From the IMG/VR virus record IMGVR_UViG_3300022208_000278, positions 1-58,515 of that record: DNA of 58,515 bases. One strand, given 5' to 3'. The position numbers were made by a program, and so were the translations under genes. Shown piece after piece: positions 1 through 58,515 of this stretch (within the stretch, counting starts at the first letter, position 1; each line of letters starts with the position of its first letter). The notes beneath the pieces are model-generated. The model had not been told where the DNA came from. It worked only from the letters and a program-made list of their open reading frames with translations, and did no database searches. The DNA comes from a virus. Lineage: Duplodnaviria; Caudoviricetes.

Positions 1-228
1 ATGACAAAGAATGAGGCAATAACAGAACACCTAAAACACTGGGAGAAATTCCCCGTTTTCGTGTGGAAAGAAGGAAACGACCTTGTGACCGAGGTTGACG
101 GAAACATACTGCGTGCAAAGACAGTATTCCAGATGGACACGAAACTAGATGGGATAGCACCAGCCCCAAGGAATTTGTATTTTGTGGACGCGCCAGATTA
201 TGAAACAGAGTGTGCAGAACGGAACTGA
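1..228 (+). CDS. hypothetical protein at distal end of array A
   Basis: 75-aa ORF ending within the first attC-like site. Confidence 0.65.
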   Translation: MTKNEAITEHLKHWEKFPVFVWKEGNDLVTEVDGNILRAKTVFQMDTKLDGIAPAPRNLYFVDAPDYETECAERN

Positions 229-297
229 GCTAACCGGACACGCCGTAGGCGTGTCCGAGTTGAGCGAGTGGTTAGCCGACAAATTTAACAACGGAGA

Positions 298-567
298 ATG
301 AACATGCGTATTTGGAAATGGGTAATTGGTATATCCGACGAATTAACTTTGATGATGCCTATCGGAGCAAAGCTGCTTGACGTTCAAATGCAAGCAGACC
401 AATGCTACATTTGGGCGCTGTGCGATCAGAACGCCGAAAAAGAACCGCGACACTTGGCGATATATGGAACCGGGAACCCGATGCCGGATGATCCTGGTGA
501 GTACGTGGCAACCTTCCAAATGCACGGTGGGGCGTTGGTATTCCATGCGTTCGAGATTGGCGGCTAA
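298..567 (+). CDS. cassette protein (small phage protein, ...IYGTGNPMP...VATFQMHGGALVFHAFE)
   Basis: RBS acGGAGa; stop TAA inside the GGCTAAC box. Confidence 0.8.
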   Translation: MNMRIWKWVIGISDELTLMMPIGAKLLDVQMQADQCYIWALCDQNAEKEPRHLAIYGTGNPMPDDPGEYVATFQMHGGALVFHAFEIGG

Positions 568-654
568 CGCCTGAGATAACCGGAGCGACGCGGCTTTATT
601 GCGGCGCGTCCGGTTGATTGACGGGTTAGGCCCGTCTTAACTACGGAGAACAAA

Positions 655-885
655 ATGGAAACACTTGAAACACTTGATGAAATGATTGATAAGCTAAAAA
701 ATTTACGCGAATCAATTGGGAGAAATTGCAATGTATTTGTGTCTGGGTGGAACGATACCGGAATAGTTCGCCCGACGAACACGGTAGCAATATTTGTTAA
801 AAGGACAGGGCTAAAAGAAGACGGTGAGATAAGCCGCGTTTGGGAAGAATCAGATGATGGTGATATAGCGGTAATCATATCGTGA
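655..885 (+). CDS. cassette hypothetical protein
   Basis: RBS acGGAGa; fills cassette 625-899. Confidence 0.75.
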   Translation: METLETLDEMIDKLKNLRESIGRNCNVFVSGWNDTGIVRPTNTVAIFVKRTGLKEDGEISRVWEESDDGDIAVIIS

Positions 886-959
886 TTGAGGGGCATAACG
901 CAGAAATAACCGGCGGCTGAAAGCCGTCCCGCTGGATTGACGGGTTAGCGAACATAAGG

Positions 960-1121
960 ATGATTGAAATGGAAGACTTAATTGGGCCACCAGAGCAAGG
1001 CGCTTTGGTCGAGATTTACGCAAAAGGAATGCGCGTAAAAATTCGCGTGAACGATTCGGAAGATGCGGAGATTGTGAGGTTGGCATTAGAGATGGCTGAA
1101 CGTCGCAGGTATGGACGCTAA
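960..1121 (+). CDS. cassette hypothetical protein, 53 aa (MIEMEDLIGPPEQGALVEIYAKG...RRRYGR), not in ORF track
   Basis: Manual translation; AAGGA upstream of the second ATG (969); TAA in CGCTAAC box. Confidence 0.65.
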   Translation: MIEMEDLIGPPEQGALVEIYAKGMRVKIRVNDSEDAEIVRLALEMAERRRYGR

Positions 1122-1159
1122 CAATTGAATTAACGCGCCGCCGCTTTTGGCGGTCGCGG

Positions 1160-1348
1160 TTGAATGAGGGGTTCGACATACAGGAAGCGTGGAGAACTGG
1201 CGAGCGGGTGAGTCTCAATCCAGGGCCACCAGACCCGGTGAAGATGGCCGTATTGATGCGGCAGCGAGATATGGGGCGGTGGGTATTTGGCGCTATGGCC
1301 GTTGGTTTTCTGGTCATGGCGATTGCGGCGGTGATTCGTGATGTCTAA
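1160..1348 (+). CDS. cassette small membrane protein (start uncertain)
   Basis: C-terminal hydrophobic helix; TAA in GTCTAAC box. Confidence 0.55.
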   Translation: MNEGFDIQEAWRTGERVSLNPGPPDPVKMAVLMRQRDMGRWVFGAMAVGFLVMAIAAVIRDV

Positions 1349-1431
1349 CGTGGAGTTAACTCGGCTGCGCATCGCGCAGTCCGGTGGAGCGAAGCGGAAC
1401 GAAAGTTGAACGTAAAGTTAGGGGTGAAACT

Positions 1432-1701
1432 ATGGAAATAAGTACACACAAAGCGGCAGAGCTTTTAAAGCTGATGACCGGAGAACTGAGACAAGATGAA
1501 TACGGAGAAACCGCATTCATGCTTGATGATGGACGCGCATTACTACTCACAACATCGGTACATATCGGGGTGCATACGTCATCGGCTCGGGTTGTATACC
1601 ATCACGTTATGGGATATATCGCGGAGGAATTCGAGCCGCTACCAAAAGCCCCTAACGTGGAGGTAAGCCGCAACCAACAGCGGCCACAAAATGACGAATA
1701 A
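1432..1701 (+). CDS. cassette hypothetical protein; C-terminus read into next attC
   Basis: ATG 15 nt after GTTAGGG; ends PNVEVSRNQQRPQNDE, encoded by the attC. Confidence 0.7.
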   Translation: MEISTHKAAELLKLMTGELRQDEYGETAFMLDDGRALLLTTSVHIGVHTSSARVVYHHVMGYIAEEFEPLPKAPNVEVSRNQQRPQNDE

Positions 1702-1990
1702 AACTACAACACAAAGCCCGCTGTTGGTTGTCGGACTTGACCGTAAAGTTAGGGGTGATGCGCAATTTGTTGAGGCCGTGAAAAAATGGAGGCTCGACAC
1801 TGGCGGAACGGAATTGCATCTCGTGCTAAATAACGGGAAGCCGCAGGCGGCATACCCGCGCAAGGTGCAAGCGGAAATATATGCGAGTGGATTTTCAAAA
1901 AACGAAGGCGTGAAAATCATTAGCGGAACTTTCACCCCTAACGTGCAAGTTCAGCGGGACGCCGCTTTTGGCGGCTCCGCTGGAACGTAG
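1691..1990 (+). CDS. cassette hypothetical protein with attC-encoded leader and tail
   Basis: ATG lies in loop of attC 1650-1754; stop lies in attC 1936-1998. Confidence 0.65.
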   Translation: MTNKTTTQSPLLVVGLDRKVRGDAQFVEAVKKWRLDTGGTELHLVLNNGKPQAAYPRKVQAEIYASGFSKNEGVKIISGTFTPNVQVQRDAAFGGSAGT

Positions 1991-2023
1991 GGTTGTGCGT
2001 CAACTTAACAACGGAGAACGAAA

Positions 2024-2263
2024 ATGAAAAAAGAATTTGGAGAAGCGCCGCTTACATGCCCAGAATGTGGCAGCCAAGAAGTTACAGTAAGCCACCTACA
2101 AAGGTTCATGGCTAACACTGGTGATCATTACTGCCACAGTGTAAAGACACAAGATGCGGACTCAGAATCGACATGTCTTGCTTGCCAATGGATTGGAAGG
2201 CGCGACCAGTTAATGACGCACAACGTAGAGCTAACCGGCGCTGCGCGCCACGAAAAGGAGTAA
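2024..2263 (+). CDS. cassette Zn-ribbon protein (CPECGS...CLAC)
   Basis: RBS acGGAGa; two CxxC motifs. Confidence 0.75.
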   Translation: MKKEFGEAPLTCPECGSQEVTVSHLQRFMANTGDHYCHSVKTQDADSESTCLACQWIGRRDQLMTHNVELTGAARHEKE

Positions 2264-2268
2264 GAGAT

Positions 2269-2577
2269 ATGAAGATCGAGAAACCACATGACTCAGCAAC
2301 GCCTACGGGCGCAGCGTCCGCGTTGAGCGCCGGGTTAGCCGTGCGGGTTGATCCTTTATACGTTTCCGTTCGCGGAAGCGAGGGGATCACCTTCAAGGAA
2401 GGCTGGAGCACTGGGAACATGACTGCGCCGGGAGTACAGATCGACACGGTTTGGTACGCAGAGCAGAGCAGAGCATTCGGCGGGTGCATTGACAGGGCCG
2501 AAGCTACGCAAATACGCGACTGGCTGAACTCGTGCATAGCCAAATGGGATCAGGAGAAGGTGAAGGCTAACGTCTGA
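2269..2577 (+). CDS. cassette hypothetical protein with attC-encoded leader
   Basis: AAGGAG-N8-ATG inside attC 2218-2340. Confidence 0.7.
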   Translation: MKIEKPHDSATPTGAASALSAGLAVRVDPLYVSVRGSEGITFKEGWSTGNMTAPGVQIDTVWYAEQSRAFGGCIDRAEATQIRDWLNSCIAKWDQEKVKANV

Positions 2578-2642
2578 CATAAGGGGCTGGCCGTAGGCCA
2601 GTCCCTCTTGGTGGAAAAGTTAGACCACATTGGAGACAGAAG

Positions 2643-2957
2643 ATGATGATAGATATTAGATGCCAGCGAGAACCGTGGAGAGACGGGATAGAGGTTGCGG
2701 TATTTCAGAAGCGAGAATTTGGAATGATGGTTGCCGAACCGTTGACGCTTAGAGAACTGAAGGACGGAGAAAACCTCAACGAGCCAACTATGCGCCTGCG
2801 GAACGAAGAGGCGCAACAATTGATAGATGAACTCTGGCGATGCGGACTGAGGCCCAGTGAAGGAACGGGCAGCGCCGGAAGTTTGGCGGCAACCGAAAAG
2901 CACTTGGCAGACATGCAGAAAATAGCGTTGGGGCTGCTTAAAGTTCATGGGGTCTAA
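2643..2957 (+). CDS. cassette phage hypothetical protein (...AQQLIDELWRCGLRPSEGTGSAGSLAATEKHLADM)
   Basis: GGAG RBS; TAA in GTCTAAC box. Confidence 0.8.
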   Translation: MMIDIRCQREPWRDGIEVAVFQKREFGMMVAEPLTLRELKDGENLNEPTMRLRNEEAQQLIDELWRCGLRPSEGTGSAGSLAATEKHLADMQKIALGLLKVHGV

Positions 2958-3002
2958 CGACAAAATTGAGCAGCCGCCCACTAAAACACTGGAGAAAACA
3001 CG

Positions 3003-3344
3003 ATGAACGATGAGACAAAACTGAATGACGAAAACCCCGCTGATGGGCGGTCTGACTCGAATGGAGGGTTAGGCGAAGTTGATTTTTATAATTATCTTCG
3101 AGAAGAAATAACTGATTTAGATAGCGCCAAAATGTTCATGTGGAAATGGGTGAACGAAATGGATCAGGAACTCCCCAAATTTGGCTCGATAAGCTCAAGA
3201 GCGCTGTGCGCCCACGTTAGCGCGATATTGGAAGGAAAGGAACAAGACGATTCAGGGGGTGATGGATATACTCAATACCTGAATACAAAGTATGGGCCTG
3301 AACTCTACTATTCAGCGTGGGGAGGGCGGCCTAACGTGATATAG
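3003..3344 (+). CDS. cassette hypothetical protein with attC-encoded leader; stop supplied by attI-like site
   Basis: GGAG + ATG inside attC 2952-3074; ends PNVI* in AACGTGATATAG. Confidence 0.7.
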   Translation: MNDETKLNDENPADGRSDSNGGLGEVDFYNYLREEITDLDSAKMFMWKWVNEMDQELPKFGSISSRALCAHVSAILEGKEQDDSGGDGYTQYLNTKYGPELYYSAWGGRPNVI

Positions 3345-3394
3345 ACACCTTTGCAGGTGTATAACACCCTGCGAAGGCAGTTTTACACCTAAAG
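3329..3394 (-). other. attI-like recombination site A
   Basis: - strand reads ...GGTGTAAAAC...GGTGTTATACACCTGCAAAGGTGTCTATATCACG|TTAGGC; near-identical copies at 6141-6206 and 40125-40190. Confidence 0.7.
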
Positions 3395-3406
3395 GAGAAA
3401 AATAAA

Positions 3407-3437
3407 TTGACAAAACATTAATTTGCTTTAACATAAT
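3407..3437 (+). promoter_or_regulatory. sigma70-like promoter upstream of Q-like gene
   Basis: TTGACA 3407-3412; TAACAT (16-nt spacer) or CATAAT. Confidence 0.45.
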
Positions 3438-3455
3438 GACCCACAACGAAGCGGA

Positions 3456-3989
3456 TTGGTTGGATACAATTTAAAAGATGGGGACGAATTGCGAATATCA
3501 ATTAAATCTTATTCACAGGCAGTAAACTCGTCGAATTTAATTGATAATACAATTAAGCAAGATACGGCGATATTGGCCGCTGTAGCTCTATCATCAGAGC
3601 TTGGGTCAATGCTATTCCGGGCTAAATATGCTGGAGACGAGCACAGCGTCATGATGCTCATGGATGCGTGGCGAATAAAAGTCTCTGCGGTGGCAAAAAA
3701 ACGCAGATTTTTGGAAAAGGCAAATGAGGTTGCTGATACGTCCTTGCGATATTGGCTGCAAGGCGTATGCCGAGTATGTGATGGTCGAACTGCACCGAAA
3801 ATTGATAACACACCAATGCTGGCCGATCTTGTGTGCCCAGCGTGCGGTGGGAGCGGGCAAGCCAGATTAAAGTGCGATGAGAGCATAAAAGATCATGTTC
3901 GTGATGCAATCGAAACGCTAAACCAAATGGAACGCGAGGCAGGCGGCGCAGCGATCAGGAAATTGTCGGATGATGTGCGTGCGGTATAA
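3456..3989 (+). CDS. antitermination protein Q-like (Zn finger CRVCDG...CPACGGSG); start may be TTG 3489
   Basis: Size and paired CxxCxG motifs typical of lambdoid Q antiterminators. Confidence 0.6.
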   Translation: MVGYNLKDGDELRISIKSYSQAVNSSNLIDNTIKQDTAILAAVALSSELGSMLFRAKYAGDEHSVMMLMDAWRIKVSAVAKKRRFLEKANEVADTSLRYWLQGVCRVCDGRTAPKIDNTPMLADLVCPACGGSGQARLKCDESIKDHVRDAIETLNQMEREAGGAAIRKLSDDVRAV

Positions 3990-3998
3990 ATTTACAAA

Positions 3999-4085
3999 GG
4001 AAGATGCCGCTAGGTTGGCTGGCAAGCGGTTTTGAAAACCGTGGTGTCCGAAAGGGTAAGGGTTCGACTCCTTCATCTTCCGCCA
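3999..4085 (+). tRNA. tRNA-Ser (anticodon TGA)
   Basis: Acceptor GGAAGAT/ATCTTCC, discriminator G + CCA, anticodon arm GCGGT-TTTGAAA-ACCGT, long variable arm, GGTTCGACTCC T-arm. Confidence 0.9.
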
Positions 4086-4126
4086 TTATTACCATTATTA
4101 AACGCCACAGGCAGCTTGACCGTAAA

Positions 4127-4265
4127 GTTAGGGGTGAAAGTGGTGGGGATTATTAAAGCGCATCCAAGCGCAAGTGTTCCGGGAGGCATACCGGGTAGTG
4201 CAGGCCGTTCGACACGGCGGCACGGCATGTTGGATATAGTAGTCCTCACCACTTTCGCCACTAAC
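4127..4265. ncRNA. ORF-less cassette, candidate structured RNA
   Basis: 23-bp terminal inverted complement (3 mismatches); internal GCCG-TTCGACA-CGGC T-loop-like hairpin; no RBS/ATG-led ORF filling the cassette. Confidence 0.35.
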
Positions 4266-4326
4266 GTAGAGCTAACCGGCAGGCCGCTTGGATGCCGTGT
4301 TAGGCACGACCAAACAGGAGAACGAA

Positions 4327-4635
4327 ATGAAATTGCTGGACATGGTTTCCGCTCTATCAAAAGCAGGTGTTGCTACAACAGTGCGCGGTGTAGGGGAAAC
4401 ATTGATAGCCGAGTTTGAGGATGGGTTTTATAAATCAGACGGAATGGCGCACCTACGCGAAGAAAACGGGCGACTGTATCTAAACGCCAGATATGGCGAG
4501 AAGAAAGAGGTTTTAGGGATTGATGACGTTATCAAATGCTCTAAAGAATGGCACGAATTCAGCCACGATAGATTCGATGGATGGGAAACACCGCCAGCAC
4601 ATTGGGCCGCGCTGTATGAGACGTTGAGTGCCTAA
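4327..4635 (+). CDS. cassette hypothetical protein
   Basis: AGGAG RBS; TAA in GCCTAAC box. Confidence 0.8.
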   Translation: MKLLDMVSALSKAGVATTVRGVGETLIAEFEDGFYKSDGMAHLREENGRLYLNARYGEKKEVLGIDDVIKCSKEWHEFSHDRFDGWETPPAHWAALYETLSA

Positions 4636-4658
4636 CGTGGAATTAAGCGGGCGCGAAA

Positions 4659-4868
4659 ATGACCTCTGATAAAACCAGCCACGCTGAACGCGCTCCGCTT
4701 GAATGTAGGGTTATGCCTCTGCCACTTGGAACGCAAACCCAATGGGGAAAAATTGAAATGGTCGGCATCACTGGAGGCGAACGGTACTACTGGATGCTCG
4801 ACAAACATAAATGCGTGTCCATGATTCCTGCCTTCATGGTAGAACAGGGGCATAACGACAAAGCTTAG
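4659..4868 (+). CDS. cassette hypothetical protein with attC-encoded leader
   Basis: ATG within attC 4630-4716. Confidence 0.65.
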   Translation: MTSDKTSHAERAPLECRVMPLPLGTQTQWGKIEMVGITGGERYYWMLDKHKCVSMIPAFMVEQGHNDKA

Positions 4869-4938
4869 GGGCGACGCCGTAGGCGGCGTCCCACTAGAGC
4901 GGCGGGTTGTGCGCCGCCGTTCAACGGAGATAAACACG

Positions 4939-5226
4939 ATGAAGCGATACCGAACACCGAAGGCGAAACCCGGCGAACTGCTGGTGAAGTACGGGCAGGA
5001 ACATGGAGACCGTGACCTGTACTTTTGCTACGGGGCTGGCGGGGCAACAAGACGAGATTCAAATGTCGTGATGATGGCTTTCAATAGCGAACTGAAACTT
5101 GGGAATGGGAATTCACTCGTTAAAGAACTAGAGGCTCGTGGATACGACATCACAACGCTGAAATTCACGGTGCAATTGAAGGCGCACAACGTGAAGCTAA
5201 GAGACAGGCCGACCGAAAAACTTTAA
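4939..5226 (+). CDS. cassette phage hypothetical protein (...SLVKELEARGYDITTLKFTV)
   Basis: acGGAGa RBS; reads into next attC. Confidence 0.75.
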   Translation: MKRYRTPKAKPGELLVKYGQEHGDRDLYFCYGAGGATRRDSNVVMMAFNSELKLGNGNSLVKELEARGYDITTLKFTVQLKAHNVKLRDRPTEKL

Positions 5227-5240
5227 AGGAGAAATGAACC

Positions 5241-5498
5241 ATGAACACACGCAACTTTGGAAAGAAATCACTTATCGGCCTGTCCCTCTTGAGCGTAGGG
5301 TTAGTGGGTTGCGAACTTGCATCACCGTGGCAAGGTGCAGGTGCTCTTTACATTTACGATCATGGTGTTTCGCGTTGTGTAAATGTTAAAGAGGTAGCTT
5401 TCAATGCGTCTCGATCTACAGATTATATTGATCTTGATGGTATCCAATATTTGGCGCGTGAACCTGTGGCATATTACGCTGGTGAGAAATGCAAATGA
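5241..5498 (+). CDS. cassette lipoprotein; signal peptide encoded by attC
   Basis: MNTRNFGKK-SLIGLSLLSVG-LVGC lipobox; residues 1-22 lie in attC 5184-5306. Confidence 0.65.
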   Translation: MNTRNFGKKSLIGLSLLSVGLVGCELASPWQGAGALYIYDHGVSRCVNVKEVAFNASRSTDYIDLDGIQYLAREPVAYYAGEKCK

Positions 5499-5553
5499 AT
5501 ACCCCTAACGGGGAGCTAAGGGGCTGCGCGCATCACGAAACTTTGAAGGAGCG

Positions 5554-5901
5554 ATGAGCATGGAATCAGCGAACGAAACTGGAAAGAACCCCGCTGGCGC
5601 GCAGTCCGGTGGAGCCGAAGGCGGAACGAACTTGAGCGGATGGTTAGCCGCCGAGAAGCAGCAGGAAGCGGAATGGGACAATTTTTGGCGCGAGCGCGAA
5701 CTAGAAGAACGAGAGCTTTTTGAGCAGAGCTACCGCCGCCACAAACTGAACCGGCATCATGGCGGAACAGGAGAATATGAGCATCGCTACGTCGAGCATT
5801 GTTGGCATGGCTGGATGGATAGGGCATTCGTGATCTACACAGAGGCGGCTAACGTGCAAGTTCAGCGGGACGCCGCTTTTGGCGGCTCCGCTGGAACGTA
5901 G
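5554..5901 (+). CDS. cassette hypothetical protein with attC leader and tail
   Basis: AAGGAG + ATG inside attC 5503-5649; tail identical to that of 1691-1990. Confidence 0.7.
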   Translation: MSMESANETGKNPAGAQSGGAEGGTNLSGWLAAEKQQEAEWDNFWRERELEERELFEQSYRRHKLNRHHGGTGEYEHRYVEHCWHGWMDRAFVIYTEAANVQVQRDAAFGGSAGT

Positions 5902-5934
5902 GGTTGTGCGTCAATCAAACTATGGAGAATAAAA

Positions 5935-6156
5935 ATGTGCGTAATAGTCATGGTCGGAGATATTGAGTGTAGTACAAAAGCAGAACTGAGAAATGCTATC
6001 GGAATTGAACCGGAGCGCAGAAAGAAAGATTACAAAACATTTGAGGACGGAGATTGTCTTTGTCCATGCGATCTTGAGAAAACAGCAAAGCTCGCAAATA
6101 TGACTTTGAGCGGCGATTCTTGGGATGTGCAGATTTTGACGCACAACGTGATATAG
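5935..6156 (+). CDS. cassette hypothetical protein (DCLCPCD)
   Basis: GGAG RBS; ends HNVI* in attI-like site. Confidence 0.75.
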   Translation: MCVIVMVGDIECSTKAELRNAIGIEPERRKKDYKTFEDGDCLCPCDLEKTAKLANMTLSGDSWDVQILTHNVI

Positions 6157-6206
6157 GCACATTTGCAGGTGTATAACACCCAACGAAGGCAGTTTTACAC
6201 CTAAAG
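6141..6206 (-). other. attI-like recombination site B
   Basis: AACGTGATATAGGCACATTTGCAGGTGTATAACACCC...TTTTACACCTAAAG, near-identical to sites A and C. Confidence 0.7.
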
Positions 6207-6321
6207 ACAATAGGATTGAATTTTGAATCTGAAAAAAAACAGTAGCTAGTCAATATCTCAAAGTGGAATAGTTCGGGTGTTAAGGTTCATGCCAAGCTGA
6301 ATATCAAGATGATGAAGAGTC

Positions 6322-6579
6322 TCATTTCCTAGGGAGCATCCTACGCTCTTTCTCGTTGATTATTCTTGATTCTGTGATTTTTATTCTGATACAAACAAGC
6401 CAGTAAATAATTAGCACAAATGATAATAACGCACCCATAGCCGAGGCTAGCTTCCCAATGTCATTGGGTATCCATTCAAGCACCGTGCTGAGTCCAGATG
6501 CCGCCGTCGCGCTACCCAATGCTATCGCCGTCTTTGGGCTTGTAGCCATTCCTGCTAGTACGCTTTTTAAGTCTGTCAT
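6322..6579 (-). CDS. small membrane protein (holin-like)
   Basis: Two hydrophobic segments, basic C-terminus, end of lysis cluster. Confidence 0.55.
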   Translation of the reverse strand: MTDLKSVLAGMATSPKTAIALGSATAASGLSTVLEWIPNDIGKLASAMGALLSFVLIIYWLVCIRIKITESRIINEKERRMLPRK

Positions 6580-7040
6580 GTTTGTGTTTCGCTTCTAGGT
6601 AAAGATGAATTGCTTTCGCTATTATGACTATCGAGGTCAACACCCCGCCGACCCATTGCAATATTTCCATAGCTCTTGTCCTTCCCCGACATGATGTAAA
6701 TGGTGTAGATGTACAGCGAAGCGAAAGCATAATTATAGTAAATTGGCGAAAGGTAAAGCATGTAGATGACCCACCCAAAGATATTCAAAACGATTGCGCC
6801 AATACAAATCCGAATCAAAATCAAGATAAAATCTGTGATTTCCGATAGCGCGACCAATGTGAAAATGATCCACAAATGCAAAAACATATCTGAAAAGTAA
6901 TAATTAATATCACTAAAATAATCAGACAGTAAGTTATGTACCAGCGTTAAAGATGCAAAGCAAATCGCCGCCAAAGCTCTTTCTTGCGTCGGCTGAAAGA
7001 GCGCGACGAACACTAGTACGATAACTAGAAAATCAATCAT
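6576..7040 (-). CDS. multi-pass membrane protein
   Basis: 4-5 hydrophobic helices; coupled to downstream ORF. Confidence 0.65.
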   Translation of the reverse strand: MIDFLVIVLVFVALFQPTQERALAAICFASLTLVHNLLSDYFSDINYYFSDMFLHLWIIFTLVALSEITDFILILIRICIGAIVLNIFGWVIYMLYLSPIYYNYAFASLYIYTIYIMSGKDKSYGNIAMGRRGVDLDSHNSESNSSLPRSETQT

Positions 7041-7120
7041 TTTTTAGGTTTAGGCCATTTAGATTTATCATCACGCTTACGACCTTTACCACCGAAAAGT
7101 TTGTGCATTGCATTTCTCCT

Positions 7121-7525
7121 TTATTTATTTACTTCTATTGCGTCAATGTTTAGTTGGTCGGCTCGCTTGATAATCCTTCCAACTCTTTCTGCATGATTTC
7201 CGTAGATTTCATCAGTTCTTTCTGAAAGTAACCTACTTCCTCCGTCTTTATCTGCTTCCTTGGCAGATTTACAGATCGGGAAGTGGACGCGCACCCGGCC
7301 AGCAGCAGCAATGGCAAGGCTATCAATAATACCTTGGTTAGTGTCATGCTCCTCCCCTTTCCTTACCAATTCGTTTGCGTACTCAAGAACCACATTTTTA
7401 TTTTCCTCTGAATCAGCAGATTTCTGCGCGTTCCATTGGCTTTGTACATACATCATACCACTCTTTACGCCAGCGCCAAATAGGGCTATTACAAGGGCGG
7501 CATACACGTATAAGCGCGGGGTCAT
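7121..7525 (-). CDS. i-spanin (Rz-like)
   Basis: N-terminal TM anchor plus helical periplasmic region, downstream of endolysin/holin, hosts an embedded lipoprotein ORF. Confidence 0.65.
   Translation of the reverse strand: MTPRLYVYAALVIALFGAGVKSGMMYVQSQWNAQKSADSEENKNVVLEYANELVRKGEEHDTNQGIIDSLAIAAAGRVRVHFPICKSAKEADKDGGSRLLSERTDEIYGNHAERVGRIIKRADQLNIDAIEVNK
7150..7347 (-). CDS. o-spanin (Rz1-like lipoprotein) embedded in Rz
   Basis: LLLLAGC lipobox in alternate frame within the i-spanin gene. Confidence 0.6.
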   Translation of the reverse strand: MTLTKVLLIALPLLLLAGCASTSRSVNLPRKQIKTEEVGYFQKELMKSTEIMQKELEGLSSEPTN

Positions 7526-7749
7526 CCCTCATACTCCGAATTTTCATAATGTGACATCGGCTTATGCGTGTTATTACGCAGCCAATAGGTGATTAATCCG
7601 CCTAATATTATAGCGCCAGTGTAAACCCATTTTGGTAAATCTGGCATTAATTCAGGCGTAACAAATACAAGAACTGATCCAATTGATCCTAGAATCATTT
7701 GGACGTGACCCCAGTTTATCGTTTTACTCTTTGTGGTTAGTATCTTCAT
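7522..7749 (-). CDS. putative holin (2 TM)
   Basis: MKILTTKSKTINWG...; ATG overlaps endolysin stop. Confidence 0.6.
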   Translation of the reverse strand: MKILTTKSKTINWGHVQMILGSIGSVLVFVTPELMPDLPKWVYTGAIILGGLITYWLRNNTHKPMSHYENSEYEG

Positions 7750-8216
7750 CGTATCCTCTCCGGTATAGTTTTTTGGCCATTCAATGCAGGTGCTAACGGT
7801 GGCTTCATTGATGGGATGTAGATACGATGCCCCGATTTCGGAGGTATAGATTGAAAATGACACCACCCTGGAGTCCATCTAAAATCTTCGCAATACAACC
7901 CATTTCTGTCCAGCTCGTCCTGATTATTCACACACCATTGAGCCAAGATTCTTTCTGGGTCGTAAATATCTATTCCCAAGCCTGATTTGTGAGCCGATGA
8001 CGGTGCGCCAGTATTTGAATTGTACGCCCTGTATCCACCATCACCTGAGCCACCTTTCGCCCCTGAGATTTGCGTATCCGTGTCGGGATCAATCCAGTAT
8101 TTATAGGCATCAGATTTGCTGAGTAAAGTATTTACCTTACCCAATAAATTTCGGGCATTCAGAACGTGTACATCCCGCCTGTCTTTATCTTGGAAATACT
8201 GGTCTATAGTAATCAT
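7746..8216 (-). CDS. endolysin, peptidase M15 family
   Basis: SAH-x6-D (SAHKSGLGIDI) and WCHFQ zinc-ligand motifs. Confidence 0.8.
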   Translation of the reverse strand: MITIDQYFQDKDRRDVHVLNARNLLGKVNTLLSKSDAYKYWIDPDTDTQISGAKGGSGDGGYRAYNSNTGAPSSAHKSGLGIDIYDPERILAQWCVNNQDELDRNGLYCEDFRWTPGWCHFQSIPPKSGHRIYIPSMKPPLAPALNGQKTIPERIR

Positions 8217-8253
8217 TTCTTATTCCATGCGGGGTTATTTTATTTTCTATAAG

Positions 8254-8967
8254 TTAAATACTTAAATTGCTTCGTATCGCAATCACATTGTTTCCCCATA
8301 TTGCCATTGCAGTATTTACATCTGCAATAACTGCTGCTTGCCGTATTATAGCTTTTGTATCAAGGCGCTTTTTGCGTAGATCAATTTTAGCGGTATTCAG
8401 TGCAAGTGCAAGTGCTAAGATGTTATCTGTTGCTTGCTGAGGGGTTGAGGCACTACCACGGTCTACCTCATCTTGAATAATGCTTGGCACAATTCCTGTA
8501 TATCCAGCATCGCGGTACAGTATGGCTTCTTTTTCTGCTAGAAGGTAATCAGGTACTCTCTGCCCAACCGCATCAAGGTATATTGCATCAACATCAGAAT
8601 CTACTTTACGAATGGCCTTATCCTTCGCTTTGGCTAAGTTGAGGGCTATTGTTTCAGCGGGTAATGCAACTATTACTCTGGTGAATGTTGTATTACCTGC
8701 TGTGAAGTTTATGACACCTGTATCCTCATGCGTAGTTGAGTCGAATGCAGGGGTGGCATCTATAGCCTCATAGAATCCAGCCTCTTGCTGCACAGCAACA
8801 TTCAGCCCGACAAATCTTATGTTTTTAGAGTTATCATTCAGATATTTATTGCACGCGCTGATAACCGCATCGGTCGCTAATTCCGGGTATAGTATTTCGC
8901 CGTCGCTAGATACAATCATCCCAAGTGCCTGCAAGCCGCTCAAATTAACCAACTCTGAAATGTTCAT
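8254..8967 (-). CDS. tail fibre assembly/chaperone-like protein
   Basis: Follows tail fibre gene; helical C-terminus typical of fibre chaperones. Confidence 0.55.
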   Translation of the reverse strand: MNISELVNLSGLQALGMIVSSDGEILYPELATDAVISACNKYLNDNSKNIRFVGLNVAVQQEAGFYEAIDATPAFDSTTHEDTGVINFTAGNTTFTRVIVALPAETIALNLAKAKDKAIRKVDSDVDAIYLDAVGQRVPDYLLAEKEAILYRDAGYTGIVPSIIQDEVDRGSASTPQQATDNILALALALNTAKIDLRKKRLDTKAIIRQAAVIADVNTAMAIWGNNVIAIRSNLSI

Positions 8968-8977
8968 ATTGTATGTC

Positions 8978-11299
8978 CTATAATTTATTAAATAGCGCGG
9001 ATGCCATCAGTGATGGGGGCACCTCAGCCTGCGAATACTCTTGGATGTAATGCCAACTAGTTTGATTAGACTGAGAGTATGGGACTAGATATATTCTGTT
9101 CTGCGTTGGAGAGTAAACACCACCACGATACCCGTTCGTAACTACAGTTGCTCCGTGAGTGTAAGCTACGACTGTGCCAGTTGCGCAATCAATGTAGTGC
9201 CAACTCGTTTGATTAGACTGTGCTAATGGGACTAGATATATTCTGTTCTGTGTTGGAGAGTAAACACCACCAATATACCCGTTCGTAACTACAGTTGCTC
9301 CGTGGGTATAAGCTACGACTGTGCCAGTTGCGCAATCAATGTAGTGCCAACTCGTTTGATTAGACTGTGCTAATGGGACTAGATATATTCTGTTCTGAAT
9401 CGGGGAATAAACACCACCATAATACCCGGTCGCAACTACAGTTGCTCCGTGAGTGTAAGCTACGACTGTGCCAGTTGCGCAATCAATGTAGTGCCAACTC
9501 GTTTGATTAGACTGAGAGTATGGGACTAGATATATTCTGTTCTGCGTTGGAGAGTAAACACCACCATAATACCCGGACGCAATTACAGTTGCTCCGTGGG
9601 TATAAGCTACGACTGTGCCAGTTGCGCAATCAATGTAGTGCCAACTCGTTTGATTAGACTGAGAGTATGGGACTAGATATATTCTGTTCTGTGTTGGAGA
9701 GTAAACACCACCAGCATACCCGGTCGCAACTACAGTTGCTCCGTGAGTGTAAGCTACGACTGTGCCAGTTGCGCAATCAATGTAGTGCCAACTCGTCTGG
9801 TTAGACTGAAAGTATGGGACTAGATATATTCTGTTCTGTGTCGGGGAATAAACACCACCAGCATACCCGGACGTAATTACAGTTGCTCCGTGGGTATAAG
9901 CTACGACTGTGCCAGTTGTGCAATCAATGTAGTGCCAACTCGTCTGGTTAGACTGTGCTAATGGGACTAGATATATTCTGTTCTGTGTTGGAGAGTAAAC
10001 ACCACCAATATACCCGTTCGCAACTACAGTTGCTCCGTTCAAATACGAGCCTACGCCGAATCCTATATTTATATTTTTCGAGTGTATCCGTGATAGGTAT
10101 GAGACAAGGTTGGGTATACTTATCGTATCCATCCTGACGGACGGGAATGGCGCGGTTAGTATGTTTGTTGCGCTGGTGAGCGTTTTATTGGTTAGCGCCT
10201 CGGCTCCCGTGGGAGTTGTTAGGTCAGTCCCCAGCGTGAGTTCGGCAGCCATACCACCCGCATCAAACCCTGCGACCTTAAGCGCTGTTCCGGTATGCCC
10301 AGAGCCAGACCATGCCAGATCGGTCAAGTTGGGGTGGCTTGTCGGTGCCAAGGCGGTAGGTGCGGAGCTTCCGATAACAGGGCGCAAATCGGAGATGGTC
10401 GAGGGCGAAGTAGCGCCATTCAAGAATGTGATTTTTGCAATCACCATCCCGTGTTCCATGTATTCCTCTGGACGATTTGTCGGGGTGGCTTCAGCCAGCG
10501 CTTCGGCTTCCGTTGCGTATTGAGCGCGTCCGTATTGAACTACGACATCCCCCAAGTAACCCTGTATCACGTAATGATTGCTGTACCACCCAACGGTCGT
10601 TGCTGTGAGCACGCCAGCATTGTCGTATTGGGTATTGTCCCATTGAGTTTGAGCGGCTACATAGGTGTATGTGCCTGTCCCATAAATAGCTGTGAACGTG
10701 CCACCAGCGTTGGAATCGAACAGGCTTATATGTTCCTGATCCATGCTTCTGGACACTTCAATCGTCCCAGCGGTTATGGCTATTTTCCTCGATGGTGCTG
10801 ATGGGTCATAAGTCACCAGCCCCGCAGAAACTCTATCCCCGATTGTTCTCTGCGCCCATCCCTGCGCACGATTTACAAAGTCTCCGATTGGCCGTGCATC
10901 CGGGTGAATCTTGAGCACCCCTCCCCGGTTGTGAACCTCTCCCAAATAGATCAGGTCGTACCCGTTCGAGGTGTCTGTCGGGTTGAATGCGATGTTCGGT
11001 GCGCCAGAATTCCAACTCCCTATCAAGTACCTTGTGGTGTCAGTAGGAATCGCCACGCCAGTCAATCCGGCGACAGTATTCTCGTAGTAAATCGAGGATG
11101 TTGCCGTAGATCCTGAGCGTATGATGAATTCTCCAACAGCGACGTTTACCGTCGCGCCGCCAGCATCGGTAATCCCGAAGCCCTCGATCCAGCCTGACGA
11201 GCTTAAATCTTTCCACAGGCTGCGCAGGGTCGCGGTGGTTCCGGTTGAGTGGACTAGCAGCGTGCCATCAGACCGACCTCCATCTCTCCATGCTGACAT
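8978..11299 (-). CDS. tail fibre / receptor-binding protein with 7x49-aa repeat domain
   Basis: Gly/Thr-rich beta structure, LTNKTL fibre motif, C-terminal tandem repeats. Confidence 0.7.
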   Translation of the reverse strand: MSAWRDGGRSDGTLLVHSTGTTATLRSLWKDLSSSGWIEGFGITDAGGATVNVAVGEFIIRSGSTATSSIYYENTVAGLTGVAIPTDTTRYLIGSWNSGAPNIAFNPTDTSNGYDLIYLGEVHNRGGVLKIHPDARPIGDFVNRAQGWAQRTIGDRVSAGLVTYDPSAPSRKIAITAGTIEVSRSMDQEHISLFDSNAGGTFTAIYGTGTYTYVAAQTQWDNTQYDNAGVLTATTVGWYSNHYVIQGYLGDVVVQYGRAQYATEAEALAEATPTNRPEEYMEHGMVIAKITFLNGATSPSTISDLRPVIGSSAPTALAPTSHPNLTDLAWSGSGHTGTALKVAGFDAGGMAAELTLGTDLTTPTGAEALTNKTLTSATNILTAPFPSVRMDTISIPNLVSYLSRIHSKNINIGFGVGSYLNGATVVANGYIGGVYSPTQNRIYLVPLAQSNQTSWHYIDCTTGTVVAYTHGATVITSGYAGGVYSPTQNRIYLVPYFQSNQTSWHYIDCATGTVVAYTHGATVVATGYAGGVYSPTQNRIYLVPYSQSNQTSWHYIDCATGTVVAYTHGATVIASGYYGGVYSPTQNRIYLVPYSQSNQTSWHYIDCATGTVVAYTHGATVVATGYYGGVYSPIQNRIYLVPLAQSNQTSWHYIDCATGTVVAYTHGATVVTNGYIGGVYSPTQNRIYLVPLAQSNQTSWHYIDCATGTVVAYTHGATVVTNGYRGGVYSPTQNRIYLVPYSQSNQTSWHYIQEYSQAEVPPSLMASALFNKL
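9044..10036 (-). repeat. 7 tandem 147-bp coding repeats
   Basis: GATV...GGVYSPTQNRIYLVP..QSNQTSWHYIDC.TGTVVAYTH, period 147 bp. Confidence 0.95.
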
Positions 11300-11377
11300 T
11301 ATGCACCTCCAATATAGATAACAGCAGTTGATTTAGCAATATTTTCGGTTTGCGCCATGATTTAATTCCTTTGCTGG

Positions 11378-11884
11378 TTAAAGCGTTGGTTGGTATACGT
11401 TCAAGTGGCCTGATATTCTTATCGCCTGCCCTGAAATATTTGTTGCCCGAAATAAAAAGTTCTTTGTTTTGTCTAAAAGAAACTCAGAAGTAAATTCATC
11501 CAGTGATCCTCCTGTGGCATTCCCGCCATTCCCGCCTGTCACATAAGCAACCCCATTTATCGCATTCCCTGTCGCGGTTACTGTTGGCGTGTGGGTGGCT
11601 GTTCCAGAAAATACATTCGATGAGGATGTGTTGTGGTTGCTCATCGTTACGCCAGTTCCAGCCGCTGAAACAGTTGGGCTTTCAAATATGGTAACAGTGA
11701 ATTCTGCACTAGCATTAAACTTCAATGTAAGATGCGTGTTATGCAGCCCACTTCCTTGTAAATAAAGATCAAGCGTTCCATTGTTCGCAAGGGCGGGATT
11801 ATAATATCCCCCGGAAAAATACTTCCCGCGATGAACCATGCTATGAACGACATCTATTGTCGTCTGTAAATTCCATGCTGGCAT
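11378..11884 (-). CDS. virion-associated hypothetical protein
   Basis: 168-aa beta-rich ORF in late operon. Confidence 0.65.
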   Translation of the reverse strand: MPAWNLQTTIDVVHSMVHRGKYFSGGYYNPALANNGTLDLYLQGSGLHNTHLTLKFNASAEFTVTIFESPTVSAAGTGVTMSNHNTSSSNVFSGTATHTPTVTATGNAINGVAYVTGGNGGNATGGSLDEFTSEFLLDKTKNFLFRATNISGQAIRISGHLNVYQPTL

Positions 11885-11936
11885 ATCTAATCCCTTGTGT
11901 TGTTAGCTGATTGTACTACAGAACGTTTGTTCTTTG

Positions 11937-14900
11937 TCACGGGTTTTTTGAGTATCTTGCCATTGCTTTTTCGTATCTGGTCGCCAGTTGGTTTGATAGC
12001 GCAATTTGCCGATCCTCAGCCAGTTTTATCTTTGCTTTACTGCCTTCTGCACGTGCATCTTCTTCTGCTTTGCGTAGGTTCTTCATGCGCTTTTGCCAGA
12101 AGATAATGCTAGTCCCTCCTAGAACCCTACTTTGTTTTACGCCATCTTCACCGGATTTTTTCTTAACCTCGCTCAATTGGTCATAGAACCTGCCGCGATA
12201 CTCCTCAACGTCCTTTGTCGAGATAATCTTTCTGACAAATGGGGTGTGTTCAACATCGGGAAATTCTCCTGACACGGCCTCTTTCCCTGTGGCGTATAGG
12301 TTTGATGCGAACGTTCCAGTTCCGCCAGTCAAGAATCCAGCCATCATCTTCAGTGTCTCTGGTGATACATCAGCCCAAGCCAACACTGCGCTATTCGCAG
12401 CCTTATCGTAGAGTGTTCCGCGAGTGCTTCGATACATTGTTTCACGGTCAGGCTTCCCATCATCATCCGAGAAGTGCGGCACAAGTTTACCCCCAAACGA
12501 ATTCGCGTTGACCGATGACATCATCAGCGGCTTTAGCATAGTCGGGGATACGTTCACAGCAAACTTTTCTTGCGATACCTCGCCTTTATCTACGGGAGAA
12601 CCTATGGGTGTAAAGTGCTCCATGAATTGCCCTAGGGTATTTACAGCAGCCTTCATCGGGCTTATGCGGCCTTTCATCATATTTCCAGCCGTATATCCCG
12701 CTCCGAAGAAGAATCCAAGACCATAAGCCAGAATCATCTTCACTGTGTATTCGCCAAAATGCAGGTTCAGGTTATGCTCTTTGTCGTACTCACTGGTCAA
12801 TTCGTCGTCGTCGTCGCCGGTCATCATCGCCGCAAATACACCTAATGCGAATAATCCTCCGATGATAGCTTTTACCTGAGTTTTATGTTTCGTTCCGGTA
12901 GCAGCACGGAACAGGTTTTGAGTTCCTTGCACGTTCGCATTCCAGAACAGATAAGCAGCATTCCACGCTTTCGACTGTTCGCCTTTGCGATTGAAGTTGA
13001 CGGTGACATTCTTGGCTATACGAGAGGCTTCCGCCAGCACCTTCGGCGTTACTTTATCCACCCCACCGTTAGCGTCAATAAACGAGCGGAAAGCTGCCAT
13101 ACGATAAGCATTCTCTGCCGCATGGTTTAGATTCTCGATCAGCATCATCAGGCGGCTATCCAGCATTCTGTACAAGACTACCTTTCCGGCTCCAGACACG
13201 GCCTTGCCAGAACGATCTAAGATCGTGCCCTTGTGAGACAAACCCTGTTTCCATGCTCGAACGACTCCACCTCCACCGTGCCGAGCAAGCATTGAGTCAA
13301 GTTTAAGTTGCTGCGTCTCTATATCGTCCAGCATGGCAAAGGCGGTCAATGCTCCACTGTTCCTTGCGAGGTCGTAATACTTCTGCCATACGCCCATAGA
13401 CTTATCGCGGGATTGTGCAAACATCGCCTTGGCTGCGCTGGGTACATGGCTCATTGCCTTTGCAGCATACTTCGCCCCACCTTCCCCAGTTAGTACCGCA
13501 AATGCAGTTTGTGCATCACGGAACAGGTTGGTGATGATGAACTCTGGATTTTTCTGCGTATACATCTGGCGCAGGAACATATTCAGATTGGCAGATGCTT
13601 CAAGTATTCCGCCAAGTTGCGATGCGTTCAAGTTGTTATAAGCCGCCGCCATGATTGGGTCGTGGAGTTGAATGCGGAACTCTTTACCGTTCTTGATGTA
13701 CCTAACTTCCTTGGTGTTATCGAAGCCAATATCTCGCATTATGATGGTAGGCTCGCCGCCAACTTTGTTGATCTTGATGTCGCCTTCTTTGTCGTTAACA
13801 TTTCGCTTGGACTCGACAAATCGGCGCGCATCATTCAGGTTGTCAAACCGTTCAACAATAGACCCGTAATATTCGACTTCGTATCTCTGCGGAGTCTTAC
13901 CCTTTACCGGCGTTTTTTCTGGCTCTTCAATCGTCCACAATGTAGAGTCTGGGTTATCTTCCACAAGGTTACGCAGCGTCTCGCCTACGTTCGCTTTTTC
14001 TTTCAAGAATATGGCGGCGTGGTAGTCCCTGAATATATTCTCGACCACCTGACCCGCACGGCTTACCCGACCAAGAGCCTGACGCGATGCGCGCTTACTG
14101 GTTGAATACCCTCCACCGATTCCATTACCTACCTTATTCCCTGAGTCATCAATAACCTCAAAACCTTTGTATGGGACATAAAAACCCATAGCGTCACGCG
14201 CTTGCTGGGCTTGGTCGGCAGTCATTACGTTACCCTCAACAAGCAAGTCCAGCTTCGATTCGGTTACTTTTTGGATGTCTCTTGCCAGCGAATCAAACTT
14301 TTCAAAGTCAGGGCGCTTGCGGTAATCATCAATTATCTCTTGCGCTTCAAGATTGGTTATGCCCGATCCGTTGTTCGGCATGTCGTCGCGCAATGTCTGG
14401 ATATAGGCATTACGATCTTTCGCGCCCAAGGCCATCAAGTATGTGCCGATTTCCTCTGTTGTAGTTTTGAGTTCGGCTACGCGCTTCATAAACGGCTCGA
14501 CAACTTTATCCGTGAACTTTTCTTGCTGCAAAGCAACTCGGTCTGTCATGCGCTCCATAGCCTGATAGACGTTGCTTTGCTCGTCCACGATACCCCCCTG
14601 TTCTTGGATGGCATCCTGAATGACTTTTATGCGATTGAGATTGTCCTGCTGTTTGCGCTGGAGTTCCTGCAAAGATGTTTCTTGCGGGATGTTGAAGCGT
14701 TTTGGCGACTCATTATTTACAGGTGGCGCGGACTTTGAGAGCATCACACCGCCAGACTTGGAATACATTACGCCTTTTAATCCGGGTGGTAACTCGCCAT
14801 CGAAAAGCGATAGTGTCTCATCGCTTCCTCTTCTGGAATCTGATTTATCTTTAAGTGATTGTGCGAGTCCCGCTCGTACAACGCTGGCAATACCGAAAGG

Positions 14901-17900
14901 ACTCCTTTTAGCCATGTCCGGCTCAATACCGAGTCGCTTTGCTCTTGCGAATCCGCGATCCATTGCCTGATTAACGAGCTTGGTTCCCATGTCGGATTTG
15001 ATACTAACTCTGCCGTTCTCCGAGCGTAGGCGCAGTCCGTCCTGATCGGGAAGGTCGATCTCCAATTCTCCGGTAGTAAAGTTGTAGTGGACATTATTAA
15101 CCTCTGGTACAAATAATGAGATATTATCTTGCGCCGACTTAATCAAATTGTCAATGTTTTGCGCATCATTATCACCCCACTTTACAGGGGAATACTCTTC
15201 TAAAAAATAATCATTATGACCTAATTTTCCTTTGTAAAGATTAGGATACTTCTGCTCATTAGATGGCTCCATGAAGTCAGTCCTACCTCCATGACGGATA
15301 GCCGCCGATAACATTAATTCAGTTCTGCGTATCATTGCGATGTCAGTAACCCCGTATGGGTCTCCGATTAACCTTACCCCTTTGTTCTTTGCGGCATAGT
15401 CAAGTACGCCAGTATAAAGTGCAGCACCACCCGATGAGCCAGATTTAAAGTTAGATACGTTTAGCCATACGCGGCCATCATCAGCTTCGTATATAAATGC
15501 TGGATTGTCATCAAATCCTGAAACAACTTCCCAAGCCTTAACTACGCCATCTTTTTTAGCCATTTCTTCAGGGACTTCTATTTCTTTGATTTTACTTTTT
15601 GCAGAAACAGATTTTCCGTCCTCGTCTTCGCCATTCATGGCTGACAGTACATTCCCTTCAATACTTGTTTCGTTGTTCTTTTTGAATTTAAACAGATTGT
15701 CATGTACGGATAATTTCTTCCAAACTTGCTGGATAAGTGATGATGTATATTCTTGCTTACTAAATGACTGAGTATCACCCTCTACATTAACATCGCCGCG
15801 AGCTGCTTGAGCCATCCCTGCCTTGGCAAGTGCGATAATATCGTCAACGCTTAATTTGACCGCTACGCCACGCTTGAACAGTGCAGCCCTTACCTTGGCT
15901 ACCCAATTACGCACAAACTCGCTTACGCGCTTTCCTAGCTTGTCTGTGAGGTGTGCAAATAGAGTGTTGTCTATGGCGCTGAATCCGTCTTGGCGACCAA
16001 GTAATAAAGCCTGTTCAACGATGTAGGATGCAGATTCCATTTCCATTTCATCACCTACCACCCCAGCGCTTTCCATCCGCGCATAAACAGATTGCAGGAA
16101 CTCGCGTAGTTTCTTCGGGACGAGCTTGCTATCCCTCAAGGCAAGCAAGTCCATTGCCTGCTTGCGCATTTCCTTGGTATCGGTAGCATGTACTGTTTCA
16201 TGCAATGCAACAGGGGCGGCAGTCTCTTTGGTCAAATTATTGGCGACCATGAATGTCAGGCCGCTACGTGGATCGTAGAGAGCTTGGACTTTCCCGGATT
16301 TGCTGTAGCGGATGTCTGGATTATTTGGGCTAAATGTGCCACGATTTCCTATGGCTGATTTGATCTGGCTTGGCTCGAAGGCAACCCATACTTTTTGAGG
16401 ATTACGGTTTTCATCAAGCTCTGAAATAATCGCCCCATCATATCCCATCTTTTTTAATATTTCGACAAGATGATCTCCTCCATATTCTTCATCAAACAAC
16501 TCCCATAACTCATGCTGCCCATTAGTGAGCATTCTTGAGTTATACCCGTTTGCATCAAGGGTATTAAGGAAAGCATCGCGCAGGTTTGTTAAATCTGCCG
16601 GGTCTGATATTTGAAGAAATACATCCATCTTCTTGCCGCCAAACTCTGACGCAAAAGAGGCATTTTCAGCAAAGAATAATCCATATCTCTTTGCATCGTA
16701 ACTACCGAATATCGTAGCATTCTTTGTCGGTCTGCCCACCTCAAAAGAATTGAACTCGTTTTTCGTATTGTGATAAACAACCAGCGGATTACCATCAGCA
16801 TCCACCACCTTGCTATCGCCAAACCATTTCTTAAACGCTGGCGTGTCGGTCTGATTACCGGCGACCGATTGCAACACATCCTCGCCCAACTCCACCCCTG
16901 TCTTTTCCTTGAACAGTTCCGGCAGGCTTTCAATATCCTTGGCAATGACAATTCCACCCTTCTTTCCTTCGTCGCCGCGCTTCAAGAGGATGTCGGCGTA
17001 CTTTGAGGTGTTGGGATTGTCGCGCAAAGATTGGGCGATTGTCGCTGGGGTTTCGGAGGTTGTGGAGTTGGTGGTGCGGCTAAACATTAAGTCCGCATCT
17101 GTGGATAGTTGTTTGATTTTTGCCTTGCGATCCACCTCATCGCCATGCTTGTACTTAATGACGTTTTGGATTCCGCGCTTTTCGAGCGCATCCAATGCTT
17201 TCTGGCTAATATCGTCAGGCACAACAGCGCCCTTGAACTCGCTTAAATCCACGGCGCGGAGAATCTTTGCCTCGAAATATTCAGTTGGCAGGCTTCGTAA
17301 CTTGTCAAGAAACTCAGCGGCATCTTTCAGTTTTTCTTGTGGCGCATCTTCAAATCCGTTTTCACGGAATGCGCGAGGCAGTCCCATCGTGGCAGCGTCG
17401 TAGAGAGTAGACGACATGGTATCTCCAAATCCGATCTTGTTTCCTATCGGGTGGTATGCACCAAACTCTTCCGCGAGCGCAAAAAATTCTTTATCTATCT
17501 CGTCCTTCACCTTCTCAAACGCGGCTTTGTCCATCAGCCTATTTTTGGCATCCTGAATTTGCTTAATGCTTTTGAATTGTGGCGCGAACTTAGAGCGGAT
17601 CGTTCCTACGCCATAATTAAAGCTCTCTCCACCACGCAATTCTTTCTTGAGTAGCTTGATTACATTATCCAGTGTATGCGGGATGTACTTACGGTTTCCA
17701 CTTTTTGTATAGCCTTGGAATATGCGCTCATTCGCGCCAATATCATTGAAAAATTCTTTTGCGTACCCCTCCATTTCATTGCGCAAACCTGCATCGGATA
17801 TTTGTTTTTCAAGCGCATATCTTGTTTTTGTTTTATCTATGTCACCTTCGGATGCGCGATTCATAATGTGATGGTTAATCTCTTGCGCAATGCTATTCAC

Positions 17901-20900
17901 AAAATAATCTTTACCAGTCTCTTTTGCCCTGTTGCGCATATCGGATATTTCAGCATCAGCATCAGCGCGGTAGTCCTCTCCGTTGGCAGCGATCAGTTTG
18001 TCCTTGAACGTCTGGTATGCCGTATCAATGAACTCAGGGTCTTTCTGCATATCAAAATAATCTACCTCACGATTGGATAGCTTGTCAGCGAAAGGTTGCA
18101 ACGATTTATCCAGCGGCTTCGTATCATGGTACTTTATTACTGGCTTTATGCCGTTATCTTTGAGAAACTGCCACATCACAGGTGCAGAGCGTTCCAATTC
18201 ACGCGAACCGTTCTCCATATCATCCCAAGGAAGTCGCGTATTTGTTGCTGAAATAGCTTCCTTTAGCCTGCCTTCTGCGGTTTGCTTCATGTTGCTGGTG
18301 AACTGATGCTGGATGTTTGGGTAGCGCGGAGAATAGATGTCCGCACCAAACACCTTGGTCGCCGCATATCCTTTAGGATCTGCCATATCGATGCCACCCA
18401 CAAGCGTTATTTCACCGAATCCTGTCAATGGATGATCTGCTTGCGTGATTGCCAGCGAAGGGATTGGAATTCCACCCATGCGTTCCGCGTGGAGCAAGTT
18501 CTCTTCTGATAGGTTGTGCTGGATTATTAGAGTTGGCTCGCCATTCTTTGTCTTGCTGAACATGATGCCGCCAGTCTTCCCGCCTTCCGTGCTGGCGGGT
18601 TCGGCCTTGGTGGATTGGGCTGGCTTGCTTTCATTCTGTCTTGTTGCCGATTTTTCATCTGGGGTTTTTTCTGCGGATATATCAACACCGGGCTGACTTG
18701 GTTTTTCTTTCATCCACGCACTCAGTGCATCTTCTACTGTTTCAAACTGCGTTGTTCTTGCCAATAATTGATGCTTGCCGTTTTTGTTTTGGTAAATATC
18801 AATACTCGGATAATTATTTTTAGATTGGGATGGCTTGGTAGCTTTCAGTGATTCGATGTGGTCGTAAACATCTTTGCTGATTTTCTGGCTTGTACGCCCA
18901 TCAGTCAGATAATAATCAAACTCTGTAGGTTCTACGCCTAATGTTTGGCCAGTAAACTTCGGCTCTTTCTTGGTGTAAACGTCGCGACTCGTAACAACCT
19001 TTGGCGCAATTTCGGCGAATGTTTCACCCTTCCAAAACTTCTGCGATACCTTATTCAATTCTTTCGAGGCGGAAGTGCCGATGCTTGCTGCCTCGTTCTT
19101 TGCGCCGAGAACCTCATCCACAGCCGCATGTTCCCCCGCATCTGCCAGTTCTTTCAGCGCCGCGCCTTGGTCGCTGCTGATTTTTCCCTGCGCTTGGGCT
19201 TTCAGGACTTCAAGTTTCTTGGCTTTGGATTGCTCCGCTGCCGGGATGTCGGATTGCTTGATGGAGGATAGGGCGGATTCGGCGGTGGGCTTTATGTTTT
19301 CGGCGCTCTCGATTGTCGTTTCTGGCTTGATAATGCTGCGCGGTATCTCCTCTCCAGAAATGATGTCGCCATTCTTTCGTACCGTAGGAATTCTATCTGC
19401 ATATCCGTTCAAGTCGCTTTTGCGGACAAGATGCGTCCTTCCGTAACTGTCTTTTACCGATACAATTTCTCTTCCACTTCCATCGCCATTCGCTTGTACT
19501 TCTTTTGCTCCGAGTGGCTGAACAACAGGTGATACAGCCTCACCGACTGCACTAGCGTCAACTTGTGCCGATTCATCCCGTGCCTGCGATTGCGGCTTAC
19601 TCTCAATTGGCCTTTGTGCATTTACTTTCACCTCTTGTTTTGCGGCTTTTGGTACAAGCGCAAACCCGCCTTCAATCCGTTGTGAGATATGGGTCTTATC
19701 CATGCCGCGATACTTTCTGTCGAGCAGGGCAGATTTCAGGTTTTTGTATGGCTTATCACCTTCCGCCAATACCGCACCTTCTGGAATCTTGCTTACACCT
19801 AATGCGCGCTCCAGTTGAATCTTGTTCGTCTTGGCAGGGAATATCCCATTTCCTTTGCCGTCAATAAACACTTTCGGATCGGCTGCTTTTAATTGTTCTG
19901 GCGTGAATCCTACAGCCGCATGGCGACCGTCCGAAAGCATTTTGATTATAGGGGCAGCCGCAGTTTTATCCAGCGGAGGTGCAGGGGACGCTGGCTGCGA
20001 CTGCGAAACAGTTACCTCTCTTGCTGCATCAGTTTTCTGGCTTCCTTCATTTGGCGCAGGCTTTCCACCTGCCACGGCTGGAGTTTGTGCCTGTCCAGTT
20101 CGTGTAGGCGTGACTGGTGAGATTGCGGCTGCTGGTGTTGCTTGTTCACTTACTTTCTCCTGTGATTGAATTACTGCATTGTTGATTGGTGCTGGAATAG
20201 ACTGATCCTGTCCAACGCTTGCCAAAGGTTCTCCGGCAACTCCAGTTCTTCCGCTTCCCGCTGCGACATTTGTTCCGTCAGCAACTCCAGAAACGATAGC
20301 TGCATCGCCTCCTGTTGGGATATTGCTCCGGCCTGCAATGAGTCCTCCACCCACTGCGGGTGATCTAGCCACATTAATCTCGCCATTTTTAGCCTCTTGA
20401 ATTGGTTGAGTGGGTTGTATGGGCGAAGTCTGCTCATGGGCTTGCGTGGCTGTTGCAAGCTCTCCCCGTGGGGGTATGATGGGGTCTTGAGTATCGGGTA
20501 CGTCAATAGCGGCAGCGGCAGCTTGAATGGCGGAATCTGTGTCTGGGGCGAGGATGATCTTTGAGTAGTTGTATGCGGTCTCAACACTAGACTGGCCGAG
20601 GCTCATCATACCCTCTAATACCGCGCCCGTTACATCACCTTTGCCTGTAGCAGCCAATTCACCAACATATTCTCCGGCTGTTTCGCCGACCGTTTCCAGC
20701 CCAAGGCCGGTTCCAGCCATTGCTAATTTTTGACCTGCTGTTATTGAGGATTTTGCAGCAGCATTCCCTGCCGCTGCTGCCGCCGCTTTTAATGCCGGGT
20801 CTGCCGCAAGAGCTTTTGCTACGGTGGCCGGATTTGTAATGTCAATGCCAGCCTTTGCGATAACATCGGCTTCGGCAGTAGCACCAGCCTTTATTGCTGA

Positions 20901-21602
20901 CTTACCGATAGTCTGCATGGCGTATTTTCCAAGCCCAAGTGTAGCCAAGTCAACGCCAGCGATAACCGCGCCCTTAACCGCGCCCTCGGATATAGCCTCT
21001 CCGCGCTCAACGTCTGTCAAGCCTCCTTCGGCTTTCTCCATCGCCTTTGCGCCAGTTTCGATCATGGCGTTGCCAAGGAACATTCCTGTGAAAGCGCCAA
21101 GAGGAATTGTTACAGGCGCAAGAGGGCCACCCAATGCGCCGACCTGAGCACCGCCCCATCCAGCGGCAAGAACAGGTGCGGCATTAGGGAATTGTTCTGC
21201 AATAGTTTGAACTGCGCCGGTCTTATTCTCCCATGCGGCAGCGGCTACATTGCCAATTGCATCAAGCCAGCCGACATCCCCGTCATCTGCCATTGATTCT
21301 GCGGTTTTCTGTTGCAGGCTTTGCTCGAATTGACGCGCTTCTACAGGGCGCGATAATTGCGCAGCCTTACCTTCTTCGGCAAGAGCCTCAATATTTTTAT
21401 TGTCGCCAGTAAGCGCAGAGCCTGTCGCTTGGGCTGACCGGGATAGATTACCGAGACCTGATTTAAGGGCAGAAAAAGAGCCTGATATTAAACCGCTTGA
21501 AGCGGCAGGCTGCTCAGGTGGTGTATCAGACAGCGATTCCCATGTTACGGCTGTTGGGTCGGTGTCGCTCAGATCATCCCATGATGGATTTGTAAGCGCC
21601 AT
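11937..21602 (-). CDS. giant internal virion/ejection protein, polyvalent (ART-PolyVal-like, HExxH metallopeptidase-like, LPD38-like C-terminus)
   Basis: 3221 aa; FKKWFGDSKVVDADGNPLVVYH...AFEPSQIKSAIGNRGTF; VALHETVHA; NFNRKGE...YLFWNANVQG. Confidence 0.75.
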   Translation of the reverse strand: MALTNPSWDDLSDTDPTAVTWESLSDTPPEQPAASSGLISGSFSALKSGLGNLSRSAQATGSALTGDNKNIEALAEEGKAAQLSRPVEARQFEQSLQQKTAESMADDGDVGWLDAIGNVAAAAWENKTGAVQTIAEQFPNAAPVLAAGWGGAQVGALGGPLAPVTIPLGAFTGMFLGNAMIETGAKAMEKAEGGLTDVERGEAISEGAVKGAVIAGVDLATLGLGKYAMQTIGKSAIKAGATAEADVIAKAGIDITNPATVAKALAADPALKAAAAAAGNAAAKSSITAGQKLAMAGTGLGLETVGETAGEYVGELAATGKGDVTGAVLEGMMSLGQSSVETAYNYSKIILAPDTDSAIQAAAAAIDVPDTQDPIIPPRGELATATQAHEQTSPIQPTQPIQEAKNGEINVARSPAVGGGLIAGRSNIPTGGDAAIVSGVADGTNVAAGSGRTGVAGEPLASVGQDQSIPAPINNAVIQSQEKVSEQATPAAAISPVTPTRTGQAQTPAVAGGKPAPNEGSQKTDAAREVTVSQSQPASPAPPLDKTAAAPIIKMLSDGRHAAVGFTPEQLKAADPKVFIDGKGNGIFPAKTNKIQLERALGVSKIPEGAVLAEGDKPYKNLKSALLDRKYRGMDKTHISQRIEGGFALVPKAAKQEVKVNAQRPIESKPQSQARDESAQVDASAVGEAVSPVVQPLGAKEVQANGDGSGREIVSVKDSYGRTHLVRKSDLNGYADRIPTVRKNGDIISGEEIPRSIIKPETTIESAENIKPTAESALSSIKQSDIPAAEQSKAKKLEVLKAQAQGKISSDQGAALKELADAGEHAAVDEVLGAKNEAASIGTSASKELNKVSQKFWKGETFAEIAPKVVTSRDVYTKKEPKFTGQTLGVEPTEFDYYLTDGRTSQKISKDVYDHIESLKATKPSQSKNNYPSIDIYQNKNGKHQLLARTTQFETVEDALSAWMKEKPSQPGVDISAEKTPDEKSATRQNESKPAQSTKAEPASTEGGKTGGIMFSKTKNGEPTLIIQHNLSEENLLHAERMGGIPIPSLAITQADHPLTGFGEITLVGGIDMADPKGYAATKVFGADIYSPRYPNIQHQFTSNMKQTAEGRLKEAISATNTRLPWDDMENGSRELERSAPVMWQFLKDNGIKPVIKYHDTKPLDKSLQPFADKLSNREVDYFDMQKDPEFIDTAYQTFKDKLIAANGEDYRADADAEISDMRNRAKETGKDYFVNSIAQEINHHIMNRASEGDIDKTKTRYALEKQISDAGLRNEMEGYAKEFFNDIGANERIFQGYTKSGNRKYIPHTLDNVIKLLKKELRGGESFNYGVGTIRSKFAPQFKSIKQIQDAKNRLMDKAAFEKVKDEIDKEFFALAEEFGAYHPIGNKIGFGDTMSSTLYDAATMGLPRAFRENGFEDAPQEKLKDAAEFLDKLRSLPTEYFEAKILRAVDLSEFKGAVVPDDISQKALDALEKRGIQNVIKYKHGDEVDRKAKIKQLSTDADLMFSRTTNSTTSETPATIAQSLRDNPNTSKYADILLKRGDEGKKGGIVIAKDIESLPELFKEKTGVELGEDVLQSVAGNQTDTPAFKKWFGDSKVVDADGNPLVVYHNTKNEFNSFEVGRPTKNATIFGSYDAKRYGLFFAENASFASEFGGKKMDVFLQISDPADLTNLRDAFLNTLDANGYNSRMLTNGQHELWELFDEEYGGDHLVEILKKMGYDGAIISELDENRNPQKVWVAFEPSQIKSAIGNRGTFSPNNPDIRYSKSGKVQALYDPRSGLTFMVANNLTKETAAPVALHETVHATDTKEMRKQAMDLLALRDSKLVPKKLREFLQSVYARMESAGVVGDEMEMESASYIVEQALLLGRQDGFSAIDNTLFAHLTDKLGKRVSEFVRNWVAKVRAALFKRGVAVKLSVDDIIALAKAGMAQAARGDVNVEGDTQSFSKQEYTSSLIQQVWKKLSVHDNLFKFKKNNETSIEGNVLSAMNGEDEDGKSVSAKSKIKEIEVPEEMAKKDGVVKAWEVVSGFDDNPAFIYEADDGRVWLNVSNFKSGSSGGAALYTGVLDYAAKNKGVRLIGDPYGVTDIAMIRRTELMLSAAIRHGGRTDFMEPSNEQKYPNLYKGKLGHNDYFLEEYSPVKWGDNDAQNIDNLIKSAQDNISLFVPEVNNVHYNFTTGELEIDLPDQDGLRLRSENGRVSIKSDMGTKLVNQAMDRGFARAKRLGIEPDMAKRSPFGIASVVRAGLAQSLKDKSDSRRGSDETLSLFDGELPPGLKGVMYSKSGGVMLSKSAPPVNNESPKRFNIPQETSLQELQRKQQDNLNRIKVIQDAIQEQGGIVDEQSNVYQAMERMTDRVALQQEKFTDKVVEPFMKRVAELKTTTEEIGTYLMALGAKDRNAYIQTLRDDMPNNGSGITNLEAQEIIDDYRKRPDFEKFDSLARDIQKVTESKLDLLVEGNVMTADQAQQARDAMGFYVPYKGFEVIDDSGNKVGNGIGGGYSTSKRASRQALGRVSRAGQVVENIFRDYHAAIFLKEKANVGETLRNLVEDNPDSTLWTIEEPEKTPVKGKTPQRYEVEYYGSIVERFDNLNDARRFVESKRNVNDKEGDIKINKVGGEPTIIMRDIGFDNTKEVRYIKNGKEFRIQLHDPIMAAAYNNLNASQLGGILEASANLNMFLRQMYTQKNPEFIITNLFRDAQTAFAVLTGEGGAKYAAKAMSHVPSAAKAMFAQSRDKSMGVWQKYYDLARNSGALTAFAMLDDIETQQLKLDSMLARHGGGGVVRAWKQGLSHKGTILDRSGKAVSGAGKVVLYRMLDSRLMMLIENLNHAAENAYRMAAFRSFIDANGGVDKVTPKVLAEASRIAKNVTVNFNRKGEQSKAWNAAYLFWNANVQGTQNLFRAATGTKHKTQVKAIIGGLFALGVFAAMMTGDDDDELTSEYDKEHNLNLHFGEYTVKMILAYGLGFFFGAGYTAGNMMKGRISPMKAAVNTLGQFMEHFTPIGSPVDKGEVSQEKFAVNVSPTMLKPLMMSSVNANSFGGKLVPHFSDDDGKPDRETMYRSTRGTLYDKAANSAVLAWADVSPETLKMMAGFLTGGTGTFASNLYATGKEAVSGEFPDVEHTPFVRKIISTKDVEEYRGRFYDQLSEVKKKSGEDGVKQSRVLGGTSIIFWQKRMKNLRKAEEDARAEGSKAKIKLAEDRQIALSNQLATRYEKAMARYSKNP

Positions 21603-22405
21603 TAATTACCACCCCACCCAATTTTTCTCGCCGCGTCAATAATTTCCCATTGCTTTTCGGTAGGCCCGCCGCTCATATAGCGGCTAGGTAAACCATTCGG
21701 ATAGCTGGCTGCAATCTCGCGGGCTTTTGCAACAACTTCAGAGGCTCTTGGCTTGGTGACGGTAGGCGCACCGGCGATAATCCCTGGCTGACTTTGCGCT
21801 TCTGCCTTTGCTGCATCATCCCGCAAGACCGGCTTACCGTCTGCACCTTTGACCCATGCCCTGCCTTGAGCGTCATATTTCACGGTAACTTCAGGCGTAG
21901 GCTCCGGCTTATCAGCTACATACCCCGGAATGCTGGATAGCAATTTTTGCTGGCGCTTGGTTGCGGCGGATATTTCGTCTGACAACTTTGCAATACCAGA
22001 CTCCACTCCACTCCCCGTTGCGGTTGCATTGTCGATTTTTTCTTGCTTACTTTGGATGAGTTTGTCGAGAGATGCATATTCTGCCTTTACGGCAGGCGGT
22101 ATCTTTTTATCCTCCAAAAGCGCGTTAAGTTGCTCTTGCTTTAACTTGGTATCAAGCGGGTCTTTGCGCGCCGCAATAAGCCCAAGTTCTCGGTTGTATG
22201 CGGTATCACCAGCCTCCAGCTTGTCAGTCCGATCTTGCGCCCGCTCGGTCTTCCGGTTTTCCTCGATACGCGCTTTCATATCTGCGTCGATTTCAGCATC
22301 AAGCTGATCCATCGTAAGTTTTACGGCAAGATCAGTTTCCTTTTGCTTCCCTTGAGCGTACCCCTGCATTCCCCCAGACAATCCAGCTAACAGTCCGCTT
22401 GGCAT
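21602..22405 (-). CDS. putative DNA ejection protein
   Basis: Helical, Gly-rich N-terminus, upstream of giant ejection protein. Confidence 0.55.
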   Translation of the reverse strand: MPSGLLAGLSGGMQGYAQGKQKETDLAVKLTMDQLDAEIDADMKARIEENRKTERAQDRTDKLEAGDTAYNRELGLIAARKDPLDTKLKQEQLNALLEDKKIPPAVKAEYASLDKLIQSKQEKIDNATATGSGVESGIAKLSDEISAATKRQQKLLSSIPGYVADKPEPTPEVTVKYDAQGRAWVKGADGKPVLRDDAAKAEAQSQPGIIAGAPTVTKPRASEVVAKAREIAASYPNGLPSRYMSGGPTEKQWEIIDAARKIGWGGN

Positions 22406-22406
22406 A

Positions 22407-22904
22407 TTAAACCCCCTGTCCTGCGATTAAACCGGCTGGCGGCGTGGACTGAGGCTGCATTTGGTTGGGTTGAGTGGGTTGCGCTCCACCGGGCTGACTG
22501 CCTTGACGCGCCACACCATCCTCGACCTGCTTTTTTATACCTGCCGACATAATCTTGTTCGCCTCAGAGAATATATCCATCGTCATCCCTCCCTGTGTTT
22601 TATCCACATACTCGCCAGCGGACACCAGCAAAATCGATCCAGCCGGGACAAGCAATTGCAGCTTCAAATTCCCTTGCGAATGCTGGAACACCAACCCCAT
22701 TAATTCTACCATACCTACACCCAATTTTTCAGATAAATCTCCTTGCTTTTCTAGCATCTGAATCATGTACTTGTGCGTTTGCTTGGAAAACATTATTTTC
22801 TTTCCTGCAATGATAATACGCCTTAGCGATTCCTTGTCTTCGGGGGCTATCTTTTCCTCAAGATACCCGATGTATTTTTTTCCTTCTTCCGAGAAATTTT
22901 CCAT
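22407..22904 (-). CDS. virion hypothetical protein
   Basis: Tightly packed in late operon. Confidence 0.6.
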   Translation of the reverse strand: MENFSEEGKKYIGYLEEKIAPEDKESLRRIIIAGKKIMFSKQTHKYMIQMLEKQGDLSEKLGVGMVELMGLVFQHSQGNLKLQLLVPAGSILLVSAGEYVDKTQGGMTMDIFSEANKIMSAGIKKQVEDGVARQGSQPGGAQPTQPNQMQPQSTPPAGLIAGQGV

Positions 22905-23576
22905 TTATGCCCCCGTGTATCTATTGGTTAAAGTCTGGTTATTTGTTGGCCGTTGGTCTGGAGCTACCCCACTGATTAACCCGCTAAAATTAGGCAGCGC
23001 AATATGAGGAACTTTTATAGGCGACATGGGATTTAGGTTTTTTGTTCTTCGTTCTGATTGAGCACGCTCGTAATTTATTTTATCCTGCATCAGTTTGTTT
23101 TGTTCTGACGCAGCTTCGTTTTGGTAGTACCCGGTGATGGCTCCGCTTGCAGTTTGCATCAATGTATTCTGCTGCTGCATTTCCATCAGGCTTTTTGTGG
23201 CATCAGCGTATTTCTTTGTCAGCTCTGTTGCCACATCTACGCTGGATGCGCCACCCAGCCCACCTGCTGTAGTTGGTGTAGTTGTAGCGGCTGTTGGTGC
23301 AACTCCAGACGTGCCCCCCGGCAATGCTGACCCCATTGCGCCTTCCGCTGCTGCACTTGCTGTTCCTCCAAAAGCCATTGTTCCAAGCGATCCAACCGCA
23401 CCTATCATCATGCCATCGTTCGCTAGTTTTTCATTGCCAGTTGCCCCACCATAAACAGACATGGCCCCGCCGACTACCATAGCACCTGCCGCGACATATG
23501 CCACTGCGCTACCCGCCACACCCCATGCGGTTATTCCGCCCCATATTGATGCTGCTCCGACGACTACTGCTGGCAT
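22905..23576 (-). CDS. putative DNA pilot/ejection protein
   Basis: Hydrophobic Gly/Ala N-terminus, Gln-rich helical C-terminus. Confidence 0.6.
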   Translation of the reverse strand: MPAVVVGAASIWGGITAWGVAGSAVAYVAAGAMVVGGAMSVYGGATGNEKLANDGMMIGAVGSLGTMAFGGTASAAAEGAMGSALPGGTSGVAPTAATTTPTTAGGLGGASSVDVATELTKKYADATKSLMEMQQQNTLMQTASGAITGYYQNEAASEQNKLMQDKINYERAQSERRTKNLNPMSPIKVPHIALPNFSGLISGVAPDQRPTNNQTLTNRYTGA

Positions 23577-24016
23577 GATGATTCTCCTTTATTTATTCCC
23601 AATTCGATTACGTCATACAAAACCCCACGCTTCTGGAATGATTTTGTATTGACTCCGTATTTCACAAACCCAACTTTCAGCGCAAGCCGTAAAGCAAGCG
23701 GGTTAAATTCCGGCACTCTCGTTATGATTCTTTTCGCATCCGTGTTATCCCAAGCCCACTGCAATGCAGTCTTACCTATTTCTACCGCCTTGCCTTTGGC
23801 GCTTGGCAGTAATATCGTATGCACCTCATGGGTAGCGCAATTCAGCTTAGTCAGCATAAACACCCCGTAATCCTCAACTCTCACCCAAAGCACATTCATC
23901 GGTGGAAAGTAAAACTCAACATCCGGTGATGCGTCATCAGTTAAATGATCCCATACCAATGGGTGCGTTACGCATTTAACAATAAAGTCTGTGTCAGTTG
24001 TTTGCTCCGCTTTCAT
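23564..24016 (-). CDS. GNAT-fold acetyltransferase (podovirus assembly type)
   Basis: HEVHTILLP..KGKA; FNPLALRLALKVGF motif. Confidence 0.75.
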   Translation of the reverse strand: MKAEQTTDTDFIVKCVTHPLVWDHLTDDASPDVEFYFPPMNVLWVRVEDYGVFMLTKLNCATHEVHTILLPSAKGKAVEIGKTALQWAWDNTDAKRIITRVPEFNPLALRLALKVGFVKYGVNTKSFQKRGVLYDVIELGINKGESSCQQ

Positions 24017-25431
24017 TATTGTGGGCGCGGACCGAGCGCGGCCAACGCTTCCCGCCTTGCAGCGTTTTGTTGTGGATTTGTCATGGTTTCAGGCCCTATT
24101 GCTGCCACTGCGGCATCCCATTGCGCAGGGTTGGTAGATGCGTTTGGATATGCCGCTATGGGGCTATTGGGATACTGTGCTAAGTACATGCTCCATGTTG
24201 ATTGCCCGCCAGTTGTTGGTGTGAGCGATGATCCCCCCCCGCCAGTTGTTGGTGTGAGCGATGATTCCCCCCCGCCAGTTGTTGACGTTAGCCCAGAAGG
24301 TGGTGTTGGTGTTGGTGTTGGTGTTGGTGTTGGTGTTGGTGTTGGTGTTGGTGTTGGTGTTGGTGTTGGTGTTCCAGGTGGAGTATTTAAAATTCTCGAT
24401 ATTCCAAGCTCATCTATTGTAGTGTACATCTCCAGACCGTTATTCAACCCACTCTCCAATGTCGCAATCATATTATCGGCTGGTGAAGGCATTGGGTCTC
24501 CGATATTCCAACGTGGCGGGACTTGGGTGTCTGCAACAGTGTAATTACCCGGAGAGTCTTTGCTTATCTCATCGTTATTCATGATGTTTGCAACTCCTGC
24601 GAGGAAGTTTGTATATAAACCACCTACCGCTTCCGAATTCCGCGCCTCGACATTGTATCTGCCAGCAATATTTTCCAGATTAGCTCTATTTTTTGCGCTT
24701 AATTTCTCCATGTTTATATTGTTCATGGCCTCAGCAGCATAGCGAGACGCACTCGTTCCAATTTCAGCGTTGAACATAGATGCCTTGTCAGCAGAAGTAG
24801 CCCCGTGCTGACCTGCTGCTGCGAACGTGTTGGCATCAGGGACAGCCATTTGCAGAGCCTGCTTATACAATGCCTCTTGCCCGGCACCAACTGCCAGACT
24901 GCTAGCCGACAACCCCATTTCGTTCATCTGCTGCTTTGATCTGGTATCGGCCATTTGTTGCAGCGGCCCGTTTCCAGCAATAATCCCTTGCACTTGCCCT
25001 GCCACCGTTTGCGGTGCTGTTACTTCCCAAGCTGCTGGCTTAACGGTTTCAGCCGTGTAGGTTGATGGGGTGTTTAGCGATGTCGTTAAATTTGCACCTT
25101 GTACTGGTTGCGTTTCTGGCTGAGGTGTTGTTGGCCGCGCCCAAGGAAGATTGGTTCTTACTTGGTTCGCGCCAGATGTGGCCTCCCCTGCTATCAGGCC
25201 GCGATCAGGGCGAGTTCTATCCCTCGTTCTAATATCCGTAACCACTGGCTGTGGTTCGGTTGGCGCAGTGTTAAATCTGTTCGCGTCGTTGAAGCGACTA
25301 GGTGGCACAAATCCTGAACTGGCGTTTGTTTGGTCAACTGGCGCTATTGGATTTCCGCTGATAAGCCCATCCCTGTTTCGCCTATCTCTTTCTTGGGGTG
25401 TGCGCAAACCTGTAATTGGGTCAATGGGCAT
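24016..25431 (-). CDS. virion protein with Pro-Thr linker
   Basis: 471-aa ORF; (TP)n tract. Confidence 0.65.
   Translation of the reverse strand: MPIDPITGLRTPQERDRRNRDGLISGNPIAPVDQTNASSGFVPPSRFNDANRFNTAPTEPQPVVTDIRTRDRTRPDRGLIAGEATSGANQVRTNLPWARPTTPQPETQPVQGANLTTSLNTPSTYTAETVKPAAWEVTAPQTVAGQVQGIIAGNGPLQQMADTRSKQQMNEMGLSASSLAVGAGQEALYKQALQMAVPDANTFAAAGQHGATSADKASMFNAEIGTSASRYAAEAMNNINMEKLSAKNRANLENIAGRYNVEARNSEAVGGLYTNFLAGVANIMNNDEISKDSPGNYTVADTQVPPRWNIGDPMPSPADNMIATLESGLNNGLEMYTTIDELGISRILNTPPGTPTPTPTPTPTPTPTPTPTPTPTPPSGLTSTTGGGESSLTPTTGGGGSSLTPTTGGQSTWSMYLAQYPNSPIAAYPNASTNPAQWDAAVAAIGPETMTNPQQNAARREALAALGPRPQ
24302..24373. repeat. (GGTGTT)12 coding microsatellite
   Basis: Direct inspection. 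Confidence 0.95.
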
Positions 25432-25533
25432 TTAGAATCTCCTTAACTGCTTAATTATAACACGTTTTTTATGCTTATACCGCTTTTATTATGGCAACAT
25501 CTTTTATAACTGCAAAGTTTATGGTAATTGCTT

Positions 25534-26214
25534 CTATATTCTCTTAAATGACATTGTACCAAGAATGGTCTGACTAGGGTTAGGCCCAATAAATTCAGGC
25601 GAAGTAGTCGTGGTGGCTGAAACAACTTTAGAACCCACAACAACACCAACACCACCACCACCACCCTGACTATTAGCTATACTAAGTAATAACGGGGCAG
25701 TTGCGCTCCAGAGGTCAGCACCATCATTTGCCCCCCAGCATACCACCAACTCATCGGCTTGTGATAATGTCCCAGTTGCAGGGCAAGCAAAGGGTGATGT
25801 TATGTCTGATGTAATGTTTGCAGTGTTAACGTCAATCGGCGAAGTAACAAACAAGCCTTGGTAAACAGCGGCAACTCCGGCCCACTTATCAGCACTTGCC
25901 GTACAGGATATATTAATAGTGGTAAGTTCGCCAGCTACGGTAACACGAGAGTAAAACGCTCTCCCTGTTACATTACCCGCATCAGTACCCGCGTTCTGCG
26001 CTGTGTAACTATTGCCAAGATTGTCAGTTACTGCTGTCGAGGTTAGATTATCCCTTTCTGCGGAAACAACCACAATTAGGTCGCCAGCAATAACAAAAAC
26101 AGAGCCATTCAGGGGTGCAGGGTTGGTAATGCCATTAATTTTGCCAAATAGTGTTCCGCGAAGGCCGCCAAAGTCCGCGCCTCCCCCTGCTAATAATAGT
26201 GCCTGAGCACTCAT
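25534..26214 (-). CDS. tail-associated protein
   Basis: Beta-rich; ATGA overlap with upstream fibre gene. Confidence 0.6.
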   Translation of the reverse strand: MSAQALLLAGGGADFGGLRGTLFGKINGITNPAPLNGSVFVIAGDLIVVVSAERDNLTSTAVTDNLGNSYTAQNAGTDAGNVTGRAFYSRVTVAGELTTINISCTASADKWAGVAAVYQGLFVTSPIDVNTANITSDITSPFACPATGTLSQADELVVCWGANDGADLWSATAPLLLSIANSQGGGGGVGVVVGSKVVSATTTTSPEFIGPNPSQTILGTMSFKRI

Positions 26215-27236
26215 GTTAATCCAACTCCTGTGATTACCCACTCTGTAGCACTAATTTTCAAGGCAGTCGCCATACCCCCCGCAGCTAAAGTCCTACTTCC
26301 AGTCGTTACATAAGGCAACCAAGTGAGTGTATCGGTGGTAATAGCTATAGTGACGATATTAATCTTGTTCACGAAAGTAAGCGTTGTACCTATGTCGTAG
26401 GCTACGTTTGCATTTGAGTCTATCGTAAATGTACGAGGGTTGTTGTCTGTGGTAGGATGGAGAATGTGCTTATTTGCGTCGCCAATGACCGTAGTATAAT
26501 TGGCACTTTTATTATTCTGCGGTATACCTGCTGTGGTTGCTGTGGTTGCCGATGTTGCTGTGGTGGCTGTAGCAGCATTCCCGCCTATCGACAGTCCGGC
26601 AGCAGTTCCGGTAATATTCGTCCCGACCAACGCTGACGGGGTTCCCATATCCCCATTAGCGAAAAGCAATGCACCAGTTCCAGATTCGTCCGTAATAGCT
26701 GCGCGAAGATTTGCGCTTGACGGGGTGGTGAGGAATGTCCCGATGTTTGCCGCCGGGGTGATCCCAGCCCAAGTAGTAAGGTCAGCATCGTATGCCTGTA
26801 CCGTTGTGCCGATAGCTGCTGAAACTAGTGCTGTTCCAACAACTCCCGCAGCAGGCAACCCGGTCACATTTGTAAGCGTTCCCGATGAAGGTGTGCCGAG
26901 CGCTCCGCCATTAGCCACCAGCGCACCGGCAGAGCCTACGTTTACCGCCAGCGCCGTTGCCACACCAGTTCCCGGCGTTACGCCAGCCCAAGTAGTTAAA
27001 TCAGCATCATACGCTTGGACATCCGTGCCAATTACCAGACCAAGCGTAGTTCGCATGGATGCAGCGCTTACAGCCTCATATCCAGTTTCTCCAGCGTTTA
27101 CCTTGAGCGGCAGGCCGGCATTGCCAACGTAGACTGATATTGCGTCAAATTCTGTCTTTATGTTGGCAAATTCAGTCCTCATTTCAGCAGAAACTGGAAC
27201 CCCAGTTACCGGCTTCCCAGATGGTGTGTATGTCAT
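26211..27236 (-). CDS. tail fibre protein
   Basis: Repeated VQAYDADLTTWAG motifs, ALGTPSSGTLTN, GNAATAT fibre motifs. Confidence 0.75.
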   Translation of the reverse strand: MTYTPSGKPVTGVPVSAEMRTEFANIKTEFDAISVYVGNAGLPLKVNAGETGYEAVSAASMRTTLGLVIGTDVQAYDADLTTWAGVTPGTGVATALAVNVGSAGALVANGGALGTPSSGTLTNVTGLPAAGVVGTALVSAAIGTTVQAYDADLTTWAGITPAANIGTFLTTPSSANLRAAITDESGTGALLFANGDMGTPSALVGTNITGTAAGLSIGGNAATATTATSATTATTAGIPQNNKSANYTTVIGDANKHILHPTTDNNPRTFTIDSNANVAYDIGTTLTFVNKINIVTIAITTDTLTWLPYVTTGSRTLAAGGMATALKISATEWVITGVGLT

Positions 27237-27237
27237 A

Positions 27238-29619
27238 TTAACCCCTTATCCCGCGCCGTGGCGTGTAGTGATAAATAAAACTGTTTAGTGTGAATGGCAT
27301 GATGTAATCGCCAGTGCCTGACACGGTGACTTGGTGGTTTACCGAAGTCCCCTCCATCTCAACTTCTACTGGTACGTTAGACTGAGCATCCCAGAACGGG
27401 AGTCCAGAATCCCAATACGGGCCTACGTCCCATAGTGCATAAGCCATGTTCGCTATGTAGTTTGCCGAGCTTGGTTGCATCTCATCAGTACCGCCCCACG
27501 CCAAACTGTACCCAAAGTTAAGTTCAGCATAATGCTCTCCTTGCATTTCAATGCTGCACCTTCTCCAACGCTTTAGCACCCGTGGTGATCCAGCAAAATT
27601 CCATGCAAACGTTGCATGCCAATCAATATCCGCACCATCGAACGATGACCCCTTATCCAGTTGGTATACATAGCCGTCTGTAGCACCGATAAGCAAAACT
27701 TCTTCTCCGGTTGATAGTGTTGAGCTGCTTGCGCAGTACGGTACAAATGGGAATTTGATCTGCGCTGCACCAACAAACTTTCCATTTATGATGGTCACGT
27801 ACAAAGCATATCCGTCGCTGAAAAATATGCGGTATTGGCTTCGCTCCTTACTTACACCAGAACATGACACATATGGAACTTTTTCTTTTATGAATTTCTT
27901 AATGTTGTTCGTCAGGGTCGCGTCTTCGAAGTTACCGAATATTTGAGATGCTTGAAGACTGGTTACACCGTGCGCCCCCATGAAATATGTCTGAGACATA
28001 TTTTGGATTGAGTAAGGAATTGAACCTACCCCGTTTGCGTAGCTTTCTGGCCTCCATGTGTTACCTGATAAATCAGCCGAAGTTCCATATAGGATCGTCA
28101 TCTTTGATTTTCCACCGATAAGCAGTGCGGCAGTTAAATCAGAACCGGGCAGCGAACTAAATCCTGTCACTGTATCGCCAATGTTTATTTCTGATGCTCC
28201 AGCGGTTACAGTCCAGTTGTAAGGTGCGCCAATACCGGAGCTTAAAATGCTCGTCCCATATGAAATAAACAAATGGTTCTTGTGCGCTTTGATATGGTTA
28301 GGTGCGTCCGTGGTGAGTGCGGAAGTAATTGGCACAAAGTAATCACCATCGAACTCAAATGCTCTATTAACTCCATCACATCCGTACAGCCTTTTGCTCC
28401 CAGACTGTCCTTGGCCGGAGAATCTTTCGATGTCGAATTCAAACTTTTGGTTTGAGCCTGTTGCGAGGGTGATAGCTGAATAATTTCCAGTCAGTGTTAG
28501 CACTCCAGAGCCAGAACCTGTTGCCGTTGCGTTGCTGGCTGTAGCAGTATGTGTTCCAGAACCCAATACCGTTGTATTTATCGCAGCGCCTCCTATGGTC
28601 AAACTCAGCGTGAATGTGTCTGCTCCTGTAGATGTAACGTAATACGGTGTCCCTGCAACAAGCGGGGCGTCTAATGTACCAGTGGTGGAGAATGTGACAA
28701 TTGAGTCGGTCGCTCTTCCGTGCGCCACCCATGTAACTACCGCTGGGCTGGCAACGCCAATCGTTACAGCCGATGAAGCAACCGTACCGCTAAATGCCCC
28801 AGTAGGTGATTGTACGATAAGCCGCCCTGAATTTATTCCAGAGGCCAAAGTGCCTGACTGAACGACAACCCTTCTTATTGTTGCTGTCTGCCCGTTGTTA
28901 GTGAGCGTGTCACCTTCGCTTACAAATGAATTCGCGTTTGTAAACGAAACTTCGTACAGAAAATCAACCAGCGTCCATCCGCTAGTCGTTGACTTATACA
29001 TCTCAACCAGCGCCGCCCCAGCCTTCTTTTTGAAGGCGTATTTCACATCATTGTAAACAACAACGCCAAGCACGGTTTCAGTCGTCGCATCGCCCGGAAC
29101 TTTACCGATCAGAGCGCGATACACGTCTGCTGCGTAATTCATGAATTGAGCTGCGAGTTTGTGCGTGATAGAGATTGTTAATGCTGTGACTACGCCGACC
29201 GTTACTGGGCCGGTTGTTGTTACAGTCTCGCCGTCAACATAGGTGGCAGTACCAGTAAGCGCGGTGACTACCATGTAATTTGCGCCTACATAAGCTATCG
29301 TCCCACTATGTGCTCCACCAGATACGCCGTCGAGTGGCTGTCCTATACTCGGCGTATTGGTAAAGCTGACCACTTGGACAATGACGTAAGTTGCAGAACT
29401 CGGCGCACTCCTTCCATCTGTGCGCTCGTATCCGCCAACCCTTGAATATCCTCCAGTGTTCGATACTTCTGCGTTCAACACATCACGCAAAATACCGGGC
29501 TTAAGTTGCATTGTCGGGGTGTTTTGATCCCATCCGCCACGACATTCTACGATGTCGTACTGGACTTCTAGACCTTGCACGTTTTGTGCGTGCGGCCTTT
29601 TAGGCGGAACCATCCTCAT
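27238..29619 (-). CDS. tail hub / packaged-DNA stabilisation protein
   Basis: 793-aa beta-propeller-like protein after the adaptor; podovirus synteny. Confidence 0.65.
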   Translation of the reverse strand: MRMVPPKRPHAQNVQGLEVQYDIVECRGGWDQNTPTMQLKPGILRDVLNAEVSNTGGYSRVGGYERTDGRSAPSSATYVIVQVVSFTNTPSIGQPLDGVSGGAHSGTIAYVGANYMVVTALTGTATYVDGETVTTTGPVTVGVVTALTISITHKLAAQFMNYAADVYRALIGKVPGDATTETVLGVVVYNDVKYAFKKKAGAALVEMYKSTTSGWTLVDFLYEVSFTNANSFVSEGDTLTNNGQTATIRRVVVQSGTLASGINSGRLIVQSPTGAFSGTVASSAVTIGVASPAVVTWVAHGRATDSIVTFSTTGTLDAPLVAGTPYYVTSTGADTFTLSLTIGGAAINTTVLGSGTHTATASNATATGSGSGVLTLTGNYSAITLATGSNQKFEFDIERFSGQGQSGSKRLYGCDGVNRAFEFDGDYFVPITSALTTDAPNHIKAHKNHLFISYGTSILSSGIGAPYNWTVTAGASEINIGDTVTGFSSLPGSDLTAALLIGGKSKMTILYGTSADLSGNTWRPESYANGVGSIPYSIQNMSQTYFMGAHGVTSLQASQIFGNFEDATLTNNIKKFIKEKVPYVSCSGVSKERSQYRIFFSDGYALYVTIINGKFVGAAQIKFPFVPYCASSSTLSTGEEVLLIGATDGYVYQLDKGSSFDGADIDWHATFAWNFAGSPRVLKRWRRCSIEMQGEHYAELNFGYSLAWGGTDEMQPSSANYIANMAYALWDVGPYWDSGLPFWDAQSNVPVEVEMEGTSVNHQVTVSGTGDYIMPFTLNSFIYHYTPRRGIRG

Positions 29620-30299
29620 TCCGGGCGCACCGTCATCACTACGCCATCCATCCGCCTTCCGATTTGGTTGGGGCGATACTTAGCTTCCAGTTTGTCAAGT
29701 AAGAAGTCATATTCGATCTGCCCTGCCTGTAGAACTTCGCTAGCCGCGTAGGTCTCGCCATAAGCGATCTTTGCCTTTGCGATGATGATGCGCTCGTATT
29801 CTTCTGGGATGGGCGAAGTGGCGGAATCGGTTGTCATCTTTGCCGGGCGCTTCCAATAGTCTGCGGTGAGTGAATAGATTGCATCTGGCGGCGATTCAAG
29901 AATCAGTGACTGGTCAGGCTTGATTGCTACATAGCTCGGACTTTGATTTGTTTTTACGCCTTGGCGGTAATTCCTGCGCCATTTCGTATAGTTAAGTACG
30001 GTTAGCTTCTTGTATGTGGACAGGCTGTAGTTCAAATAGAACGAATCCTCATCCCATACGCCGATGTCCGACGGCGCAGATACGGCGGCAGTTCCGACAA
30101 CGGTATTTTCTGCCCACGATCCAATATGGAGAAAATCCCAATCAAACCACAATCCCTGAATTTCAACATCCGCGTCTTGAACGAATTTAACATGCTTCAA
30201 TGCATCGCCTGTTTGCGATACTATTGTTGTTGGTGCGCTTGCCTCTCCGCTTTCGAGCGCCGCCTTTTGCACCAATTCAAGGAACGTGGACTTTGCCAT
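29616..30299 (-). CDS. head-tail adaptor
   Basis: MAKSTFLELVQ... and PIPEEYERII motif; synteny. Confidence 0.7.
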   Translation of the reverse strand: MAKSTFLELVQKAALESGEASAPTTIVSQTGDALKHVKFVQDADVEIQGLWFDWDFLHIGSWAENTVVGTAAVSAPSDIGVWDEDSFYLNYSLSTYKKLTVLNYTKWRRNYRQGVKTNQSPSYVAIKPDQSLILESPPDAIYSLTADYWKRPAKMTTDSATSPIPEEYERIIIAKAKIAYGETYAASEVLQAGQIEYDFLLDKLEAKYRPNQIGRRMDGVVMTVRPE

Positions 30300-30300
30300 A

Positions 30301-30594
30301 TCAGCCTACCTTTATGCCTTGTCCGTTGAAGTAGTGCCCGCCTTGGACAAACCTTGCCCCCGGAGCATCAGCTATACTTCCACTGACTTTCCCGTATGGC
30401 TTGCTCTTGTCGAACACAACATCGTCCTCTTTTACGCTGATGCTCATAGCGGCTTCGGCGAGATCGACCTTCACGCCTTCTGCGGCCGGTAATTCACGCA
30501 ACAACACTAATCCATCAGCAACATTAGTGTAAACACCACCGCGCTCTTCGACAAGCTTCTTGATTTTCTTCCAGTGCATCGTCTCGTAGTTCAT
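30301..30594 (-). CDS. hypothetical protein
   Basis: Coupled ORF in late operon. Confidence 0.6.
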   Translation of the reverse strand: MNYETMHWKKIKKLVEERGGVYTNVADGLVLLRELPAAEGVKVDLAEAAMSISVKEDDVVFDKSKPYGKVSGSIADAPGARFVQGGHYFNGQGIKVG

Positions 30595-30773
30595 AGTGGG
30601 CTGCGGCTTACAAGGCCGGTCTCGTTGATTTGCTTGCTGGTTGTCTTGTCGGCTTGCTCATACGCTTCGCGCTGAGTTGACATTGGGCGATTTTCGCCAA
30701 TCATCCAATCCTTGCCTTTGGTGTGCCCTATTGGTTTTTCGTCCATGCAATCGCACATATCCATGTATTTCAT
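30591..30773 (-). CDS. hypothetical protein
   Basis: AAGGAGG RBS. Confidence 0.6.
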   Translation of the reverse strand: MKYMDMCDCMDEKPIGHTKGKDWMIGENRPMSTQREAYEQADKTTSKQINETGLVSRSPL

Positions 30774-30784
30774 GATGCCTCCTT

Positions 30785-30811
30785 AAAAAAATAGGGGGCC
30801 GAAGCCCCTAA
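30785..30811 (-). terminator. rho-independent terminator
   Basis: GGGGC-TTCG-GCCCC hairpin followed by a U-tract on - strand; second hairpin copy at 30940-30954. Confidence 0.65.
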
Positions 30812-30960
30812 AATAATGATACCTGCAAATCATCAACTAGAGCTTTAACTCTACCAAGGTAATCTCCAGACGCAATCTTCCCTTTCCAGAAGATGTGCAT
30901 TTATTTACACCGCAACATTTACAGATTTTCATTATTTTAGGGGCCGAAGCCCCCAACCAC

Positions 30961-31119
30961 TTACTTGATTTTGAAGCTACCGCGATCAGTTTTCACCGTC
31001 TCGGTTTTCGCTACAGGACGCTGACCGTTTTGGTCTCCGGTCTGCCCGCGCAGCGGTGCTTTGCCATCAAATTTCGTTTGCTCGGACAAGCCGAGTTTGT
31101 TGCCGGTATCGTTTGCCAT
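30961..31119 (-). CDS. small hypothetical protein
   Basis: AAGGAG RBS, 52 aa. Confidence 0.55.
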   Translation of the reverse strand: MANDTGNKLGLSEQTKFDGKAPLRGQTGDQNGQRPVAKTETVKTDRGSFKIK

Positions 31120-31136
31120 GATGCTTTTCTCCTTGG

Positions 31137-31526
31137 TTAGAACCACTCAATGATAACGTCGTAGGTGATAACTCCAGCGGGGGAGCCTGTCGCATTCGCT
31201 ACGGTAGTCAGAAGCAAGTCAGTATCCGCTGGCAAGTCTCGTGTGGTGACAGCCGATGCGCCGGGCAAATCATTCAAACGCGAGATGTCAGGCGCTGTCA
31301 TGGCTGGCGGCAAGAATGCAGCATATGCCGTCAATGTGCCAGTGATACCAAACTTCAACTGAGTTGGTGTTGAACCCAGAACGTGGGTAGTCGTGCAGCG
31401 GGCAATGATGTCAATCAGTCGGCCAGTCTTGCCTTTTGGCCCTGCGATTGGAATCGTCACTGCTGCGTCGGTTGTGGTAATGGCCCCGGTAGTATGGGTG
31501 ACGCTTGTTGGGTTGCTATAAGACAT
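31137..31526 (-). CDS. capsid decoration/cement protein
   Basis: Immediately downstream of MCP, beta-rich 129 aa. Confidence 0.55.
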   Translation of the reverse strand: MSYSNPTSVTHTTGAITTTDAAVTIPIAGPKGKTGRLIDIIARCTTTHVLGSTPTQLKFGITGTLTAYAAFLPPAMTAPDISRLNDLPGASAVTTRDLPADTDLLLTTVANATGSPAGVITYDVIIEWF

Positions 31527-31553
31527 ATTATTTCTCCTTATGTTGGTGAGTGA

Positions 31554-32504
31554 TTACGCTGCGCTTGCCCACTTGATGATGCGAGACTGAGCCGCCGCAG
31601 TATGAACCAGAGCAAAACCTTCCAGCGCGTACCAAGCGATACCCTTATCACGTCCAAAATCTGTAGGAACCTTGCCGCGAATTTCTTCTGGGCAAACAAT
31701 CGCCTCGATCACAGTATCCTCGCCGAAGAAGTAAGCCTCATCAGACTTGGCATTACTCCAGCCTTGGGATGCTACAGCAGTTTGCTCGAAGAAGCGGCAG
31801 CCAGCATACGACCGGCCCACTTCGCCGTTCAGAATATTCCTGAAGCCTTCTGGCGTATAAGCATGGATCGCTTCCAGATCGTCATTAAAAGACAAAAACG
31901 TGTCAGGACGGCCAATGCAGCGATAATTACCATCCGTATATGTAGGAATATTGCGCTCCTTCATTTCAGTGATAATCAACTTGACGTGAGTGTTATTCAA
32001 CGCCAGATTGTTGGTAGCCGTTGCTGTTCCAGTGGTTTCCAGAGTGATCGCGGTTGCAGAGTTCCCGGACGCAGGAGTTACGGTTAGCTTGGTTGCTGCG
32101 AACTGCGCACGCGCTTCATTTTCAAACGCCTTGTGAGCATCATTCTTCAGAGCCTTGTGGATGATCTGCTTGATCGGCTGCTTGGACAGGTCGTCCAATT
32201 TGCCGGAATACGGAACGGTTTGACCGAATTCGTACACAGTTCCAGACCCTTGAGTGATTGTCAGGCTGGATTCTGGCATCCGCTCTGTTTCAGAAATACG
32301 CCCACCTTGAGTACCCAGATCGGAATAGATGTTCCATGTGTACAAATCTCCTTTTCCGTAGCCCTTGTCGGTAAAATCTTGCGCATCGCAATGCTGGCGG
32401 AAGCGGGACATGGGTTGGAGCGCCATGCGAATTGTGTCGGAAAGTTCCTCCGAAAACATATAGCCACCGAGCGAATCGGTAGCCCATACTTGACCTTGTG
32501 CCAT
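31554..32504 (-). CDS. major capsid protein (N4-gp56-like)
   Basis: 316 aa; NGEVG..AGCRFFE and DFGRDKGIAWYALEGF motifs; follows scaffold. Confidence 0.85.
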   Translation of the reverse strand: MAQGQVWATDSLGGYMFSEELSDTIRMALQPMSRFRQHCDAQDFTDKGYGKGDLYTWNIYSDLGTQGGRISETERMPESSLTITQGSGTVYEFGQTVPYSGKLDDLSKQPIKQIIHKALKNDAHKAFENEARAQFAATKLTVTPASGNSATAITLETTGTATATNNLALNNTHVKLIITEMKERNIPTYTDGNYRCIGRPDTFLSFNDDLEAIHAYTPEGFRNILNGEVGRSYAGCRFFEQTAVASQGWSNAKSDEAYFFGEDTVIEAIVCPEEIRGKVPTDFGRDKGIAWYALEGFALVHTAAAQSRIIKWASAA

Positions 32505-32530
32505 AATAAATCTCCTTGTTAAACGTTAAG

Positions 32531-33598
32531 TTATTCAAGCCCACGCATTTTGCGCATGTTCTCGATGTATTGACTGCTTGTGGGTGCTTTTGGAGCCTGC
32601 CGAGGTACCGCCCTGGCGCTTCCACCCTTGACTACGGTTAATTGGCGTTTTGCTTCCAACTTATCGTCTTTCGACGTGTCGTCGGGGAGCTTGTTGCCGA
32701 TGCCTTTGTTACTCATCCAATCGCGGACGAACAGCGCAGATTCTTCAACGATCATTTTTGGAGACCAGTTTGGGTTCGCCTTTTGAAGATCAATTGTTTT
32801 TTGGTTTGCTATTGAACGCAATGTTTCGTCTTCTGCAATGTCGTTATGCTCTCTCCAGAACCAATCGCTGGCCTCTGTTGCTTCTGCATTTCGCTGACGC
32901 TGCCTTTCTTCTTCCTGTTCTCGCCGTATTTCGGCGCGGACTTCCGCCGCCGCGTTTTTTGCGATTTCTTCAGTGTTGACCTTACGCGAGCCTTGCATCT
33001 GCATAAGCAAGGCATCTGCTGTATCCATGTCCCCATCAAGCAGCGCTTCGCTGTATTTGCGCGCTAGTCCCTTCATTTCTTCTGCGTTCGCAGTTTTTTC
33101 TACAGGATCAGCTTGCTTGCGTTGCAACTCCTGACGAGCGGCCTGAATTTCACGTTCTTGCGCGTCAAGCTGGGCTTTTCTGGTCTCAATTTCACGGCGT
33201 TCTGCCGCAGCTTGGTTGAGCAATTCAGATGCAGCAGCGTTCTTTCTGTATGCCTCAATCCCACCAGCCGCTTCAATCTTTGATTTCGGCACCATCTTTT
33301 CTTTGCCGTTTACCTTAACCAACACCTCTTCTTCTGGAATCGGTTTTGCTGGATTGTCTGTGTCACTACCAGGGTCAACATCCTGCGTATTATCAACCGG
33401 CTTGTTCTCAGCCCCGATTACCGTCCCTCCTCCTTCCGCCTTGCGTTGCTCAGAATGCTTTTTGTAAATCGCAGCACGAGGATTGCTTTCATCAGTTTCA
33501 ACTTTTGGCTCCGGTTTCCCGGCATCCAAGTCGATAGGGTCACGCTTTTCGTTTATTACGATTTCAGGCGCTTCGTCTTGCAGTTGCTTTTGATTCAT
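32531..33598 (-). CDS. capsid scaffolding protein
   Basis: Acidic coiled-coil, VKVNGKEKMV motif, precedes MCP. Confidence 0.75.
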   Translation of the reverse strand: MNQKQLQDEAPEIVINEKRDPIDLDAGKPEPKVETDESNPRAAIYKKHSEQRKAEGGGTVIGAENKPVDNTQDVDPGSDTDNPAKPIPEEEVLVKVNGKEKMVPKSKIEAAGGIEAYRKNAAASELLNQAAAERREIETRKAQLDAQEREIQAARQELQRKQADPVEKTANAEEMKGLARKYSEALLDGDMDTADALLMQMQGSRKVNTEEIAKNAAAEVRAEIRREQEEERQRQRNAEATEASDWFWREHNDIAEDETLRSIANQKTIDLQKANPNWSPKMIVEESALFVRDWMSNKGIGNKLPDDTSKDDKLEAKRQLTVVKGGSARAVPRQAPKAPTSSQYIENMRKMRGLE

Positions 33599-33633
33599 TA
33601 TTTCTCCTTTGCCAGCCCTTACGGGAGGGGCGT

Positions 33634-33656
33634 AAAAAAATCCGCACCTAGCGGAT
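33634..33656 (-). terminator. possible rho-independent terminator
   Basis: ATCCGC...GCGGAT hairpin with U-tract on - strand. Confidence 0.5.
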
Positions 33657-33732
33657 AGATTGATGAAGCGATAAAGCTGTTCAGTACAACCCCCAATTTC
33701 TTAGGGGCTGTGGTTAACGCTTCGGTACTGGA

Positions 33733-34587
33733 TTATGTGAAGGCAGGAATGGCGGTGGAAAATACCGCACCACAAACGAACCATTCTGTGCCATTACTGT
33801 AGATTTCAATCGCAGTTCCAGCTTCAGGCGTGGTGGCGGTCAACGTCAAATGCGACGTGCCGTTGCCATAAACTGGGACTGGAGAGGCGACGGCATTCGA
33901 GTCATCCCATGTCACGCCGCCGTTGTAGAACGATGGTGTAGTTGCAACGATAGCCCAGTTCTGCGCTTCGGTAGCAACACCGCCCATGACGAACTTGTAA
34001 CTCAGACCTGCGGCGATAACCGGGAGGTTGAGTGTGATGCTGCTCGTCTGCTCAAGGATGATGTGGAGCTTGCCGCTGTTAGCCGCCAAGACAGTGTATG
34101 GAGTGGCATCAGGGACAAAAACTGGAGCCTGTACTGTGGCACCACTAACTGTCAGCGTTGATCCTGCTTCATATGTCTGTCCTGAACCAGACTGCATAGT
34201 AAGTAGTCCGCCAGTTGGCATCACGGTGTCAAGATTTGCGTCGGAAGTCCACGCCCTGCTTGCTGCCAGCGTACCAAGCGTGGTGATGTCGTTGTAGTTC
34301 AATTCTGCTGCTGTAGCGGTTACTTGCGTCTCAGAACCGCTTGCACCGATATGCAATTGAGTGACTTTGGACACACCCGTATTGACATTGGAGTCCGCTA
34401 CAACAGCCTTGCCAGCAGCTTGAGTCCCATTGGTAATTCCGTCGATCTTAGCCAGATCAGAAGCAGCAATCCCGTTGATAGCAGCCAATTCCGCCAAGTC
34501 AATCTCGGTAGTTGTGCCGTCAGAATTTACGATGGTAATTGGATGATGAAAAGTTTGTTTTGTTTTTACATGTTCAAGTACTGCCAT
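33733..34587 (-). CDS. virion structural protein (head fibre-like)
   Basis: VTATAAELNY fibre motif; AGGAG RBS before ATG 34587. Confidence 0.6.
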   Translation of the reverse strand: MAVLEHVKTKQTFHHPITIVNSDGTTTEIDLAELAAINGIAASDLAKIDGITNGTQAAGKAVVADSNVNTGVSKVTQLHIGASGSETQVTATAAELNYNDITTLGTLAASRAWTSDANLDTVMPTGGLLTMQSGSGQTYEAGSTLTVSGATVQAPVFVPDATPYTVLAANSGKLHIILEQTSSITLNLPVIAAGLSYKFVMGGVATEAQNWAIVATTPSFYNGGVTWDDSNAVASPVPVYGNGTSHLTLTATTPEAGTAIEIYSNGTEWFVCGAVFSTAIPAFT

Positions 34588-34589
34588 GA

Positions 34590-34874
34590 TTACTCTCCTT
34601 GATTTTCGATTTCTTTCAATTGATCTGCGGCGTGTTGCCCTATCGCGGCAGTATCCCTTAACCACTGACCGAACATCCTTGCGACTGCGATGGTGTTGCG
34701 CAATTCCCGGTTGGACTTAATGTCTTCTGGGTCGGCTTCGACCAACAGTGCTGTCGCTTCAGTTATTTCCTTGTCAGCTTGCTTCATCATTTCCTTGCCC
34801 AGCGGGGAGCGCATGAACGCTTCCGCCTCTATTCCTATTTTTGCTACATCAAGCAATTGGTTTTCGTTGCTCAT
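34590..34874 (-). CDS. conserved small protein downstream of portal
   Basis: AEAFMRSPLG motif; coupled to portal. Confidence 0.65.
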   Translation of the reverse strand: MSNENQLLDVAKIGIEAEAFMRSPLGKEMMKQADKEITEATALLVEADPEDIKSNRELRNTIAVARMFGQWLRDTAAIGQHAADQLKEIENQGE

Positions 34875-37072
34875 CTTTGGAATGCCTCACCATTCGGGGC
34901 TTTGCCAGCAGGCTCGAAACTTGATTCGGCTACTTGCGGTGCGTTTGCTTGGCTGAACGCCAACTCCTTTTGTGTGCGAAGACTCATAGCCTCCTTCGCC
35001 AGCATTACTTTCAGGCTTTGCAGCGTCATGTCCTGACTTCCAGCAAGTTCAGCGGACTTAATCTGAGCATCAACTTGGGCTATCCACTGCTCAAGCATCC
35101 GGTCTTTTTCTGCCTCGGCTGCGGTGAATCGTGAAGCCACAACGTTGCCTTGCTGTCTTACCTGCTCGACCTGTACGCGAGACTCTCCCTGAACCCTTGC
35201 GGCCTCTATACGGCCTTTTATCTCCATCTCCTTGCCTTGCACCATCTGCTGGAGTTGTTGTATCGTTTGCTGCATCTGGGCGATCTGAGGGTTTTGCTCT
35301 TGACCAATCTGCGGGAAGAATCGCTTTCCGTCCTTATAACCTAACGCACCGAACACCTCACCTACAACCTGTTCGCCATCCAACCCCTGCATCAGTTGCG
35401 GAACAAACCCAGCGATAGACTGCAATCCCATCGCTAGCCTTTCAATGCGCTGCTGTGGGTTGGTTGATCCAAACCCTACGTTTACCCGGACATTTACCAA
35501 ACCTTGAAGCATCGCATCGCTGACTTCACTTACCCCGAACTTCTGGAATAATTTAGCGCGCTGCCCAGCTATCGCCAGAACAACTGGATCCGTCTCATAC
35601 GCTGCTTCCATCCTGACCAGTTGCTTCAAGGCCGGTTCAGCCCATGTTTCGGCATAAACCCGCAATTGATACTCGGTCAGGATATTGGAATCGCCTTGAA
35701 GCATGTTCATGCCGCCGACTGTTTCACCAAGTTTTCGATTGCTAGCTATTGAACCTGGCGAAAATGCTCCGGCCAATTCGTCGTAATCCATGTTGATGCG
35801 GTCTTGCTCTTGGTAGGCTGATCCGGTTACTTCGCCTGGTGAGTCCCACTTAATATCACTATTAATGTTGTCTACCAGCGTCACCGATCCAGGGACGTTA
35901 CGAGTCAGGCTCTTGTAATCAATATTGGCTGTACGGTTAGCGAAATATCGCTTGTTCATAGCCAAACTTACGTTGTCCCGGCGCTGATTGCCTACGTCAT
36001 TGGCATCCTCTTGGAGTGGAGCGGTCAACTCATTCAGTCCAGCGGGGTAGTTTTTATGCGCCTCAATTAGGCAGCTACCCATCACATAAGGCCGTTCGCC
36101 GTGCCTTAGGTGTTTGTATTGCTTGCGTAATGGGACAGGCTCAGATAGCCGCAAATGCGTCCCGAGCGTGTAGAAAATGTAATCCTCGCCATCCTCGCGG
36201 ATGATGTTTCTGTGTACCCATACCGTGTTGAAATCGCTTGTGGCGTGGATTACATCGCGGGAATCTGCACGCCTTTTCCCATCCCGCGCAGATTGGATGC
36301 TGTCATACTGCTCTTTCGTCGCCGCTTGAATCTCTCCTTCTTCGTACTCGATCCATTCGCCAGACTCCATTTTTGCCTCAACGTCCCCAATGTACATCGG
36401 GATCATTTCGATGATGTATGGAGTTGTCCCAATTGGGTCACGCCAGTCAGCGGCGGGGGAGATGCGGAAGTTCTCAATAGCAATTACGTCTATAACTGGA
36501 TTGTCCAGCAATATCTTGCGAACCTCCTGCGTCTCAGGCTCTCCATTTTCGCCAATAATCTCGGCCCCCATCTCATCCATAGCTGGGTATTGCTTGACAT
36601 CTTCCTTGAAATCCCAGTATTGGTGCGAGATGCAAACCCCGACATTGAGCGCGTCCTGGTAAGTGCCTATCACCGTCTGAAACCACGGGATAGAGTCATC
36701 GAGCCGGTAATTGAGCAATTCGGTCAATACTCCCGCGCTAACCAACTGGTTTTTGTCTTCTGGATTCTCAGCCTGAATACTCACAACATCAGCGGTCGAA
36801 AAAAAAGCCGTCGCAGCGGCGGCTTCGTTTCTGCGGATACTTGCTCGCGTCTTCGGTCGGAATCCCTTTGCTCTGAATTTATAGCTGTCAGAGTGGTATT
36901 TAGAGCCGGGGGCGTGCTTATTGTTGAAGTGCGCCATCGCCTTCTCAACACCATGGCGGATTGACGAATCGAACCAATCAGTGCTTTGTTCAAAGGCATC
37001 ACGGGCTTTGTCAAGCCAGTTATCGTCCTCTGGTGATTCAGATTTATTTTCGATGTTTTCTTCCATGCTCAC
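34871..37072 (-). CDS. portal protein
   Basis: 733 aa, P22-like portal with Gln-rich barrel C-terminus; after terminase. Confidence 0.85.
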   Translation of the reverse strand: MSMEENIENKSESPEDDNWLDKARDAFEQSTDWFDSSIRHGVEKAMAHFNNKHAPGSKYHSDSYKFRAKGFRPKTRASIRRNEAAAATAFFSTADVVSIQAENPEDKNQLVSAGVLTELLNYRLDDSIPWFQTVIGTYQDALNVGVCISHQYWDFKEDVKQYPAMDEMGAEIIGENGEPETQEVRKILLDNPVIDVIAIENFRISPAADWRDPIGTTPYIIEMIPMYIGDVEAKMESGEWIEYEEGEIQAATKEQYDSIQSARDGKRRADSRDVIHATSDFNTVWVHRNIIREDGEDYIFYTLGTHLRLSEPVPLRKQYKHLRHGERPYVMGSCLIEAHKNYPAGLNELTAPLQEDANDVGNQRRDNVSLAMNKRYFANRTANIDYKSLTRNVPGSVTLVDNINSDIKWDSPGEVTGSAYQEQDRINMDYDELAGAFSPGSIASNRKLGETVGGMNMLQGDSNILTEYQLRVYAETWAEPALKQLVRMEAAYETDPVVLAIAGQRAKLFQKFGVSEVSDAMLQGLVNVRVNVGFGSTNPQQRIERLAMGLQSIAGFVPQLMQGLDGEQVVGEVFGALGYKDGKRFFPQIGQEQNPQIAQMQQTIQQLQQMVQGKEMEIKGRIEAARVQGESRVQVEQVRQQGNVVASRFTAAEAEKDRMLEQWIAQVDAQIKSAELAGSQDMTLQSLKVMLAKEAMSLRTQKELAFSQANAPQVAESSFEPAGKAPNGEAFQR

Positions 37073-37440
37073 ATTTCAGGCACAAGCCGCCCAGTAAAGT
37101 CTCGTTTTGCATCATTGAGGTCGGTCAGCACCGCATTGGTACGCTGCCCCCTTGATATTCTATATCGCTCCAACAGCTCTCCAGCAGCTCGAATCACTTT
37201 CCGACCCTCTGGGTCAATGCGGCTAATGTGCATCAAAAAACCATAATTGCCATTGAGCGCCAGATTAGTCACCTCGATCACCCCGCCCGGTTCGTTTACC
37301 TTTATGCACCAAAGACTTTGACCGGATGCTTCATCGCAGAACACGGGATAAGCCATATTCAGGCGCTTAATCAGATTCTTTGCGAGTGTGTCGGCATAGC
37401 CAGATAATGGCTGGCCTGACAGGTCAGTGAGTATGTTCAT
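37069..37440 (-). CDS. hypothetical protein
   Basis: IRAAGELLERYRISRG motif; coupled to portal. Confidence 0.65.
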   Translation of the reverse strand: MNILTDLSGQPLSGYADTLAKNLIKRLNMAYPVFCDEASGQSLWCIKVNEPGGVIEVTNLALNGNYGFLMHISRIDPEGRKVIRAAGELLERYRISRGQRTNAVLTDLNDAKRDFTGRLVPEM

Positions 37441-37589
37441 GCAGTGTAGAACCCGTGTATCTCTTCCTCGCGGAATTCACGCTTGCCACCGTTGAACTCG
37501 TACACCACAGGCAACTCGTCCATCTTTTCGCCCTCAGCCTTGCGAACTTCGTCAGCCCACTCGAAAAATGTTGTGTTTGTATCAGCCAT
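37437..37589 (-). CDS. small hypothetical protein, 50 aa (MADTNTTFFEWADEVRKAEG...), not in ORF track
   Basis: Manual translation; ATGA overlap with next gene. Confidence 0.55.
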   Translation of the reverse strand: MADTNTTFFEWADEVRKAEGEKMDELPVVYEFNGGKREFREEEIHGFYTA

Positions 37590-37696
37590 TTTAATCACCC
37601 TTTCAATGGGTTTGCGGGCATGCTGTCATTTTTGCAACATGCTGATTATTTGGATAAAAGTCATACCTCGCCAGTGGGCTGATACAACCGAAAAAA

Positions 37697-39004
37697 TTAC
37701 ACGCATTCTGGGTACAATTCAGACTCCGATGGAGTCCTGCGCGGGGTTGTGTGTGCAACAGCCATCAATCCTATTGCATCTGCGCCGTGGCTAGACCAAT
37801 CGTGGTTTGGCCCAAGCCCCACGTTTCTCACCTCATCGCGCTTCTCGTGATACCAGCCCAGCGCGTCTAGCCCAGCAGAGCATCTTCCCTCATCAAACCA
37901 CATAGAGGAAAATAGCCTGCGTGTCTCTTCAATCCTCGCCTTTGCAGCACCCTTACCTTGGTTTGGCACCACTGTAACCGTGTAACCTGCCTGTCTTAGC
38001 GCACTCTCATATGAGACATCATGAACCTTATCTTGCGTAGCCCCGTCGTGCGGGAGCCATATTTGAGCCTTGCTTGGACTGTACCCACGCTCTCTCATCC
38101 ACGTCACATGTGCTGATAGGGGCTGCCCTACCGACTCGTAGTAGTCGATCACCCTTATCTCAGTACCAATGAACTGTGCCGCCCACATCGCAAATGCATC
38201 AGCTCTCGCCCCTGTCCCGCCAATATCGCAGAACAGGCGTATGGTCATCAATGGATCAGGCTCCACCTTTCCTATCCTGCGGTCTTTTCTGGCTTCCAGT
38301 AGGTGTCTGGCGTAGTAAGCGCCCTCAACAACACTCACATACGCACCTTCCCAGATGTAATCGTACTGGTCTGGGCGCTCTCTAATGTCTCTCTGCCGGT
38401 CACGCTCCAGCTTGTCAGGGAACTTCGGATTGTCTCTCCAGTTAAGCTCAACCAGCTTGTATCTGGTGTCCTTTGAGTGCCTGAATCTCGATTCTACCGC
38501 AGCAGTCTTGCGCTTCGGGTTCCACGTTACCCACAATTCAGCGTTCCAACCAACCCCCTCTTCGCGTAGGGTAGGGATCAGAACCGTCCACGCCTCATCA
38601 GTAACCGGCTCGGCTTCGTCCACCCAGCCAACCAAAATTCGACCTTTTGACTTGATAGAGCCAATATTCCTATCCAAACCGGCGAATACAAACACTATCC
38701 GACCATCTCTGGATTTGATGTACTTGTCGCCAATATCGTAATAATCAGCGAGGAATGGCTCTTCCTCTATGGCTCTCTTGCACTCCTCTAAGGAACTATC
38801 CTCAAGCGAGTTCATGAACTGGCGTGCGCAAAGCAGTATTCCGCTCTCTCCAGCATTCCCGAACATATAGCCACGCACAGCCATCATCTTGGCGAAGCTG
38901 CGGGTCTTGCCTGATCCGCGACCACCCCACGCGCCCCTTACATCAGCCTCCCCAGCAAATACCGGGATTAGCTTGTTCGGTAATTTAATCTGTACGGCTG
39001 TCAT
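37697..39004 (-). CDS. terL: terminase large subunit (PBSX family)
   Basis: Walker A GGRGSGKT, Walker B WVDEAE, nuclease HDWSSHGADA. Confidence 0.95.
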   Translation of the reverse strand: MTAVQIKLPNKLIPVFAGEADVRGAWGGRGSGKTRSFAKMMAVRGYMFGNAGESGILLCARQFMNSLEDSSLEECKRAIEEEPFLADYYDIGDKYIKSRDGRIVFVFAGLDRNIGSIKSKGRILVGWVDEAEPVTDEAWTVLIPTLREEGVGWNAELWVTWNPKRKTAAVESRFRHSKDTRYKLVELNWRDNPKFPDKLERDRQRDIRERPDQYDYIWEGAYVSVVEGAYYARHLLEARKDRRIGKVEPDPLMTIRLFCDIGGTGARADAFAMWAAQFIGTEIRVIDYYESVGQPLSAHVTWMRERGYSPSKAQIWLPHDGATQDKVHDVSYESALRQAGYTVTVVPNQGKGAAKARIEETRRLFSSMWFDEGRCSAGLDALGWYHEKRDEVRNVGLGPNHDWSSHGADAIGLMAVAHTTPRRTPSESELYPECV

Positions 39005-39488
39005 CCGCTAATGGAATAAGCTCGATTCGGGATATTTTGATTGCGCCACCATTCTTGCCGGTAAGCTCCGTCTTAGTCTTGTCCGTGTACTCGTCTGGGA
39101 ACCGTGCAGACATGGACTTAGACCATGCTGTTGCTTGGAATGTCCCTCCACCCGGGGGAATCACCAGATTGTTTTGCGCCTGCGTCTCCCACCAGTCCTG
39201 CGAATACTGCCTCGCCTGTGTGAGCGCATCCATAAATTCCGTATGCTCTTCCGCCCACAACAGCATTGTGGTCTTTACCACTTCCAAAGCGCACGCCATC
39301 TGGATGGTGCTCTTACCTAATTTCCCAAGCTCTATTACTTGAGCGCAGTACTCTGGCTTATACTTAGATGGTGCGCCTACCCCGGCGTAGTCATCAGGGC
39401 GTTCTTCACGGGGCATCTTTGGGTTTTTAAGCAGGCCTTTACCATCTTTGGCTGCTTTCACCTTTACTGATTTTGATTTTGCGCTCAT
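38985..39488 (-). CDS. terS: terminase small subunit
   Basis: GAPSKYKPEYC...; ELTGKNGGAI C-terminal motif; overlaps terL. Confidence 0.85.
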   Translation of the reverse strand: MSAKSKSVKVKAAKDGKGLLKNPKMPREERPDDYAGVGAPSKYKPEYCAQVIELGKLGKSTIQMACALEVVKTTMLLWAEEHTEFMDALTQARQYSQDWWETQAQNNLVIPPGGGTFQATAWSKSMSARFPDEYTDKTKTELTGKNGGAIKISRIELIPLADDSRTD

Positions 39489-39904
39489 GACCCGCCTGCA
39501 TATACTGTAACAGTTGAGCCTGCTATATTGGCAGAAGAGGCGATTACCTTAACCTCGTAGGTGCCGCTTACCTCCAGCCTTACCCACCCAGACGCACCAG
39601 CAGCCAATGTGGTCAGGTCGGACTCGTCAGAGCCAATCATAATTCCGGCAGGGGATGTATAGTCTGTCGCTATTGAGTAATCTGTAACAAATGGTGCATT
39701 GGGGTGACACTTGGATTGAATTGTGAATGCGTCCAATGCTTGCCCGGTTGCTGTCACTTGGATGAACAGCACTTTAATTCCACGCACCATCAGGTGGAGT
39801 ATCTCGGTGGTGCCGGCTTGGGCGACCGATACGCTTTCTTCCGCCTCTATCAGGTGTATTCCACCTACTGATTGCGCGGTTACGAGTGTGACCATGATTA
39901 ACAC
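39485..39904 (-). CDS. hypothetical protein
   Basis: First gene of late operon, coupled to terS. Confidence 0.6.
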   Translation of the reverse strand: MLIMVTLVTAQSVGGIHLIEAEESVSVAQAGTTEILHLMVRGIKVLFIQVTATGQALDAFTIQSKCHPNAPFVTDYSIATDYTSPAGIMIGSDESDLTTLAAGASGWVRLEVSGTYEVKVIASSANIAGSTVTVYAGGS

Positions 39905-39919
39905 CTTTGGATTTGTTGG

Positions 39920-39948
39920 AAAAAAAATACCCGCACTAGGCGGGGTAA
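39920..39948 (-). terminator. terminator just downstream of late promoter (tR'-like)
   Basis: TACCCCGC...GCGGGTA + T7 on - strand. Confidence 0.6.
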
Positions 39949-40083
39949 TTGGCTGAGTGAACCGCCGGGAGGACTACATGAATCTGTGTTACGCGAATTG
40001 CGGAGACGGCTTCACACCAAATGACTCGTGAGTTTGCCGCAATATTCTCCTCACGCTGTGCGGTACTACTGTTACTTTACGCG

Positions 40084-40112
40084 AGTCTAACCAGTTTGTT
40101 TTTGGTTGTCAA
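40084..40112 (-). promoter_or_regulatory. sigma70 promoter facing packaging genes (pR'-like)
   Basis: TTGACA-17nt-TAGACT on - strand. Confidence 0.6.
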
Positions 40113-40124
40113 TTTATTTTTCTC

Positions 40125-40190
40125 CTTTAGGTGTAAAACTGCCTTCGCAGGGTGTTATACGCCTGCGAAGGTGCCTATATCATGTTGGGC
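40125..40190 (+). other. attI-like recombination site C
   Basis: CTTTAGGTGTAAAACTGCCTTCGCAGGGTGTTATACGCCTGCGAAGGTGCCTATATCATG|TTGGGC. Confidence 0.7.
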
Positions 40191-40191
40191 G

Positions 40192-40371
40192 TCATTGCAG
40201 CCACGCGAAAGACCAATTCCCGATTTCAATGTGTTTCTTGAAACCGTTCCTCTCGCTAAACGTGAGGCGGCTTTTACGCAGGTCTTTCCAGCCAAAGCCT
40301 CGCCCGAACAACCTGAACCACCCGCCATCACGGGTAAAGTATCCGTGTAAAAATTTTAATTTAATCACCAT
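40192..40371 (-). CDS. cassette hypothetical protein
   Basis: acGGAGa RBS; fills first cassette. Confidence 0.7.
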   Translation of the reverse strand: MVIKLKFLHGYFTRDGGWFRLFGRGFGWKDLRKSRLTFSERNGFKKHIEIGNWSFAWLQ

Positions 40372-40459
40372 TCCAGTTCTCCGTTGAAAGTTGACGCACA
40401 ACCCTACGTTCGAGCGGACGCTGGTAAAGCGTCGCGCCCCTCAACTACTTGTTGTGCGC

Positions 40460-40642
40460 CTATCCGCATGGTGGCTCACCAGCAAGCATATCTCCCGAAT
40501 TGAACTCTTCGCGCTTCTGATTTCGTGCAACATCGGCGAGTCGCATCAAAGCCGTTTCCATCTCTTTTGGGGTGTGTTGCTCAGTATCCCTTGCAAGTTT
40601 CAGTAGGTTTTTCCTGAAATACTCTGTATCTAATCCGTCCAT
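40460..40642 (-). CDS. cassette hypothetical protein
   Basis: acGGAGG RBS. Confidence 0.7.
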   Translation of the reverse strand: MDGLDTEYFRKNLLKLARDTEQHTPKEMETALMRLADVARNQKREEFNSGDMLAGEPPCG

Positions 40643-40710
40643 ATATACCTCCGTTGAAAATTGACGTACAACCCTACGTTCTAGCGGGACTGCGCAGAAG
40701 CGCGCAGCCC

Positions 40711-41055
40711 CTAAACTACATCGTTCTGCCCCAACCTTTTCAAAGTTGCTTCTGCTTCGTCGCTACGTTTTGTAAAGTCATCGCTCCATGCTTTAGCTTC
40801 ATTTCGCAGCGACTCAATATGACGATAAGCAGTGTGTCTTTTGTCTGTTTTATTTTTTGTCAGTTCAGCATCACATTTATTGCAGTAATACCCGTCTCCA
40901 CTTCCACTAAAATTAATCGCGTGCTTGTATTCCTTTCCCTCTGTCTTCCGACACTCGTAGCAATGCTCCGTCCCACAGCTTAGGCATTTGGTAACGTAGC
41001 CTTGTTCATCGCATGAATCACAGCAATCAGCTTCTATTTGAACAGTCTTTTTCAT
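40711..41055 (-). CDS. cassette Cys-rich (Zn-finger) protein
   Basis: Four CxxC motifs; GGAG RBS. Confidence 0.75.
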   Translation of the reverse strand: MKKTVQIEADCCDSCDEQGYVTKCLSCGTEHCYECRKTEGKEYKHAINFSGSGDGYYCNKCDAELTKNKTDKRHTAYRHIESLRNEAKAWSDDFTKRSDEAEATLKRLGQNDVV

Positions 41056-41143
41056 TTTTCTCTCCGGTTAAAAGAGGGGCAGAACCCCTCGCTCATGCGG
41101 GACGCTGCAAAAGCGCAGCGCCCCATAGCTCAATCGTTGGGCA

Positions 41144-41350
41144 CTACCAATTTTCACATCCACATACAGGACATTTTGTTACTTGGCACTCAACATATTG
41201 CCCGTCTATCGTATCGCAACTTGTGTACCAAGATTCTTCCGTGTACTCGTAAGTATCTCCACATGCGTAGCATTCTCGTCCAGTGCCCAACCCGTCATTC
41301 AACGAGGACAGGCCGATAAGTGACTCGTTTTGTTGTTCAGTGGAACTCAT
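41144..41350 (-). CDS. cassette Zn-ribbon protein with attC-encoded leader
   Basis: CYACG...CPVCG; RBS/ATG in attC 41285-41409. Confidence 0.7.
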   Translation of the reverse strand: MSSTEQQNESLIGLSSLNDGLGTGRECYACGDTYEYTEESWYTSCDTIDGQYVECQVTKCPVCGCENW

Positions 41351-41403
41351 AGTTTTAATCTCCGTTTGGCTTGCCGCTATCGGCCTGCCTGTTAATTTGA
41401 ATG

Positions 41404-41604
41404 TTATGTGTCTAAAATAATTGCGCCCAAATAAACAAGCGTAGCTATAACGCTTATGGCTAACATTACAAGCATAAAAATCGGCATGTCATATACAAAC
41501 ATTACTAACGTGGCTGGCACAAATAGAACAATATCGGCCAAAAATATATATTTAATTTTATCCCATATCTTGCATGGCAAATCACATAACAAATCATTCA
41601 ACAT
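41404..41604 (-). CDS. cassette membrane protein (2 TM)
   Basis: ATG inside attC 41584-41657; TAA in R box. Confidence 0.65.
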   Translation of the reverse strand: MLNDLLCDLPCKIWDKIKYIFLADIVLFVPATLVMFVYDMPIFMLVMLAISVIATLVYLGAIILDT

Positions 41605-41857
41605 CGCTCGTTCCTCGCTTGGGCGCCATTCCGGCGCCAGTTAATTTGTCGTTAGGCATTCTGCCTTTTAGTTCGGCGTTCTCGGCAATAATATCTGCTA
41701 TCAGGATACCCAGTTTTGTCGCCCATAATCTAGGCCCGTCAGAACTCCATTCCGCAAGTGGGGCGCGCGGCTCATCATTGATATTTAATCCGGCCATTTT
41801 TAGTAATTCTTCCAAATCCGAAACGCGCTTATCATTTTTCTCGATAATATTCATCAT
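41594..41857 (-). CDS. cassette hypothetical protein
   Basis: GGAGAGG RBS; tail read through attC. Confidence 0.7.
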   Translation of the reverse strand: MMNIIEKNDKRVSDLEELLKMAGLNINDEPRAPLAEWSSDGPRLWATKLGILIADIIAENAELKGRMPNDKLTGAGMAPKRGTSDVE

Positions 41858-41932
41858 TCACCTCTCCGTTGTAAAACCGTGCCTAACCCGGCATTCAAGG
41901 CGGACTGCTTCGCAGCCGCTTAATTTGAATCG

Positions 41933-42136
41933 TTAGGCACTCTCGTTTAATTCGCCAGTTGTGAGCAGCGTCATCGTGTCCAAATCAACACCTAAAAGTT
42001 CTCTGGCAAATGCCCGCCGGAATGCGTCGTCGTCGCCAGTGCTCACATCCACGCTGATCGTGATTTCCAAATCATCGCGCAAGCCATATATGGCACGCTT
42101 TAAGTCTATTACCTTCACGCCTAACCCTCCGCTCAA
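41933..42136 (-). CDS. cassette hypothetical protein (start uncertain)
   Basis: Fills cassette 41932-42125; TAA in R box. Confidence 0.6.
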   Translation of the reverse strand: MSGGLGVKVIDLKRAIYGLRDDLEITISVDVSTGDDDAFRRAFARELLGVDLDTMTLLTTGELNESA

Positions 42137-42189
42137 GTTCGTTCCGACCTTCGGCCTCCACGGGACTGCGCTAAAGCGCAGCCCCTTAG

Positions 42190-42459
42190 CTATGCGTTAG
42201 CCAACCGTATATGCTCGTGCGCCAGCTTCGCAAAGACAAAAAAGAGAAACGCGGCGAAGAGGGTAACACCGTCCAAGTGCATTGCTCCGTAAGTGCCGAA
42301 CGACATTCCGCACCCGGTCAGCATCCCGTAGATAAAACTGCTCCCGCATACCACTCTCGGCCTGAAATCAAGGAGCGGGAAGTTGGCTAACCCTCCGCTC
42401 AACCCAGACCGCCCATCGGCGTGTTTGTTTTCGATCACTGGTTCTTGCTCTTTCATCAC
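42190..42459 (-). CDS. cassette membrane protein with attC-encoded leader
   Basis: AAGGA + start in attC 42385-42507; 2 TM. Confidence 0.65.
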   Translation of the reverse strand: MMKEQEPVIENKHADGRSGLSGGLANFPLLDFRPRVVCGSSFIYGMLTGCGMSFGTYGAMHLDGVTLFAAFLFFVFAKLAHEHIRLANA

Positions 42460-42501
42460 TTCGTCCTTTCGCTTGGTGTCGGGCGGCTGGTTAGCTGCAT
42501 G

Positions 42502-42726
42502 TTATGCACCATCGCGCACGAAATACGCGCAGTGCTCTTTCAGTTCAGCCTTGCGCGAGATATGTCCGCCGCAAGGCTCTGGTGCGCTTCGGCCGATCCA
42601 GTACATCGAAGCCGGTAGTTGCGGCATCTTCCACTGGTATTTGCAGCGGCCATCACCGGATGGGTGGAGCCTTCCAGCCTCGGTGCGGTTCCAGTCGGCG
42701 TGTTTGCAGTTCAAGCAGCTTTTCAT
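42502..42726 (-). CDS. cassette Cys-rich protein (MKSCLNCKHADW...GRLHPSGDGRC)
   Basis: AGGAGG RBS; TAA in R box. Confidence 0.75.
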   Translation of the reverse strand: MKSCLNCKHADWNRTEAGRLHPSGDGRCKYQWKMPQLPASMYWIGRSAPEPCGGHISRKAELKEHCAYFVRDGA

Positions 42727-42802
42727 TTATCAACCTCCTGTTGCATAACTGTGCTTTCGAGCGGGACGGCTTCGCCGCCCCTCAAAGCGGCGTTAGCCGC
42801 CT

Positions 42803-43159
42803 TCATCGTTTCCCAGCTTCGAGAATTGGGATATTCGCTTCTGTTGGGACATAAATAATCTGTGAAATTTTTCCCTCTTTCAACGCTTCTGCAAAAGCAC
42901 CAATGAATTCTTGGTTTCGATACTCTGGGTATTTATGTGCAGCTTCTCCCATGATCTCTATGGCAGCAGCGCGTTCCTTGGCTGCCTCAAGTTCAGCCCT
43001 TGCCTGGGTAACTAATATTTGCCGTGTTTGGTCTGCTTTTGCCAAGTCGGCCTTGCCTGACATTTCCTGCTGCCACACTCCATACATAGGTAATCCAAAC
43101 ATCAATGAAAATACAAACACCAGTGTTGCGCTTACGCAACCAAATATCCATCCAAACAT
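42803..43159 (-). CDS. cassette phage membrane protein (TM + coiled coil, ...IIYVPTEANIPILEAG)
   Basis: AAGGAG RBS; resembles SPFH/band-7 C-terminal-like phage membrane proteins. Confidence 0.75.
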   Translation of the reverse strand: MFGWIFGCVSATLVFVFSLMFGLPMYGVWQQEMSGKADLAKADQTRQILVTQARAELEAAKERAAAIEIMGEAAHKYPEYRNQEFIGAFAEALKEGKISQIIYVPTEANIPILEAGKR

Positions 43160-43255
43160 TTCGATCTCCTTTTCACTTGCCGCGCTTTACAAAGGTAGGC
43201 GGCTAACCCGTCAATCCACAGGACGCCAGCGATAAAGCCGCTGTCGCCTGTGATT

Positions 43256-43555
43256 TCATGCGTTAGAGGACAGCAGCTTTTGCACCGCAGCCCCCGCCAC
43301 TTCTCCAAACGTGTCAGCTATCCACCGTTCGCGCGCCTCGGCCTTTGTCTTAAATCCGCAGGTTGTGCAGTCCGGTGCATCGTCCGTGGTGTATCCATAC
43401 CGCCCACCCCAGCCGGGGCCACACAGCACAATCTTGCACCCTCCAAGGTCTGCAAACTGTTTCAGGTTCATTCCAGTCCATCCTCTAACACGGCGGTCAA
43501 CAAGGACAGGCCGATAAGTGATTTCTTTCCAAAGTTGCGTGTGTTCATGGTTCAT
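43256..43555 (-). CDS. cassette hypothetical protein with attC-encoded leader
   Basis: AAGGAG + ATG in attC 43483-43605; alternative internal start MNLKQF. Confidence 0.65.
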   Translation of the reverse strand: MNHEHTQLWKEITYRPVLVDRRVRGWTGMNLKQFADLGGCKIVLCGPGWGGRYGYTTDDAPDCTTCGFKTKAEARERWIADTFGEVAGAAVQKLLSSNA

Positions 43556-43606
43556 TTCTCCTTTAAAGTTTTTCGGTCGGCCTGCCCGTTACCTTGCCGT
43601 TGGGGG

Positions 43607-43879
43607 TCACTCTACCCACGTTGTTGCCAACTCATAAACAGTCACAGGGTATGACGCATTTTCAAAACATTTTCCCATATGCATGACTCGCCCATCTGCA
43701 TCAAGCGTGATGTAAAAACCTTTGCGCACCCCGCAGTTTGCATAACGACTTTGAGCCTTGTTTACCCAGTCCTGTTTGCAATGGAAACTGAAAAGCTCAC
43801 GTTTCACCCACAACCTAACATTCAACGCGGACTGCGCCGAAGCGGACTCGTTTACATTCTCTGGCTTCTGTTCATTCAT
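43607..43879 (-). CDS. cassette hypothetical protein with attC-encoded leader
   Basis: AAGGAG + ATG in attC 43808-43930. Confidence 0.7.
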   Translation of the reverse strand: MNEQKPENVNESASAQSALNVRLWVKRELFSFHCKQDWVNKAQSRYANCGVRKGFYITLDADGRVMHMGKCFENASYPVTVYELATTWVE

Positions 43880-44148
43880 TTCTTCGTTACTCCTTTCGAG
43901 TCGGCGCAGCCGGTTAATTTAACGTTGGGCATCAATCCATGCTGCACAAACAGAGCCTTATCCTCTGCATCAGCAGCGCACGCATTTCCGCCTTGCGCAT
44001 AGAGGCTTCGCACCGCAGTTGTCAAATGGCCTTCTTCTCTCAGTAAGGCAGCCACGGCACAGTAATATCCTCGCTCCCATTCGCTGCCCAACCCGGCGTT
44101 CGAGCGGGAGCGCGCAAAAGCGTGATTCTGTGTTTTCTGTTCGGTCAT
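43876..44148 (-). CDS. cassette hypothetical protein with attC leader and tail
   Basis: ATG in attC 44086-44176; stop overlaps next ATG. Confidence 0.65.
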   Translation of the reverse strand: MTEQKTQNHAFARSRSNAGLGSEWERGYYCAVAALLREEGHLTTAVRSLYAQGGNACAADAEDKALFVQHGLMPNVKLTGCADSKGVTKK

Positions 44149-44163
44149 AGTGCGCCCGCTCAA

Positions 44164-44376
44164 CTACACGTTCGACACCTCAGCCAGTGTTTTGCCGCAA
44201 AATGGGCAGTAGTTCATCCCATTGCCGATCGGCCCTCCATCCGTGAAGCACCAGCCCTCACCGCAAGTCGTCCACCAGTTTCCATCTTCGTCATCATTCC
44301 ACACGCAGGTGCCGAACCCTCCGCTCGTGCGGGTCTGCGCGCCAGCAGGTGTAATTTCTTCACGATGTTTAAGCAT
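44164..44376 (-). CDS. cassette Zn-ribbon protein (TCGEGW...YCPFCGK)
   Basis: Typical phage Zn-ribbon motif; acGGAGa RBS. Confidence 0.75.
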   Translation of the reverse strand: MLKHREEITPAGAQTRTSGGFGTCVWNDDEDGNWWTTCGEGWCFTDGGPIGNGMNYCPFCGKTLAEVSNV

Positions 44377-44393
44377 GGTTCAATTCTCCGTAG

Positions 44394-44612
44394 TTACCAG
44401 CCGTCGGTTACGCCAGCGTTGGGCGACCCTCTGTGTTTGATTAATTCTGAGAATAAAGACAGGGGTATTTCTTTCCAAACCCAATCCTCGACATTCTCCC
44501 AGTCACATTCAATAGCCCAATAATATTTGCCATGAGCTTCTAAAATATACAAAGACCCCCTATAATTACTTATGTCTATCTTAATTCTTGCTGCCAATTC
44601 TTCTGGGGCCAT
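44394..44612 (-). CDS. hypothetical protein at distal junction of array C
   Basis: GAGGTG RBS; ends PNAGVTDGW across GTTGGGC. Confidence 0.65.
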   Translation of the reverse strand: MAPEELAARIKIDISNYRGSLYILEAHGKYYWAIECDWENVEDWVWKEIPLSLFSELIKHRGSPNAGVTDGW

Positions 44613-44940
44613 AGTTCACCTCGCTGTTTAAAAATTTGTGCGTTAAATTAGGCTTAACTTTCCGCTCCAGTGCGACGGGCAAAAAGCCGCCCTGAACCAA
44701 TAATTTTCTGGTTGCGCCAGAATCCAATCCAATCAAATCACAGTATATGTCAAACAACTTGTGTTTAAAAAACATAATAGCCGCCTGTCGGTGAGCCTTT
44801 TGGCGCAAGTCGATTATCGCACCGCCGATAATCGCTAAAATTAAATTATGCTCCGGGAGTATGTCGTCGGACATCATTTCCATGTTCCGTTTGATAACCT
44901 TCATCATTTGCTGTGGTGGACATTTTGATTTTTCGATCAT
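44581..44940 (-). CDS. hypothetical protein
   Basis: GAGG RBS; 119 aa. Confidence 0.65.
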   Translation of the reverse strand: MIEKSKCPPQQMMKVIKRNMEMMSDDILPEHNLILAIIGGAIIDLRQKAHRQAAIMFFKHKLFDIYCDLIGLDSGATRKLLVQGGFLPVALERKVKPNLTHKFLNSEVNYGPRRIGSKN

Positions 44941-44957
44941 TTTTTAACCTCATTAAT

Positions 44958-45344
44958 TTAAGCCTCATCGACAAAACTTTCCGCTAGCCATCTAGCCTTA
45001 CATACCGCCGCACACCATCGTATAGGCTTTGAATTCAATCCTTGACTCTCTGGACAATCACCGATTGCAAACGCCATCTCTATGGCTTGCATACATTGTG
45101 ATTTATTTAGCTCAAGGCTACTTCCTCCAAGCATTATCATACTATGCTTACCTTCGCCGAGGTCAATTCCGGGCATTAGTCTCCATCCCAAAAAAGTTCC
45201 CGAAAGCATATGTCGCCAATCGTCCTTCGATAACTTGAATCCGTGCCACGATATTTGGCTTGCAAGATCGCCGCAGGCAGCATTAAGTATCTTTCTCTGC
45301 TGCTCGGTCAGCGCTTCCTTCCAGTGCTCTTGCTTGTCGGTCAT
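44958..45344 (-). CDS. ninB: NinB/Orf-family recombination protein
   Basis: DLASQISWHGFKLSKDDWRH...PGID...SSLELNK motifs. Confidence 0.75.
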   Translation of the reverse strand: MTDKQEHWKEALTEQQRKILNAACGDLASQISWHGFKLSKDDWRHMLSGTFLGWRLMPGIDLGEGKHSMIMLGGSSLELNKSQCMQAIEMAFAIGDCPESQGLNSKPIRWCAAVCKARWLAESFVDEA

Positions 45345-45368
45345 GGCGGTTTCAGTTTGTAGCGGCAA

Positions 45369-45551
45369 TCACAGTGATTTAACGTCCTGCACTACCGTTA
45401 CCGTATAGCCTAGCGCCTTGATTGCCTTTATTGCGGCATCCGTCAGCGTTGTGGTTCCAGAGATGGCGCAGAACAATTCTGCTTTGTCGCAGGCTGGGAA
45501 AATCCGCTGGTTCCCGAACTGACTCACGATCCTCACTTTGATTTCCATCAC
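45369..45551 (-). CDS. small phage protein
   Basis: 60 aa, coupled to neighbours. Confidence 0.65.
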   Translation of the reverse strand: MMEIKVRIVSQFGNQRIFPACDKAELFCAISGTTTLTDAAIKAIKALGYTVTVVQDVKSL

Positions 45552-45823
45552 ATCACCCGCACAGATACGGTTGATCCATACGACACGCGCCCAAGCCTTC
45601 CTTGTTCAAATGCCGCCGCTTCGCGCACTCTGCGCGCCAGTGATTCAGCCTCGCGCTTTGTATTGCATGGGCGAGGGTTCGCAAGTCCGGTGATTGGGTT
45701 AATTATGTGCTGGCCTTGAACCTGTTGCTTTGCGAATCGCACCGCATTCGACACTCCAAATTCCCAAGCAAAGTACATAGCTGCGGTTGCACGATCTGCG
45801 GTTACGATGTATTTTTTAGCCAT
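45548..45823 (-). CDS. hypothetical protein
   Basis: AGGAG RBS. Confidence 0.65.
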   Translation of the reverse strand: MAKKYIVTADRATAAMYFAWEFGVSNAVRFAKQQVQGQHIINPITGLANPRPCNTKREAESLARRVREAAAFEQGRLGRVSYGSTVSVRVM

Positions 45824-45864
45824 GATGTTCTCCTGTTGTTTATTGATTATTCCCACTGGTTCTC

Positions 45865-45894
45865 ATAATACAGGCGGTTAATTGAGCGTGTCAA
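45865..45894 (-). promoter_or_regulatory. sigma70 promoter pointing toward array C
   Basis: TTGACA-18nt-TATTAT. Confidence 0.55.
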
Positions 45895-45902
45895 GGATTA
45901 TT

Positions 45903-46511
45903 TCATTTATTTTTCATCTTCAACTCTTTCAGTTTTTGCTTATATTCAACAATCATTTCCCTGATGCGCTCTGTGCTGATGTGTGCCTCAGTCTTTGCTA
46001 GTGCCTCTAGGCGTATCACGGTCGCCTCGCCGTAGCGTTGAATCAATCCATCTCGGTATCCAGCATGATTACCTTTAAGCCATCTATTACAGTACTTTTT
46101 CTGTGCATTCACGTTCTCTTCGTCCCAGCGTGTCGCGTAGTGTCTGCGGCTGATGTAGTGCCCTGCCTCATATTTTCCACCCACCCATCCAACGCTTAGA
46201 TGCTTGCTACAACAGATACAAGGTTTGTCCTTGTCCCTGTATCGAACGTATGCCCCGAATACGCGGTCGAGTTCGTTGATGTAGTCATCGCGCCCCTTCA
46301 ACTTGTCCTTTGCGGCTTTCAGTTCCTTTCGCTCCCGCACCTCCCGCTTGACCTTAGATTTTTCAGCCGCCTTAGTCGCATAGGCCACCTTGCACTCGAA
46401 GTCATCACACACAGGCTGAATTGATCGCACCGGCTGGAATTTCTTACGACAGATTCGGCAAGGCTTCTGCTTGAACTTTACTTCGGATGGCTTCTGCTTG
46501 GGTATTTGCAT
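45903..46511 (-). CDS. ninG: NinG/Rap Holliday junction endonuclease
   Basis: YVRYRDKDKPCICC; AGHYISR...ATRWDEENVNAQ...CN. Confidence 0.9.
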   Translation of the reverse strand: MQIPKQKPSEVKFKQKPCRICRKKFQPVRSIQPVCDDFECKVAYATKAAEKSKVKREVRERKELKAAKDKLKGRDDYINELDRVFGAYVRYRDKDKPCICCSKHLSVGWVGGKYEAGHYISRRHYATRWDEENVNAQKKYCNRWLKGNHAGYRDGLIQRYGEATVIRLEALAKTEAHISTERIREMIVEYKQKLKELKMKNK

Positions 46512-46663
46512 TGCGTATCGCCTTTCACGTACCGGCCAATTTCCTCGGGACTACGTGCAGCCGCACAAGAGCAATATCCAAACTTAGCCATATCCTGATC
46601 TCCTTTGGATGTGCCGATGTGAGCATGGATGCAGTCTCGACAGATGATTTTTATTTCCATCAT
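46478..46663 (-). CDS. small Cys-rich protein
   Basis: ICRDCIH...GYCSC; overlaps ninG start. Confidence 0.5.
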   Translation of the reverse strand: MMEIKIICRDCIHAHIGTSKGDQDMAKFGYCSCAAARSPEEIGRYVKGDTQCKYPSRSHPK

Positions 46664-46684
46664 TTTTCAGGTGTGTTTTATGAA

Positions 46685-46720
46685 TTATACACCGATAAAG
46701 GGGTCTATTCTGCGTTAGGC
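46685..46720 (+). other. attI-like recombination site D (diverged)
   Basis: TTATACACC-gat-AAAGG-g-GTCTAT-tctgc-G|TTAGGC aligns without gaps to site A TTATACACC-tgc-AAAGG-t-GTCTAT-atcac-G|TTAGGC. Confidence 0.65.
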
Positions 46721-46909
46721 ACTGGTGATAATCCTCTCGATGTCGCTGGGTTTTAACTGCATTTTCCATTTCTCTTTCCACTCTTCATGCCACTTTATTA
46801 TTTTACCTGTTACGCTATTCCTTATCACAACAGAAACGCACCCGCTAATTTTGTAATGGTACAAAACACCATTTACAACTATCTCTTTCCGTCCTTTTTT
46901 GGGCAGCAT
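46715..46909 (-). CDS. cassette hypothetical protein
   Basis: RBS GGAGG comes from the attC spacer; ATG 1 nt after R box; TAA in attI R box. Confidence 0.7.
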   Translation of the reverse strand: MLPKKGRKEIVVNGVLYHYKISGCVSVVIRNSVTGKIIKWHEEWKEKWKMQLKPSDIERIITSA

Positions 46910-46924
46910 TGCCTAACCCTCCAT

Positions 46925-47188
46925 TCAACCGCGACCGCTTCGCGGCGCGTTAATTATTGCGTTGGGCGGCGTTAAGTGATTACGCAACTTAACTTTGAAC
47001 GCCTCAAATCCATTAGCAAATTTGTTATCATCGCCACCTATCGCCACGCCTAGACCGTAGAGCACATCATTTATCAGCGTTTCATCCGTGTAATTTTCAT
47101 AGAACGGTTGGTCGCTATAGGTACGCATGTAGTTTTGCAGGTATTTAACAGCTTCTTTAATCCGCTTTTGATGTTTTTTAGTTGCCAT
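46925..47188 (-). CDS. cassette hypothetical protein
   Basis: acGGAGa RBS; tail read into attC. Confidence 0.75.
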   Translation of the reverse strand: MATKKHQKRIKEAVKYLQNYMRTYSDQPFYENYTDETLINDVLYGLGVAIGGDDNKFANGFEAFKVKLRNHLTPPNAIINAPRSGRG

Positions 47189-47309
47189 AGTATTCTCCGT
47201 TGAAAAAGCCGCCCAACCCTACGTTCGAGCGCACGGGCAACGGCGGGACAGGTTCTCTAGTTTTGCTCATGGTTTCTCCTCGCGCCGTTCCCCGGCGCTC
47301 AACTTTGCG

Positions 47310-48329
47310 TTATGCCCCATACATCACCATTTGCGCGCTGGCACTTTCTACCCGCTGCCGCGCCATTTCAAAGTTTTTCGGGCATTTCTCAACCCCGATA
47401 AATCGCCTCCCTGTTTCATGGCAGGCATGGCCTAAACTACCCCCACCCATGAACGGATCAAAAACCAAATCCCCCGCCCTTGTGCTGGAGTAAAGGATGT
47501 GCCGCAAAAGTGCCTGCGGCTTCTCGCATGGGTGCTTCCCCGCATAAGCCATTACAGGCTCAAAGTCCCAAACATCACCCCATTGGTCTTTTGCAGTCAC
47601 ATTGAACGGCCTGCGCAGCTCTTCGTACTCGCGGCGCAGCTCTTCGTACTCGCGGCGCAGTTCTTCATACTCGCGCGTCAAAAACCCTGATCCGAGTGTG
47701 TGTTGCATTGACTCATAATCAGCAGCAGAGATTAGGTTCTTTCCAAGCTCCCAGTTAAATATGTTGGCGTTCGCGCTGTCTTCGTTTTTGTAGCCCACAA
47801 GTTTCTTCGCTACATCGCGGCGGCTGATTCCTGCGCGTTCGCGCTCAAGCTGGATATAGCGGCCTAGTGGCGCGTACACCTCTTTATGCAAAGCCTTCGA
47901 TGCGTCACCGTATTGATCGCCCCGCTGCTCCGCAAATATAACCCGCTCAGTCACCGCAATCCAAGAGCGCAGGGCTTCTTTCTCGGCCTTCTGCGCCCAT
48001 CCAACAACATCGCGTCCTTTACCGCCCTTGCGCCACACGATTGAACTCAGCACGTTAAAACGCTTCCCGATCTCGCATTCAACGCGCGCCGCCATTTGTG
48101 GCGAGGCGAAAAAGTACAGGCTCCCGTTCGGCTTGAGGATGCGCTGGAACTGTTCGCAAAGCTTGCCAACCCACTCAATAAAATGGTTCGCGTCATCCCA
48201 TTGGTTATCCCAATCTTCGCCCTTCACACGGAAGTATGGGGGGTCGGTTATGATTGCACTTATGCTATGAGATTCCATATCCTTCATTACAGCCATACAA
48301 TCCGCATTGTAGAGTGCGACACTATTCAT
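47310..48329 (-). CDS. DNA amino-methyltransferase (N6A/N4C, beta class) with HTH-like insertion
   Basis: DPPY motif; HPCEKP; VFDPFMGGGS SAM-binding motif. Confidence 0.9.
   Translation of the reverse strand: MNSVALYNADCMAVMKDMESHSISAIITDPPYFRVKGEDWDNQWDDANHFIEWVGKLCEQFQRILKPNGSLYFFASPQMAARVECEIGKRFNVLSSIVWRKGGKGRDVVGWAQKAEKEALRSWIAVTERVIFAEQRGDQYGDASKALHKEVYAPLGRYIQLERERAGISRRDVAKKLVGYKNEDSANANIFNWELGKNLISAADYESMQHTLGSGFLTREYEELRREYEELRREYEELRRPFNVTAKDQWGDVWDFEPVMAYAGKHPCEKPQALLRHILYSSTRAGDLVFDPFMGGGSLGHACHETGRRFIGVEKCPKNFEMARQRVESASAQMVMYGA
47613..47675 (-). repeat. 3x21-bp coding repeat (REYEELR)
   Basis: Direct inspection. Confidence 0.9.
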
Positions 48330-48541
48330 TCCAAACTATCCTCAAACAATTTAATCTTGAACTTCAGATACAACTCATGCTTACCGTCATCATGCGCCAA
48401 CCTATCCTGTAAATAGATGATGTGCTTCAATATCTCAATTCGACGTTGCAGTGCAGGTACATGATCTAGCTTTCCTTGTGATAGCGCGATGTTCTTTTCT
48501 TCGCAAGCATTGCGGAGTTTTATTTCGGGTAGTGATTTCAT
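48326..48541 (-). CDS. hypothetical protein
   Basis: ATGA-coupled between dnaB and MTase. Confidence 0.6.
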   Translation of the reverse strand: MKSLPEIKLRNACEEKNIALSQGKLDHVPALQRRIEILKHIIYLQDRLAHDDGKHELYLKFKIKLFEDSLE

Positions 48542-49902
48542 CCGGGGAATCCTTTGCTTTTCTTTGTCTGGGGCTCGGGTTTGCGAAGGCTTCCATGATA
48601 ATCAGTGAATCTTGAATACTCTCCATGAAATTCGAGCAACACAGTTCCAGTCTCGCCCATCCGCTGCTTGACAAAATTGGCTTCTGCTAGCCCTTTGTTG
48701 ATGCTATCTGGATGATAATAATCATCACGGTAAAGCATCAATATACTGTCAGCGTCCTGCTCAATTGCCCCAGAATCGCGCAGGTCAGACATCATAGGTC
48801 TCTTATCACCGCGCTCTTCAACCTTGCGCGATAGTTGAGACAAGCAGATAACCGGCACATTCAAATCCTTCGCCATCAATTTGAACTTCCGTGTTATCGC
48901 AGAAATTTCATTATTCCGCGTGTCCCCACCATCAGCCATCAATTGCAGGTAGTCAATCACCACCAACCCTAACCCGTGCTGGCGTTTAATCCTGCGCGCT
49001 CTTGCGTGCATTTGCACTGCTGTTGTTCCGGTGTTTGAGTCAATAAAAAAAGGTGCGTCCATAACTTTACCAGCCGCATTGGTAAGCTTTCCCCAATCGT
49101 CGTCTTTTATTTTCGCGCTTCGTAGCGTACTCAAATGTACCGATCCTTGATTAGCAATCGACCGCGTTGCAAGTTGTTCATCAGACATTTCAAGCGAGAA
49201 CATCAGAACCGTCAGGCCATTTAAGATTGCCACGTTTTCTGCAATGTTTGTTGCAAGTGCTGTTTTCCCAGAACCTGGGCGACCAGCAAGAATTATCAAA
49301 TCGCCGCCATGGAAGCCACCCGTTTTATCATCAATTCCAAAAAAACCAGTTTTAAGGCCGTGAATAGTCGCTCCAGACTGATACCTTACATCAAGCGACT
49401 CTATCGCCTTCCCAACCGCTTCTGATAGCCTAACTGGTTCGTTTTTCTTGTCATCCGCAAGCAAAGTAAGCGCAGCAACTGCGTTTTCAATTTTACCTTC
49501 AATTTGCCCATGCGATTCAGCAACAGCTACAAGCTCTGATACAGCAGCCATAAAATCACGCTCTTTGCGCTTCGCGTGAACGATACTGGCATAGCTTCGT
49601 ATGTTTGCAACACTTGGGGTATTTTGTGCCAACCCGCCAAGGTATGGCAAGCCTCCGACCTTTTCCAGCTTGCCAGTAGAGTCAATGCTCTCAGCAACTG
49701 TGATTACATCAACCTGATTCCCAGATTCGATCATCCTGCTTATGTGGCGGAATATTAGCTGATGCTCTAAGCGGTAAAAGTCTCGCTCTGTTATCACGTC
49801 GGCGATATTGTCCCAAGCTGATGGGTGCAGCATCAGTCCGCCAAGTATGCTTTGCTCGGCTTCTGCGGAATGTGCTGGGAATTTTGCTTCGTCGTAATTC
49901 AA
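48538..49902 (-). CDS. dnaB: replicative DNA helicase
   Basis: AEQSILGGLM; AGRPGSGKT; VIDYLQLM; SDLRDSGAIEQDAD. Confidence 0.95.
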   Translation of the reverse strand: MNYDEAKFPAHSAEAEQSILGGLMLHPSAWDNIADVITERDFYRLEHQLIFRHISRMIESGNQVDVITVAESIDSTGKLEKVGGLPYLGGLAQNTPSVANIRSYASIVHAKRKERDFMAAVSELVAVAESHGQIEGKIENAVAALTLLADDKKNEPVRLSEAVGKAIESLDVRYQSGATIHGLKTGFFGIDDKTGGFHGGDLIILAGRPGSGKTALATNIAENVAILNGLTVLMFSLEMSDEQLATRSIANQGSVHLSTLRSAKIKDDDWGKLTNAAGKVMDAPFFIDSNTGTTAVQMHARARRIKRQHGLGLVVIDYLQLMADGGDTRNNEISAITRKFKLMAKDLNVPVICLSQLSRKVEERGDKRPMMSDLRDSGAIEQDADSILMLYRDDYYHPDSINKGLAEANFVKQRMGETGTVLLEFHGEYSRFTDYHGSLRKPEPQTKKSKGFPG

Positions 49903-50615
49903 GATAATTCCTTTTCGAGAATCTTGGTAAAGTTCTTGGAGTTAATAAGCCAGCTAAAATCAGCTTTCCATTTTCGATCATTTTCCCCAAGGTAAAATGG
50001 GAAGTTGCGAACCCATGTAAAATACTTTTCCCAGAACTCAATCGTCCGGTGCTTTTCTGATTCACGCCATCTGGCTTGCAAAGTGGATTTTCTTGCAGCG
50101 TCCATCCGGCGGATTGAAGGAAGCTCAGGGAGAATACGATGGTACGCCTCAATTATTTTTTCGTGCGGGCATAGTGGTCGACCAGCATCGCTGGCGATAA
50201 TTGTTTTTTCTTGGGTAGTGGTTAGTGGGTAGTGGTTAGTGGGTAGTGGTTGGTTAGGCACTGGGGTAGCACTGGGTATCCCACCGCTTACCACTGGGTT
50301 TTCAGCCTTGTGTTTAGGCCGTCCCCCACGCTTACCATTATCACTTTGTCGTTTTAAAAACGCATAATACTGTGCTATTTTCTCGTCTGCGTGTTTGTTT
50401 CTTCCGTCAGGAAAGAACTCGTCAATCACATTTTTCAAATCTTTTTCGTCAACTCGTAACCGACGGCTAAGTGTTGCTAACCCACCGCTTATATCAAATG
50501 GCTTTTCTGTGTCGTAATACACGTCAAGCGCCCTCCGGTATGCCAAATCTTCCCCGTTAGTTAGGTGCCCTGTCTTCTTGGCATAATCGCCTATGTTGAA
50601 ATCGTAAAAGTGCAT
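49899..50615 (-). CDS. replication initiator (YdaU/DUF1376 family)
   Basis: MHFYDFNIGDY...AYRRALDVYYDTE; NGKRGGRP; C-terminal WKADFSWL; upstream of dnaB. Confidence 0.85.
   Translation of the reverse strand: MHFYDFNIGDYAKKTGHLTNGEDLAYRRALDVYYDTEKPFDISGGLATLSRRLRVDEKDLKNVIDEFFPDGRNKHADEKIAQYYAFLKRQSDNGKRGGRPKHKAENPVVSGGIPSATPVPNQPLPTNHYPLTTTQEKTIIASDAGRPLCPHEKIIEAYHRILPELPSIRRMDAARKSTLQARWRESEKHRTIEFWEKYFTWVRNFPFYLGENDRKWKADFSWLINSKNFTKILEKELS
50213..50254. repeat. 3x14-bp iteron-like repeats (putative origin)
   Basis: GGGTAGTGGTTAGT x2 plus GGGTAGTGGTTGGT inside the initiator gene. Confidence 0.55.
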
Positions 50616-50618
50616 ATA

Positions 50619-50741
50619 TCAACCTATAGCCAACTTCAACTCAGCAAGCAATTCCAAGATCGCTTTGCGCCGGTATTGCGGCTGAACCATGGGGATGAAT
50701 TTCGACATGCGTAAAGCTGTTGCGAATTTTGGATTAACCAT
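50619..50741 (-). CDS. small protein, 40 aa (MVNPKFATALRMSKF...), not in ORF track
   Basis: AAGGAG RBS; manual translation. Confidence 0.45.
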   Translation of the reverse strand: MVNPKFATALRMSKFIPMVQPQYRRKAILELLAELKLAIG

Positions 50742-51023
50742 TTCAACTCCTTTTGTGGTGGAGGCTTGGAACGACCAAGCAGGAATAACGGACGCAACGA
50801 AGGAACGGCGTTAAACCCTGTCCCCACCACAAAAAAAGCTGAATGTGCATTTTGATCCTTCATTGTTGACGACGGGATCGTTATCCCCGACACGAATATA
50901 CTACCACAACAGCAAACAATTTCAACAAAAATGTTTGAGGTGTACTTTACCTGTTGATAACTGCGCGTAATATCGCACATTTCTCAATGTAAGCATGGAG
51001 GTACTCATTTTTTTAGCTTGCGG

Positions 51024-51060
51024 GATAGGCACCTTTGCCGGGGCCTATATCATGTTAGGC
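51024..51060 (+). other. attI-like recombination site E (core only)
   Basis: GCCTATATCATGTT identical to core of site C. Confidence 0.65.
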
Positions 51061-51061
51061 C

Positions 51062-51625
51062 TCATGATTGCTTCTCCCGTGCTTTCAGCATTTCATCGGC
51101 TTGCCGGTAGGCAAATTGAGCGCGCAATTCGTATGTGTCAAAGTCGGTGTCTTCGCAAGCGACGATTGACTGCATCGCCTTTGCCGCGAAGTAATCGCGC
51201 AAGCTCATCCCCTCGCTTGGCGCTCCGCCACCGCCACTGAACGTATATGAATGCCCACTGTTAGGGAACGCCGGGCCGCCGTTGTTGGTTTCGCTCATGT
51301 TCATTTCCTTTCCGGGCCTGAGGCCCAACCCTGCATTCGAGCGCGACGGCCCAAAAGCGGGCCGCGCCTCAATTTGAATGTTAGAGCGCTCTTTGAGTCT
51401 GCGCACCCAATACGCCACGGCTTTGTTCCACATAGCCACGTCCCGCTCGATCCCTCTGTCGTCGCCAGTATCCTCCGCTGCCTCGCATGCCTTCACGCAC
51501 GCCTCACGCTCTGCATCAACGGCGCGGCGCGCAACTTCCTTGGCATAGTCGCCGTACAGGCCATCCGACAGCCCGCCCATTTGCCATTCTCGCTCAACGT
51601 CGTCACATATCTTTTGCAAGTCCAT
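51062..51625 (-). CDS. two cassette ORFs fused in frame through an attC; distal part (start 51304) is the GMSLRDYFAAKAMQ phage family
   Basis: ORF crosses attC 51323-51386 without a stop; internal AAGGA + ATG. Confidence 0.7.
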   Translation of the reverse strand: MDLQKICDDVEREWQMGGLSDGLYGDYAKEVARRAVDAEREACVKACEAAEDTGDDRGIERDVAMWNKAVAYWVRRLKERSNIQIEARPAFGPSRSNAGLGLRPGKEMNMSETNNGGPAFPNSGHSYTFSGGGGAPSEGMSLRDYFAAKAMQSIVACEDTDFDTYELRAQFAYRQADEMLKAREKQS

Positions 51626-51691
51626 ATCGTTCTCCGTAGTTACCAGCGCTCTAACCCATCATTCCACCGGACAGCTTCGCTGCCGGTGAAT

Positions 51692-52054
51692 TCAGGCGTT
51701 AGCCGCCGCAAATGGGATCAGCTTCAAATCGTAGCCATCCACATGCCCTGATTCCCAATCGTGGGTCTCGTTGCACACAATTACCTCGTAAATCCCATCC
51801 CCGCACTCGTCGAGGTTGAGTATGCTATTCACAGCATCCGCCGCGCCGATTGCACCAGCATCTTCCTCAAGCACATTAAATCCAGTGCATTTCCTGCGCA
51901 AAAATGTGATGCTTTTCTTTGTATGCAGCCCGCGCCTGTCTGCCCATATTGTTGTGGTAATTTTAACAACGCATACGTTTTTTGGAGCGTCGGCGGCTAA
52001 CCCTGCGGTCAAGTCCGACAAACAAAAGCGGGGTTGAGTTTGTGTGTTATTCAT
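51692..52054 (-). CDS. cassette hypothetical protein with attC-encoded leader
   Basis: ATG in attC 51995-52098. Confidence 0.7.
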   Translation of the reverse strand: MNNTQTQPRFCLSDLTAGLAADAPKNVCVVKITTTIWADRRGLHTKKSITFLRRKCTGFNVLEEDAGAIGAADAVNSILNLDECGDGIYEVIVCNETHDWESGHVDGYDLKLIPFAAANA

Positions 52055-52313
52055 AGTTTTGTAGCCGCTTTTGTTTGCGGCTTACCTCCATGTTAGCCGC
52101 CTGTATGCTTTCCACTCTCTTAATTGCGCTGTCCAAGTTGACTATAGGGGTTGACCACTCATCGCAACCGTATGTTGATTTCCCACTAAACCCAGTGTGC
52201 ATTAGCATTTCGCGGATGTCGCGCAATCTCCAAAGAACGTCGGCTAACCCGTCATTCAAGCGGGGATGCCCCTCTGCGCGGCTTTTATCATTCAGTTCAG
52301 TTTCATCATTCAT
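52047..52313 (-). CDS. cassette hypothetical protein with attC leader and tail
   Basis: Leader MNDETELND resembles that of 3003-3344. Confidence 0.65.
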   Translation of the reverse strand: MNDETELNDKSRAEGHPRLNDGLADVLWRLRDIREMLMHTGFSGKSTYGCDEWSTPIVNLDSAIKRVESIQAANMEVSRKQKRLQNYE

Positions 52314-52320
52314 TTCTTTG

Positions 52321-52581
52321 TTATCCTTTCTCTATGGGGCAGCCCCTTACTTCGGAGTTGGTGGTCTTATTGCACTCCGGGCATGGAAGCCCTCTCTTTG
52401 CCGCTGTCACGCTCGGCAGTGAAATCCATCCTGATTCGTGCCCGCACTTGGCGCACACCATTGCCACAACCTGTTCGCCATCTTCGTGTTCGCCACAATT
52501 GCCATTCGCGCAGTCAACAACGTGCATCATCCATTCGCGCTGCTTTCTCGGCTTCTCGAACATTTCCAGTGTGCGTGCCAT
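52321..52581 (-). CDS. Zn-ribbon protein at distal junction of array E
   Basis: CAKCGHESGW...CPECN; GGAG RBS; tail read into attC. Confidence 0.7.
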   Translation of the reverse strand: MARTLEMFEKPRKQREWMMHVVDCANGNCGEHEDGEQVVAMVCAKCGHESGWISLPSVTAAKRGLPCPECNKTTNSEVRGCPIEKG

Positions 52582-52755
52582 CGTTTATCTCCAATATAAT
52601 GCACTTTGATATTTCTGGATCATAACTTTTTCGCCGCCCGATAAACAGAATCCCTGAGTGAATATCCTTGCTTGAAATAGCATCGGCAAAATTCCCTCAA
52701 CACCATTGGTGCCAGCCCTTTAATAAATTCTTTCATTTTCGCCTCGCGGTTTAAT

Positions 52756-53118
52756 TTATTGACTAGCGGTTTGTGGATAGGCTTGGCATGACGGCTCCTT
52801 TTGTGATTGACGGATAGTCTGATCTACCGCCCACCCATCTTTATGATTAAATGCCTCGCCAACACTCGCACCCTCACCGAATTCGGCAACAGCACGAGCG
52901 GCACGCTTCTCAACTAAATCCTTTTGGCTCCCAGACCAGCGAACAACAATACGCGAACCTTTTAATTCGAGCACCTCCCTGTAAACGGTTGAGTCTTCAA
53001 TAGAGCCAAACATTTTGGCGAATTGATTATGGACACTATTCATCATTAGTATAGGCTCCTGCATATAAATTATATGGACTCGACCTAGAGCTGGATGATG
53101 CGCTTTCGGAAGCATCAT
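52756..53118 (-). CDS. hypothetical protein
   Basis: 120-aa ORF, first long ORF of leftward early operon. Confidence 0.5.
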   Translation of the reverse strand: MMLPKAHHPALGRVHIIYMQEPILMMNSVHNQFAKMFGSIEDSTVYREVLELKGSRIVVRWSGSQKDLVEKRAARAVAEFGEGASVGEAFNHKDGWAVDQTIRQSQKEPSCQAYPQTASQ

Positions 53119-53389
53119 AATCGGCCTGTATAGCTATCAGGCTGCTGCACTTGACGGTAGCGGCTTACCCGCGAGCATCGTTTCTAAAACGATTGCAAAC
53201 TCTTCTCGTTTGCTTTTACTGCAACATCAACTACGTCTTGCAAGTTACGCACTCTACCGCTACAGCATCACCCCTTCCAACCTCCCAATTAGTATGGGCA
53301 CGCCTAGCACTTAACGGGATTGCCTACTTTATTCGGCTGTGCTTTCGGGTTGGTACTAATCACATCGCTTCCGGTCAGTGATTAATTGC

Positions 53390-53473
53390 ATTCTGCCATA
53401 ACTTATTGCACAAAGTCAATAGCTAAATCAAATAAATATTTTCCTTGCCTATGCAATAAGTTTTTGCTATGAT
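53390..53473. promoter_or_regulatory. divergent promoter pair with shared operator
   Basis: + strand TTGCCT-17-TATGAT; - strand TTGACT-18-CAGAAT; TGCAATAAGTT present in both spacers (53400-53410 and 53452-53462, inverted). Confidence 0.65.
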
Positions 53474-53480
53474 GTGCGGC

Positions 53481-53669
53481 ATGAATAAATTTAAATTGAT
53501 TGCCCATTTAGGCGGTAACTGCGCTAAAGCCGCAAGCCGACTCGGTTATACACATCGCAACAATATACAGCGGTTGTCTAACCCGCTGACTGATCGCCAA
53601 GTTAAGACAATTGTCATGCGCATGAAAGCGAAGCGAATACCAATACCTAAAGCGTTATATGATGAATGA
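53481..53669 (+). CDS. Cro-like HTH regulator
   Basis: LIAHLGGNCAKAASRLGYTHRNNI HTH; first gene after divergent promoters. Confidence 0.65.
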   Translation: MNKFKLIAHLGGNCAKAASRLGYTHRNNIQRLSNPLTDRQVKTIVMRMKAKRIPIPKALYDE

Positions 53670-53865
53670 TTTTCTGTCATGTTTTTATAGGGTGATTTAA
53701 TCATAATCGCCAATAAGTCTGGCATTTGGCAGGGACTCGACACCCTGAATACACAAGCCCTAGTGTTCCAGATGCCAGTCTTATTGGTGATCCTAAAAAG
53801 GAGGAATGCCGTCGCGCTAAAGCGCGCCCCTCTTGAATGATGGGTTAGAGAACAGGAGAAACAAC

Positions 53866-54057
53866 GTGGCGAAAAAAGAGATAAAGATCATTGAGGGAGA
53901 TGTAAGGCACGATGTGTTTGGTAGTTGGAGCGACTGCTCTCCCGGCCTATACATTGACACCGATATGGTGGAGTCCATTTTCAATTCATACAAAGGCAGG
54001 AGGGTTAGAGTGACAATCGAAGTAATAGAACCTGTTCTGGACGATGGTGATGAGTGA
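53866..54057 (+). CDS. cassette hypothetical protein
   Basis: AGGAG + GTG start. Confidence 0.65.
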   Translation: MAKKEIKIIEGDVRHDVFGSWSDCSPGLYIDTDMVESIFNSYKGRRVRVTIEVIEPVLDDGDE

Positions 54058-54159
54058 TGTTCTCTAACGCAAAGGTAACAGGCTCGCCTTCGGCGAGTCC
54101 AGCGGAGTGAAACGGAGCGGTGTTGACCGTTAGGTTATGCTGTTTTATTGGAGACGAAG

Positions 54160-54624
54160 ATGAAAGCTACTGTATGGACTTCTTACGGAAGAAACAACGA
54201 AAAGCCCAAGTGTATTTTTAATGGAGAAATAAAGTCAGTGCCAAGAGATGGCGAGTTAATCGTAGCCCGTGATGGATTTTGCTCGGAGCGAGTAATCGAG
54301 GTTACGCACGATCTTGTAACCGGAGAGGTCGAAATAAAAATTGCAGGCGGAGACCCAGATAGCGAATACGGAGATTGCAGAGTTAGCAGCCTACTCTTAA
54401 CGAAGCGCGGTACTTTGAAAGGAAACATCATGCAACCTCACCAGCAACGTGTAGTAGATGAAAAAACAGAACTCGACGTGAAGGCCCACGCACTTAGCCA
54501 ATTTATTGGTCATAGCCCGATATTTGAAACGCTCGATGCAGCGGAACAAGAACGGTTGAAGGAGCAGAACGACGTTATGTGGCAATACTCTGAGATTCTC
54601 GGAGCGAGAATTGCTGCATTTTAA
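54160..54624 (+). CDS. fusion of two cassette ORFs; distal part (ATG 54430, MQPHQQRVVDEKTEL...) is crAss001_48-like
   Basis: attC remnant at 54372-54388 inside the ORF; internal AAGGA + ATG. Confidence 0.7.
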   Translation: MKATVWTSYGRNNEKPKCIFNGEIKSVPRDGELIVARDGFCSERVIEVTHDLVTGEVEIKIAGGDPDSEYGDCRVSSLLLTKRGTLKGNIMQPHQQRVVDEKTELDVKAHALSQFIGHSPIFETLDAAEQERLKEQNDVMWQYSEILGARIAAF

Positions 54625-54769
54625 ATAGTGAAGCTTCCTGTCAGCTCGAAGGCGGCTAACAAGTAGTGAATGGGCTGCGGCGCTGACACTTTGAACAAGA
54701 AAGAAACACTTATTACCGCAGTCCCGCTTGCACGTAGGGTTGGGCGGCTTTTTCAACGGAGATATAGCT

Positions 54770-55006
54770 ATGAACACAATACCAGAAAAACATCTTGAGT
54801 TTTGCAGGGCGGTTGCCGCGCTTGCTGCTGACGCAGGAATAAACCAAGCATCTCTAACCTACCACCCCGGAATTCATGACGAATGGAGAGATGAGATACG
54901 GATGCAATGGGAAAGCGGCAGGCACGGCGAAGATTCTAGGCGAGTGTACATAACCAGCAATGTTCAAGTTAGAACAGAACTCAAGCCGCCCAACATTTCA
55001 AATTGA
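54770..55006 (+). CDS. cassette hypothetical protein
   Basis: acGGAGa RBS. Confidence 0.7.
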   Translation: MNTIPEKHLEFCRAVAALAADAGINQASLTYHPGIHDEWRDEIRMQWESGRHGEDSRRVYITSNVQVRTELKPPNISN

Positions 55007-55071
55007 GGCGCGGCGCGCTGTTGCGCCGTCGCTCTCGAATGCAGAGTTAGGCTCTGCGAAAGGAGATTGAA

Positions 55072-55227
55072 ATGGCATACCAATACAAAGAGGCAATGAA
55101 ACGGCATAGACGCACCGCATTTCAAAGGCGCGATGTTAAATCTGAAATTACAGTTTTCAGGATAGTTGAGCAAAAAGGATGCTGTGGGAGTTTTATTCCA
55201 AGGTACAAAACGAAGCCTAACGCCTGA
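55072..55227 (+). CDS. cassette small basic protein, 51 aa (MAYQYKEAMKRHRR...KPNA), not in ORF track
   Basis: AAGGAG RBS; manual translation. Confidence 0.6.
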   Translation: MAYQYKEAMKRHRRTAFQRRDVKSEITVFRIVEQKGCCGSFIPRYKTKPNA

Positions 55228-55297
55228 ATTTTGGGGCTGCCGAAGGCAGTCCCGCAACAATGACGGGTTATGCCCCGCCTTAACTACGGAGATTGCC

Positions 55298-55498
55298 ATG
55301 ATTGAAACTGCACCAGAAGGAATGACTAAAGAGCTTTGGCTGAAAAGATGCTCTGCACGATTGAGAGCAAAGATACCGGACATGGATATTTCCGAGAGCG
55401 ATGGAATTGCGGAGGCGTGCTTTGAAAATCTGGACAACGACCTCACAGAACACCCTGAGGACGCGGCAGACGAGGAACTGAGCTGCTGGTCTGAATGA
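55298..55498 (+). CDS. cassette acidic protein (...PEDAADEELSCW)
   Basis: acGGAGa RBS. Confidence 0.7.
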   Translation: MIETAPEGMTKELWLKRCSARLRAKIPDMDISESDGIAEACFENLDNDLTEHPEDAADEELSCWSE

Positions 55499-55592
55499 AG
55501 GGGCATAACGTAAAGGTAAGGGGCTGACGCGCTTTTGCGGCGGTCCCGCTTCACCGCCGGGTTGGGCGGCTTTTTACTACGGAGCAAAAAAC

Positions 55593-55856
55593 ATGGCAAA
55601 GAAATATCCTGCAATAGGTTGTAAAAAAGCGCCACGGAATGCTGGTGGATTGCCATGCATTATTTGCGGAGTGCCGACAACTGGAAAAGTTGACATAGAA
55701 GTAAGCTGGTTTCGTGGCGACGACAAACAGGTGCGTGTCTGCAAAACACACCAGACGAAACACGATACCGAAATACTGGCGGCATACGAGGCGGCTAACG
55801 CTGACATGAGGGGCTGCGCCACCGCCGAGCCGAACAACGAAGCGAGGAAGATATGA
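55593..55856 (+). CDS. cassette Zn-binding protein (CIICG...SWFRGDD...VCKTH)
   Basis: acGGAG RBS; tail read into attC. Confidence 0.7.
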   Translation: MAKKYPAIGCKKAPRNAGGLPCIICGVPTTGKVDIEVSWFRGDDKQVRVCKTHQTKHDTEILAAYEAANADMRGCATAEPNNEARKI

Positions 55857-56152
55857 CAACACAACAAACAAACAACGAAGCTCTGGCGCAGTCCCGCGCC
55901 AAAGGCGCAAACTCGATGGATGGGTTAGGGGCGGCAATGGAATGCAGGTCAATAGAAACGGCCCCGAGAGTCGGGACGCCTATCATCCTTCTCTACTTCG
56001 ATGGCGGGAGAGTATGTTGGGTTCGGGACGGGAAATTCGTTCCGCCTATCGGGTGGTATTCGATCAACGGCACTGGCGGGCTACATCCTACCCATTGGAT
56101 GCCGATGCCAGAAGCCCCTAACGACCATGCTCAGCCGACCGTAACCGCCTGA
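55853..56152 (+). CDS. cassette DUF551-like protein with attC-encoded leader
   Basis: SIETAP...PTHWMPMPEAP motif. Confidence 0.75.
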   Translation: MTTQQTNNEALAQSRAKGANSMDGLGAAMECRSIETAPRVGTPIILLYFDGGRVCWVRDGKFVPPIGWYSINGTGGLHPTHWMPMPEAPNDHAQPTVTA

Positions 56153-56214
56153 GAAGAACTTTAAATTTACCACAAAAGCCGGATGCGGTTACGGGTCGGC
56201 TGGAGCTATTTGTT

Positions 56215-56424
56215 ATGAGCGACACAGCAAAAACAGATAAAGAGGCTATGTGGGCCGAAAGCGGTACTGGCGAAGAATTCCAGTGCATCAGCATTGACGA
56301 AGCGAGGGAGATGGAAATAGTCTTACGCGAAGCCAGACAGATACTTGATGACTGGTGCGATGAATGCGGACATGTGGAATTGGAGATAATGCGAGACAAG
56401 ATTGATAAATATCTTGACTCATAA
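56215..56424 (+). CDS. cassette acidic protein
   Basis: ATG within R box GTTATGA, GGAG from attC L box; TAA in R box. Confidence 0.7.
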   Translation: MSDTAKTDKEAMWAESGTGEEFQCISIDEAREMEIVLREARQILDDWCDECGHVELEIMRDKIDKYLDS

Positions 56425-56440
56425 CATGATATAGGCACAC
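56419..56440 (-). other. attI-like recombination site F (core only)
   Basis: AACATGATATAGGCAC identical to core of site C. Confidence 0.65.
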
Positions 56441-56461
56441 AAGTTTAAATCAAACTTTCAA

Positions 56462-56490
56462 TTGACATTAACACAAACACCGCTTAAAAT
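56462..56490 (+). promoter_or_regulatory. sigma70 promoter for recombination genes
   Basis: TTGACA-17nt-TAAAAT. Confidence 0.6.
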
Positions 56491-56521
56491 AACGGCTGGC
56501 AAAATCTTAAAGGTATAGAAA

Positions 56522-56716
56522 TTGAAACTTAACCCAGAATGGAGAGTAACGATTGAGCATGTTCCGACTGGCCTAATACTTCGGCTTGCGCTCATTAAGC
56601 AGATATGGGAAGGTCGTTACTGGCTTAGATTTAATGGGAGGGCATCAGAAGAAATGCCTGAATGTACCAAAACAAAGTTCTTGAAGAAGATTGGCGAAAT
56701 CTTGCAATCACGATAA
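56522..56716 (+). CDS. hypothetical protein
   Basis: 64-aa ORF after promoter (weak start). Confidence 0.45.
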   Translation: MKLNPEWRVTIEHVPTGLILRLALIKQIWEGRYWLRFNGRASEEMPECTKTKFLKKIGEILQSR

Positions 56717-56725
56717 GGAGCGGAC

Positions 56726-56914
56726 ATGAATCAAAACGCAACAGGCAAAGGTGAATCGCACGGCAAAATAGATACTTATATTGCTATGGATGAACTTGAA
56801 CGCGAACGCAAGATTGAATATTTAGAATGGCGTCGCCGCGACATGGCAGAGGAACGCGAAGAGTGCATGACCGACACAGACCGATTTGAACGTGACCAAG
56901 GAGCCAGAGAATGA
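56726..56914 (+). CDS. hypothetical protein
   Basis: TAAGGAG RBS. Confidence 0.6.
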   Translation: MNQNATGKGESHGKIDTYIAMDELERERKIEYLEWRRRDMAEEREECMTDTDRFERDQGARE

Positions 56915-57426
56915 CTGAGAAAACACACTATCGCAAGGCGTTTAATTCTCCATACCTATCAAGCGCAGATATTGTCGAGCCAACGGTATTAACAATTAGC
57001 CGTGTTGTTCTTGCGCCAGATATGACAAAAAAAACAAAGGATCAATTTAATACCGCGCACTTTGTCGAAAAAGAAATACGGCAAGGCGAAGCATTAAAAC
57101 CGATGATTTTGAACGCAACAAACAGTAAGACAATGAAAGCCCTCACTGGATCGCCATATATTGACGATTGGCTGAATGTACGGGTTACGGTGTACGTTGA
57201 CCATAACGTAAGATTTGCGCGTGATACTGTCGAGGGGCTGCGGATTAGCACAGAGTTGCCAACTCAGAAAACACTGATGCCAGAGAATACAGTTGGATGG
57301 GAACACGCGAAGACCGCATATCTGCGTGATGGAAACTTGAAAAAAGTGCTGGCGAAGGTTTATATGTCAGACGAGCATCAGCAGCAACTTATTGAAGAAT
57401 GCGGCCAGAAGGTTGTTGCGGAATGA
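56911..57426 (+). CDS. recombination-module protein (putative ssDNA-annealing/binding partner of exonuclease)
   Basis: KTHYRKAFNSPYL...KPMILNATN motif, coupled to exonuclease. Confidence 0.6.
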   Translation: MTEKTHYRKAFNSPYLSSADIVEPTVLTISRVVLAPDMTKKTKDQFNTAHFVEKEIRQGEALKPMILNATNSKTMKALTGSPYIDDWLNVRVTVYVDHNVRFARDTVEGLRISTELPTQKTLMPENTVGWEHAKTAYLRDGNLKKVLAKVYMSDEHQQQLIEECGQKVVAE

Positions 57427-58043
57427 AGTTCATTGACATAGAACAAAATACGGATGAATGGATGGCTTTGCGTGTTGGGAAAGCTACCGCATCTCAATTT
57501 GCATGTTTCATGGCTAATTACGGAAAGCCGTTTGGTGATCCTGCAAAACGCTATGCCCTGCAAATCGCCCTTGAACGCATCAATGGCGTGAAGGATGAAC
57601 ATGGGTTCAGTAATGAGCATATGGAGCGCGGTAAAGAGCAGGAGCCTGTCGCCAAGATGCTTTATGAAGATACTTACTTCGTTGAGGCGTTAAATGGCGG
57701 ATTCTTTGATTGCGGAGATTATGGTGATTCTCCCGATGGGTTGATAGAAAGTGATGGTGTAATTGAGATAAAATCAGTTATTGCGCCAACACATTACGCA
57801 ACAATCGAAAGGGGTTCATTTGATCCCGCGTACAAGTGGCAGCTAATTGGGCATCTTGATTGCACGGGCAGGGATTGGGTAGACTTTATAAGTTATTGCG
57901 CTGGATTCCCTGAGCATAATAGGCTGATTACTTACAGGTTACATCGGTATGATTATGTTGACGAGTTGAAAATGCTGCACGAAAGGCGCACCGAATTTTT
58001 AAGCCTTGTAGAATCAATACAAAATAAACTTAAAAATCTCTAA
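57423..58043 (+). CDS. YqaJ/lambda-exonuclease family protein
   Basis: EQNTDEWMALRVGKATAS; SPDGL; IEIK; YKWQ motifs. Confidence 0.9.
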   Translation: MKFIDIEQNTDEWMALRVGKATASQFACFMANYGKPFGDPAKRYALQIALERINGVKDEHGFSNEHMERGKEQEPVAKMLYEDTYFVEALNGGFFDCGDYGDSPDGLIESDGVIEIKSVIAPTHYATIERGSFDPAYKWQLIGHLDCTGRDWVDFISYCAGFPEHNRLITYRLHRYDYVDELKMLHERRTEFLSLVESIQNKLKNL

Positions 58044-58056
58044 AGGAGAATAAGTA

Positions 58057-58515
58057 ATGAGTGTTAATCGTGTAATCCTGATAGGCCGCCTCGGTAAAGA
58101 CCCGGAGACCCGTTACATGACCAGCGGTGAAGCGGTGACAAATGCAACGCTTGCCACTTCCGAAAACTGGAAGGACAAGAGCGGCGAAAAGCAGGAAAAA
58201 ACCGAATGGCATAATCTGGTGTTCTATCGCCGTCTGGCCGAGATTGCCGGCGAGTACCTGAAAAAAGGTTCGCAGATATATGTCGAAGGCAAGCTGCAAA
58301 CCCGCAAGTGGGAGAAAGACGGCGCTACCCGTTACACCACTGAAGTCATCGTCAACGAAATGACCATGCTGGGCGGGAAATCCAGCGGTGGCAGTTTTGA
58401 AGTGGTGGAGAACAAGCCCGCTTCTTCCTCGTCCGGTGGCGGCGCATCAGCCAAGGCAGCACCGGCAGCGGCAAAGAGCAGCTTCGATAACTTTGATGAC
58501 GATATTCCGTTTTAG
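58057..58515 (+). CDS. ssb: single-stranded DNA-binding protein
   Basis: [15 protein letters not shown]; TEWH; DDDIPF C-terminus. Confidence 0.97.

What the first reader, a model, noticed from the sequence alone, without database searches (positions are those of the whole stretch)
214..56440. Phage accessory genome built from six integron-like cassette arrays, with no integrase
Seen: 42 intact attC-like hairpins (plus 4 partial ones) separate ~46 single-gene cassettes in six arrays at 0.2-3.4, 4.1-6.2, 40.1-44.4, 46.7-47.3, 51.0-52.4 and 53.8-56.4 kb, interleaved with core phage genes. The sites have canonical attC grammar: R'' RYYYAAC, 5-nt spacer, 8-nt L'' with extra base, variable stem-loop, 7-nt L', GTTRRRY. 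Example at 40396: GCACAAC-CCTAC-GTTCGAGC...CCTCAAC-TACTT-GTTGTGC. Cassette genes are typical phage accessory families (DUF551-like, Zn ribbons, GMSLRDYFAAKAM), not resistance genes. No IntI or other tyrosine recombinase is recognisable. Inference: a distributed phage gene-capture and shuffling system that borrows a host IntI in trans or uses a recombinase outside the window.
Basis: partly seen in the sequence, partly recalled or inferred. Interest (0 to 1): 0.97.

Follow-up and report, generated by a model that had tools for sequence, protein, structure and literature searches.

The report
Phage genome packed with inverted integron cassettes
About a quarter of this temperate phage genome is made of small genes separated by genuine integron recombination hairpins (attC sites) that sit the opposite way round to those in bacterial integrons, which suggests that a group of phages builds its accessory genes from its own pool of integron cassettes.

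Summary
The window is an incomplete lambdoid-type prophage with no integrase. It carries about 43 attC hairpins, 2 half-sites and 6 array ends, in six arrays (~14 kb).

A covariance model (R1) built only from 18 window hairpins gave these results:
- 33 window sites at E<1, all inside the arrays and all on the gene strand.
- No hits in 1.05 Mb of unrelated loci.
- 3 of the 4 known attC sites of a classical class 1 integron.
- 133 sites in 37 other viral contigs.

Two of those contigs, both phage-like, carry a true integron integrase (TIGR02249, ~475 bits) beside such arrays.

The sites meet the published attC criteria: AAC/GTT R box, 5-nt spacers, a bulged G in the L box, a bulged T about 6 bp further in, and a variable loop.

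New here: the genes lie on the attC bottom strand, so they are inverted relative to classical cassettes. The attC sits upstream of its gene and often holds the start codon. The same holds in the related phages. Chromosomal arrays of a Propionivibrio genome with the same attC family are canonical.

Five near-complete related phages have no tyrosine recombinase. Recombination by an IntI supplied in trans is therefore inferred, not shown.

The parts
214..3348 (+). Array 1: 10 attC sites and an array end. The record starts inside this array.
214..277 (+). attC (weak R' box)
   Evidence: R1 27.8 bits
562..631 (+). attC; stop TAA of the upstream ORF lies in the R' box
   Evidence: R1 54.3 bits
893..950 (+). 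attC
   Evidence: R1 49.7 bits
1116..1177 (+). attC
   Evidence: R1 61.1 bits
1343..1423 (+). attC
   Evidence: R1 23.3 bits
1650..1754 (+). attC with a long loop that holds ATG 1691
   Evidence: R1 12.9 bits
1936..1998 (+). attC, identical to 5847-5909
   Evidence: R1 54.9 bits
2218..2340 (+). attC with a long loop holding RBS and ATG 2269. About 79% identical copies occur in L232 and L233.
2565..2625 (+). attC
   Evidence: R1 56.3 bits
2952..3074 (+). attC with a long loop holding ATG 3003
3329..3348 (+). Array 1 end: R' box followed by the motif AAC-GTGATATAGACAC. A ~70-nt element shared with ends 2 and 3 follows.
4114..6160 (+). Array 2: a 3' half-site, 6 attC sites and an array end
4114..4133 (+). 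Array 2 start: 3' half-site only (L'', spacer, R'')
4259..4305 (+). Short, degenerate attC lacking the 3' L arm
   Evidence: R1 15.5 bits
4630..4716 (+). attC
   Evidence: R1 44.3 bits
4850..4912 (+). attC
   Evidence: R1 63.7 bits
5184..5305 (+). attC with a long loop holding ATG 5241. The 3' arm encodes a lipoprotein-type signal sequence ending in a lipobox-like LVGC (my reading of the sequence, not tested).
5503..5649 (+). attC with a long loop holding ATG 5554/5560
5847..5909 (+). attC, identical to 1936-1998
   Evidence: R1 54.7 bits
6139..6160 (+). Array 2 end: R' box followed by AAC-GTGATATAGGCAC
40171..44424 (-). Array 3: 14 sites and an array end, between the NinB region and the terminase genes
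44311..44424 (-). Array 3 start: hybrid site whose 5' and 3' arms do not pair. The loop holds ATG 44376.
   Evidence: by eye
44086..44176 (-). attC
   Evidence: R1 48.6 bits
43808..43930 (-). attC with a long loop holding ATG 43879
43483..43605 (-). attC with a long loop holding ATG 43555; 85% identical to a site in L166
43201..43268 (-). attC
   Evidence: R1 49.6 bits
42743..42798 (-). attC with three bulges (T, G, G) on the 3' arm
   Evidence: R1 52.5 bits
42385..42508 (-). attC with a long loop; R' box GCATAAC at 42502-42508
   Evidence: by eye; R1 8.1 bits, partial
42119..42202 (-). attC
   Evidence: R1 33.9 bits
41881..41938 (-). attC
   Evidence: R1 60.6 bits
41584..41657 (-). attC
   Evidence: R1 19.5 bits
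41297..41409 (-). attC with a long loop holding ATG 41350
   Evidence: R1 19.2 bits at 41285-41370
41079..41142 (-). attC
   Evidence: R1 69.7 bits
40666..40729 (-). attC
   Evidence: R1 71.8 bits
   Evidence: R1 58.1 bits
40171..40192 (-). Array 3 end: R' box followed by AAC-ATGATATAGGCAC
46700..47315 (-). Array 4: 2 attC sites and an array end, downstream of the N6/N4 methylase gene
47211..47315 (-). attC. The methylase stop TAA lies in its R' box. The loop holds a short leader ORF that ends overlapping the next start codon.
   Evidence: R1 16.3 bits
46911..46967 (-). attC
   Evidence: R1 62.7 bits
46700..46720 (-). Array 4 end: R' box GCCTAAC followed by a degenerate end motif (GCAGAATAGACCCC)
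   Evidence: by eye
51041..52356 (-). Array 5: 4 attC sites and an array end
52242..52356 (-). attC with a long loop holding ATG 52313
   Evidence: R1 18.7 bits
51995..52098 (-). attC with a long loop holding ATG 52054
   Evidence: R1 15.8 bits
51649..51704 (-). attC
   Evidence: R1 53.7 bits
51323..51386 (-). attC that is open in the frame of ORF 51062-51625, so a read-through fusion is possible
   Evidence: R1 70.8 bits
51041..51062 (-). Array 5 end: R' box followed by AAC-ATGATATAGGCCC
53826..56438 (+). Array 6: a 3' half-site, 7 attC sites and an array end
53826..53850 (+). Array 6 start: 3' half-site only
54062..54140 (+). attC
   Evidence: R1 23.6 bits
54654..54745 (+). attC
   Evidence: R1 41.6 bits
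54988..55052 (+). attC, nearly identical to the site at G021 8170-8233, which lies one cassette away from an intI gene
   Evidence: R1 66.6 bits
55215..55273 (+). attC
   Evidence: R1 64.5 bits
55503..55567 (+). attC
   Evidence: R1 63.5 bits
55793..55930 (+). attC with a long branched loop holding ATG 55853
56116..56218 (+). attC with a long loop
56417..56438 (+). Array 6 end: R' box followed by AAC-ATGATATAGGCAC

Best explanation
The six arrays are clusters of genuine integron attC sites without an integrase (CALINs), carried by a temperate phage. They come from the attC family that goes with class-1-like integron integrases of Betaproteobacteria.

Shown:
- Each unit is an attC followed by one small gene.
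- The gene is on the attC bottom strand. In gene orientation the order is RYYYAA|C, spacer, L', loop, L'' with bulged G and T, spacer, GTTRRRY, then RBS and ORF.
- The published crossover point lies between A and C of the AAC triplet. A cassette therefore starts with its own attC and ends at its own stop codon, which is often the TAA inside the next R' box.
- In about a third of the sites the RBS and start codon sit in the hairpin loop, and the 3' arm is translated.
- Arrays are transcribed as parts of phage operons, away from the position a Pc promoter would hold.

Inferred:
- Cassettes are excised, inserted and reshuffled by an integron integrase acting on the folded bottom strand.
- The integrase is supplied in trans by the host chromosome or by a co-resident phage-borne integron, or it is encoded in the missing ~23% of this prophage.
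- A likely moment is the SOS response. SOS derepresses many intI genes and induces prophages, and phage replication provides single-stranded DNA.
- The phage cassettes form a pool of their own, because their orientation would leave them unexpressed from the Pc promoter of a bacterial integron.
For: Structure:
- Covariation and invariance in the 18 seed sites.
- In 29 aligned sites: AAC and GTT in 29 of 29, a 3' spacer of 5 nt in 29 of 29, the L-box bulge is G in 27 of 29, the far bulge is T in 16 of 29.
- These are the features given by Nivina et al. 2016 (PMC5027507, passages read): AAC on the 5' arm of the bottom strand, extrahelical bases on the opposite arm (G, an optional middle base, T, with a 6-bp stem between first and last), spacers of 5-6 nt, length 57-141.

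Reciprocal control:
- R1 hits 3 of the 4 cassette attC sites of a class 1 integron at 53.9, 50.5 and 39.4 bits.
- All three hits are on the intI1-coding strand, while the resistance genes are on the other strand.

Link to IntI:
- In G005 and G021, arrays of R1 sites lie just upstream of intI genes that score 474.7 and 477.3 bits against TIGR02249 (cut-off 265). Sites and intI are on the same strand.
- Both contigs are phage-like.
- The G005 IntI is 57.9% identical to IntI1.

Polarity: test for an SD, a start codon and an ORF of >=35 aa right after R'' on the R1 strand, against the mirror test on the other strand.
- Window: 24 of 27 against 0 of 27.
- Relatives: 71 of 121 against 8 of 121.
- Class 1 control: 0 of 3 against 2 of 3.

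Spread:
- 133 R1 hits in 37 viral contigs.
- Phage contigs of a Propionivibrio MAG show inverted arrays, while its IntI-linked and chromosomal arrays are canonical.

Cassette-wise mosaicism:
- One cassette is 89% identical in protein to one in L175. The homology stops at the R boxes on both sides.
- Of 136 cassette ORFs only 15 pairs are homologous. All 7 flanks that could be judged are unrelated.
Against: - No integrase is in the window.
- 0 of 5 related viral records rated >=90% complete has any tyrosine recombinase. Most carriers therefore cannot recombine the sites by themselves.
- No excised circle or clean deletion variant was seen. In the only run found, all joints are attC-to-attC with short sides of 21-50 letters, at 90% likeness, and may come from other genomes.
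- In the one well-aligned case the hairpin body upstream of the shared gene differs. Only the last 12 nt (spacer and R'') are shared. A crossover at AA|C alone does not predict this.
- Identical attC copies (1936-1998 and 5847-5909) sit next to unrelated genes.
- Two to three array starts are half-sites, which simple insertion does not predict.
- The official attC model of IntegronFinder could not be run.
Confidence: 0.7

Rival explanations
1. The hairpins descend from attC sites but now work only in gene expression. On the mRNA they would act as stabilisers, processing sites, attenuators or translation-initiation platforms. They would no longer be recombined in these phages.
For: - All sites are on the transcribed sense strand.
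- RBS and start codons sit in the loop or right after the hairpin.
- Stop codons are offered in two frames by the R' box and spacer: TAA at offset +3 in 11 sites, TGA or TAG at +10 in 8 sites, out of 49 sites and ends examined.
- Complete relatives lack any tyrosine recombinase (0 of 5).
Against: - An RNA role does not explain why AAC/GTT stays invariant, why the bulged G and T keep the 6-bp spacing, or why the spacers stay at exactly 5 nt.
- It also does not explain why the same sites lie beside intI and attI in phage contigs.
- Cassette content is almost entirely non-overlapping between phages, which points to turnover.
Confidence: 0.13
2. The conserved attC sequences serve as short homology patches for general or phage-encoded homologous recombination (YqaJ-type exonuclease, SSB). 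Genes would be swapped between phages as modules, as proposed for the promoter-stem-loop (PeSL) cassettes of T4-type phages, without any integrase.
For: - The homology of the shared cassette stops in the R'' box on one side and in the R' box on the other, leaving different hairpin bodies.
- Identical attC copies sit next to unrelated genes.
- The phage encodes a YqaJ-like exonuclease and an SSB.
- Near-identical attC sequences occur in different phages.
Against: - Most attC pairs share only about 7-12 nt of exact identity at the boxes.
- This reading does not explain the structural constraints specific to IntI substrates.
- It does not explain the intI genes next to such arrays.
- It may act alongside IntI rather than instead of it.
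Confidence: 0.13
3. The arrays are passive cargo. A prophage picked up pieces of a host chromosomal integron by imprecise excision or illegitimate recombination, as described for Vibrio anguillarum prophages.
For: Qi et al. 2023 (PMC9892861; abstract, section 3.4 and passages read) describe phage-borne fragments of chromosomal integrons. Propionivibrio genomes have chromosomal arrays with the same attC family.
Against: - There are six separate arrays, each co-oriented with the local phage operon.
- Their polarity is opposite to that of the chromosomal arrays.
- 8 of the 30 cassette ORFs scanned hit phage protein families.
- The same architecture is found in 37 viral contigs, including genomes with terminal repeats.
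Confidence: 0.03

Closest known systems
Clusters of attC sites lacking an integrase (CALINs) and complete integrons in phage genomes (Qi et al. 2023, PMC9892861)
   Same: attC sites in phage genomes, usually without intI. Five of six tested phage attC sites recombined with attI1 under IntI1 (section 3.4).
   Different: - That survey found 3 complete integrons, 1 In0 and 17 CALINs (at least 2 attC each) in 10,705 phage genomes.
- Here one phage has about 43 sites in six arrays, and at least 37 other viral contigs share the family.
- In the passages I read I found no report that cassette genes lie on the bottom strand.
- I could not see their supplementary tables, so the largest CALIN they found is unknown to me.
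Class 1 and related chromosomal integrons of Betaproteobacteria
   Same: Same attC structure, and similar enough in sequence that R1 finds class 1 attC sites. The phage-borne IntI of G005 is 57.9% identical to IntI1 and 57% to an Aquabacterium olei integron integrase. The attC bottom strand is on the intI-coding strand, with the array upstream of intI.
   Different: Classical cassettes carry the gene on the top strand, with attC downstream of the gene, and are expressed from Pc (Nivina 2016). Here the gene is on the bottom strand, attC is upstream of the gene, and transcription runs towards the attI end. The window has no intI and no matching attI.
Sedentary chromosomal integrons such as the Vibrio superintegron
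   Same: Long arrays of mostly unknown small genes separated by attC sites that resemble each other within a lineage. Three extrahelical bases occur, as in VCR2.
   Different: A chromosomal integron is a single array next to intI in a chromosome. Here there are six short arrays spread over a phage genome, with inverted cassettes.
PeSL (promoter-early stem-loop) cassettes of T4-type phages
   Same: Intergenic stem-loops flank small accessory genes of phages and are thought to promote modular shuffling.
   Different: PeSLs are promoter-plus-terminator elements thought to act through homologous recombination. They have no attC grammar and no link to an integrase.

Membership tests
Integron attC recombination site | R box: a conserved 5'-AAC-3' on one arm paired with GTT on the other (RYYYAAC / GTTRRRY) | tested here: met
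   AAC and GTT are present in 29 of 29 aligned sites and invariant in the 18 seeds. The outer four box positions fit the consensus less well, with 5-8 of 18 unpaired.
Integron attC recombination site | Unpaired central spacer of 5-6 nt on each arm | tested here: met
   The 3' spacer is 5 nt in 29 of 29 sites. The 5' side measures 5-6 letters in 25 of 29 (that count includes one extra column). Criterion taken from PMC5027507.
Integron attC recombination site | Extrahelical bases on the arm opposite the AAC of the recombined strand: a G in the L box, a T further in, a 6-bp stem between them, and an optional middle base | tested here: met
   The L-box bulge is G in 27 of 29 sites, the far bulge is T in 16 of 29 and the middle bulge is G in 16 of 29. 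Sites with only two bulges are shifted by one column in the alignment, so the T count is a lower bound.
Integron attC recombination site | Variable terminal structure; total length about 57-141 nt | tested here: met
   Lengths are 56-92 nt for the 29 aligned sites and up to 147 nt for the long-loop sites.
Integron attC recombination site | Scored by an attC covariance model | tested here: inconclusive
   The IntegronFinder and HattCI models are not available here, and Rfam holds no attC family. The reciprocal test was positive: R1, built from the window, finds 3 of 4 known class 1 attC sites and nothing else at E<0.1 in that 17-kb locus.
Integron attC recombination site | Recombined by an integron integrase | not testable with these tools
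   Only association is shown: the same site family lies next to intI in G005, G021, G038 and G039.
Complete integron | An intI gene next to attI and the cassette array | tested here: not met
   No PF00589 or TIGR02249 match in six frames of the window at E<=10. The record is rated 77% complete and is cut at gene boundaries.
CALIN (cluster of attC sites lacking an integrase) | Two or more attC sites close together with no intI nearby (definition as used in PMC9892861) | tested here: met
   Six clusters of 2 to 14 sites and no intI.
Classical integron gene cassette | The gene lies on the attC top strand, with attC downstream of the gene, so that insertion at attI places it behind Pc | tested here: not met
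   Genes are on the R1 (bottom) strand: 24 of 27 against 0 of 27 in the window. The class 1 control gives the opposite result.

The most novel reading that the evidence does not exclude
A lineage of temperate phages, probably of Betaproteobacteria such as Propionivibrio, runs its own integron cassette economy of reversed polarity.
- Accessory genes are packaged as 'attC-first' cassettes on the attC bottom strand.
- The attC supplies the ribosome-binding site, the start codon and sometimes the N-terminal peptide. The next attC supplies the stop codons.
- Several arrays per genome are read from phage promoters.
- Cassettes are exchanged by integron integrases that some of the phages carry themselves and the others borrow from host or co-resident elements, most likely during the SOS response, when prophage induction and intI derepression coincide.
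- The reversed polarity keeps this pool functionally separate from the bacterial cassette pool.
Probability: 0.5. Interest if true: 0.9.

Novelty: new variant of a known kind. Interest (0 to 1): 0.85.

Why it matters
Integrons are regarded as bacterial devices, and the few phage cases in print are small and rare. If this reading holds, three things follow.
- An integron-type cassette system would be a main builder of the accessory genome in a whole group of phages, accounting for about 24% of this one.
- It would show a second, mirror-image way of using attC sites, in which expression comes from the element's own operons rather than from Pc.
- It would show a direct channel through which phages and bacterial integrons share recombination machinery.

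It also gives concrete substrates for testing how attC polarity, transcription and phage replication affect hairpin folding. It further suggests that surveys which expect classical cassette orientation, or a single array next to intI, will miss or misread such elements.

Tried and rejected
1. Simple regex and pairing scans for the attC grammar were not discriminating. One search gave 33 candidates against about 21 in shuffled sequence. I dropped them in favour of the covariance model.

2. Rfam has no attC family. Its only matches were the tRNA and a chance snoRNA hit.

3. The search for close relatives of the phage failed.
   - No megablast hit for 1-25000 in the phage collection.
   - Portal protein: nothing in genome contigs. 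In viral contigs there were 39 distant loci (<=51% identity) with no R1 site.
   - The 23-nt piece of the array-end element gave no hit in viral contigs.
   - The last 38 nt of the window found two metagenome contigs that share only the SSB gene end.
   - Direct synteny comparison with a sister phage was therefore not possible.

4. I considered the array-end motif AACRTGATATAGGCAC (5 copies against 0.11 expected) as an attI-like site. This is not supported.
   - Its hits in other collections are single and carry no R1 site nearby.
   - The three Propionivibrio hits lie inside what I read as a phaR-like gene, judged from its N-terminal sequence and not tested.
   - It differs from the attI regions next to the two phage intI genes, which read AAC|TTAAATTC..CGACA.
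   - Its role is open. It may be a degenerate 5' half of an attC or part of a terminator-promoter element.

5. The longest-ORF test for gene strand (29 against 19 of 48 intervals) is unreliable in this G+C-rich DNA. It miscalled the Dam-like gene of L215. I replaced it with the SD-plus-start test.

6. Read evidence. Only one run was found, probably the source sample, and it is kept as contigs.
   - Contigs break at attC sites, and attC bins carry extra depth (up to 170 against about 33).
   - Six attC-to-attC joints have short sides and were found at 90% likeness.
   - This gives no verdict on excision.

7. Two other integrase-bearing records have no R1 sites: Virus Rctr41k (IntI-like gene, 47% identity) and the Aquabacterium olei plasmid integron. 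They say nothing about the polarity question.

8. PHROGs scan of cassette ORFs: 8 of 30 hit a family and one is named (protease). The functions remain unknown.

No structure prediction, protein-library search or complex prediction was run, because none bears on the question.

10. Literature. Searches found only Qi et al. 2023 on integron parts in phages. I found no paper describing bottom-strand (inverted) cassette arrays in phages.

Full report
CONTEXT

The window is a whole viral record of 58,515 bases. It is classed as a provirus and rated 77% complete. It starts at the ATG of a small gene and ends at the stop codon of an SSB gene, so it was cut at gene boundaries.

It is a lambdoid-type temperate phage:
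- NinB, NinG and an N6/N4 DNA methylase.
- DnaB helicase and a DUF1376 replication protein.
- A YqaJ-like exonuclease and SSB.
- Large terminase, an SU10-type portal and a capsid protein.
- One ORF of 3,221 codons.
- tRNA-Ser (anticodon TGA) at 3999-4085.

No tyrosine recombinase is detectable in six frames, neither the general family PF00589 nor the integron integrase family TIGR02249.

THE OBSERVATION

Between the core modules lie six runs of small genes. Each gene is separated from the next by a hairpin with a fixed grammar.

Structure counts on 18 short copies aligned in gene orientation (A2):
- The proposed pairing is kept in 86.2% of cells, against 70.7% in shuffles (0 of 500 shuffles reach this).
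- Sliding the partner column drops pairing to 34-44%.
- 9 of 12 pairs of the inner helix carry compensatory changes.
- The AAC and GTT triplets never vary.

Results with the covariance model R1 built from these 18 copies:
- 33 matches at E<1 in the window with filters off. All are inside the six runs and all are on the strand of the genes.
- The opposite strand of the same places scores about 8-11 bits, against 50-70.
- No match at E<=0.1 in 1.05 Mb of unrelated loci fetched for other reasons.

Ten further copies have loops of 103-147 nt. The model penalises these, and I placed them by eye.

The total is about 43 sites, 2 half-sites at array starts and 6 array ends, covering about 14 kb.

WHY THESE ARE attC SITES

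Nivina et al. 2016 (PMC5027507, passages read) define the recombined bottom strand as follows:
- 5'-RYYYAAC on the 5' arm, with the crossover between A and C.
- Extrahelical bases on the opposite arm: a G in the L box, a T further in with a 6-bp stem between them, and sometimes a third base in the middle.
- Unpaired spacers of 5-6 nt.
- A variable terminal structure, and a total length of 57-141 nt.

The window's sites fit each point:
- AAC and GTT in 29 of 29 aligned sites.
- A 3' spacer of 5 nt in 29 of 29.
- The L-box bulge is G in 27 of 29.
- The far bulge is T in at least 16 of 29.
- A middle bulge in 16 of 29.

Two independent tests go beyond resemblance.

First, R1 knows only the phage hairpins, yet it finds known attC sites in a classical class 1 integron on a Klebsiella plasmid.
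- It hits the attC sites of aac(6')-Ib-cr (53.9 bits), blaOXA-1 (50.5) and catB3 (39.4).
- It misses only arr-3 (8.1 bits, partial).
- Nothing else in that 17-kb locus scores at E<0.1.

Second, a pattern taken from the 3' arm found 37 viral contigs, which hold 133 R1 matches at E<=0.01.
- In two of them (G005, G021) the arrays end just upstream of a gene scoring 474.7 and 477.3 bits against the integron integrase family (cut-off 265).
- G005 is a piece of a P2-like prophage. It carries baseplate J, tail protein I, an Mtd-Avd-reverse transcriptase set and a large serine recombinase.
- G021 carries a P22-type antirepressor domain and a primase.
- The G005 integrase is 57.9% identical to IntI1.
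- One window site (54988-55052) is nearly identical to the site that lies one cassette away from the G021 integrase.

POLARITY: THE NEW POINT

- In the class 1 control, the R1 matches lie on the intI1-coding strand and the resistance genes on the other strand. R1 therefore models the bottom strand, as its bulges also show.
- In the window the genes are on the R1 strand.
- I counted how often a Shine-Dalgarno motif, a start codon and an ORF of at least 35 codons begin within 65 nt after R'' on the R1 strand, and ran the mirror test on the other strand. The window gave 24 of 27 against 0 of 27. The relatives gave 71 of 121 against 8 of 121. The class 1 control gave 0 of 3 against 2 of 3.
- For the relatives I used 126 of the 133 rows. 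I left out five L162 rows that duplicate L159, one cut row and one partial row. The script dropped five more for short flanks.
- In G005 the Dam-like methylase cassette, confirmed by Pfam, and the other cassette genes point towards attI and intI.

The cassettes of this phage family are therefore inverted relative to the classical arrangement.

One Propionivibrio MAG (G038) shows both arrangements side by side.
- Three short contigs with phage genes (VapE-like, GH108 lysin, tail proteins) have inverted arrays: 10 of 16, 7 of 14 and 6 of 13, against 0, 1 and 1.
- The array next to its intI (496.7 bits) and an array on a 318-kb contig have their ORFs on the strand opposite to the R1 matches. For these two arrays the strand rests on ORF lists only.

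ANATOMY THAT FOLLOWS FROM THE POLARITY

- With the crossover at AA|C, a cassette begins with its own attC and ends at the end of its gene.
- The upstream gene's stop codon is often the TAA of the R' box (11 cases), or a TGA/TAG ten bases on in the spacer (8 cases), out of 49 sites and ends examined.
- In about a third of the sites the loop holds the RBS and start codon, and the gene reads through the 3' arm. Examples are 2269, 3003, 5241, 41350, 43555, 52313 and 55853.
- These long-loop sites are conserved as units between phages at 79-86% nucleotide identity, while the downstream gene bodies differ.
- Two to three arrays start with a 3' half-site or a hybrid site.
- All six arrays end with an R' box followed by non-hairpin sequence. 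Five ends share AAC-RTGATATAGRC.C (5 matches against 0.11 expected). The sixth is a degenerate copy. Three ends share a further ~70 nt.
- This end motif is not the attI seen next to the two phage integrases, and it was not found at array ends elsewhere. Its role is open.

EVIDENCE FOR MOBILITY (INDIRECT)

- Among 136 cassette ORFs from the window, the 37 contigs and the three Propionivibrio phage contigs, only 15 pairs are homologous. All 7 flanks that could be judged are unrelated.
- One window cassette (41942-42133) is 89% identical in protein to one in L175. The DNA homology starts at the spacer and R'' box and ends at the next R' box, with unrelated hairpin bodies and neighbours on both sides.
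- A window cassette (4939-5226) is 38% identical to the attI-proximal cassette of G005.
- The window's methylase gene is 72-75% identical in DNA to a gene that sits as a cassette in a Propionivibrio phage contig.
- In the only sequencing run found, other contigs share the window's attC sequences next to different DNA. The joints seen are too short to count.

MECHANISM

What is shown is the nature, polarity and distribution of the sites. What is inferred is that integron integrases move these cassettes.

0 of 5 related records rated >=90% complete has a tyrosine recombinase. Two phage-like contigs and three of four bacterial genomes tested do carry intI. The enzyme must therefore usually act in trans.

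The review PMC8946536 (passages read) states three relevant points:
- Many intI genes are repressed by LexA.
- attC folding is favoured by single-stranded DNA produced during replication, conjugation, transformation and phage infection.
- Folding is also favoured when the bottom strand is on the lagging-strand template.

Prophage induction by the SOS response would bring integrase expression and phage single-stranded DNA together. This step is my inference.

Why the polarity is reversed is unknown. Three possibilities are:
- Exposure of the bottom strand as the non-template strand during transcription.
- The use of attC as an expression module.
- Insulation from the bacterial cassette pool.

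The main rivals are a purely RNA-level role, and integrase-free exchange through the conserved boxes by homologous recombination. The breakpoint pattern keeps the second alive, possibly alongside IntI.

COMPARISON WITH WHAT IS KNOWN, AND NOVELTY

Integron parts in phages are in print. Qi et al. 2023 found 3 complete integrons, 1 In0 and 17 CALINs in 10,705 phage genomes, and showed that 5 of 6 tested phage attC sites recombine with attI1.

I found nothing on three points in four literature searches:
- The scale seen here: about 43 sites in six arrays in one phage.
- A recurrent phage-associated attC family.
- The reversed site-gene polarity.

I could not see the supplements of that paper. I file the finding as a new variant of a known kind: genuine attC/CALIN arrays, but not classical cassettes.

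LIMITS

- The official attC models could not be run.
- The host of this phage is not established. The Propionivibrio link rests on one genome that holds similar phage arrays. The end-motif matches in that genus are chance hits inside a gene I read as phaR-like.
- No recombination event was observed.
- The long-loop sites and some boundaries rest on my reading of the sequence.

Noticed in passing
window 11937-21602 (-): A single ORF of 3,221 codons lies in the virion module, between tail-region genes and the head genes. It was not characterised.
   Followed up: no
window 8978-11299 (-): In the 773-codon ORF, the ORF list shows 40-codon antisense-frame ORFs every 147 nt (9066, 9213, 9360, 9507, 9654, 9801). 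This points to a 147-bp (49-residue) tandem repeat in a probable tail fibre or decoration protein.
   Followed up: no
window 3999-4085 (+): tRNA-Ser (anticodon TGA) lies between arrays 1 and 2, just after a 177-codon ORF with CxxC pairs (3456-3989). That ORF is preceded by a sigma-70-like TTGACA...CATAAT promoter at about 3407-3440.
   Followed up: partly
window 51062-51625 (-): The attC at 51323-51386 is open in the frame of the flanking genes. The two genes could therefore be read as one 187-codon fusion, with the hairpin translated as a linker.
   Followed up: no
window 47211-47315 (-): The loop of this attC holds an RBS and a short ORF of about 32 codons. The ORF runs through the 3' arm and ends overlapping the start of the next gene (ATGGCAACTAA), an arrangement that suggests translational coupling.
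   Followed up: no
window 3349-3420, 6161-6230, 40100-40170 (-): A ~70-nt element is shared by the ends of arrays 1, 2 and 3. It has two small hairpins, a T run and, in two copies, a TTGACA box. It looks like a terminator-promoter junction between operons.
   Followed up: partly
L157/L215 4135-5290: In the phage-borne integron contig G005, a diversity-generating retroelement set (Mtd, bAvd, reverse-transcriptase-like ORF) directly precedes the array. The reverse-transcriptase ORF stops after 147 codons at the first attC, as if truncated by it.
   Followed up: partly
L231-L235 (Propionivibrio MAG G038): One bacterial genome bin holds 46 R1 matches. Arrays on phage-like contigs have inverted cassettes. 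The arrays next to intI and on a 318-kb contig have canonical orientation.
   Followed up: partly
L232 9289-9654; L233 3419-8820: A 123-nt attC subtype occurs in many copies per phage contig at about 79% identity. Its loop encodes an RBS and a conserved N-terminal peptide (as in window 2218-2340), and it is joined to different downstream genes.
   Followed up: no
L217 (Virus Rctr41k, KX853513) 68-5678: A published virus record has ten small same-strand ORFs directly upstream of an integrase annotated xerD. That integrase is 47% identical to the phage-borne IntI of G005. No R1-type attC was found there.
   Followed up: partly

What the first reader, a model, noticed from the sequence alone, without database searches (positions are those of the whole stretch)
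1650..55930. attC loops double as translation-start modules encoding N-terminal leaders
Seen: at least 14 attC sites carry an ATG (usually with an RBS) in the loop, in frame with the downstream ORF. Examples: 1691 MTNKTTTQSPLLVVGLDRKVRG; 2269 MKIEKPHD...SAGLA; 3003 MNDETKLND...SNGGLG; 4659; 5241; 5554; 41350; 42459; 43555; 43879; 44148; 52054; 52313; 55853. Unrelated proteins therefore share leader endings (GLG, GLA, VRG) that are just the translated L''/R'' boxes. In 46909 and 56215 the attC spacer or L box provides the Shine-Dalgarno. Inference: the recombination site also acts as an expression adaptor that could activate start-less DNA.
Basis: partly seen in the sequence, partly recalled or inferred. 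Interest (0 to 1): 0.82.

Follow-up and report, generated by a model that had tools for sequence, protein, structure and literature searches.

The report
Gene starts inside phage attC hairpins
In this prophage, many small genes begin inside the loop of an integron recombination hairpin, but that hairpin belongs to the gene's own mobile cassette because the genes run opposite to the usual integron direction.

Summary
All 14 listed start codons, plus 46909 and 56215, lie where stated. Of the 22 attC-like sites of at least 74 nt, 16 hold an ATG that opens an ORF of at least 45 aa. None of the 21 shorter sites does, and 1000 shuffles never reach the observed count.

The interpretation needs correcting. 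The window is a 58.5-kb provirus record with no integrase gene. Its 43 sites are genuine attC homologues. A model built from them finds attC of aadA1 in plasmid R100, but on the strand antisense to aadA1. So the phage coding strand is the attC bottom strand.

Related viral contigs carry an integron integrase downstream of such arrays. Four natural cassette insertions or deletions all break at the box that precedes the hairpin. Each cassette is therefore attC first, then ORF, and a loop start codon is the cassette's own.

What depends on the neighbouring cassette is the stop codon and C-terminal tail of the upstream ORF. The leaders are not part of the conserved protein cores. Translation itself has not been measured.

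The parts
1..3335 (+). Array A. It holds attC-like sites at 214-277, 562-631, 893-950, 1116-1177, 1343-1423, 1650-1754, 1936-1998, 2218-2340, 2565-2625 and 2952-3074, with all genes on the + strand.
   Evidence: Covariance model R1 hits and manual curation.
4110..6147 (+). Array B. It opens with a truncated 3' attC remnant (4115-4137, identical to 1736-1758). Its sites are 4259-4305, 4630-4716, 4850-4912, 5184-5306, 5503-5649 and 5847-5909.
40184..47315 (-). Array C. It holds 16 sites, from 47315-47211 down to 40457-40396, with all genes on the - strand. The stretch 44612-46715 is a multi-gene segment without sites and includes a NinG homologue.
51054..52363 (-). Array D. Its sites are 52363-52242, 52098-51995, 51704-51649 and 51386-51323.
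53795..56425 (+). Array E. It opens with a 5'-degenerate site ending at 53851. Its other sites are 54062-54140, 54654-54745, 54988-55052, 55215-55273, 55503-55567, 55793-55930 and 56116-56218.
1650..1754 (+). 105-nt site. The loop ATG at 1691 has no SD. The upstream ORF stops at 1701, an 11-nt overlap. The leader MTNKTTTQSPLLVVGLDRKVRG is fused to a 99-aa ORF.
2218..2340 (+). 123-nt site. The upstream ORF stops at 2263 in the loop. AGGAG lies 8 nt before ATG 2269, which opens a 102-aa ORF. The conserved core begins about residue 28.
2952..3074 (+). 123-nt site. GGAG lies 8 nt before ATG 3003, which opens a 113-aa ORF.
4630..4716 (+). 87-nt site. The loop ATG at 4659 has no SD. An alternative in-frame ATG at 4713 lies inside the downstream box GTTATGC. 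This is a weak case.
5184..5306 (+). 123-nt site. AGGAG lies 9 nt before ATG 5241. The leader MNTRNFGKKSLIGLSLLSVGLVGC has the features of a lipoprotein signal peptide: basic residues, a hydrophobic stretch encoded by the 3' arm, and the lipobox LVGC.
   Evidence: The lipobox was read from the sequence; no signal-peptide predictor was run.
5503..5649 (+). 147-nt site. AGGAG lies 8 nt before ATG 5560, with another ATG at 5554. The ORF is 113-115 aa.
55793..55930 (+). 138-nt site. The upstream ORF's TGA stop overlaps ATG 55853 (ATGA). The 99-aa ORF has a weak DUF551 match. An alternative ATG lies at 55937.
41285..41409 (-). 125-nt site. GGAG lies 9 nt before ATG 41350, which opens a 68-aa ORF. 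A CxxC motif begins 5 codons after the downstream box, with no ATG or GTG between (two SD-less in-frame TTG codons lie in the 3' arm and box).
41584..41657 (-). 74-nt site. AGGA lies 7 nt before ATG 41604, which opens a 66-aa ORF. The upstream ORF ends at 41594.
42385..42507 (-). 123-nt site. AGGA lies 7 nt before ATG 42456 (GTG at 42459). The ORF is 88-89 aa.
43483..43605 (-). 123-nt site, 92-93% identical to 5184-5306. ATG 43555 is in frame with the 99-aa ORF, but its SD is only 2 nt away. ATG 43548, with SD spacing of 9, opens a 26-codon ORF whose TGA stop overlaps ATG 43471.
43808..43930 (-). 123-nt site. The upstream ORF's TGA stop overlaps ATG 43879 (ATGA). AGGAG lies 10 nt upstream. The ORF is 90 aa.
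44086..44176 (-). 91-nt site. The loop ATG at 44148 has no SD and opens a 90-aa ORF. A homologous site in L002 (7423-7515) has the same loop ATG joined to an unrelated ORF body.
44311..44424 (-). 114-nt site. GGAG lies 9 nt before ATG 44376, which opens a 70-aa ORF. A Cys conserved with the L029/L030 homologue lies 2 codons after the downstream box, with no start codon between.
47211..47315 (-). 105-nt site. AGGAG lies 5 nt before ATG 47270, which opens a 30-codon out-of-frame ORF ending 10 nt past the real start at ATG 47188.
51995..52098 (-). 104-nt site, 82-84% identical to 1650-1754 but read in another frame. The loop ATG at 52054 has no SD. The upstream ORF ends at 52047, an 8-nt overlap. 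The ORF is 120 aa.
52242..52363 (-). 122-nt site. AGGA lies 10 nt before ATG 52313, which opens an 88-aa ORF. The upstream ORF ends at 52321 in the loop.
46911..46967 (-). 57-nt site. Its spacer GGAGG serves as the SD for ATG 46909, 2 nt after the box.
56116..56218 (+). 103-nt site. Its 3' arm GGAG serves as the SD for ATG 56215, which lies inside the box GTTATGA.
3336..3413 (+). Array-terminal element that directly follows the last crossover box. The invariant junction reads AAC + RTGATATAGRCMC. Other copies lie at 6148-6206 (+), 40183-40106 (-), 51053-51040 (-) and 56426-56438 (+).

Best explanation
The repeats are genuine integron attC sites carried by a prophage as five integrase-less arrays. 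Unlike ordinary integrons, every gene is written on the attC bottom strand. Read in the direction of the gene, each mobile cassette is: C, hairpin, box GTTRRRY, ORF, ...RYYYAA. The integrase crossover lies in the box that precedes the hairpin, which often holds the previous gene's TAA.

In about half of the cassettes the hairpin is short, and the gene's SD and ATG sit 17-27 nt after it. In 17 cassettes the variable loop is enlarged to 30-90 nt and holds the SD and ATG, and often also the stop codon of the upstream gene. The ribosome then starts in the unpaired apex of the mRNA hairpin and reads the 3' arm and box as a 20-35 residue leader. It either continues in frame into the protein (15 sites) or stops at the true start codon and is coupled to it (2 sites).

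Shown:
- the identity of the sites as attC
- their polarity
- the unit of mobility
- the excess of start signals over chance
- the lack of leader conservation

Inferred:
- that these starts are used
- that the arrangement serves to initiate or couple translation on a strongly folded polycistronic mRNA
For: Identity as attC. Model R1 was built from 18 short sites of the window. It shows 86% paired cells, and 11 of 19 pairs carry compensatory changes. It scores 39.6 bits on attC of aadA1 in R100. It scores up to 73 bits beside intI in Betaproteobacteria and Gammaproteobacteria.

Polarity.
- Window sites score 50-72 bits on the gene strand against at most 10.7 bits on the other strand.
- In R100 the hit is antisense to aadA1 (39.6 against 4.8 bits).
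- Hits lie on the intI strand, upstream of intI, in 107 of 108 cases across 68 viral loci and in 149 of 149 cases across 42 bacterial loci.
- An SD+start+ORF test over 73 viral intervals gave 48 on the attC-bottom strand only, 0 on the opposite strand only, 2 on both and 23 on neither.
- The same test over 101 bacterial intervals gave 3, 20, 1 and 77.

Unit of mobility.
- L002 reads array, methylase, GCATAA|C, attI, then intI (TIGR02249, 464.8 bits).
- Four cassette differences all break at ..AA|C, and the extra piece is hairpin plus downstream ORF: two between L041 and L042, one between L033 and L034, one between L029 and L032.

Start signals.
- The usual post-hairpin SD-ATG is missing at the long sites.
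- The start region in the loop has a predicted unpaired probability of 0.69 against 0.30 for the arms.

Protein-level support.
- The conserved Cys of the 44376 ORF lies 2 codons after the box, with no start codon between.
- The CxxC of the 41350 ORF lies 5 codons after the box.
- The 5241 leader has lipoprotein-signal features.
- One homologue of the 2269 protein has a different leader that is still open and ends in GLA.
Against: - No expression or proteomic data exist, so use of the loop starts is inferred from sequence signals only.
- Four of the 17 loop starts lack an SD (1691, 4659, 44148, 52054).
- Several sites have an in-frame alternative start near the box: GTG 2341 (no SD), ATG 4713, ATG 55937, ATG 43471 and GTG 43807.
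- Homologues of the 2269 protein work without any leader, so the leader is dispensable for the fold.
- 23 of 40 ORFs run past the crossover point into the next cassette, so cassettes are not fully self-contained.
- The window itself has no integrase. The cassette gains and losses were seen in relatives with IntI, not in this phage.
- Ten of the 43 sites (all 103-147 nt) were placed by eye and by a box-and-arm scan, because the model penalises long loops.
- Near-duplicate contigs (L040/L041/L042, L052/L053) inflate the viral orientation count.
Confidence: 0.72

Rival explanations
1. The hairpin belongs to the upstream cassette. It acts as a portable adaptor that donates SD, ATG and a leader to whatever start-less DNA is recombined downstream of it.
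For: The same attC and start module is joined to unrelated ORF bodies, sometimes in different frames:
- 5184-5306 and 43605-43483 (92-93% identical)
- 1650-1754 and 52098-51995 (82-84% identical)
- 44176-44086 and L002 7423-7515
- 2218-2340 and L023 1818-1940

In each case the similarity ends at the downstream box. Upstream of related methylase genes (84% identical), the box and 5' UTR are conserved (83%) but the hairpin interior is not (56%).
Against: - The strand asymmetry puts the crossover at the upstream box.
- All four natural cassette gains or losses break there and carry hairpin plus downstream ORF together. One of them is a loop-start cassette in L029.
- The array, attI and intI geometry in L002 and across 68 viral loci agrees.
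- The methylase comparison is equally explained by neutral divergence of a sequence constrained only by its structure.
Confidence: 0.08
2. The loop ATGs are not the real protein starts. Proteins begin at internal starts at or after the downstream box. The loop ORFs are at most untranslated relics or short helper ORFs.
For: - Four of 17 loop starts lack an SD.
- In-frame alternatives exist for 2269, 4659, 43555, 43879 and 55853.
- Leader-less homologues exist.
- Two loop ORFs are clearly separate upstream ORFs (43548, 47270).
- There are no expression data.
Against: - SD+ATG with a long in-frame ORF occurs 11 times against 0.84 expected, and was never reached in 1000 shuffles.
- Long sites lack the post-hairpin ACGGAGA-N6-8-ATG motif that short sites have.
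- For 44376 and 41350, conserved Cys residues lie before any alternative start with an SD.
- The 5241 leader forms a lipoprotein signal.
- At least 9 of 17 have no SD-bearing alternative within 60 nt of the box.
Confidence: 0.15
3. The repeats are not integron sites. They are generic phage intergenic hairpins, such as terminators or regulatory stem-loops used for modular shuffling.
For: - The window has no integrase.
- The sites sit between small accessory genes, as such elements do.
- Rfam has no match.
Against: - The model built from them recovers attC of aadA1.
- It also recovers 149 sites beside bacterial intI genes.
- Relatives carry IntI and attI next to such arrays.
- The hairpins are not followed by T-runs.
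Confidence: 0.03

Closest known systems
Integron attC sites and CALINs (clusters of attC sites lacking an integrase) in bacteriophage genomes. Source: Qi et al. 2023, PMC9892861; abstract, section 3.4 and keyword passages read.
   Same: attC arrays in phage genomes, some with integrases. Methyltransferase genes occur among the cassettes. In that paper phage attC sites were recombined by IntI1, with bottom strands more active than top strands.
   Different: The parts I read (abstract, section 3.4 and keyword passages) report a few sites per phage. They say nothing on gene polarity relative to the attC strand or on start codons inside sites. Here there are 43 sites in five arrays. All genes lie on the bottom strand, and 17 starts lie inside loops.
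Canonical integron cassettes, such as aadA1 in Tn21/R100 and betaproteobacterial chromosomal integrons.
   Same: The same attC architecture (R and L boxes, spacer, extrahelical bases, variable loop). The same attC-to-intI geometry. ORF ends overlap the site.
   Different: In canonical cassettes the ORF lies on the top strand with attC at its 3' end, and the array is transcribed away from intI. Here the ORF lies on the bottom strand with attC at its 5' end, and the array is transcribed towards attI and intI.
ORF-11/ORF-18 in attI1 and short ORFs within attC that relieve the hairpin barrier. These are the works of Hanau-Bercot and of Jacquier as summarised in the review PMC8876359; section 3.2 and passages of section 3.1 read.
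   Same: A start region inside the recombination site recruits ribosomes. Translation through the site couples to the next gene. The peptide sequence matters little. Sites 43548 and 47270 fit this pattern exactly.
   Different: In 15 sites the loop ORF is fused in frame to the gene and forms its N-terminus. The site is the cassette's own, not attI or the upstream cassette's attC.
Reverse integrons of Treponema denticola. Source: PMC7691350; passages read.
   Same: [quoted passage not shown]
   Different: In Treponema the integrase gene is flipped, the array lies downstream of intI, and cassettes keep the ORF-then-attC order with the stop codon in R''. Here the array lies upstream of intI, and the ORFs rather than intI are flipped relative to attC.
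Promoter-early stem-loop (PeSL) cassettes of T4-type phages. Recalled from memory; no call supports this entry.
   Same: Repeated structured intergenic elements carrying expression signals flank small accessory genes in plastic regions of a phage genome.
   Different: Those elements carry promoters and shuffle by homologous recombination. These are attC sites tied to an integron integrase in relatives.

Membership tests
integron attC recombination site | Inverted core boxes RYYYAAC ... GTTRRRY | tested here: met
   AAC and GTT are invariant in the 18 aligned sites. The box helix is 80% paired. All 43 curated sites have both boxes.
integron attC recombination site | Imperfect L''/L' repeat with extrahelical bases on one strand only, plus an unpaired central spacer | tested here: met
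   The L helix is 89.8% paired, and 9 of its 12 pairs carry compensatory changes. Bulged columns 49, 53 and 57 (T, G/T, G) lie on the 3' arm of the gene strand. The strand asymmetry is 50-72 bits against at most 10.7 bits.
integron attC recombination site | Variable terminal structure of very different lengths | tested here: met
   Sites are 47-147 nt long.
integron attC recombination site | Likeness to sites of proven integrons | tested here: met
   R1 scores 39.6 bits (E 6e-9) on attC of aadA1. It gives 149 hits, up to 73 bits, beside bacterial intI genes.
integron attC recombination site | Recombined by an integron integrase at the AA|C of the bottom strand | not testable with these tools
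   Indirect support only: four natural cassette gains or losses in IntI-bearing relatives break exactly there.
complete integron | intI and attI next to the array | tested here: not met
   TIGR02249 finds nothing in the window, so the arrays are CALINs. Relatives L002 and L014-L081 have IntI. The attI motif of L002 is absent from the window. The record is estimated 77% complete.
canonical cassette polarity (ORF on the top strand, attC 3' of its ORF) | Coding strand equals the attC top strand | tested here: not met
reverse integron (Treponema type) | intI flipped, array downstream of intI, ORF followed by its attC | tested here: not met
   In viral relatives the arrays lie upstream of intI, and attC precedes each ORF. 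Only the co-directional transcription is shared.
translational-coupling short ORF in a recombination site (ORF-11 type) | A separate short ORF with its own SD and ATG that ends at or near the next gene's start | tested here: inconclusive
   Met by 2 of 17 loop starts (43548, 47270). The other 15 are in-frame fusions. In 9 of 17 sites the upstream gene's stop lies within -11 to +17 nt of the loop ATG. Function was not measured.

The most novel reading that the evidence does not exclude
A phage-borne integron lineage keeps its own pool of polarity-inverted cassettes, at least 68 IMG/VR contigs encoding an IntI relative. In these cassettes the attC variable loop has been recruited as the translation start region. 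Rare crossovers at the downstream box, by top-strand recombination or at cassette genesis, would join such an attC-plus-start module to new ORF bodies. It would explain why one module is found fused, in different frames, to unrelated proteins. It would also explain how one leader became a lipoprotein signal.
Probability: 0.2. Interest if true: 0.85.

Novelty: new variant of a known kind. Interest (0 to 1): 0.68.

Why it matters
Integron cassettes are thought of as an ORF followed by attC, expressed from a promoter beside the integrase. Here a whole phage-associated lineage uses the same recombination sites and related integrases with the genes turned round.

Several consequences follow:
- Arrays are read towards the integrase.
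- New cassettes join the end of the operon.
- The recombination hairpin lies in the 5' part of each message.
- The site has to coexist with translation initiation. The sequence suggests it does so by placing the start signals in the loop and translating the arm.

If confirmed, this would:
- give a natural test bed for how ribosomes deal with attC hairpins
- show that a recombination site can encode protein N-termini, including a probable signal peptide
- warn that gene callers and integron annotators assuming canonical polarity will misplace cassette boundaries in phages
- separate the phage cassette pool from the bacterial one despite shared attC sites

Tried and rejected
- Rfam (gathering threshold) found nothing in the window.
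- A megablast of 1-6200 against the phage collection found nothing.
- My first two hairpin scans were too noisy and could not tell the strands apart, so I replaced them with a covariance model.
- Comparing the longest ORF on each strand to assign gene orientation in related arrays was uninformative at 60-70% GC: 38 intervals favoured one strand and 33 the other, out of 73. I replaced it with the SD+start+ORF test.
- I tried to link the hairpin to its gene by comparing the sites upstream and downstream of methylase homologues. This was inconclusive. At 84% gene identity neither flanking hairpin interior is conserved, which fits neutral divergence as well as exchange.
- Close relatives of the 2269 protein were not found in viral contigs with the single protein, nor in metagenome contigs with the alignment. 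The alignment found two viral loci.
- Only 6 of the 53 window cassette proteins had any tblastn match in the fetched loci.
- Pfam and PHROGs left 7 of the 10 leader-bearing proteins tested without any match, and the other three had only weak ones.
- The chance explanation was rejected by shuffling.
- I did not run RNA-read searches, structure prediction or complex prediction, because none could show a translation start.
- Supplementary files of the papers were not opened. The supplementary tables of PMC9892861 may list gene orientations that I could not see.
- Literature searches returned no paper whose listed title or abstract opening describes inverted cassette polarity in phage integrons or start codons in attC loops. 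This holds for that library only.

Full report
**What the window is.** The 58,515-base window is a whole IMG/VR record classed as a provirus and estimated 77% complete. It encodes a large terminase, an SU10-type portal, a DnaB helicase, an N6/N4 DNA methylase, NinG, a YqaJ-like exonuclease and an SSB-like last ORF, named by eye. It also holds one tRNA-Ser. The integron-integrase model TIGR02249 finds nothing in it. Small genes are grouped in five blocks: 1-3335 (+), 4110-6147 (+), 47315-40184 (-), 52363-51054 (-) and 53795-56425 (+). Nearly every intergenic junction in these blocks is an imperfect hairpin bounded by ..AAC and GTT.. boxes.

**Are they attC sites?** I aligned 18 short sites in the direction of the genes. 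I gave them the textbook attC layout: R helix, 5-7 nt spacer, L helix with three bulges on the 3' arm, then the loop.
- 86% of cells pair, against 71% after shuffling and 34-44% when the partners are slid.
- 11 of the 19 pairs show changes on both sides.

The covariance model R1 built from this alignment finds 33 sites in the window, always on the strand of the local genes, at 13-72 bits. The same places score at most 10.7 bits on the other strand. Ten further sites of 103-147 nt were placed by a box-and-arm scan and by eye, because the model penalises long loops. The total is 43.

The model also finds attC of aadA1 in plasmid R100 at 39.6 bits. It finds 149 sites, up to 73 bits, beside intI genes of Nitrosomonas, Methylobacter, Gallionella, Thiobacillus, Glaciimonas and other Betaproteobacteria and Gammaproteobacteria. 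So these are attC sites of the freshwater and soil proteobacterial kind. Phage-borne attC arrays as such are known (PMC9892861; abstract, section 3.4 and keyword passages read).

**The observation.** One search lists every start codon in and after each site. The two boundary cases (46909, 56215) are as described. Nine of the 14 have an SD core 4-10 nt upstream.

I found two more in-frame loop starts (41604, 44376). I also found two loop ORFs that are separate from the gene. The ORF from 43548 has 26 codons, and its TGA overlaps ATG 43471. The ORF from 47270 has 30 codons and ends 10 nt past ATG 47188.

Loop starts occur only in long sites.
- Of 22 sites of at least 74 nt, 14 have SD+ATG inside.
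- Eleven of these open an ORF of at least 45 aa.
- Sixteen have any ATG that opens such an ORF.
- The 21 shorter sites have none.
- Shuffled interiors give means of 3.6, 0.84 and 5.4. None of 1000 shuffles reaches either observed ORF count, and reverse-complemented interiors give no SD+ATG.

Short sites are followed by a recurrent ..AACNACGGAGA..N6-8..ATG, mostly 17-27 nt after the box. Long sites lack it. So the loops are long because they contain the gene start.

**Polarity, the key correction.** In R100 the model hits the strand antisense to aadA1 (39.6 against 4.8 bits). It is established knowledge that canonical attC sites carry their extrahelical bases on the bottom strand, and that this strand is the one recombined. 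The passages I read in PMC9892861 state the bottom-strand preference. The phage coding strand is therefore the attC bottom strand.

Three independent lines agree.

1. *A relative with an integrase.* L002 has a methylase 68% identical to the window's. On one strand it reads cassettes, methylase, GCATAA|C, a short non-hairpin stretch, then an integron integrase (TIGR02249, 464.8 bits against a cut-off of 265), followed by a lambda-type portal.

2. *Geometry across many loci.* A scan with that integrase found 68 viral contigs. In them 107 of 108 model hits lie on the integrase strand, and all 107 lie upstream of the integrase gene. The same holds for 149 of 149 hits in the 42 bacterial loci I submitted, out of 80 returned; I chose those with enough upstream flank. 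It also holds in R100. So the attC-to-intI geometry is the ordinary one.

3. *The genes are turned.* I asked which strand holds an SD plus start codon near a site, followed by an ORF filling at least 60% of the interval.
   - Of 73 viral intervals, 48 scored on the bottom strand only, 0 on the top strand only, 2 on both and 23 on neither.
   - Of 101 bacterial intervals, 3 scored on the bottom strand only, 20 on the top strand only, 1 on both and 77 on neither.
   - aadA1 scored on the top strand.
   - Near-duplicate contigs (L040/L041/L042, L052/L053) inflate the viral count, but 16 contigs show bottom-strand calls and none shows a top-strand-only call.

**The unit that moves.** Near-identical viral contigs differ by whole cassettes. 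In each of four events, identity with the sister contig stops right after the ..AAC box that precedes a hairpin, and resumes at the ..AAC box that precedes the next hairpin. The events are two between L041 and L042, one between L033 and L034, and one between L029 and L032. The extra piece is hairpin, GTT box, ORF..RYYYAA.

At the integrase end, L029 and L032 differ up to ..AA|C and are then identical through CTTAAATTCGACGACACC, the attI also seen in L002. One of the variable cassettes, the first in L029, itself has GAGG-ATG in its loop. So a loop start and the ORF it opens lie on the same side of the crossover and travel together.

**What does depend on the neighbour.** Forty window ORFs are followed by a site.
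- Eight stop at the TAA inside the crossover box.
- Nine stop before it.
- Twenty-three stop beyond it, in the next cassette's hairpin: six at +7 (a TGA common in the spacer), three at +13, and the rest 25-58 nt in, often in the loop. One exception is the 187-aa reading from 51625, which runs 319 nt past the box through the whole next cassette.

In relatives, the same upstream ORF has different tails with different downstream cassettes. One ends ..MVRPNA* in L042 and ..MVRPNVKVRG..(34 more residues) in L041. Another ends ..GVPANAELRGEE* in L029 and ..GVPANVRVERRACKRSRG* in L032.

In 9 of the 17 loop-start sites, the upstream stop lies within -11 to +17 nt of the loop ATG. Two of these are ATGA overlaps (55853, 43879). 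Both SD-less starts 1691 and 52054 are in this group.

**Are the leaders part of the proteins?** The leader sequence is not conserved.
- Sites 1650-1754 and 52098-51995 are 82-84% identical, but their arms are read in different frames.
- Sites 5184-5306 and 43605-43483 are 92-93% identical, but the first is fused through ATG 5241 and the second is probably coupled through the 26-codon ORF.
- For the 2269 protein, four database proteins matched, one of them the window's own. One homologue (75% identical) has a different 22-residue leader that still ends in GLA. Two others (81 and 80 aa) have no leader.
- A homologue in a viral contig with no attC within 1.5 kb starts 11 residues before the conserved VRGSE motif, behind AAGGAGG.
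- For the 44376 protein, a homologue in L029 and L030 has an unrelated 35-residue N-terminus and no attC.

Three cases nevertheless argue that translation must start inside the site.
- The first Cys conserved between the 44376 protein and that homologue lies two codons after the box, with no start codon between.
- The CxxC of the 41350 protein lies five codons after the box, with no ATG or GTG between.
- The 5241 leader, MNTRNFGKKSLIGLSLLSVGLVGC, has a basic head, a hydrophobic stretch encoded by the arm, and a lipobox. I read this from the sequence; no predictor was run.

**How it most likely works.** On the polycistronic mRNA each site can fold into a hairpin of -18 to -44 kcal/mol. The loop start region is predicted mostly unpaired (mean 0.69) and the arms mostly paired (mean unpaired 0.30).

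Work on class 1 integrons is summarised in PMC8876359 (section 3.2 and passages of section 3.1 read). It holds that attC hairpins in mRNA hinder ribosomes, and that short ORFs in attI1 (ORF-11) or in attC relieve this by termination-reinitiation. The abstract of PMC11511950 reports that translation of upstream cassettes governs expression downstream.

My reading follows from this. With attC at the 5' end of each message segment, the start signals must lie either after the hairpin or in its apex. In the second case the ribosome melts the 3' arm while making the leader. Ribosomes finishing the upstream gene in the same loop melt the 5' arm and hand over. This step is inferred. No expression data were examined.

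**Novelty.** Phage attC arrays, attC-internal helper ORFs and co-directional 'reverse' integrons are all known. For reverse integrons I read passages of PMC7691350. In those, intI is flipped, the array lies downstream of intI, and the ORF precedes its attC.

Five searches listed no paper whose title or abstract opening reports either of the following:
- a lineage in which all cassette ORFs lie on the attC bottom strand and arrays are read towards attI and intI
- start codons and N-terminal coding sequence placed in the attC loop

I rate this a new variant of a known kind.

Noticed in passing
window 3336-3413, 6148-6206, 40183-40106 (-), 51053-51040 (-), 56426-56438: Each of the five arrays ends with its last crossover box directly followed by the same sequence, AAC + RTGATATAGRCMC. 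Three copies continue for about 80 nt with hairpins, a T-run and ACACCT repeats. This sits where attI lies in relatives, but it is unlike their attI. It may be an attI-like site or a shared terminator and operator.
   Followed up: partly
window 3413-4137: Between arrays A and B lie a sigma-70-like promoter (TTGACA ... CATAAT, read by eye), a 177-aa ORF (3456-3989) and tRNA-Ser(UGA) (3999-4085). These are followed by a truncated attC 3' end (4115-4137) identical to 1736-1758. The whole looks like an insertion into a cassette array.
   Followed up: no
window 9045-10038 (inside the 773-aa ORF 8978-11299, - strand): About seven tandem copies of a 147-nt unit, roughly 92% identical, lie within a large structural-region ORF.
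   Followed up: no
window 11937-21602 (-): A single ORF of 3221 aa lies in the structural module. It was not analysed.
   Followed up: no
L014-L081 (IMG/VR contigs): 68 viral contigs encode a relative of the L002 integron integrase, 32-100% identical over the best aligned segment and some only partial. This is far more than the 21 phages with integron parts reported in PMC9892861. Most have attC arrays upstream on the same strand.
   Followed up: partly
L003 8945-8978, L004 3239-3273, L006 9980-10001, and after each methylase stop codon: Methylase homologues are flanked by GTTGTACA upstream and its reverse complement TGTACAAC right after the stop codon. A conserved 5' UTR, ATCTTGCACGCGAGGA, is also present. 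The two halves of the R stem thus stay with the gene even where hairpin interiors differ.
   Followed up: partly
window, 5' end of most sites (for example 562-574, 2565-2577, 55215-55227): The crossover box and spacer consensus CTAACGCCTGA offers stop codons in two of the three frames: TAA in the box and TGA at +7. Only the third frame reads into the arm.
   Followed up: partly
window 1343-1423, 5599-5649, 42202-42119, 54062-54140; L002 7039-7122: A sub-family of sites carries a conserved insertion of about 22 nt in the 3' arm only (..CCGGTGGAGCSGAAGGCGGAACGAA..), giving an asymmetric hairpin. Its function is unknown.
   Followed up: no

Follow-up and report, generated by a model that had tools for sequence, protein, structure and literature searches.

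Integrons are regarded as bacterial devices whose orientation ensures expression: each attC site lies behind its ORF, antisense ORFs are exceptional, and the attC bottom strand is the one folded and cut by integron integrases. The phage record IMGVR_UViG_3300022208_000278 (58,515 nt, 77% complete), analyzed here over its whole length as the window, carries ~40 integron-type attC hairpins in six arrays that make up roughly one-fifth of the record, and an initial annotation of the sequence described all of the cassette ORFs as antisense to their attC. The locus thus raises the question of whether these hairpins are genuine attC sites, whether their polarity is truly mirrored, and by what route cassettes of such a design could move.

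Sites were located with two covariance models, R1, in the gene sense of the window and derived partly from its own sites, and R2, built solely from bacterial attC in gene orientation (seven Rhodocyclaceae and three class 1 sites). R1 yields 39 attC in the window at E < 0.05, and the six clusters, of 2–13 sites each, conform to CALINs (at least two nearby attC, intI absent). Array 1 (214–3394, + strand), delineated by R1 matches, R2 matches on the opposite strand and codon usage, comprises ten sites on the gene strand (+; 214–277, 562–631, 893–950, 1116–1177, 1343–1423, 1650–1754, 1936–1998, 2218–2353, 2565–2625 and 2952–3074) with small + strand ORFs between them, and is closed by a conserved 62-nt terminal element (3333–3394, +). 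The short-type site 1936–1998 (R1, 51.1 bits on +; R2, 42.8 bits on −) is composed, in what is here the bottom-strand reading, of CCCTAAC, a 6-nt spacer, a 7-nt arm, a loop, an 8-nt arm with a bulged G, a 5-nt spacer and GTTGTGC. Its + strand reads CCCTAAC-GTGCAA-GTTCAGC...GCTGGAAC-GTAGG-GTTGTGC, and the − strand string quoted in the initial annotation is the reverse complement of it. A 79-aa cassette ORF (2024–2263, +) begins 26 nt past this site. Within the long-type site 2218–2353 (+, an R1 match) lie the RBS, the start codon (ATG, 2269) and ~24 leading codons of the next cassette ORF (2269–2577, +, 102 aa), whose N terminus is thus encoded by the site. Beyond a second short-type site (2565–2625, +; R1, 51.1 bits on +; R2, 42.2 bits on −), a 104-aa ORF (2643–2957, +) takes as its stop the TAA in the first box of the long-type site 2952–3074 (+; R1, 37 bits; long-type alignment), which in turn contains the start of the last ORF of the array (3003–3344, +, 113 aa, supported by codon usage). 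The terminal element starts right behind the AAC of the last box, bears three ACACC repeats, has a promoter-like TTGACA sequence behind it, and occupies the position expected of attI.

Outside the arrays lie a 177-aa inter-array ORF (3456–3989, +), for which a family search gave zero matches above the cut-off, and, between arrays 1 and 2, a tRNA-Ser gene (anticodon TGA; 3999–4085, +). Array 2 (4259–6206, +), supported by R1 and R2 matches, codon usage and folding, has sites at 4259–4305 (weak), 4630–4716, 4850–4912, 5185–5306, ~5504–5657 (recognized by eye and fold only) and 5847–5909 (all +), ORFs at 4327–4635, 4659–4868, 4939–5226, 5241–5498, 5560–5901 and 5935–6156 (+), and its own terminal element (6145–6206, +). 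Array 3 (40125–44176, −; R1 and R2 matches, codon usage) is the largest, with 13 sites on the gene strand (−; 40396–40457, 40666–40729, 41079–41142, 41285–41409, 41584–41657, 41881–41938, 42119–42202, 42385–42507, 42743–42798, 43201–43268, 43483–43605, 43808–43930 and 44086–44176) and a terminal element at ~40125–40190 (−). Array 4 (46911–47315, −; R1 matches) consists of two sites (46911–46967 and 47211–47315), the stop codon of a DNA methyltransferase gene (47310–48329, −) falling inside the first box of the latter. Four sites (51323–51386, 51649–51704, 51995–52098 and 52242–52363) form array 5 (51323–52363, −; R1, R2 and codon usage), and six (54062–54140, 54654–54745, 54988–55052, 55215–55273, 55503–55567 and 56116–56218) form array 6 (54062–56218, +; R1 and R2 matches, codon usage).

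The repeats are genuine integron attC, of a sequence type shared with class 1 and Rhodocyclaceae cassette sites. The pattern TAACG..GTTRNRY occurs 22 times in the window against 4.9 expected, a count reached in none of 100 shuffles, and a strand-symmetric scan returns 23 candidates compared with 0–7 per shuffle (20 shuffles). Across 135 distinct related sites, in an alignment that had been fitted to the model, 86.9% of cells are paired (66.1% in shuffles) and compensatory changes are present at 12 of the 13 inner-helix pairs. The AAC/GTT pairs of the outer inverted repeat (R''/R') are retained in 132–134 of these sites and are invariant in alignment A2. In the inner helix, a G and a T are bulged, both on the gene strand's 3' arm, and the spacers measure 6 and 5 nt. 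R2, which represents attC of real integrons, recognizes the window's sites with a best score of 50.6 bits. Folded as single-stranded DNA, the + and − strands of 1936–1998 give similar energies (−16.9 kcal/mol, z −3.1, and −15.6 kcal/mol, z −2.9, respectively), so that folding energy cannot separate the strands.

Strand is assigned instead by the asymmetry of the sites and by the models, and both confirm the mirrored polarity. The one-base inner-helix bulge occupies the 5' arm of the gene (top) strand in 40 of the 43 reference-integron candidates; in the window, the 16 array candidates with a bulge all carry it on the gene strand's 3' arm, a reversal that bears out the asymmetry read from the sequence initially. 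R1 places 39/39 matches on the gene strand across the six arrays, scoring 50–68 bits there and 7–16 bits for the same sites on the other strand, and none of the 39 follows the canonical layout, in which attC comes behind a gene encoded on its top strand. Comparing covariance-model hits with ORF strand, as the initial annotation had proposed, gives the same answer from the bacterial side: all 24 R2 matches in the window (E < 0.02) are on the strand opposite the ORFs. The reciprocal search agrees, with R1 matching 4/4 class 1 attC of locus L004 on + (41–52 bits), opposite aac(6')-Ib, blaIMP, blaOXA-1 and catB3 (annotated on −), and falling on the bottom strand in 14 of 15 matches over the reference integrons as a whole. 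As controls, a Rhodocyclaceae array with the same attC type (L247; 11 sites on −, ORFs on +, DUF2625 at 270 bits) and the published array of phage TJE1 both show normal polarity.

Such a pattern could also arise if polarity were normal and the genes miscalled, the true genes being long − frames such as 2112–2543 and 2550–2981. The opposite strand does contain open frames of 100–155 codons, yet in codon usage these score −0.13 to −0.42, resembling non-coding frames, and they have neither RBS-preceded starts nor Pfam matches. Of 55 sense frames, 40 score above 0, against just 1 of 64 antisense frames; within 1–6200, the 16 + ORFs range from −0.005 to +0.255 and the 15 − ORFs make up the negative range given above. 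The methyltransferase, NinG and DnaB genes, moreover, lie on the same strand as the sites, as does the conserved ORF 4327–4635, which has four homologues with 58–86% identity. Four lines of evidence, from codon usage, RBS, annotated neighbors and protein homologues, establish on which strand the cassette genes lie, and the miscalling explanation is left with a negligible likelihood.

About one-quarter of the sites enclose the RBS, the ATG and approximately the first 24 codons of the downstream gene. In a long-type subclass of ~122–125 nt, the RBS, ATG and ~24 codons occupy the loop and 3' arm, and long-type sites align with a fixed ATGAA. Another explanation is that the hairpins are former attC that have lost recombination and are kept as RNA or transcription signals, acting for instance in attenuation, processing or translation initiation, with a polarity that mirrors just what works in mRNA. 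A site stands at every gene junction, the upstream stop codon is provided by the site in 13 of 39 cases, the downstream start, where one was called (31 sites), lies inside the site in 10, and RBS and ATG are conserved in the long type, all as signals would require; the lack of an integrase in the phages and of clean joints in the run contigs points the same way. Against this, the AAC/GTT triplets, the two bulges on one arm and the 5–6-nt spacers are kept with compensatory changes; these are features that matter to integrase recognition and are useless to an RNA signal. Cassettes also vary among related contigs with breaks precisely in TAAC, and a purely signaling role is unlikely.

These breaks also give indirect evidence on how the mirrored cassettes may move. 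In related viral contigs, found by patterns from one site subfamily, shared cassettes begin and end within the TAAC box, as anticipated. Between contigs L183 and L194, similarity changes over within the first box, inside its TAAC, and it is the downstream ORF that keeps the hairpin. Among 24 shared blocks (BLAST ends, several comparing one cassette, and representing six independent cassettes), nine begin at the first box, eight finish at the next one, and none passes a downstream site to stop behind it, bar three with alike neighboring sites. Site strand is uniform within each array of the other viral contigs, and when the longest RBS-preceded ORF is taken from each interval separating neighboring sites, 187 share the strand of the sites and 14 are on the opposite one, by a crude heuristic that gave 5 versus 5 on the bacterial control L247. 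With model hits opposite the ORFs and breakpoints in the TAAC box, the two points on which the inverted-cassette interpretation could have failed both came out favorably, and it is supported.

The initial proposal of a crossover between AA and C, with the hairpin traveling with the downstream gene, accounts for the breaks in TAAC but leaves gene-only and site-only sharing unexplained. Gene-only sharing is seen in 5 of the 24 blocks; the L182 and L183 copies of gene Z, for example, match at 93% identity and have different upstream sites. Conversely, the long-type site, here 2218–2340, and its 24 codons are common to L183 and L194, where the protein bodies are unrelated, and site 43201–43268 has 98.5% identity to a site of L197 between unrelated flanks. 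Events beyond a single crossover of this kind are therefore needed. The identical pair offered in further support of this crossover holds as described, with identity from CTAAC to GTCAA (1938–2003 and 5849–5914, the short-type site 5847–5909 on + being the same as 1936–1998 from CTAAC on) and differing upstream flanks, but is weak as independent support. Its downstream sequence is merely loosely alike (family D2, 92% over 89 nt), and because neither flanking ORF is common to the two copies, the pair shows only conserved site modules, as in chromosomal integrons. No clean site-to-site joint was found among the contigs of the one public run containing the window.

The enzyme has to be sought outside the phage. 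A PF00589 search of the 77% complete window gave no match, and a tyrosine recombinase was found in none of the five array-bearing phage records examined (four of them ≥93% complete), so the enzyme must come from the host. No array in the window is adjoined by the intI and attI of a complete integron. Downstream of two phage arrays, on two related contigs, lies a truncated intI on the same strand, in normal geometry relative to attC. In both bacterial genomes with this attC type, an encoded integron integrase scores past the curated cut-off (499.5 and 407 bits); one of the two, Rhodanobacter, also has a prophage whose array follows the phage design. Recombination by a system specific to the phages, with a non-IntI enzyme and an attC likeness reflecting convergence or old borrowing, would fit the absence of IntI from the phages, and the exchanges of sites alone and of genes alone suggest that events of different kinds occur. 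It is opposed by scores of 41–52 bits against real class 1 attC and of up to 50.6 bits with the bacteria-only model, by the intI remnants at two array ends and by the IntI of the bacterial genomes sharing the attC type; we consider such a system unlikely.

Class 1 cassettes (plasmid NZ_CP114762) and the Rhodocyclaceae MAG array L247 have the same site architecture and sequence type as the window, with the AAC/GTT box pair, a 5–6-nt unpaired spacer, a variable loop, and an inner helix with bulged G and T on one arm; the models cross-match both ways, and geometry relative to the intI remnant, where present, is the same. Bacterial arrays, however, have the gene on the top strand with attC behind it, whereas the phage arrays have the gene on the bottom strand with attC in front, and some sites of the window, unlike those of bacterial arrays, contain the RBS, ATG and first codons. 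Sedentary chromosomal integrons do hold inverted cassettes, mostly toxin-antitoxin, with the gene on the attC bottom strand, but these form a minority within arrays of normal orientation and bring promoters of their own; in the window, the inversion affects every cassette of every array. PeSL promoter/stem-loop cassettes of T4-type phage plastic regions, thought to shuffle genes by homologous recombination, likewise set small phage accessory genes between repeated stem-loops that are not attC-like. Qi et al. 2023 (PMC9892861) report CALINs in phages, 17 among 10,705 genomes, with phage attC bottom strands recombined by IntI1; the CALINs shown there have ~2–4 sites and are termed typical arrays. 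Like the window, they have attC and no integron integrase; unlike them, the window has at least 39 sites in six arrays over about one-fifth of the record, all mirrored.

The explanation that we favor, with a probability of about 0.72, is that these are mirrored attC cassettes of a phage without an integrase, acted on by a host IntI in trans. In this phage lineage the cassette is built reversed, with the gene on the attC bottom strand. In gene sense, a cassette would consist of C, hairpin, RBS/ATG, gene and a closing ...TAA, with crossover between AA and C of the first box, and the hairpin would belong to the downstream gene as its head, not to the upstream gene as its tail. A host integron integrase may shift cassettes between phages of this kind, and phage promoters would drive the arrays toward the end that corresponds to attI/intI in integrons. 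That IntI is the acting enzyme, and that the mirrored design brings any advantage, we infer.

A broader reading, which we put forward tentatively and as doubtful in its entirety, is that of a widespread uncultured phage lineage with about one-fifth of its genome in mirrored cassettes, which draws on a phage-only pool, uses host IntI in trans and shuffles faster. On this reading, attC would come first and the gene second, with one attC subclass giving the RBS, ATG and ~24-codon leader; the hosts would probably be Xanthomonadales- or Rhodocyclales-like bacteria with IntI; and phage cassettes would be silent in bacterial integrons, as bacterial cassettes would be in phage. The recombinogenic strand would be the non-template strand and, with genes co-oriented with replication, the lagging-strand template, and phage arrays would consequently shuffle much faster than bacterial ones. 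For comparison, Loot et al. 2017 (PMC5371416) report bottom-strand recombination ~1000-fold above that of the top strand, a preference by which cassettes are inserted correctly oriented downstream of the Pc promoter.

Tools that search for attC assign such arrays a "wrong" gene orientation, and cassette proteins may be missed or miscalled. The reversed order and strand of the sites point to exchangeable phage genes forming a pool of their own. If true, phage arrays would be free of the link among replication direction, transcription and cassette stability seen in bacterial ones; a second, differently wired phage gene pool would use the same recombination sites, and this would partly account for the shuffling of small accessory genes among phage genomes.

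The six arrays of attC-like sites in the window lie at 214-3394, 4259-6206 and 54062-56218 on the + strand and at 40125-44176, 46911-47315 and 51323-52363 on the - strand. Pattern matches number 22 against 4.9 expected, and structural candidates number 23 against 0-7 across 20 shuffles. A covariance model (R1), built in the gene's sense from 11 short window sites and 19 sites of related viral contigs and run with filters off, recovers 39 window sites at E<0.05, grouped in six clusters. Every one of these 39 sites lies on the strand of the local genes, and the same sites score 50-68 bits on the gene strand versus 7-16 bits on the opposite strand. Across 135 distinct sites from other contigs, in an alignment that was fitted to the model and whose figures therefore lean towards it, 86.9% of cells pair versus 66.1% in shuffles, two-sided changes occur in 12 of 13 inner-helix pairs, and there is almost no variation in the AAC/GTT triplets. 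The sequence first quoted for the site at 1936-1998 agrees with the window. A 24-nt string, TTGACCGTAAAGTTAGGGGTGAAA, resembling a site's 3' arm, spacer and last box, occurs three times in the window (within 4100-4139 (+), 1406-1429 and 1737-1760); the copy at 4116-4139 stands alone, half-site-like, just behind a tRNA-Ser gene (3999-4085).

Because the opposite strand carries open frames of 100-155 codons, the coding strand of the arrays was checked independently. Five held-out replication genes score +0.07 to +0.22 under a codon-usage log-odds measure whose training set was 12 long structural genes. Within 1-6200, 16 + strand ORFs score -0.005 to +0.255 and 15 - strand ORFs -0.13 to -0.42; across the array regions as a whole, values above zero occur in 40 of 55 sense frames versus 1 of 64 antisense frames. 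Other assemblies contain four full-length homologues (58-86% identity) of the ORF at 4327-4635, and the methyltransferase gene ends within the first box of site 47211-47315. Pfam assigns no family to eight + strand cassette proteins of 1936-6156 or to two - strand frames, and PHROGs returns for the cassette proteins of this region two weak matches only, to families of unknown function. The cassette protein of 54160-54624 (+) carries a crAss001_48-related domain (PF21825, 67.9 bits) and is the sole scanned cassette product above the Pfam cut-off. Stop-free frame coverage was dropped as a strand test, carrying no information in GC-rich relatives.

The polarity of these sites was compared with that of reference integrons oriented by intI and annotated genes: a Vibrio phage with a piece of chromosomal integron (L001), a Shewanella prophage (L002), a Vibrio chromid (L003), a class 1 array carrying aac(6')-Ib, blaIMP-45, blaOXA-1 and catB3 (L004), and a class 2 array (L005). 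In a strand-symmetric scan, 40 of 43 reference candidates have the one-base inner-helix bulge on the 5' arm of the gene (top) strand, compared with the 3' arm of the gene strand in all 16 array candidates of the window that show one. In L004, R1 detects the four class 1 attC sites on the + strand with scores of 41-52 bits, with the resistance genes on the - strand; 14 of its 15 reference matches fall on the bottom strand. A second model, R2, was built from 10 bacterial sites oriented like their own genes (seven from a Rhodocyclaceae array and three class 1), with no window site among them, and yields 24 matches in the window at E<0.02, every one opposite the gene strand. The initial annotation had placed the canonical attC top strand opposite the ORFs, and R1, R2 and the bulge-side scan all bear this out. 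Folding energies do not separate the two strands; the asymmetry of the sites resides in their bulges and spacers. An earlier reference alignment of 37 Vibrio, Shewanella and class 1/2 sites, in which MAFFT misplaced the short class 1 sites, was almost structureless in RNAalifold and gave no model, and a 15-row bacterial alignment with five long sites out of register was dropped for the 10 short rows.

Mirrored arrays extend beyond the window. Two pattern scans over viral contigs yielded 80 loci, with 111 and 141 R1 sites in the two scans, the figure of 111 taking in chance-level pattern matches of ~22 bits. In the related viral contigs, site strand is uniform within each array. For the longest ORF preceded by a ribosome-binding site between consecutive sites, 187 intervals have it on the site strand and 14 on the opposite one, a count that leaves out ties, takes 31 and 2 intervals from the window and includes the near-duplicate contigs L220 and L231. 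The same count gives 0/3 in the class 1 control and an uninformative 5/5 in the Rhodocyclaceae control. The site search pattern also brought up two bacterial contigs. The Rhodocyclaceae MAG L247 has 11 sites on the - strand and the intervening ORFs, one matching DUF2625 at 270 bits and another DUF3592, on the + strand, so that the same attC type appears there in normal polarity, unlike the phage arrays. In the Rhodanobacter lindaniclasticus contig L246, three sites come after an Erf / RecE-like / SSB module and share its strand, as part of a prophage with the mirrored phage design. The CALIN of Tetrasphaera phage TJE1, the one array of Qi et al. 2023 (PMC9892861) checked here, has normal polarity, unlike the window: its three weak R1 matches (18.9, 14.5 and 10.8 bits) lie on the - strand behind + strand orf1-3.

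Shared cassettes reveal where the exchanged units begin and end. Two viral contigs, L183 and L194, have two cassettes (genes X and Y) in common in different contexts. As far as GCCTAAC, the X/Y junction of L183 agrees with the X end in L194; immediately past this string it agrees with gene Y of L194 and the site before it rather than with the site behind X in that contig. For the two X copies identity sets in at TAAC, and for the two Y copies it stops just past TAACG. A table of 24 BLAST blocks between different contigs (at least 150 nt, at least 80% identity, the near-duplicate pair L220/L231 set aside) extends this comparison. Nine block starts, representing six independent cassettes, lie within 10 nt of the first box ahead of the gene, five at 4-64 nt behind a site, three in the 3' part of a site and seven away from sites. 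Eight blocks end at the following site's first box and four at 20-26 nt into that site; only three pass through a downstream site, and there both contigs have similar neighbouring sites. The usual shared unit is therefore the hairpin together with its downstream gene, between two TAAC boxes. The proposal that the breakpoint is the AAC box, with the hairpin travelling with the downstream gene, is supported among the relatives.

Several shared sites follow another pattern. The copies at 1938-2003 and 5849-5914, offered earlier as independent support for an AA|C crossover, are indeed identical from CTAAC through GTCAA with different upstream flanks, but they have neither neighbouring gene in common and so show only the site as a module. 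The site at 2218-2340, including the ~24 codons it encodes, is common to the window, L183 and L194, with three unrelated protein bodies, and site 43201-43268 is 98.5% identical to a site of viral contig L197 between unrelated flanks. In chromosomal integrons, conserved sites beside unrelated genes are normal, so all that these examples establish is that a site forms a separate module. Between L182 and L183, gene Z is 93% identical over 625 nt and stands behind different sites, which shows that site replacement is possible. A single AA|C crossover does not fit gene Z, 2218-2340, 43201-43268 or the identical pair; sites may be replaced through top-strand events of low frequency, through homologous exchange from one site to another or through the process that makes cassettes.

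Contigs of one public run (X1), which contains the window and may be its origin, gave seven candidate joints between distant sites over 39000-58515, with a short side of 20-31 letters in six and 50 in one. None of the seven links two first boxes, and they are read as repeats or other phages. Summed contig depth in this run reaches 2-4x the base level in several attC-bearing bins, e.g. 54624-55274; raised depth and joints probably come from other phages with similar sites in the same sample.

The hairpin also forms the head of the gene behind it. The first-box TAA doubles as the upstream ORF's stop codon in 13 of 39 window sites; behind short sites the following start comes after 12-30 nt, and 10 of the 31 window sites with a called start contain the start codon. 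Long sites form a subclass of ~122-125 nt with an A-rich loop, a ribosome-binding site and a fixed ATGAA ~50 nt from the first box, the reading frame continuing along the 3' arm and across the GTT box. If the crossover fell at this GTT box, such genes would be severed from their own start codons. The long-type sites 5185-5306 (+) and 43483-43605 (-) have almost the same loops. The ORF starting at 5241 reads MNTRNFGKKSLIGLSLLSVGLVGC, resembling a lipoprotein signal peptide that includes a lipobox; the hairpin's 3' arm encodes part of it.

Three arrays are closed by a conserved 62-nt element with three ACACC repeats (3333-3394 (+), 6145-6206 (+) and ~40125-40190 (-)), which begins directly after the AAC of the last box, the place of attI in an integron. 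It could be an attI-like site or a regulator-binding region. Two copies share the promoter-like stretch AAAGGAGAAAAATAAATTGACA behind them; two lie just upstream of a TTGACA promoter, one of these preceding a leader with a terminator and late genes; and relatives hold no counterpart of the element. A regulatory role is at least as likely as an attI-like one. The ORFs 3456-3989 and 39485-39895, each behind one copy, are unrelated. Behind the third copy, 39920-40120 (-) holds a TTGACA/TAGACT promoter-like pair, a ~190-nt leader and a GC hairpin with a T run, directly preceding the small and large terminase genes, a layout that recalls a late promoter and a terminator passed by antitermination.

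The window spans an entire IMG/VR virus record (58,515 bases) that is classified as a provirus and estimated to be 77% complete. Its PHROG matches (large terminase, head-tail adaptor, DnaB-like helicase, DNA methyltransferase and NinG/Rap endonuclease) all lie on the - strand, and an Rfam scan found no family at gathering score. The structural region contains a single 3221-aa ORF (11937-21602 (-)). Within a 773-aa ORF (8978-11299 (-)), six small overlapping frames at an exact 147-nt spacing (9066-9923) point to tandem 49-residue repeats in the predicted protein. Megablast found no close relative among named phages, and a distant search returned 17 records, 16 matching only the tRNA region and one, Burkholderia phage CSP3, over 107 nt; the 177-aa ORF (3456-3989) retrieved no relatives. 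The terminase query gave 326 relatives, of which the 80 kept share only the terminase at the DNA level and have 0.08 sites per kb, equal to background, versus 0.39 per kb in the window. Of 124 DnaB relatives, the 80 kept have no cassettes in common with the window, and the seven closest have no R1 matches.

The tyrosine-recombinase family PF00589 has no match anywhere in the window, and five phage records with arrays, of which four reach at least 93% completeness, likewise have no tyrosine recombinase. Two viral contigs carry a truncated intI that retains the N-terminal SAM-like domain PF13495 alone (L234:6777-6956 (-) and L213:2026-2250 (-)) just downstream of the array on the same strand, as does a Rhodocyclaceae MAG (L251:1501-1725 (-)) downstream of its attC array. 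Such ORFs could be no more than leftovers, or could serve some function themselves; by eye, the L234 stump is followed by a tRNA-like sequence. The stump-to-attC geometry is normal, the same as in L004 and beside intI of both bacterial genomes, whose integron integrases score 499.5 and 407 bits, above the curated cut-off. From the phages without a recombinase, the intI stumps in normal geometry and the bacterial IntI, we infer that a host IntI acts in trans on the phage sites.

Phage CALINs and their use by IntI1 are already known (Qi et al. 2023, PMC9892861); the mirrored polarity of the phage arrays would be the new part. The parts of the main text of that study consulted hold no mention of inverted polarity, and a literature search, mostly at title and abstract level, found no description of phage arrays with it; the full list of 17 phage CALINs in the supplement of Qi et al. 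could bear on novelty. In the portions of Loot et al. 2017 (PMC5371416) consulted, the attC bottom strand recombines ~1000x more often than the top strand and folds more readily when carried by the lagging-strand template, and large chromosomal arrays retain it in the leading-strand template. When the gene occupies the bottom strand, the recombining strand would be the non-template strand of transcription, and where genes are co-oriented with replication it would be the lagging-strand template. Given this placement, phage arrays could be much more dynamic, and cassettes crossing between phage arrays and bacterial integrons would end up antisense.
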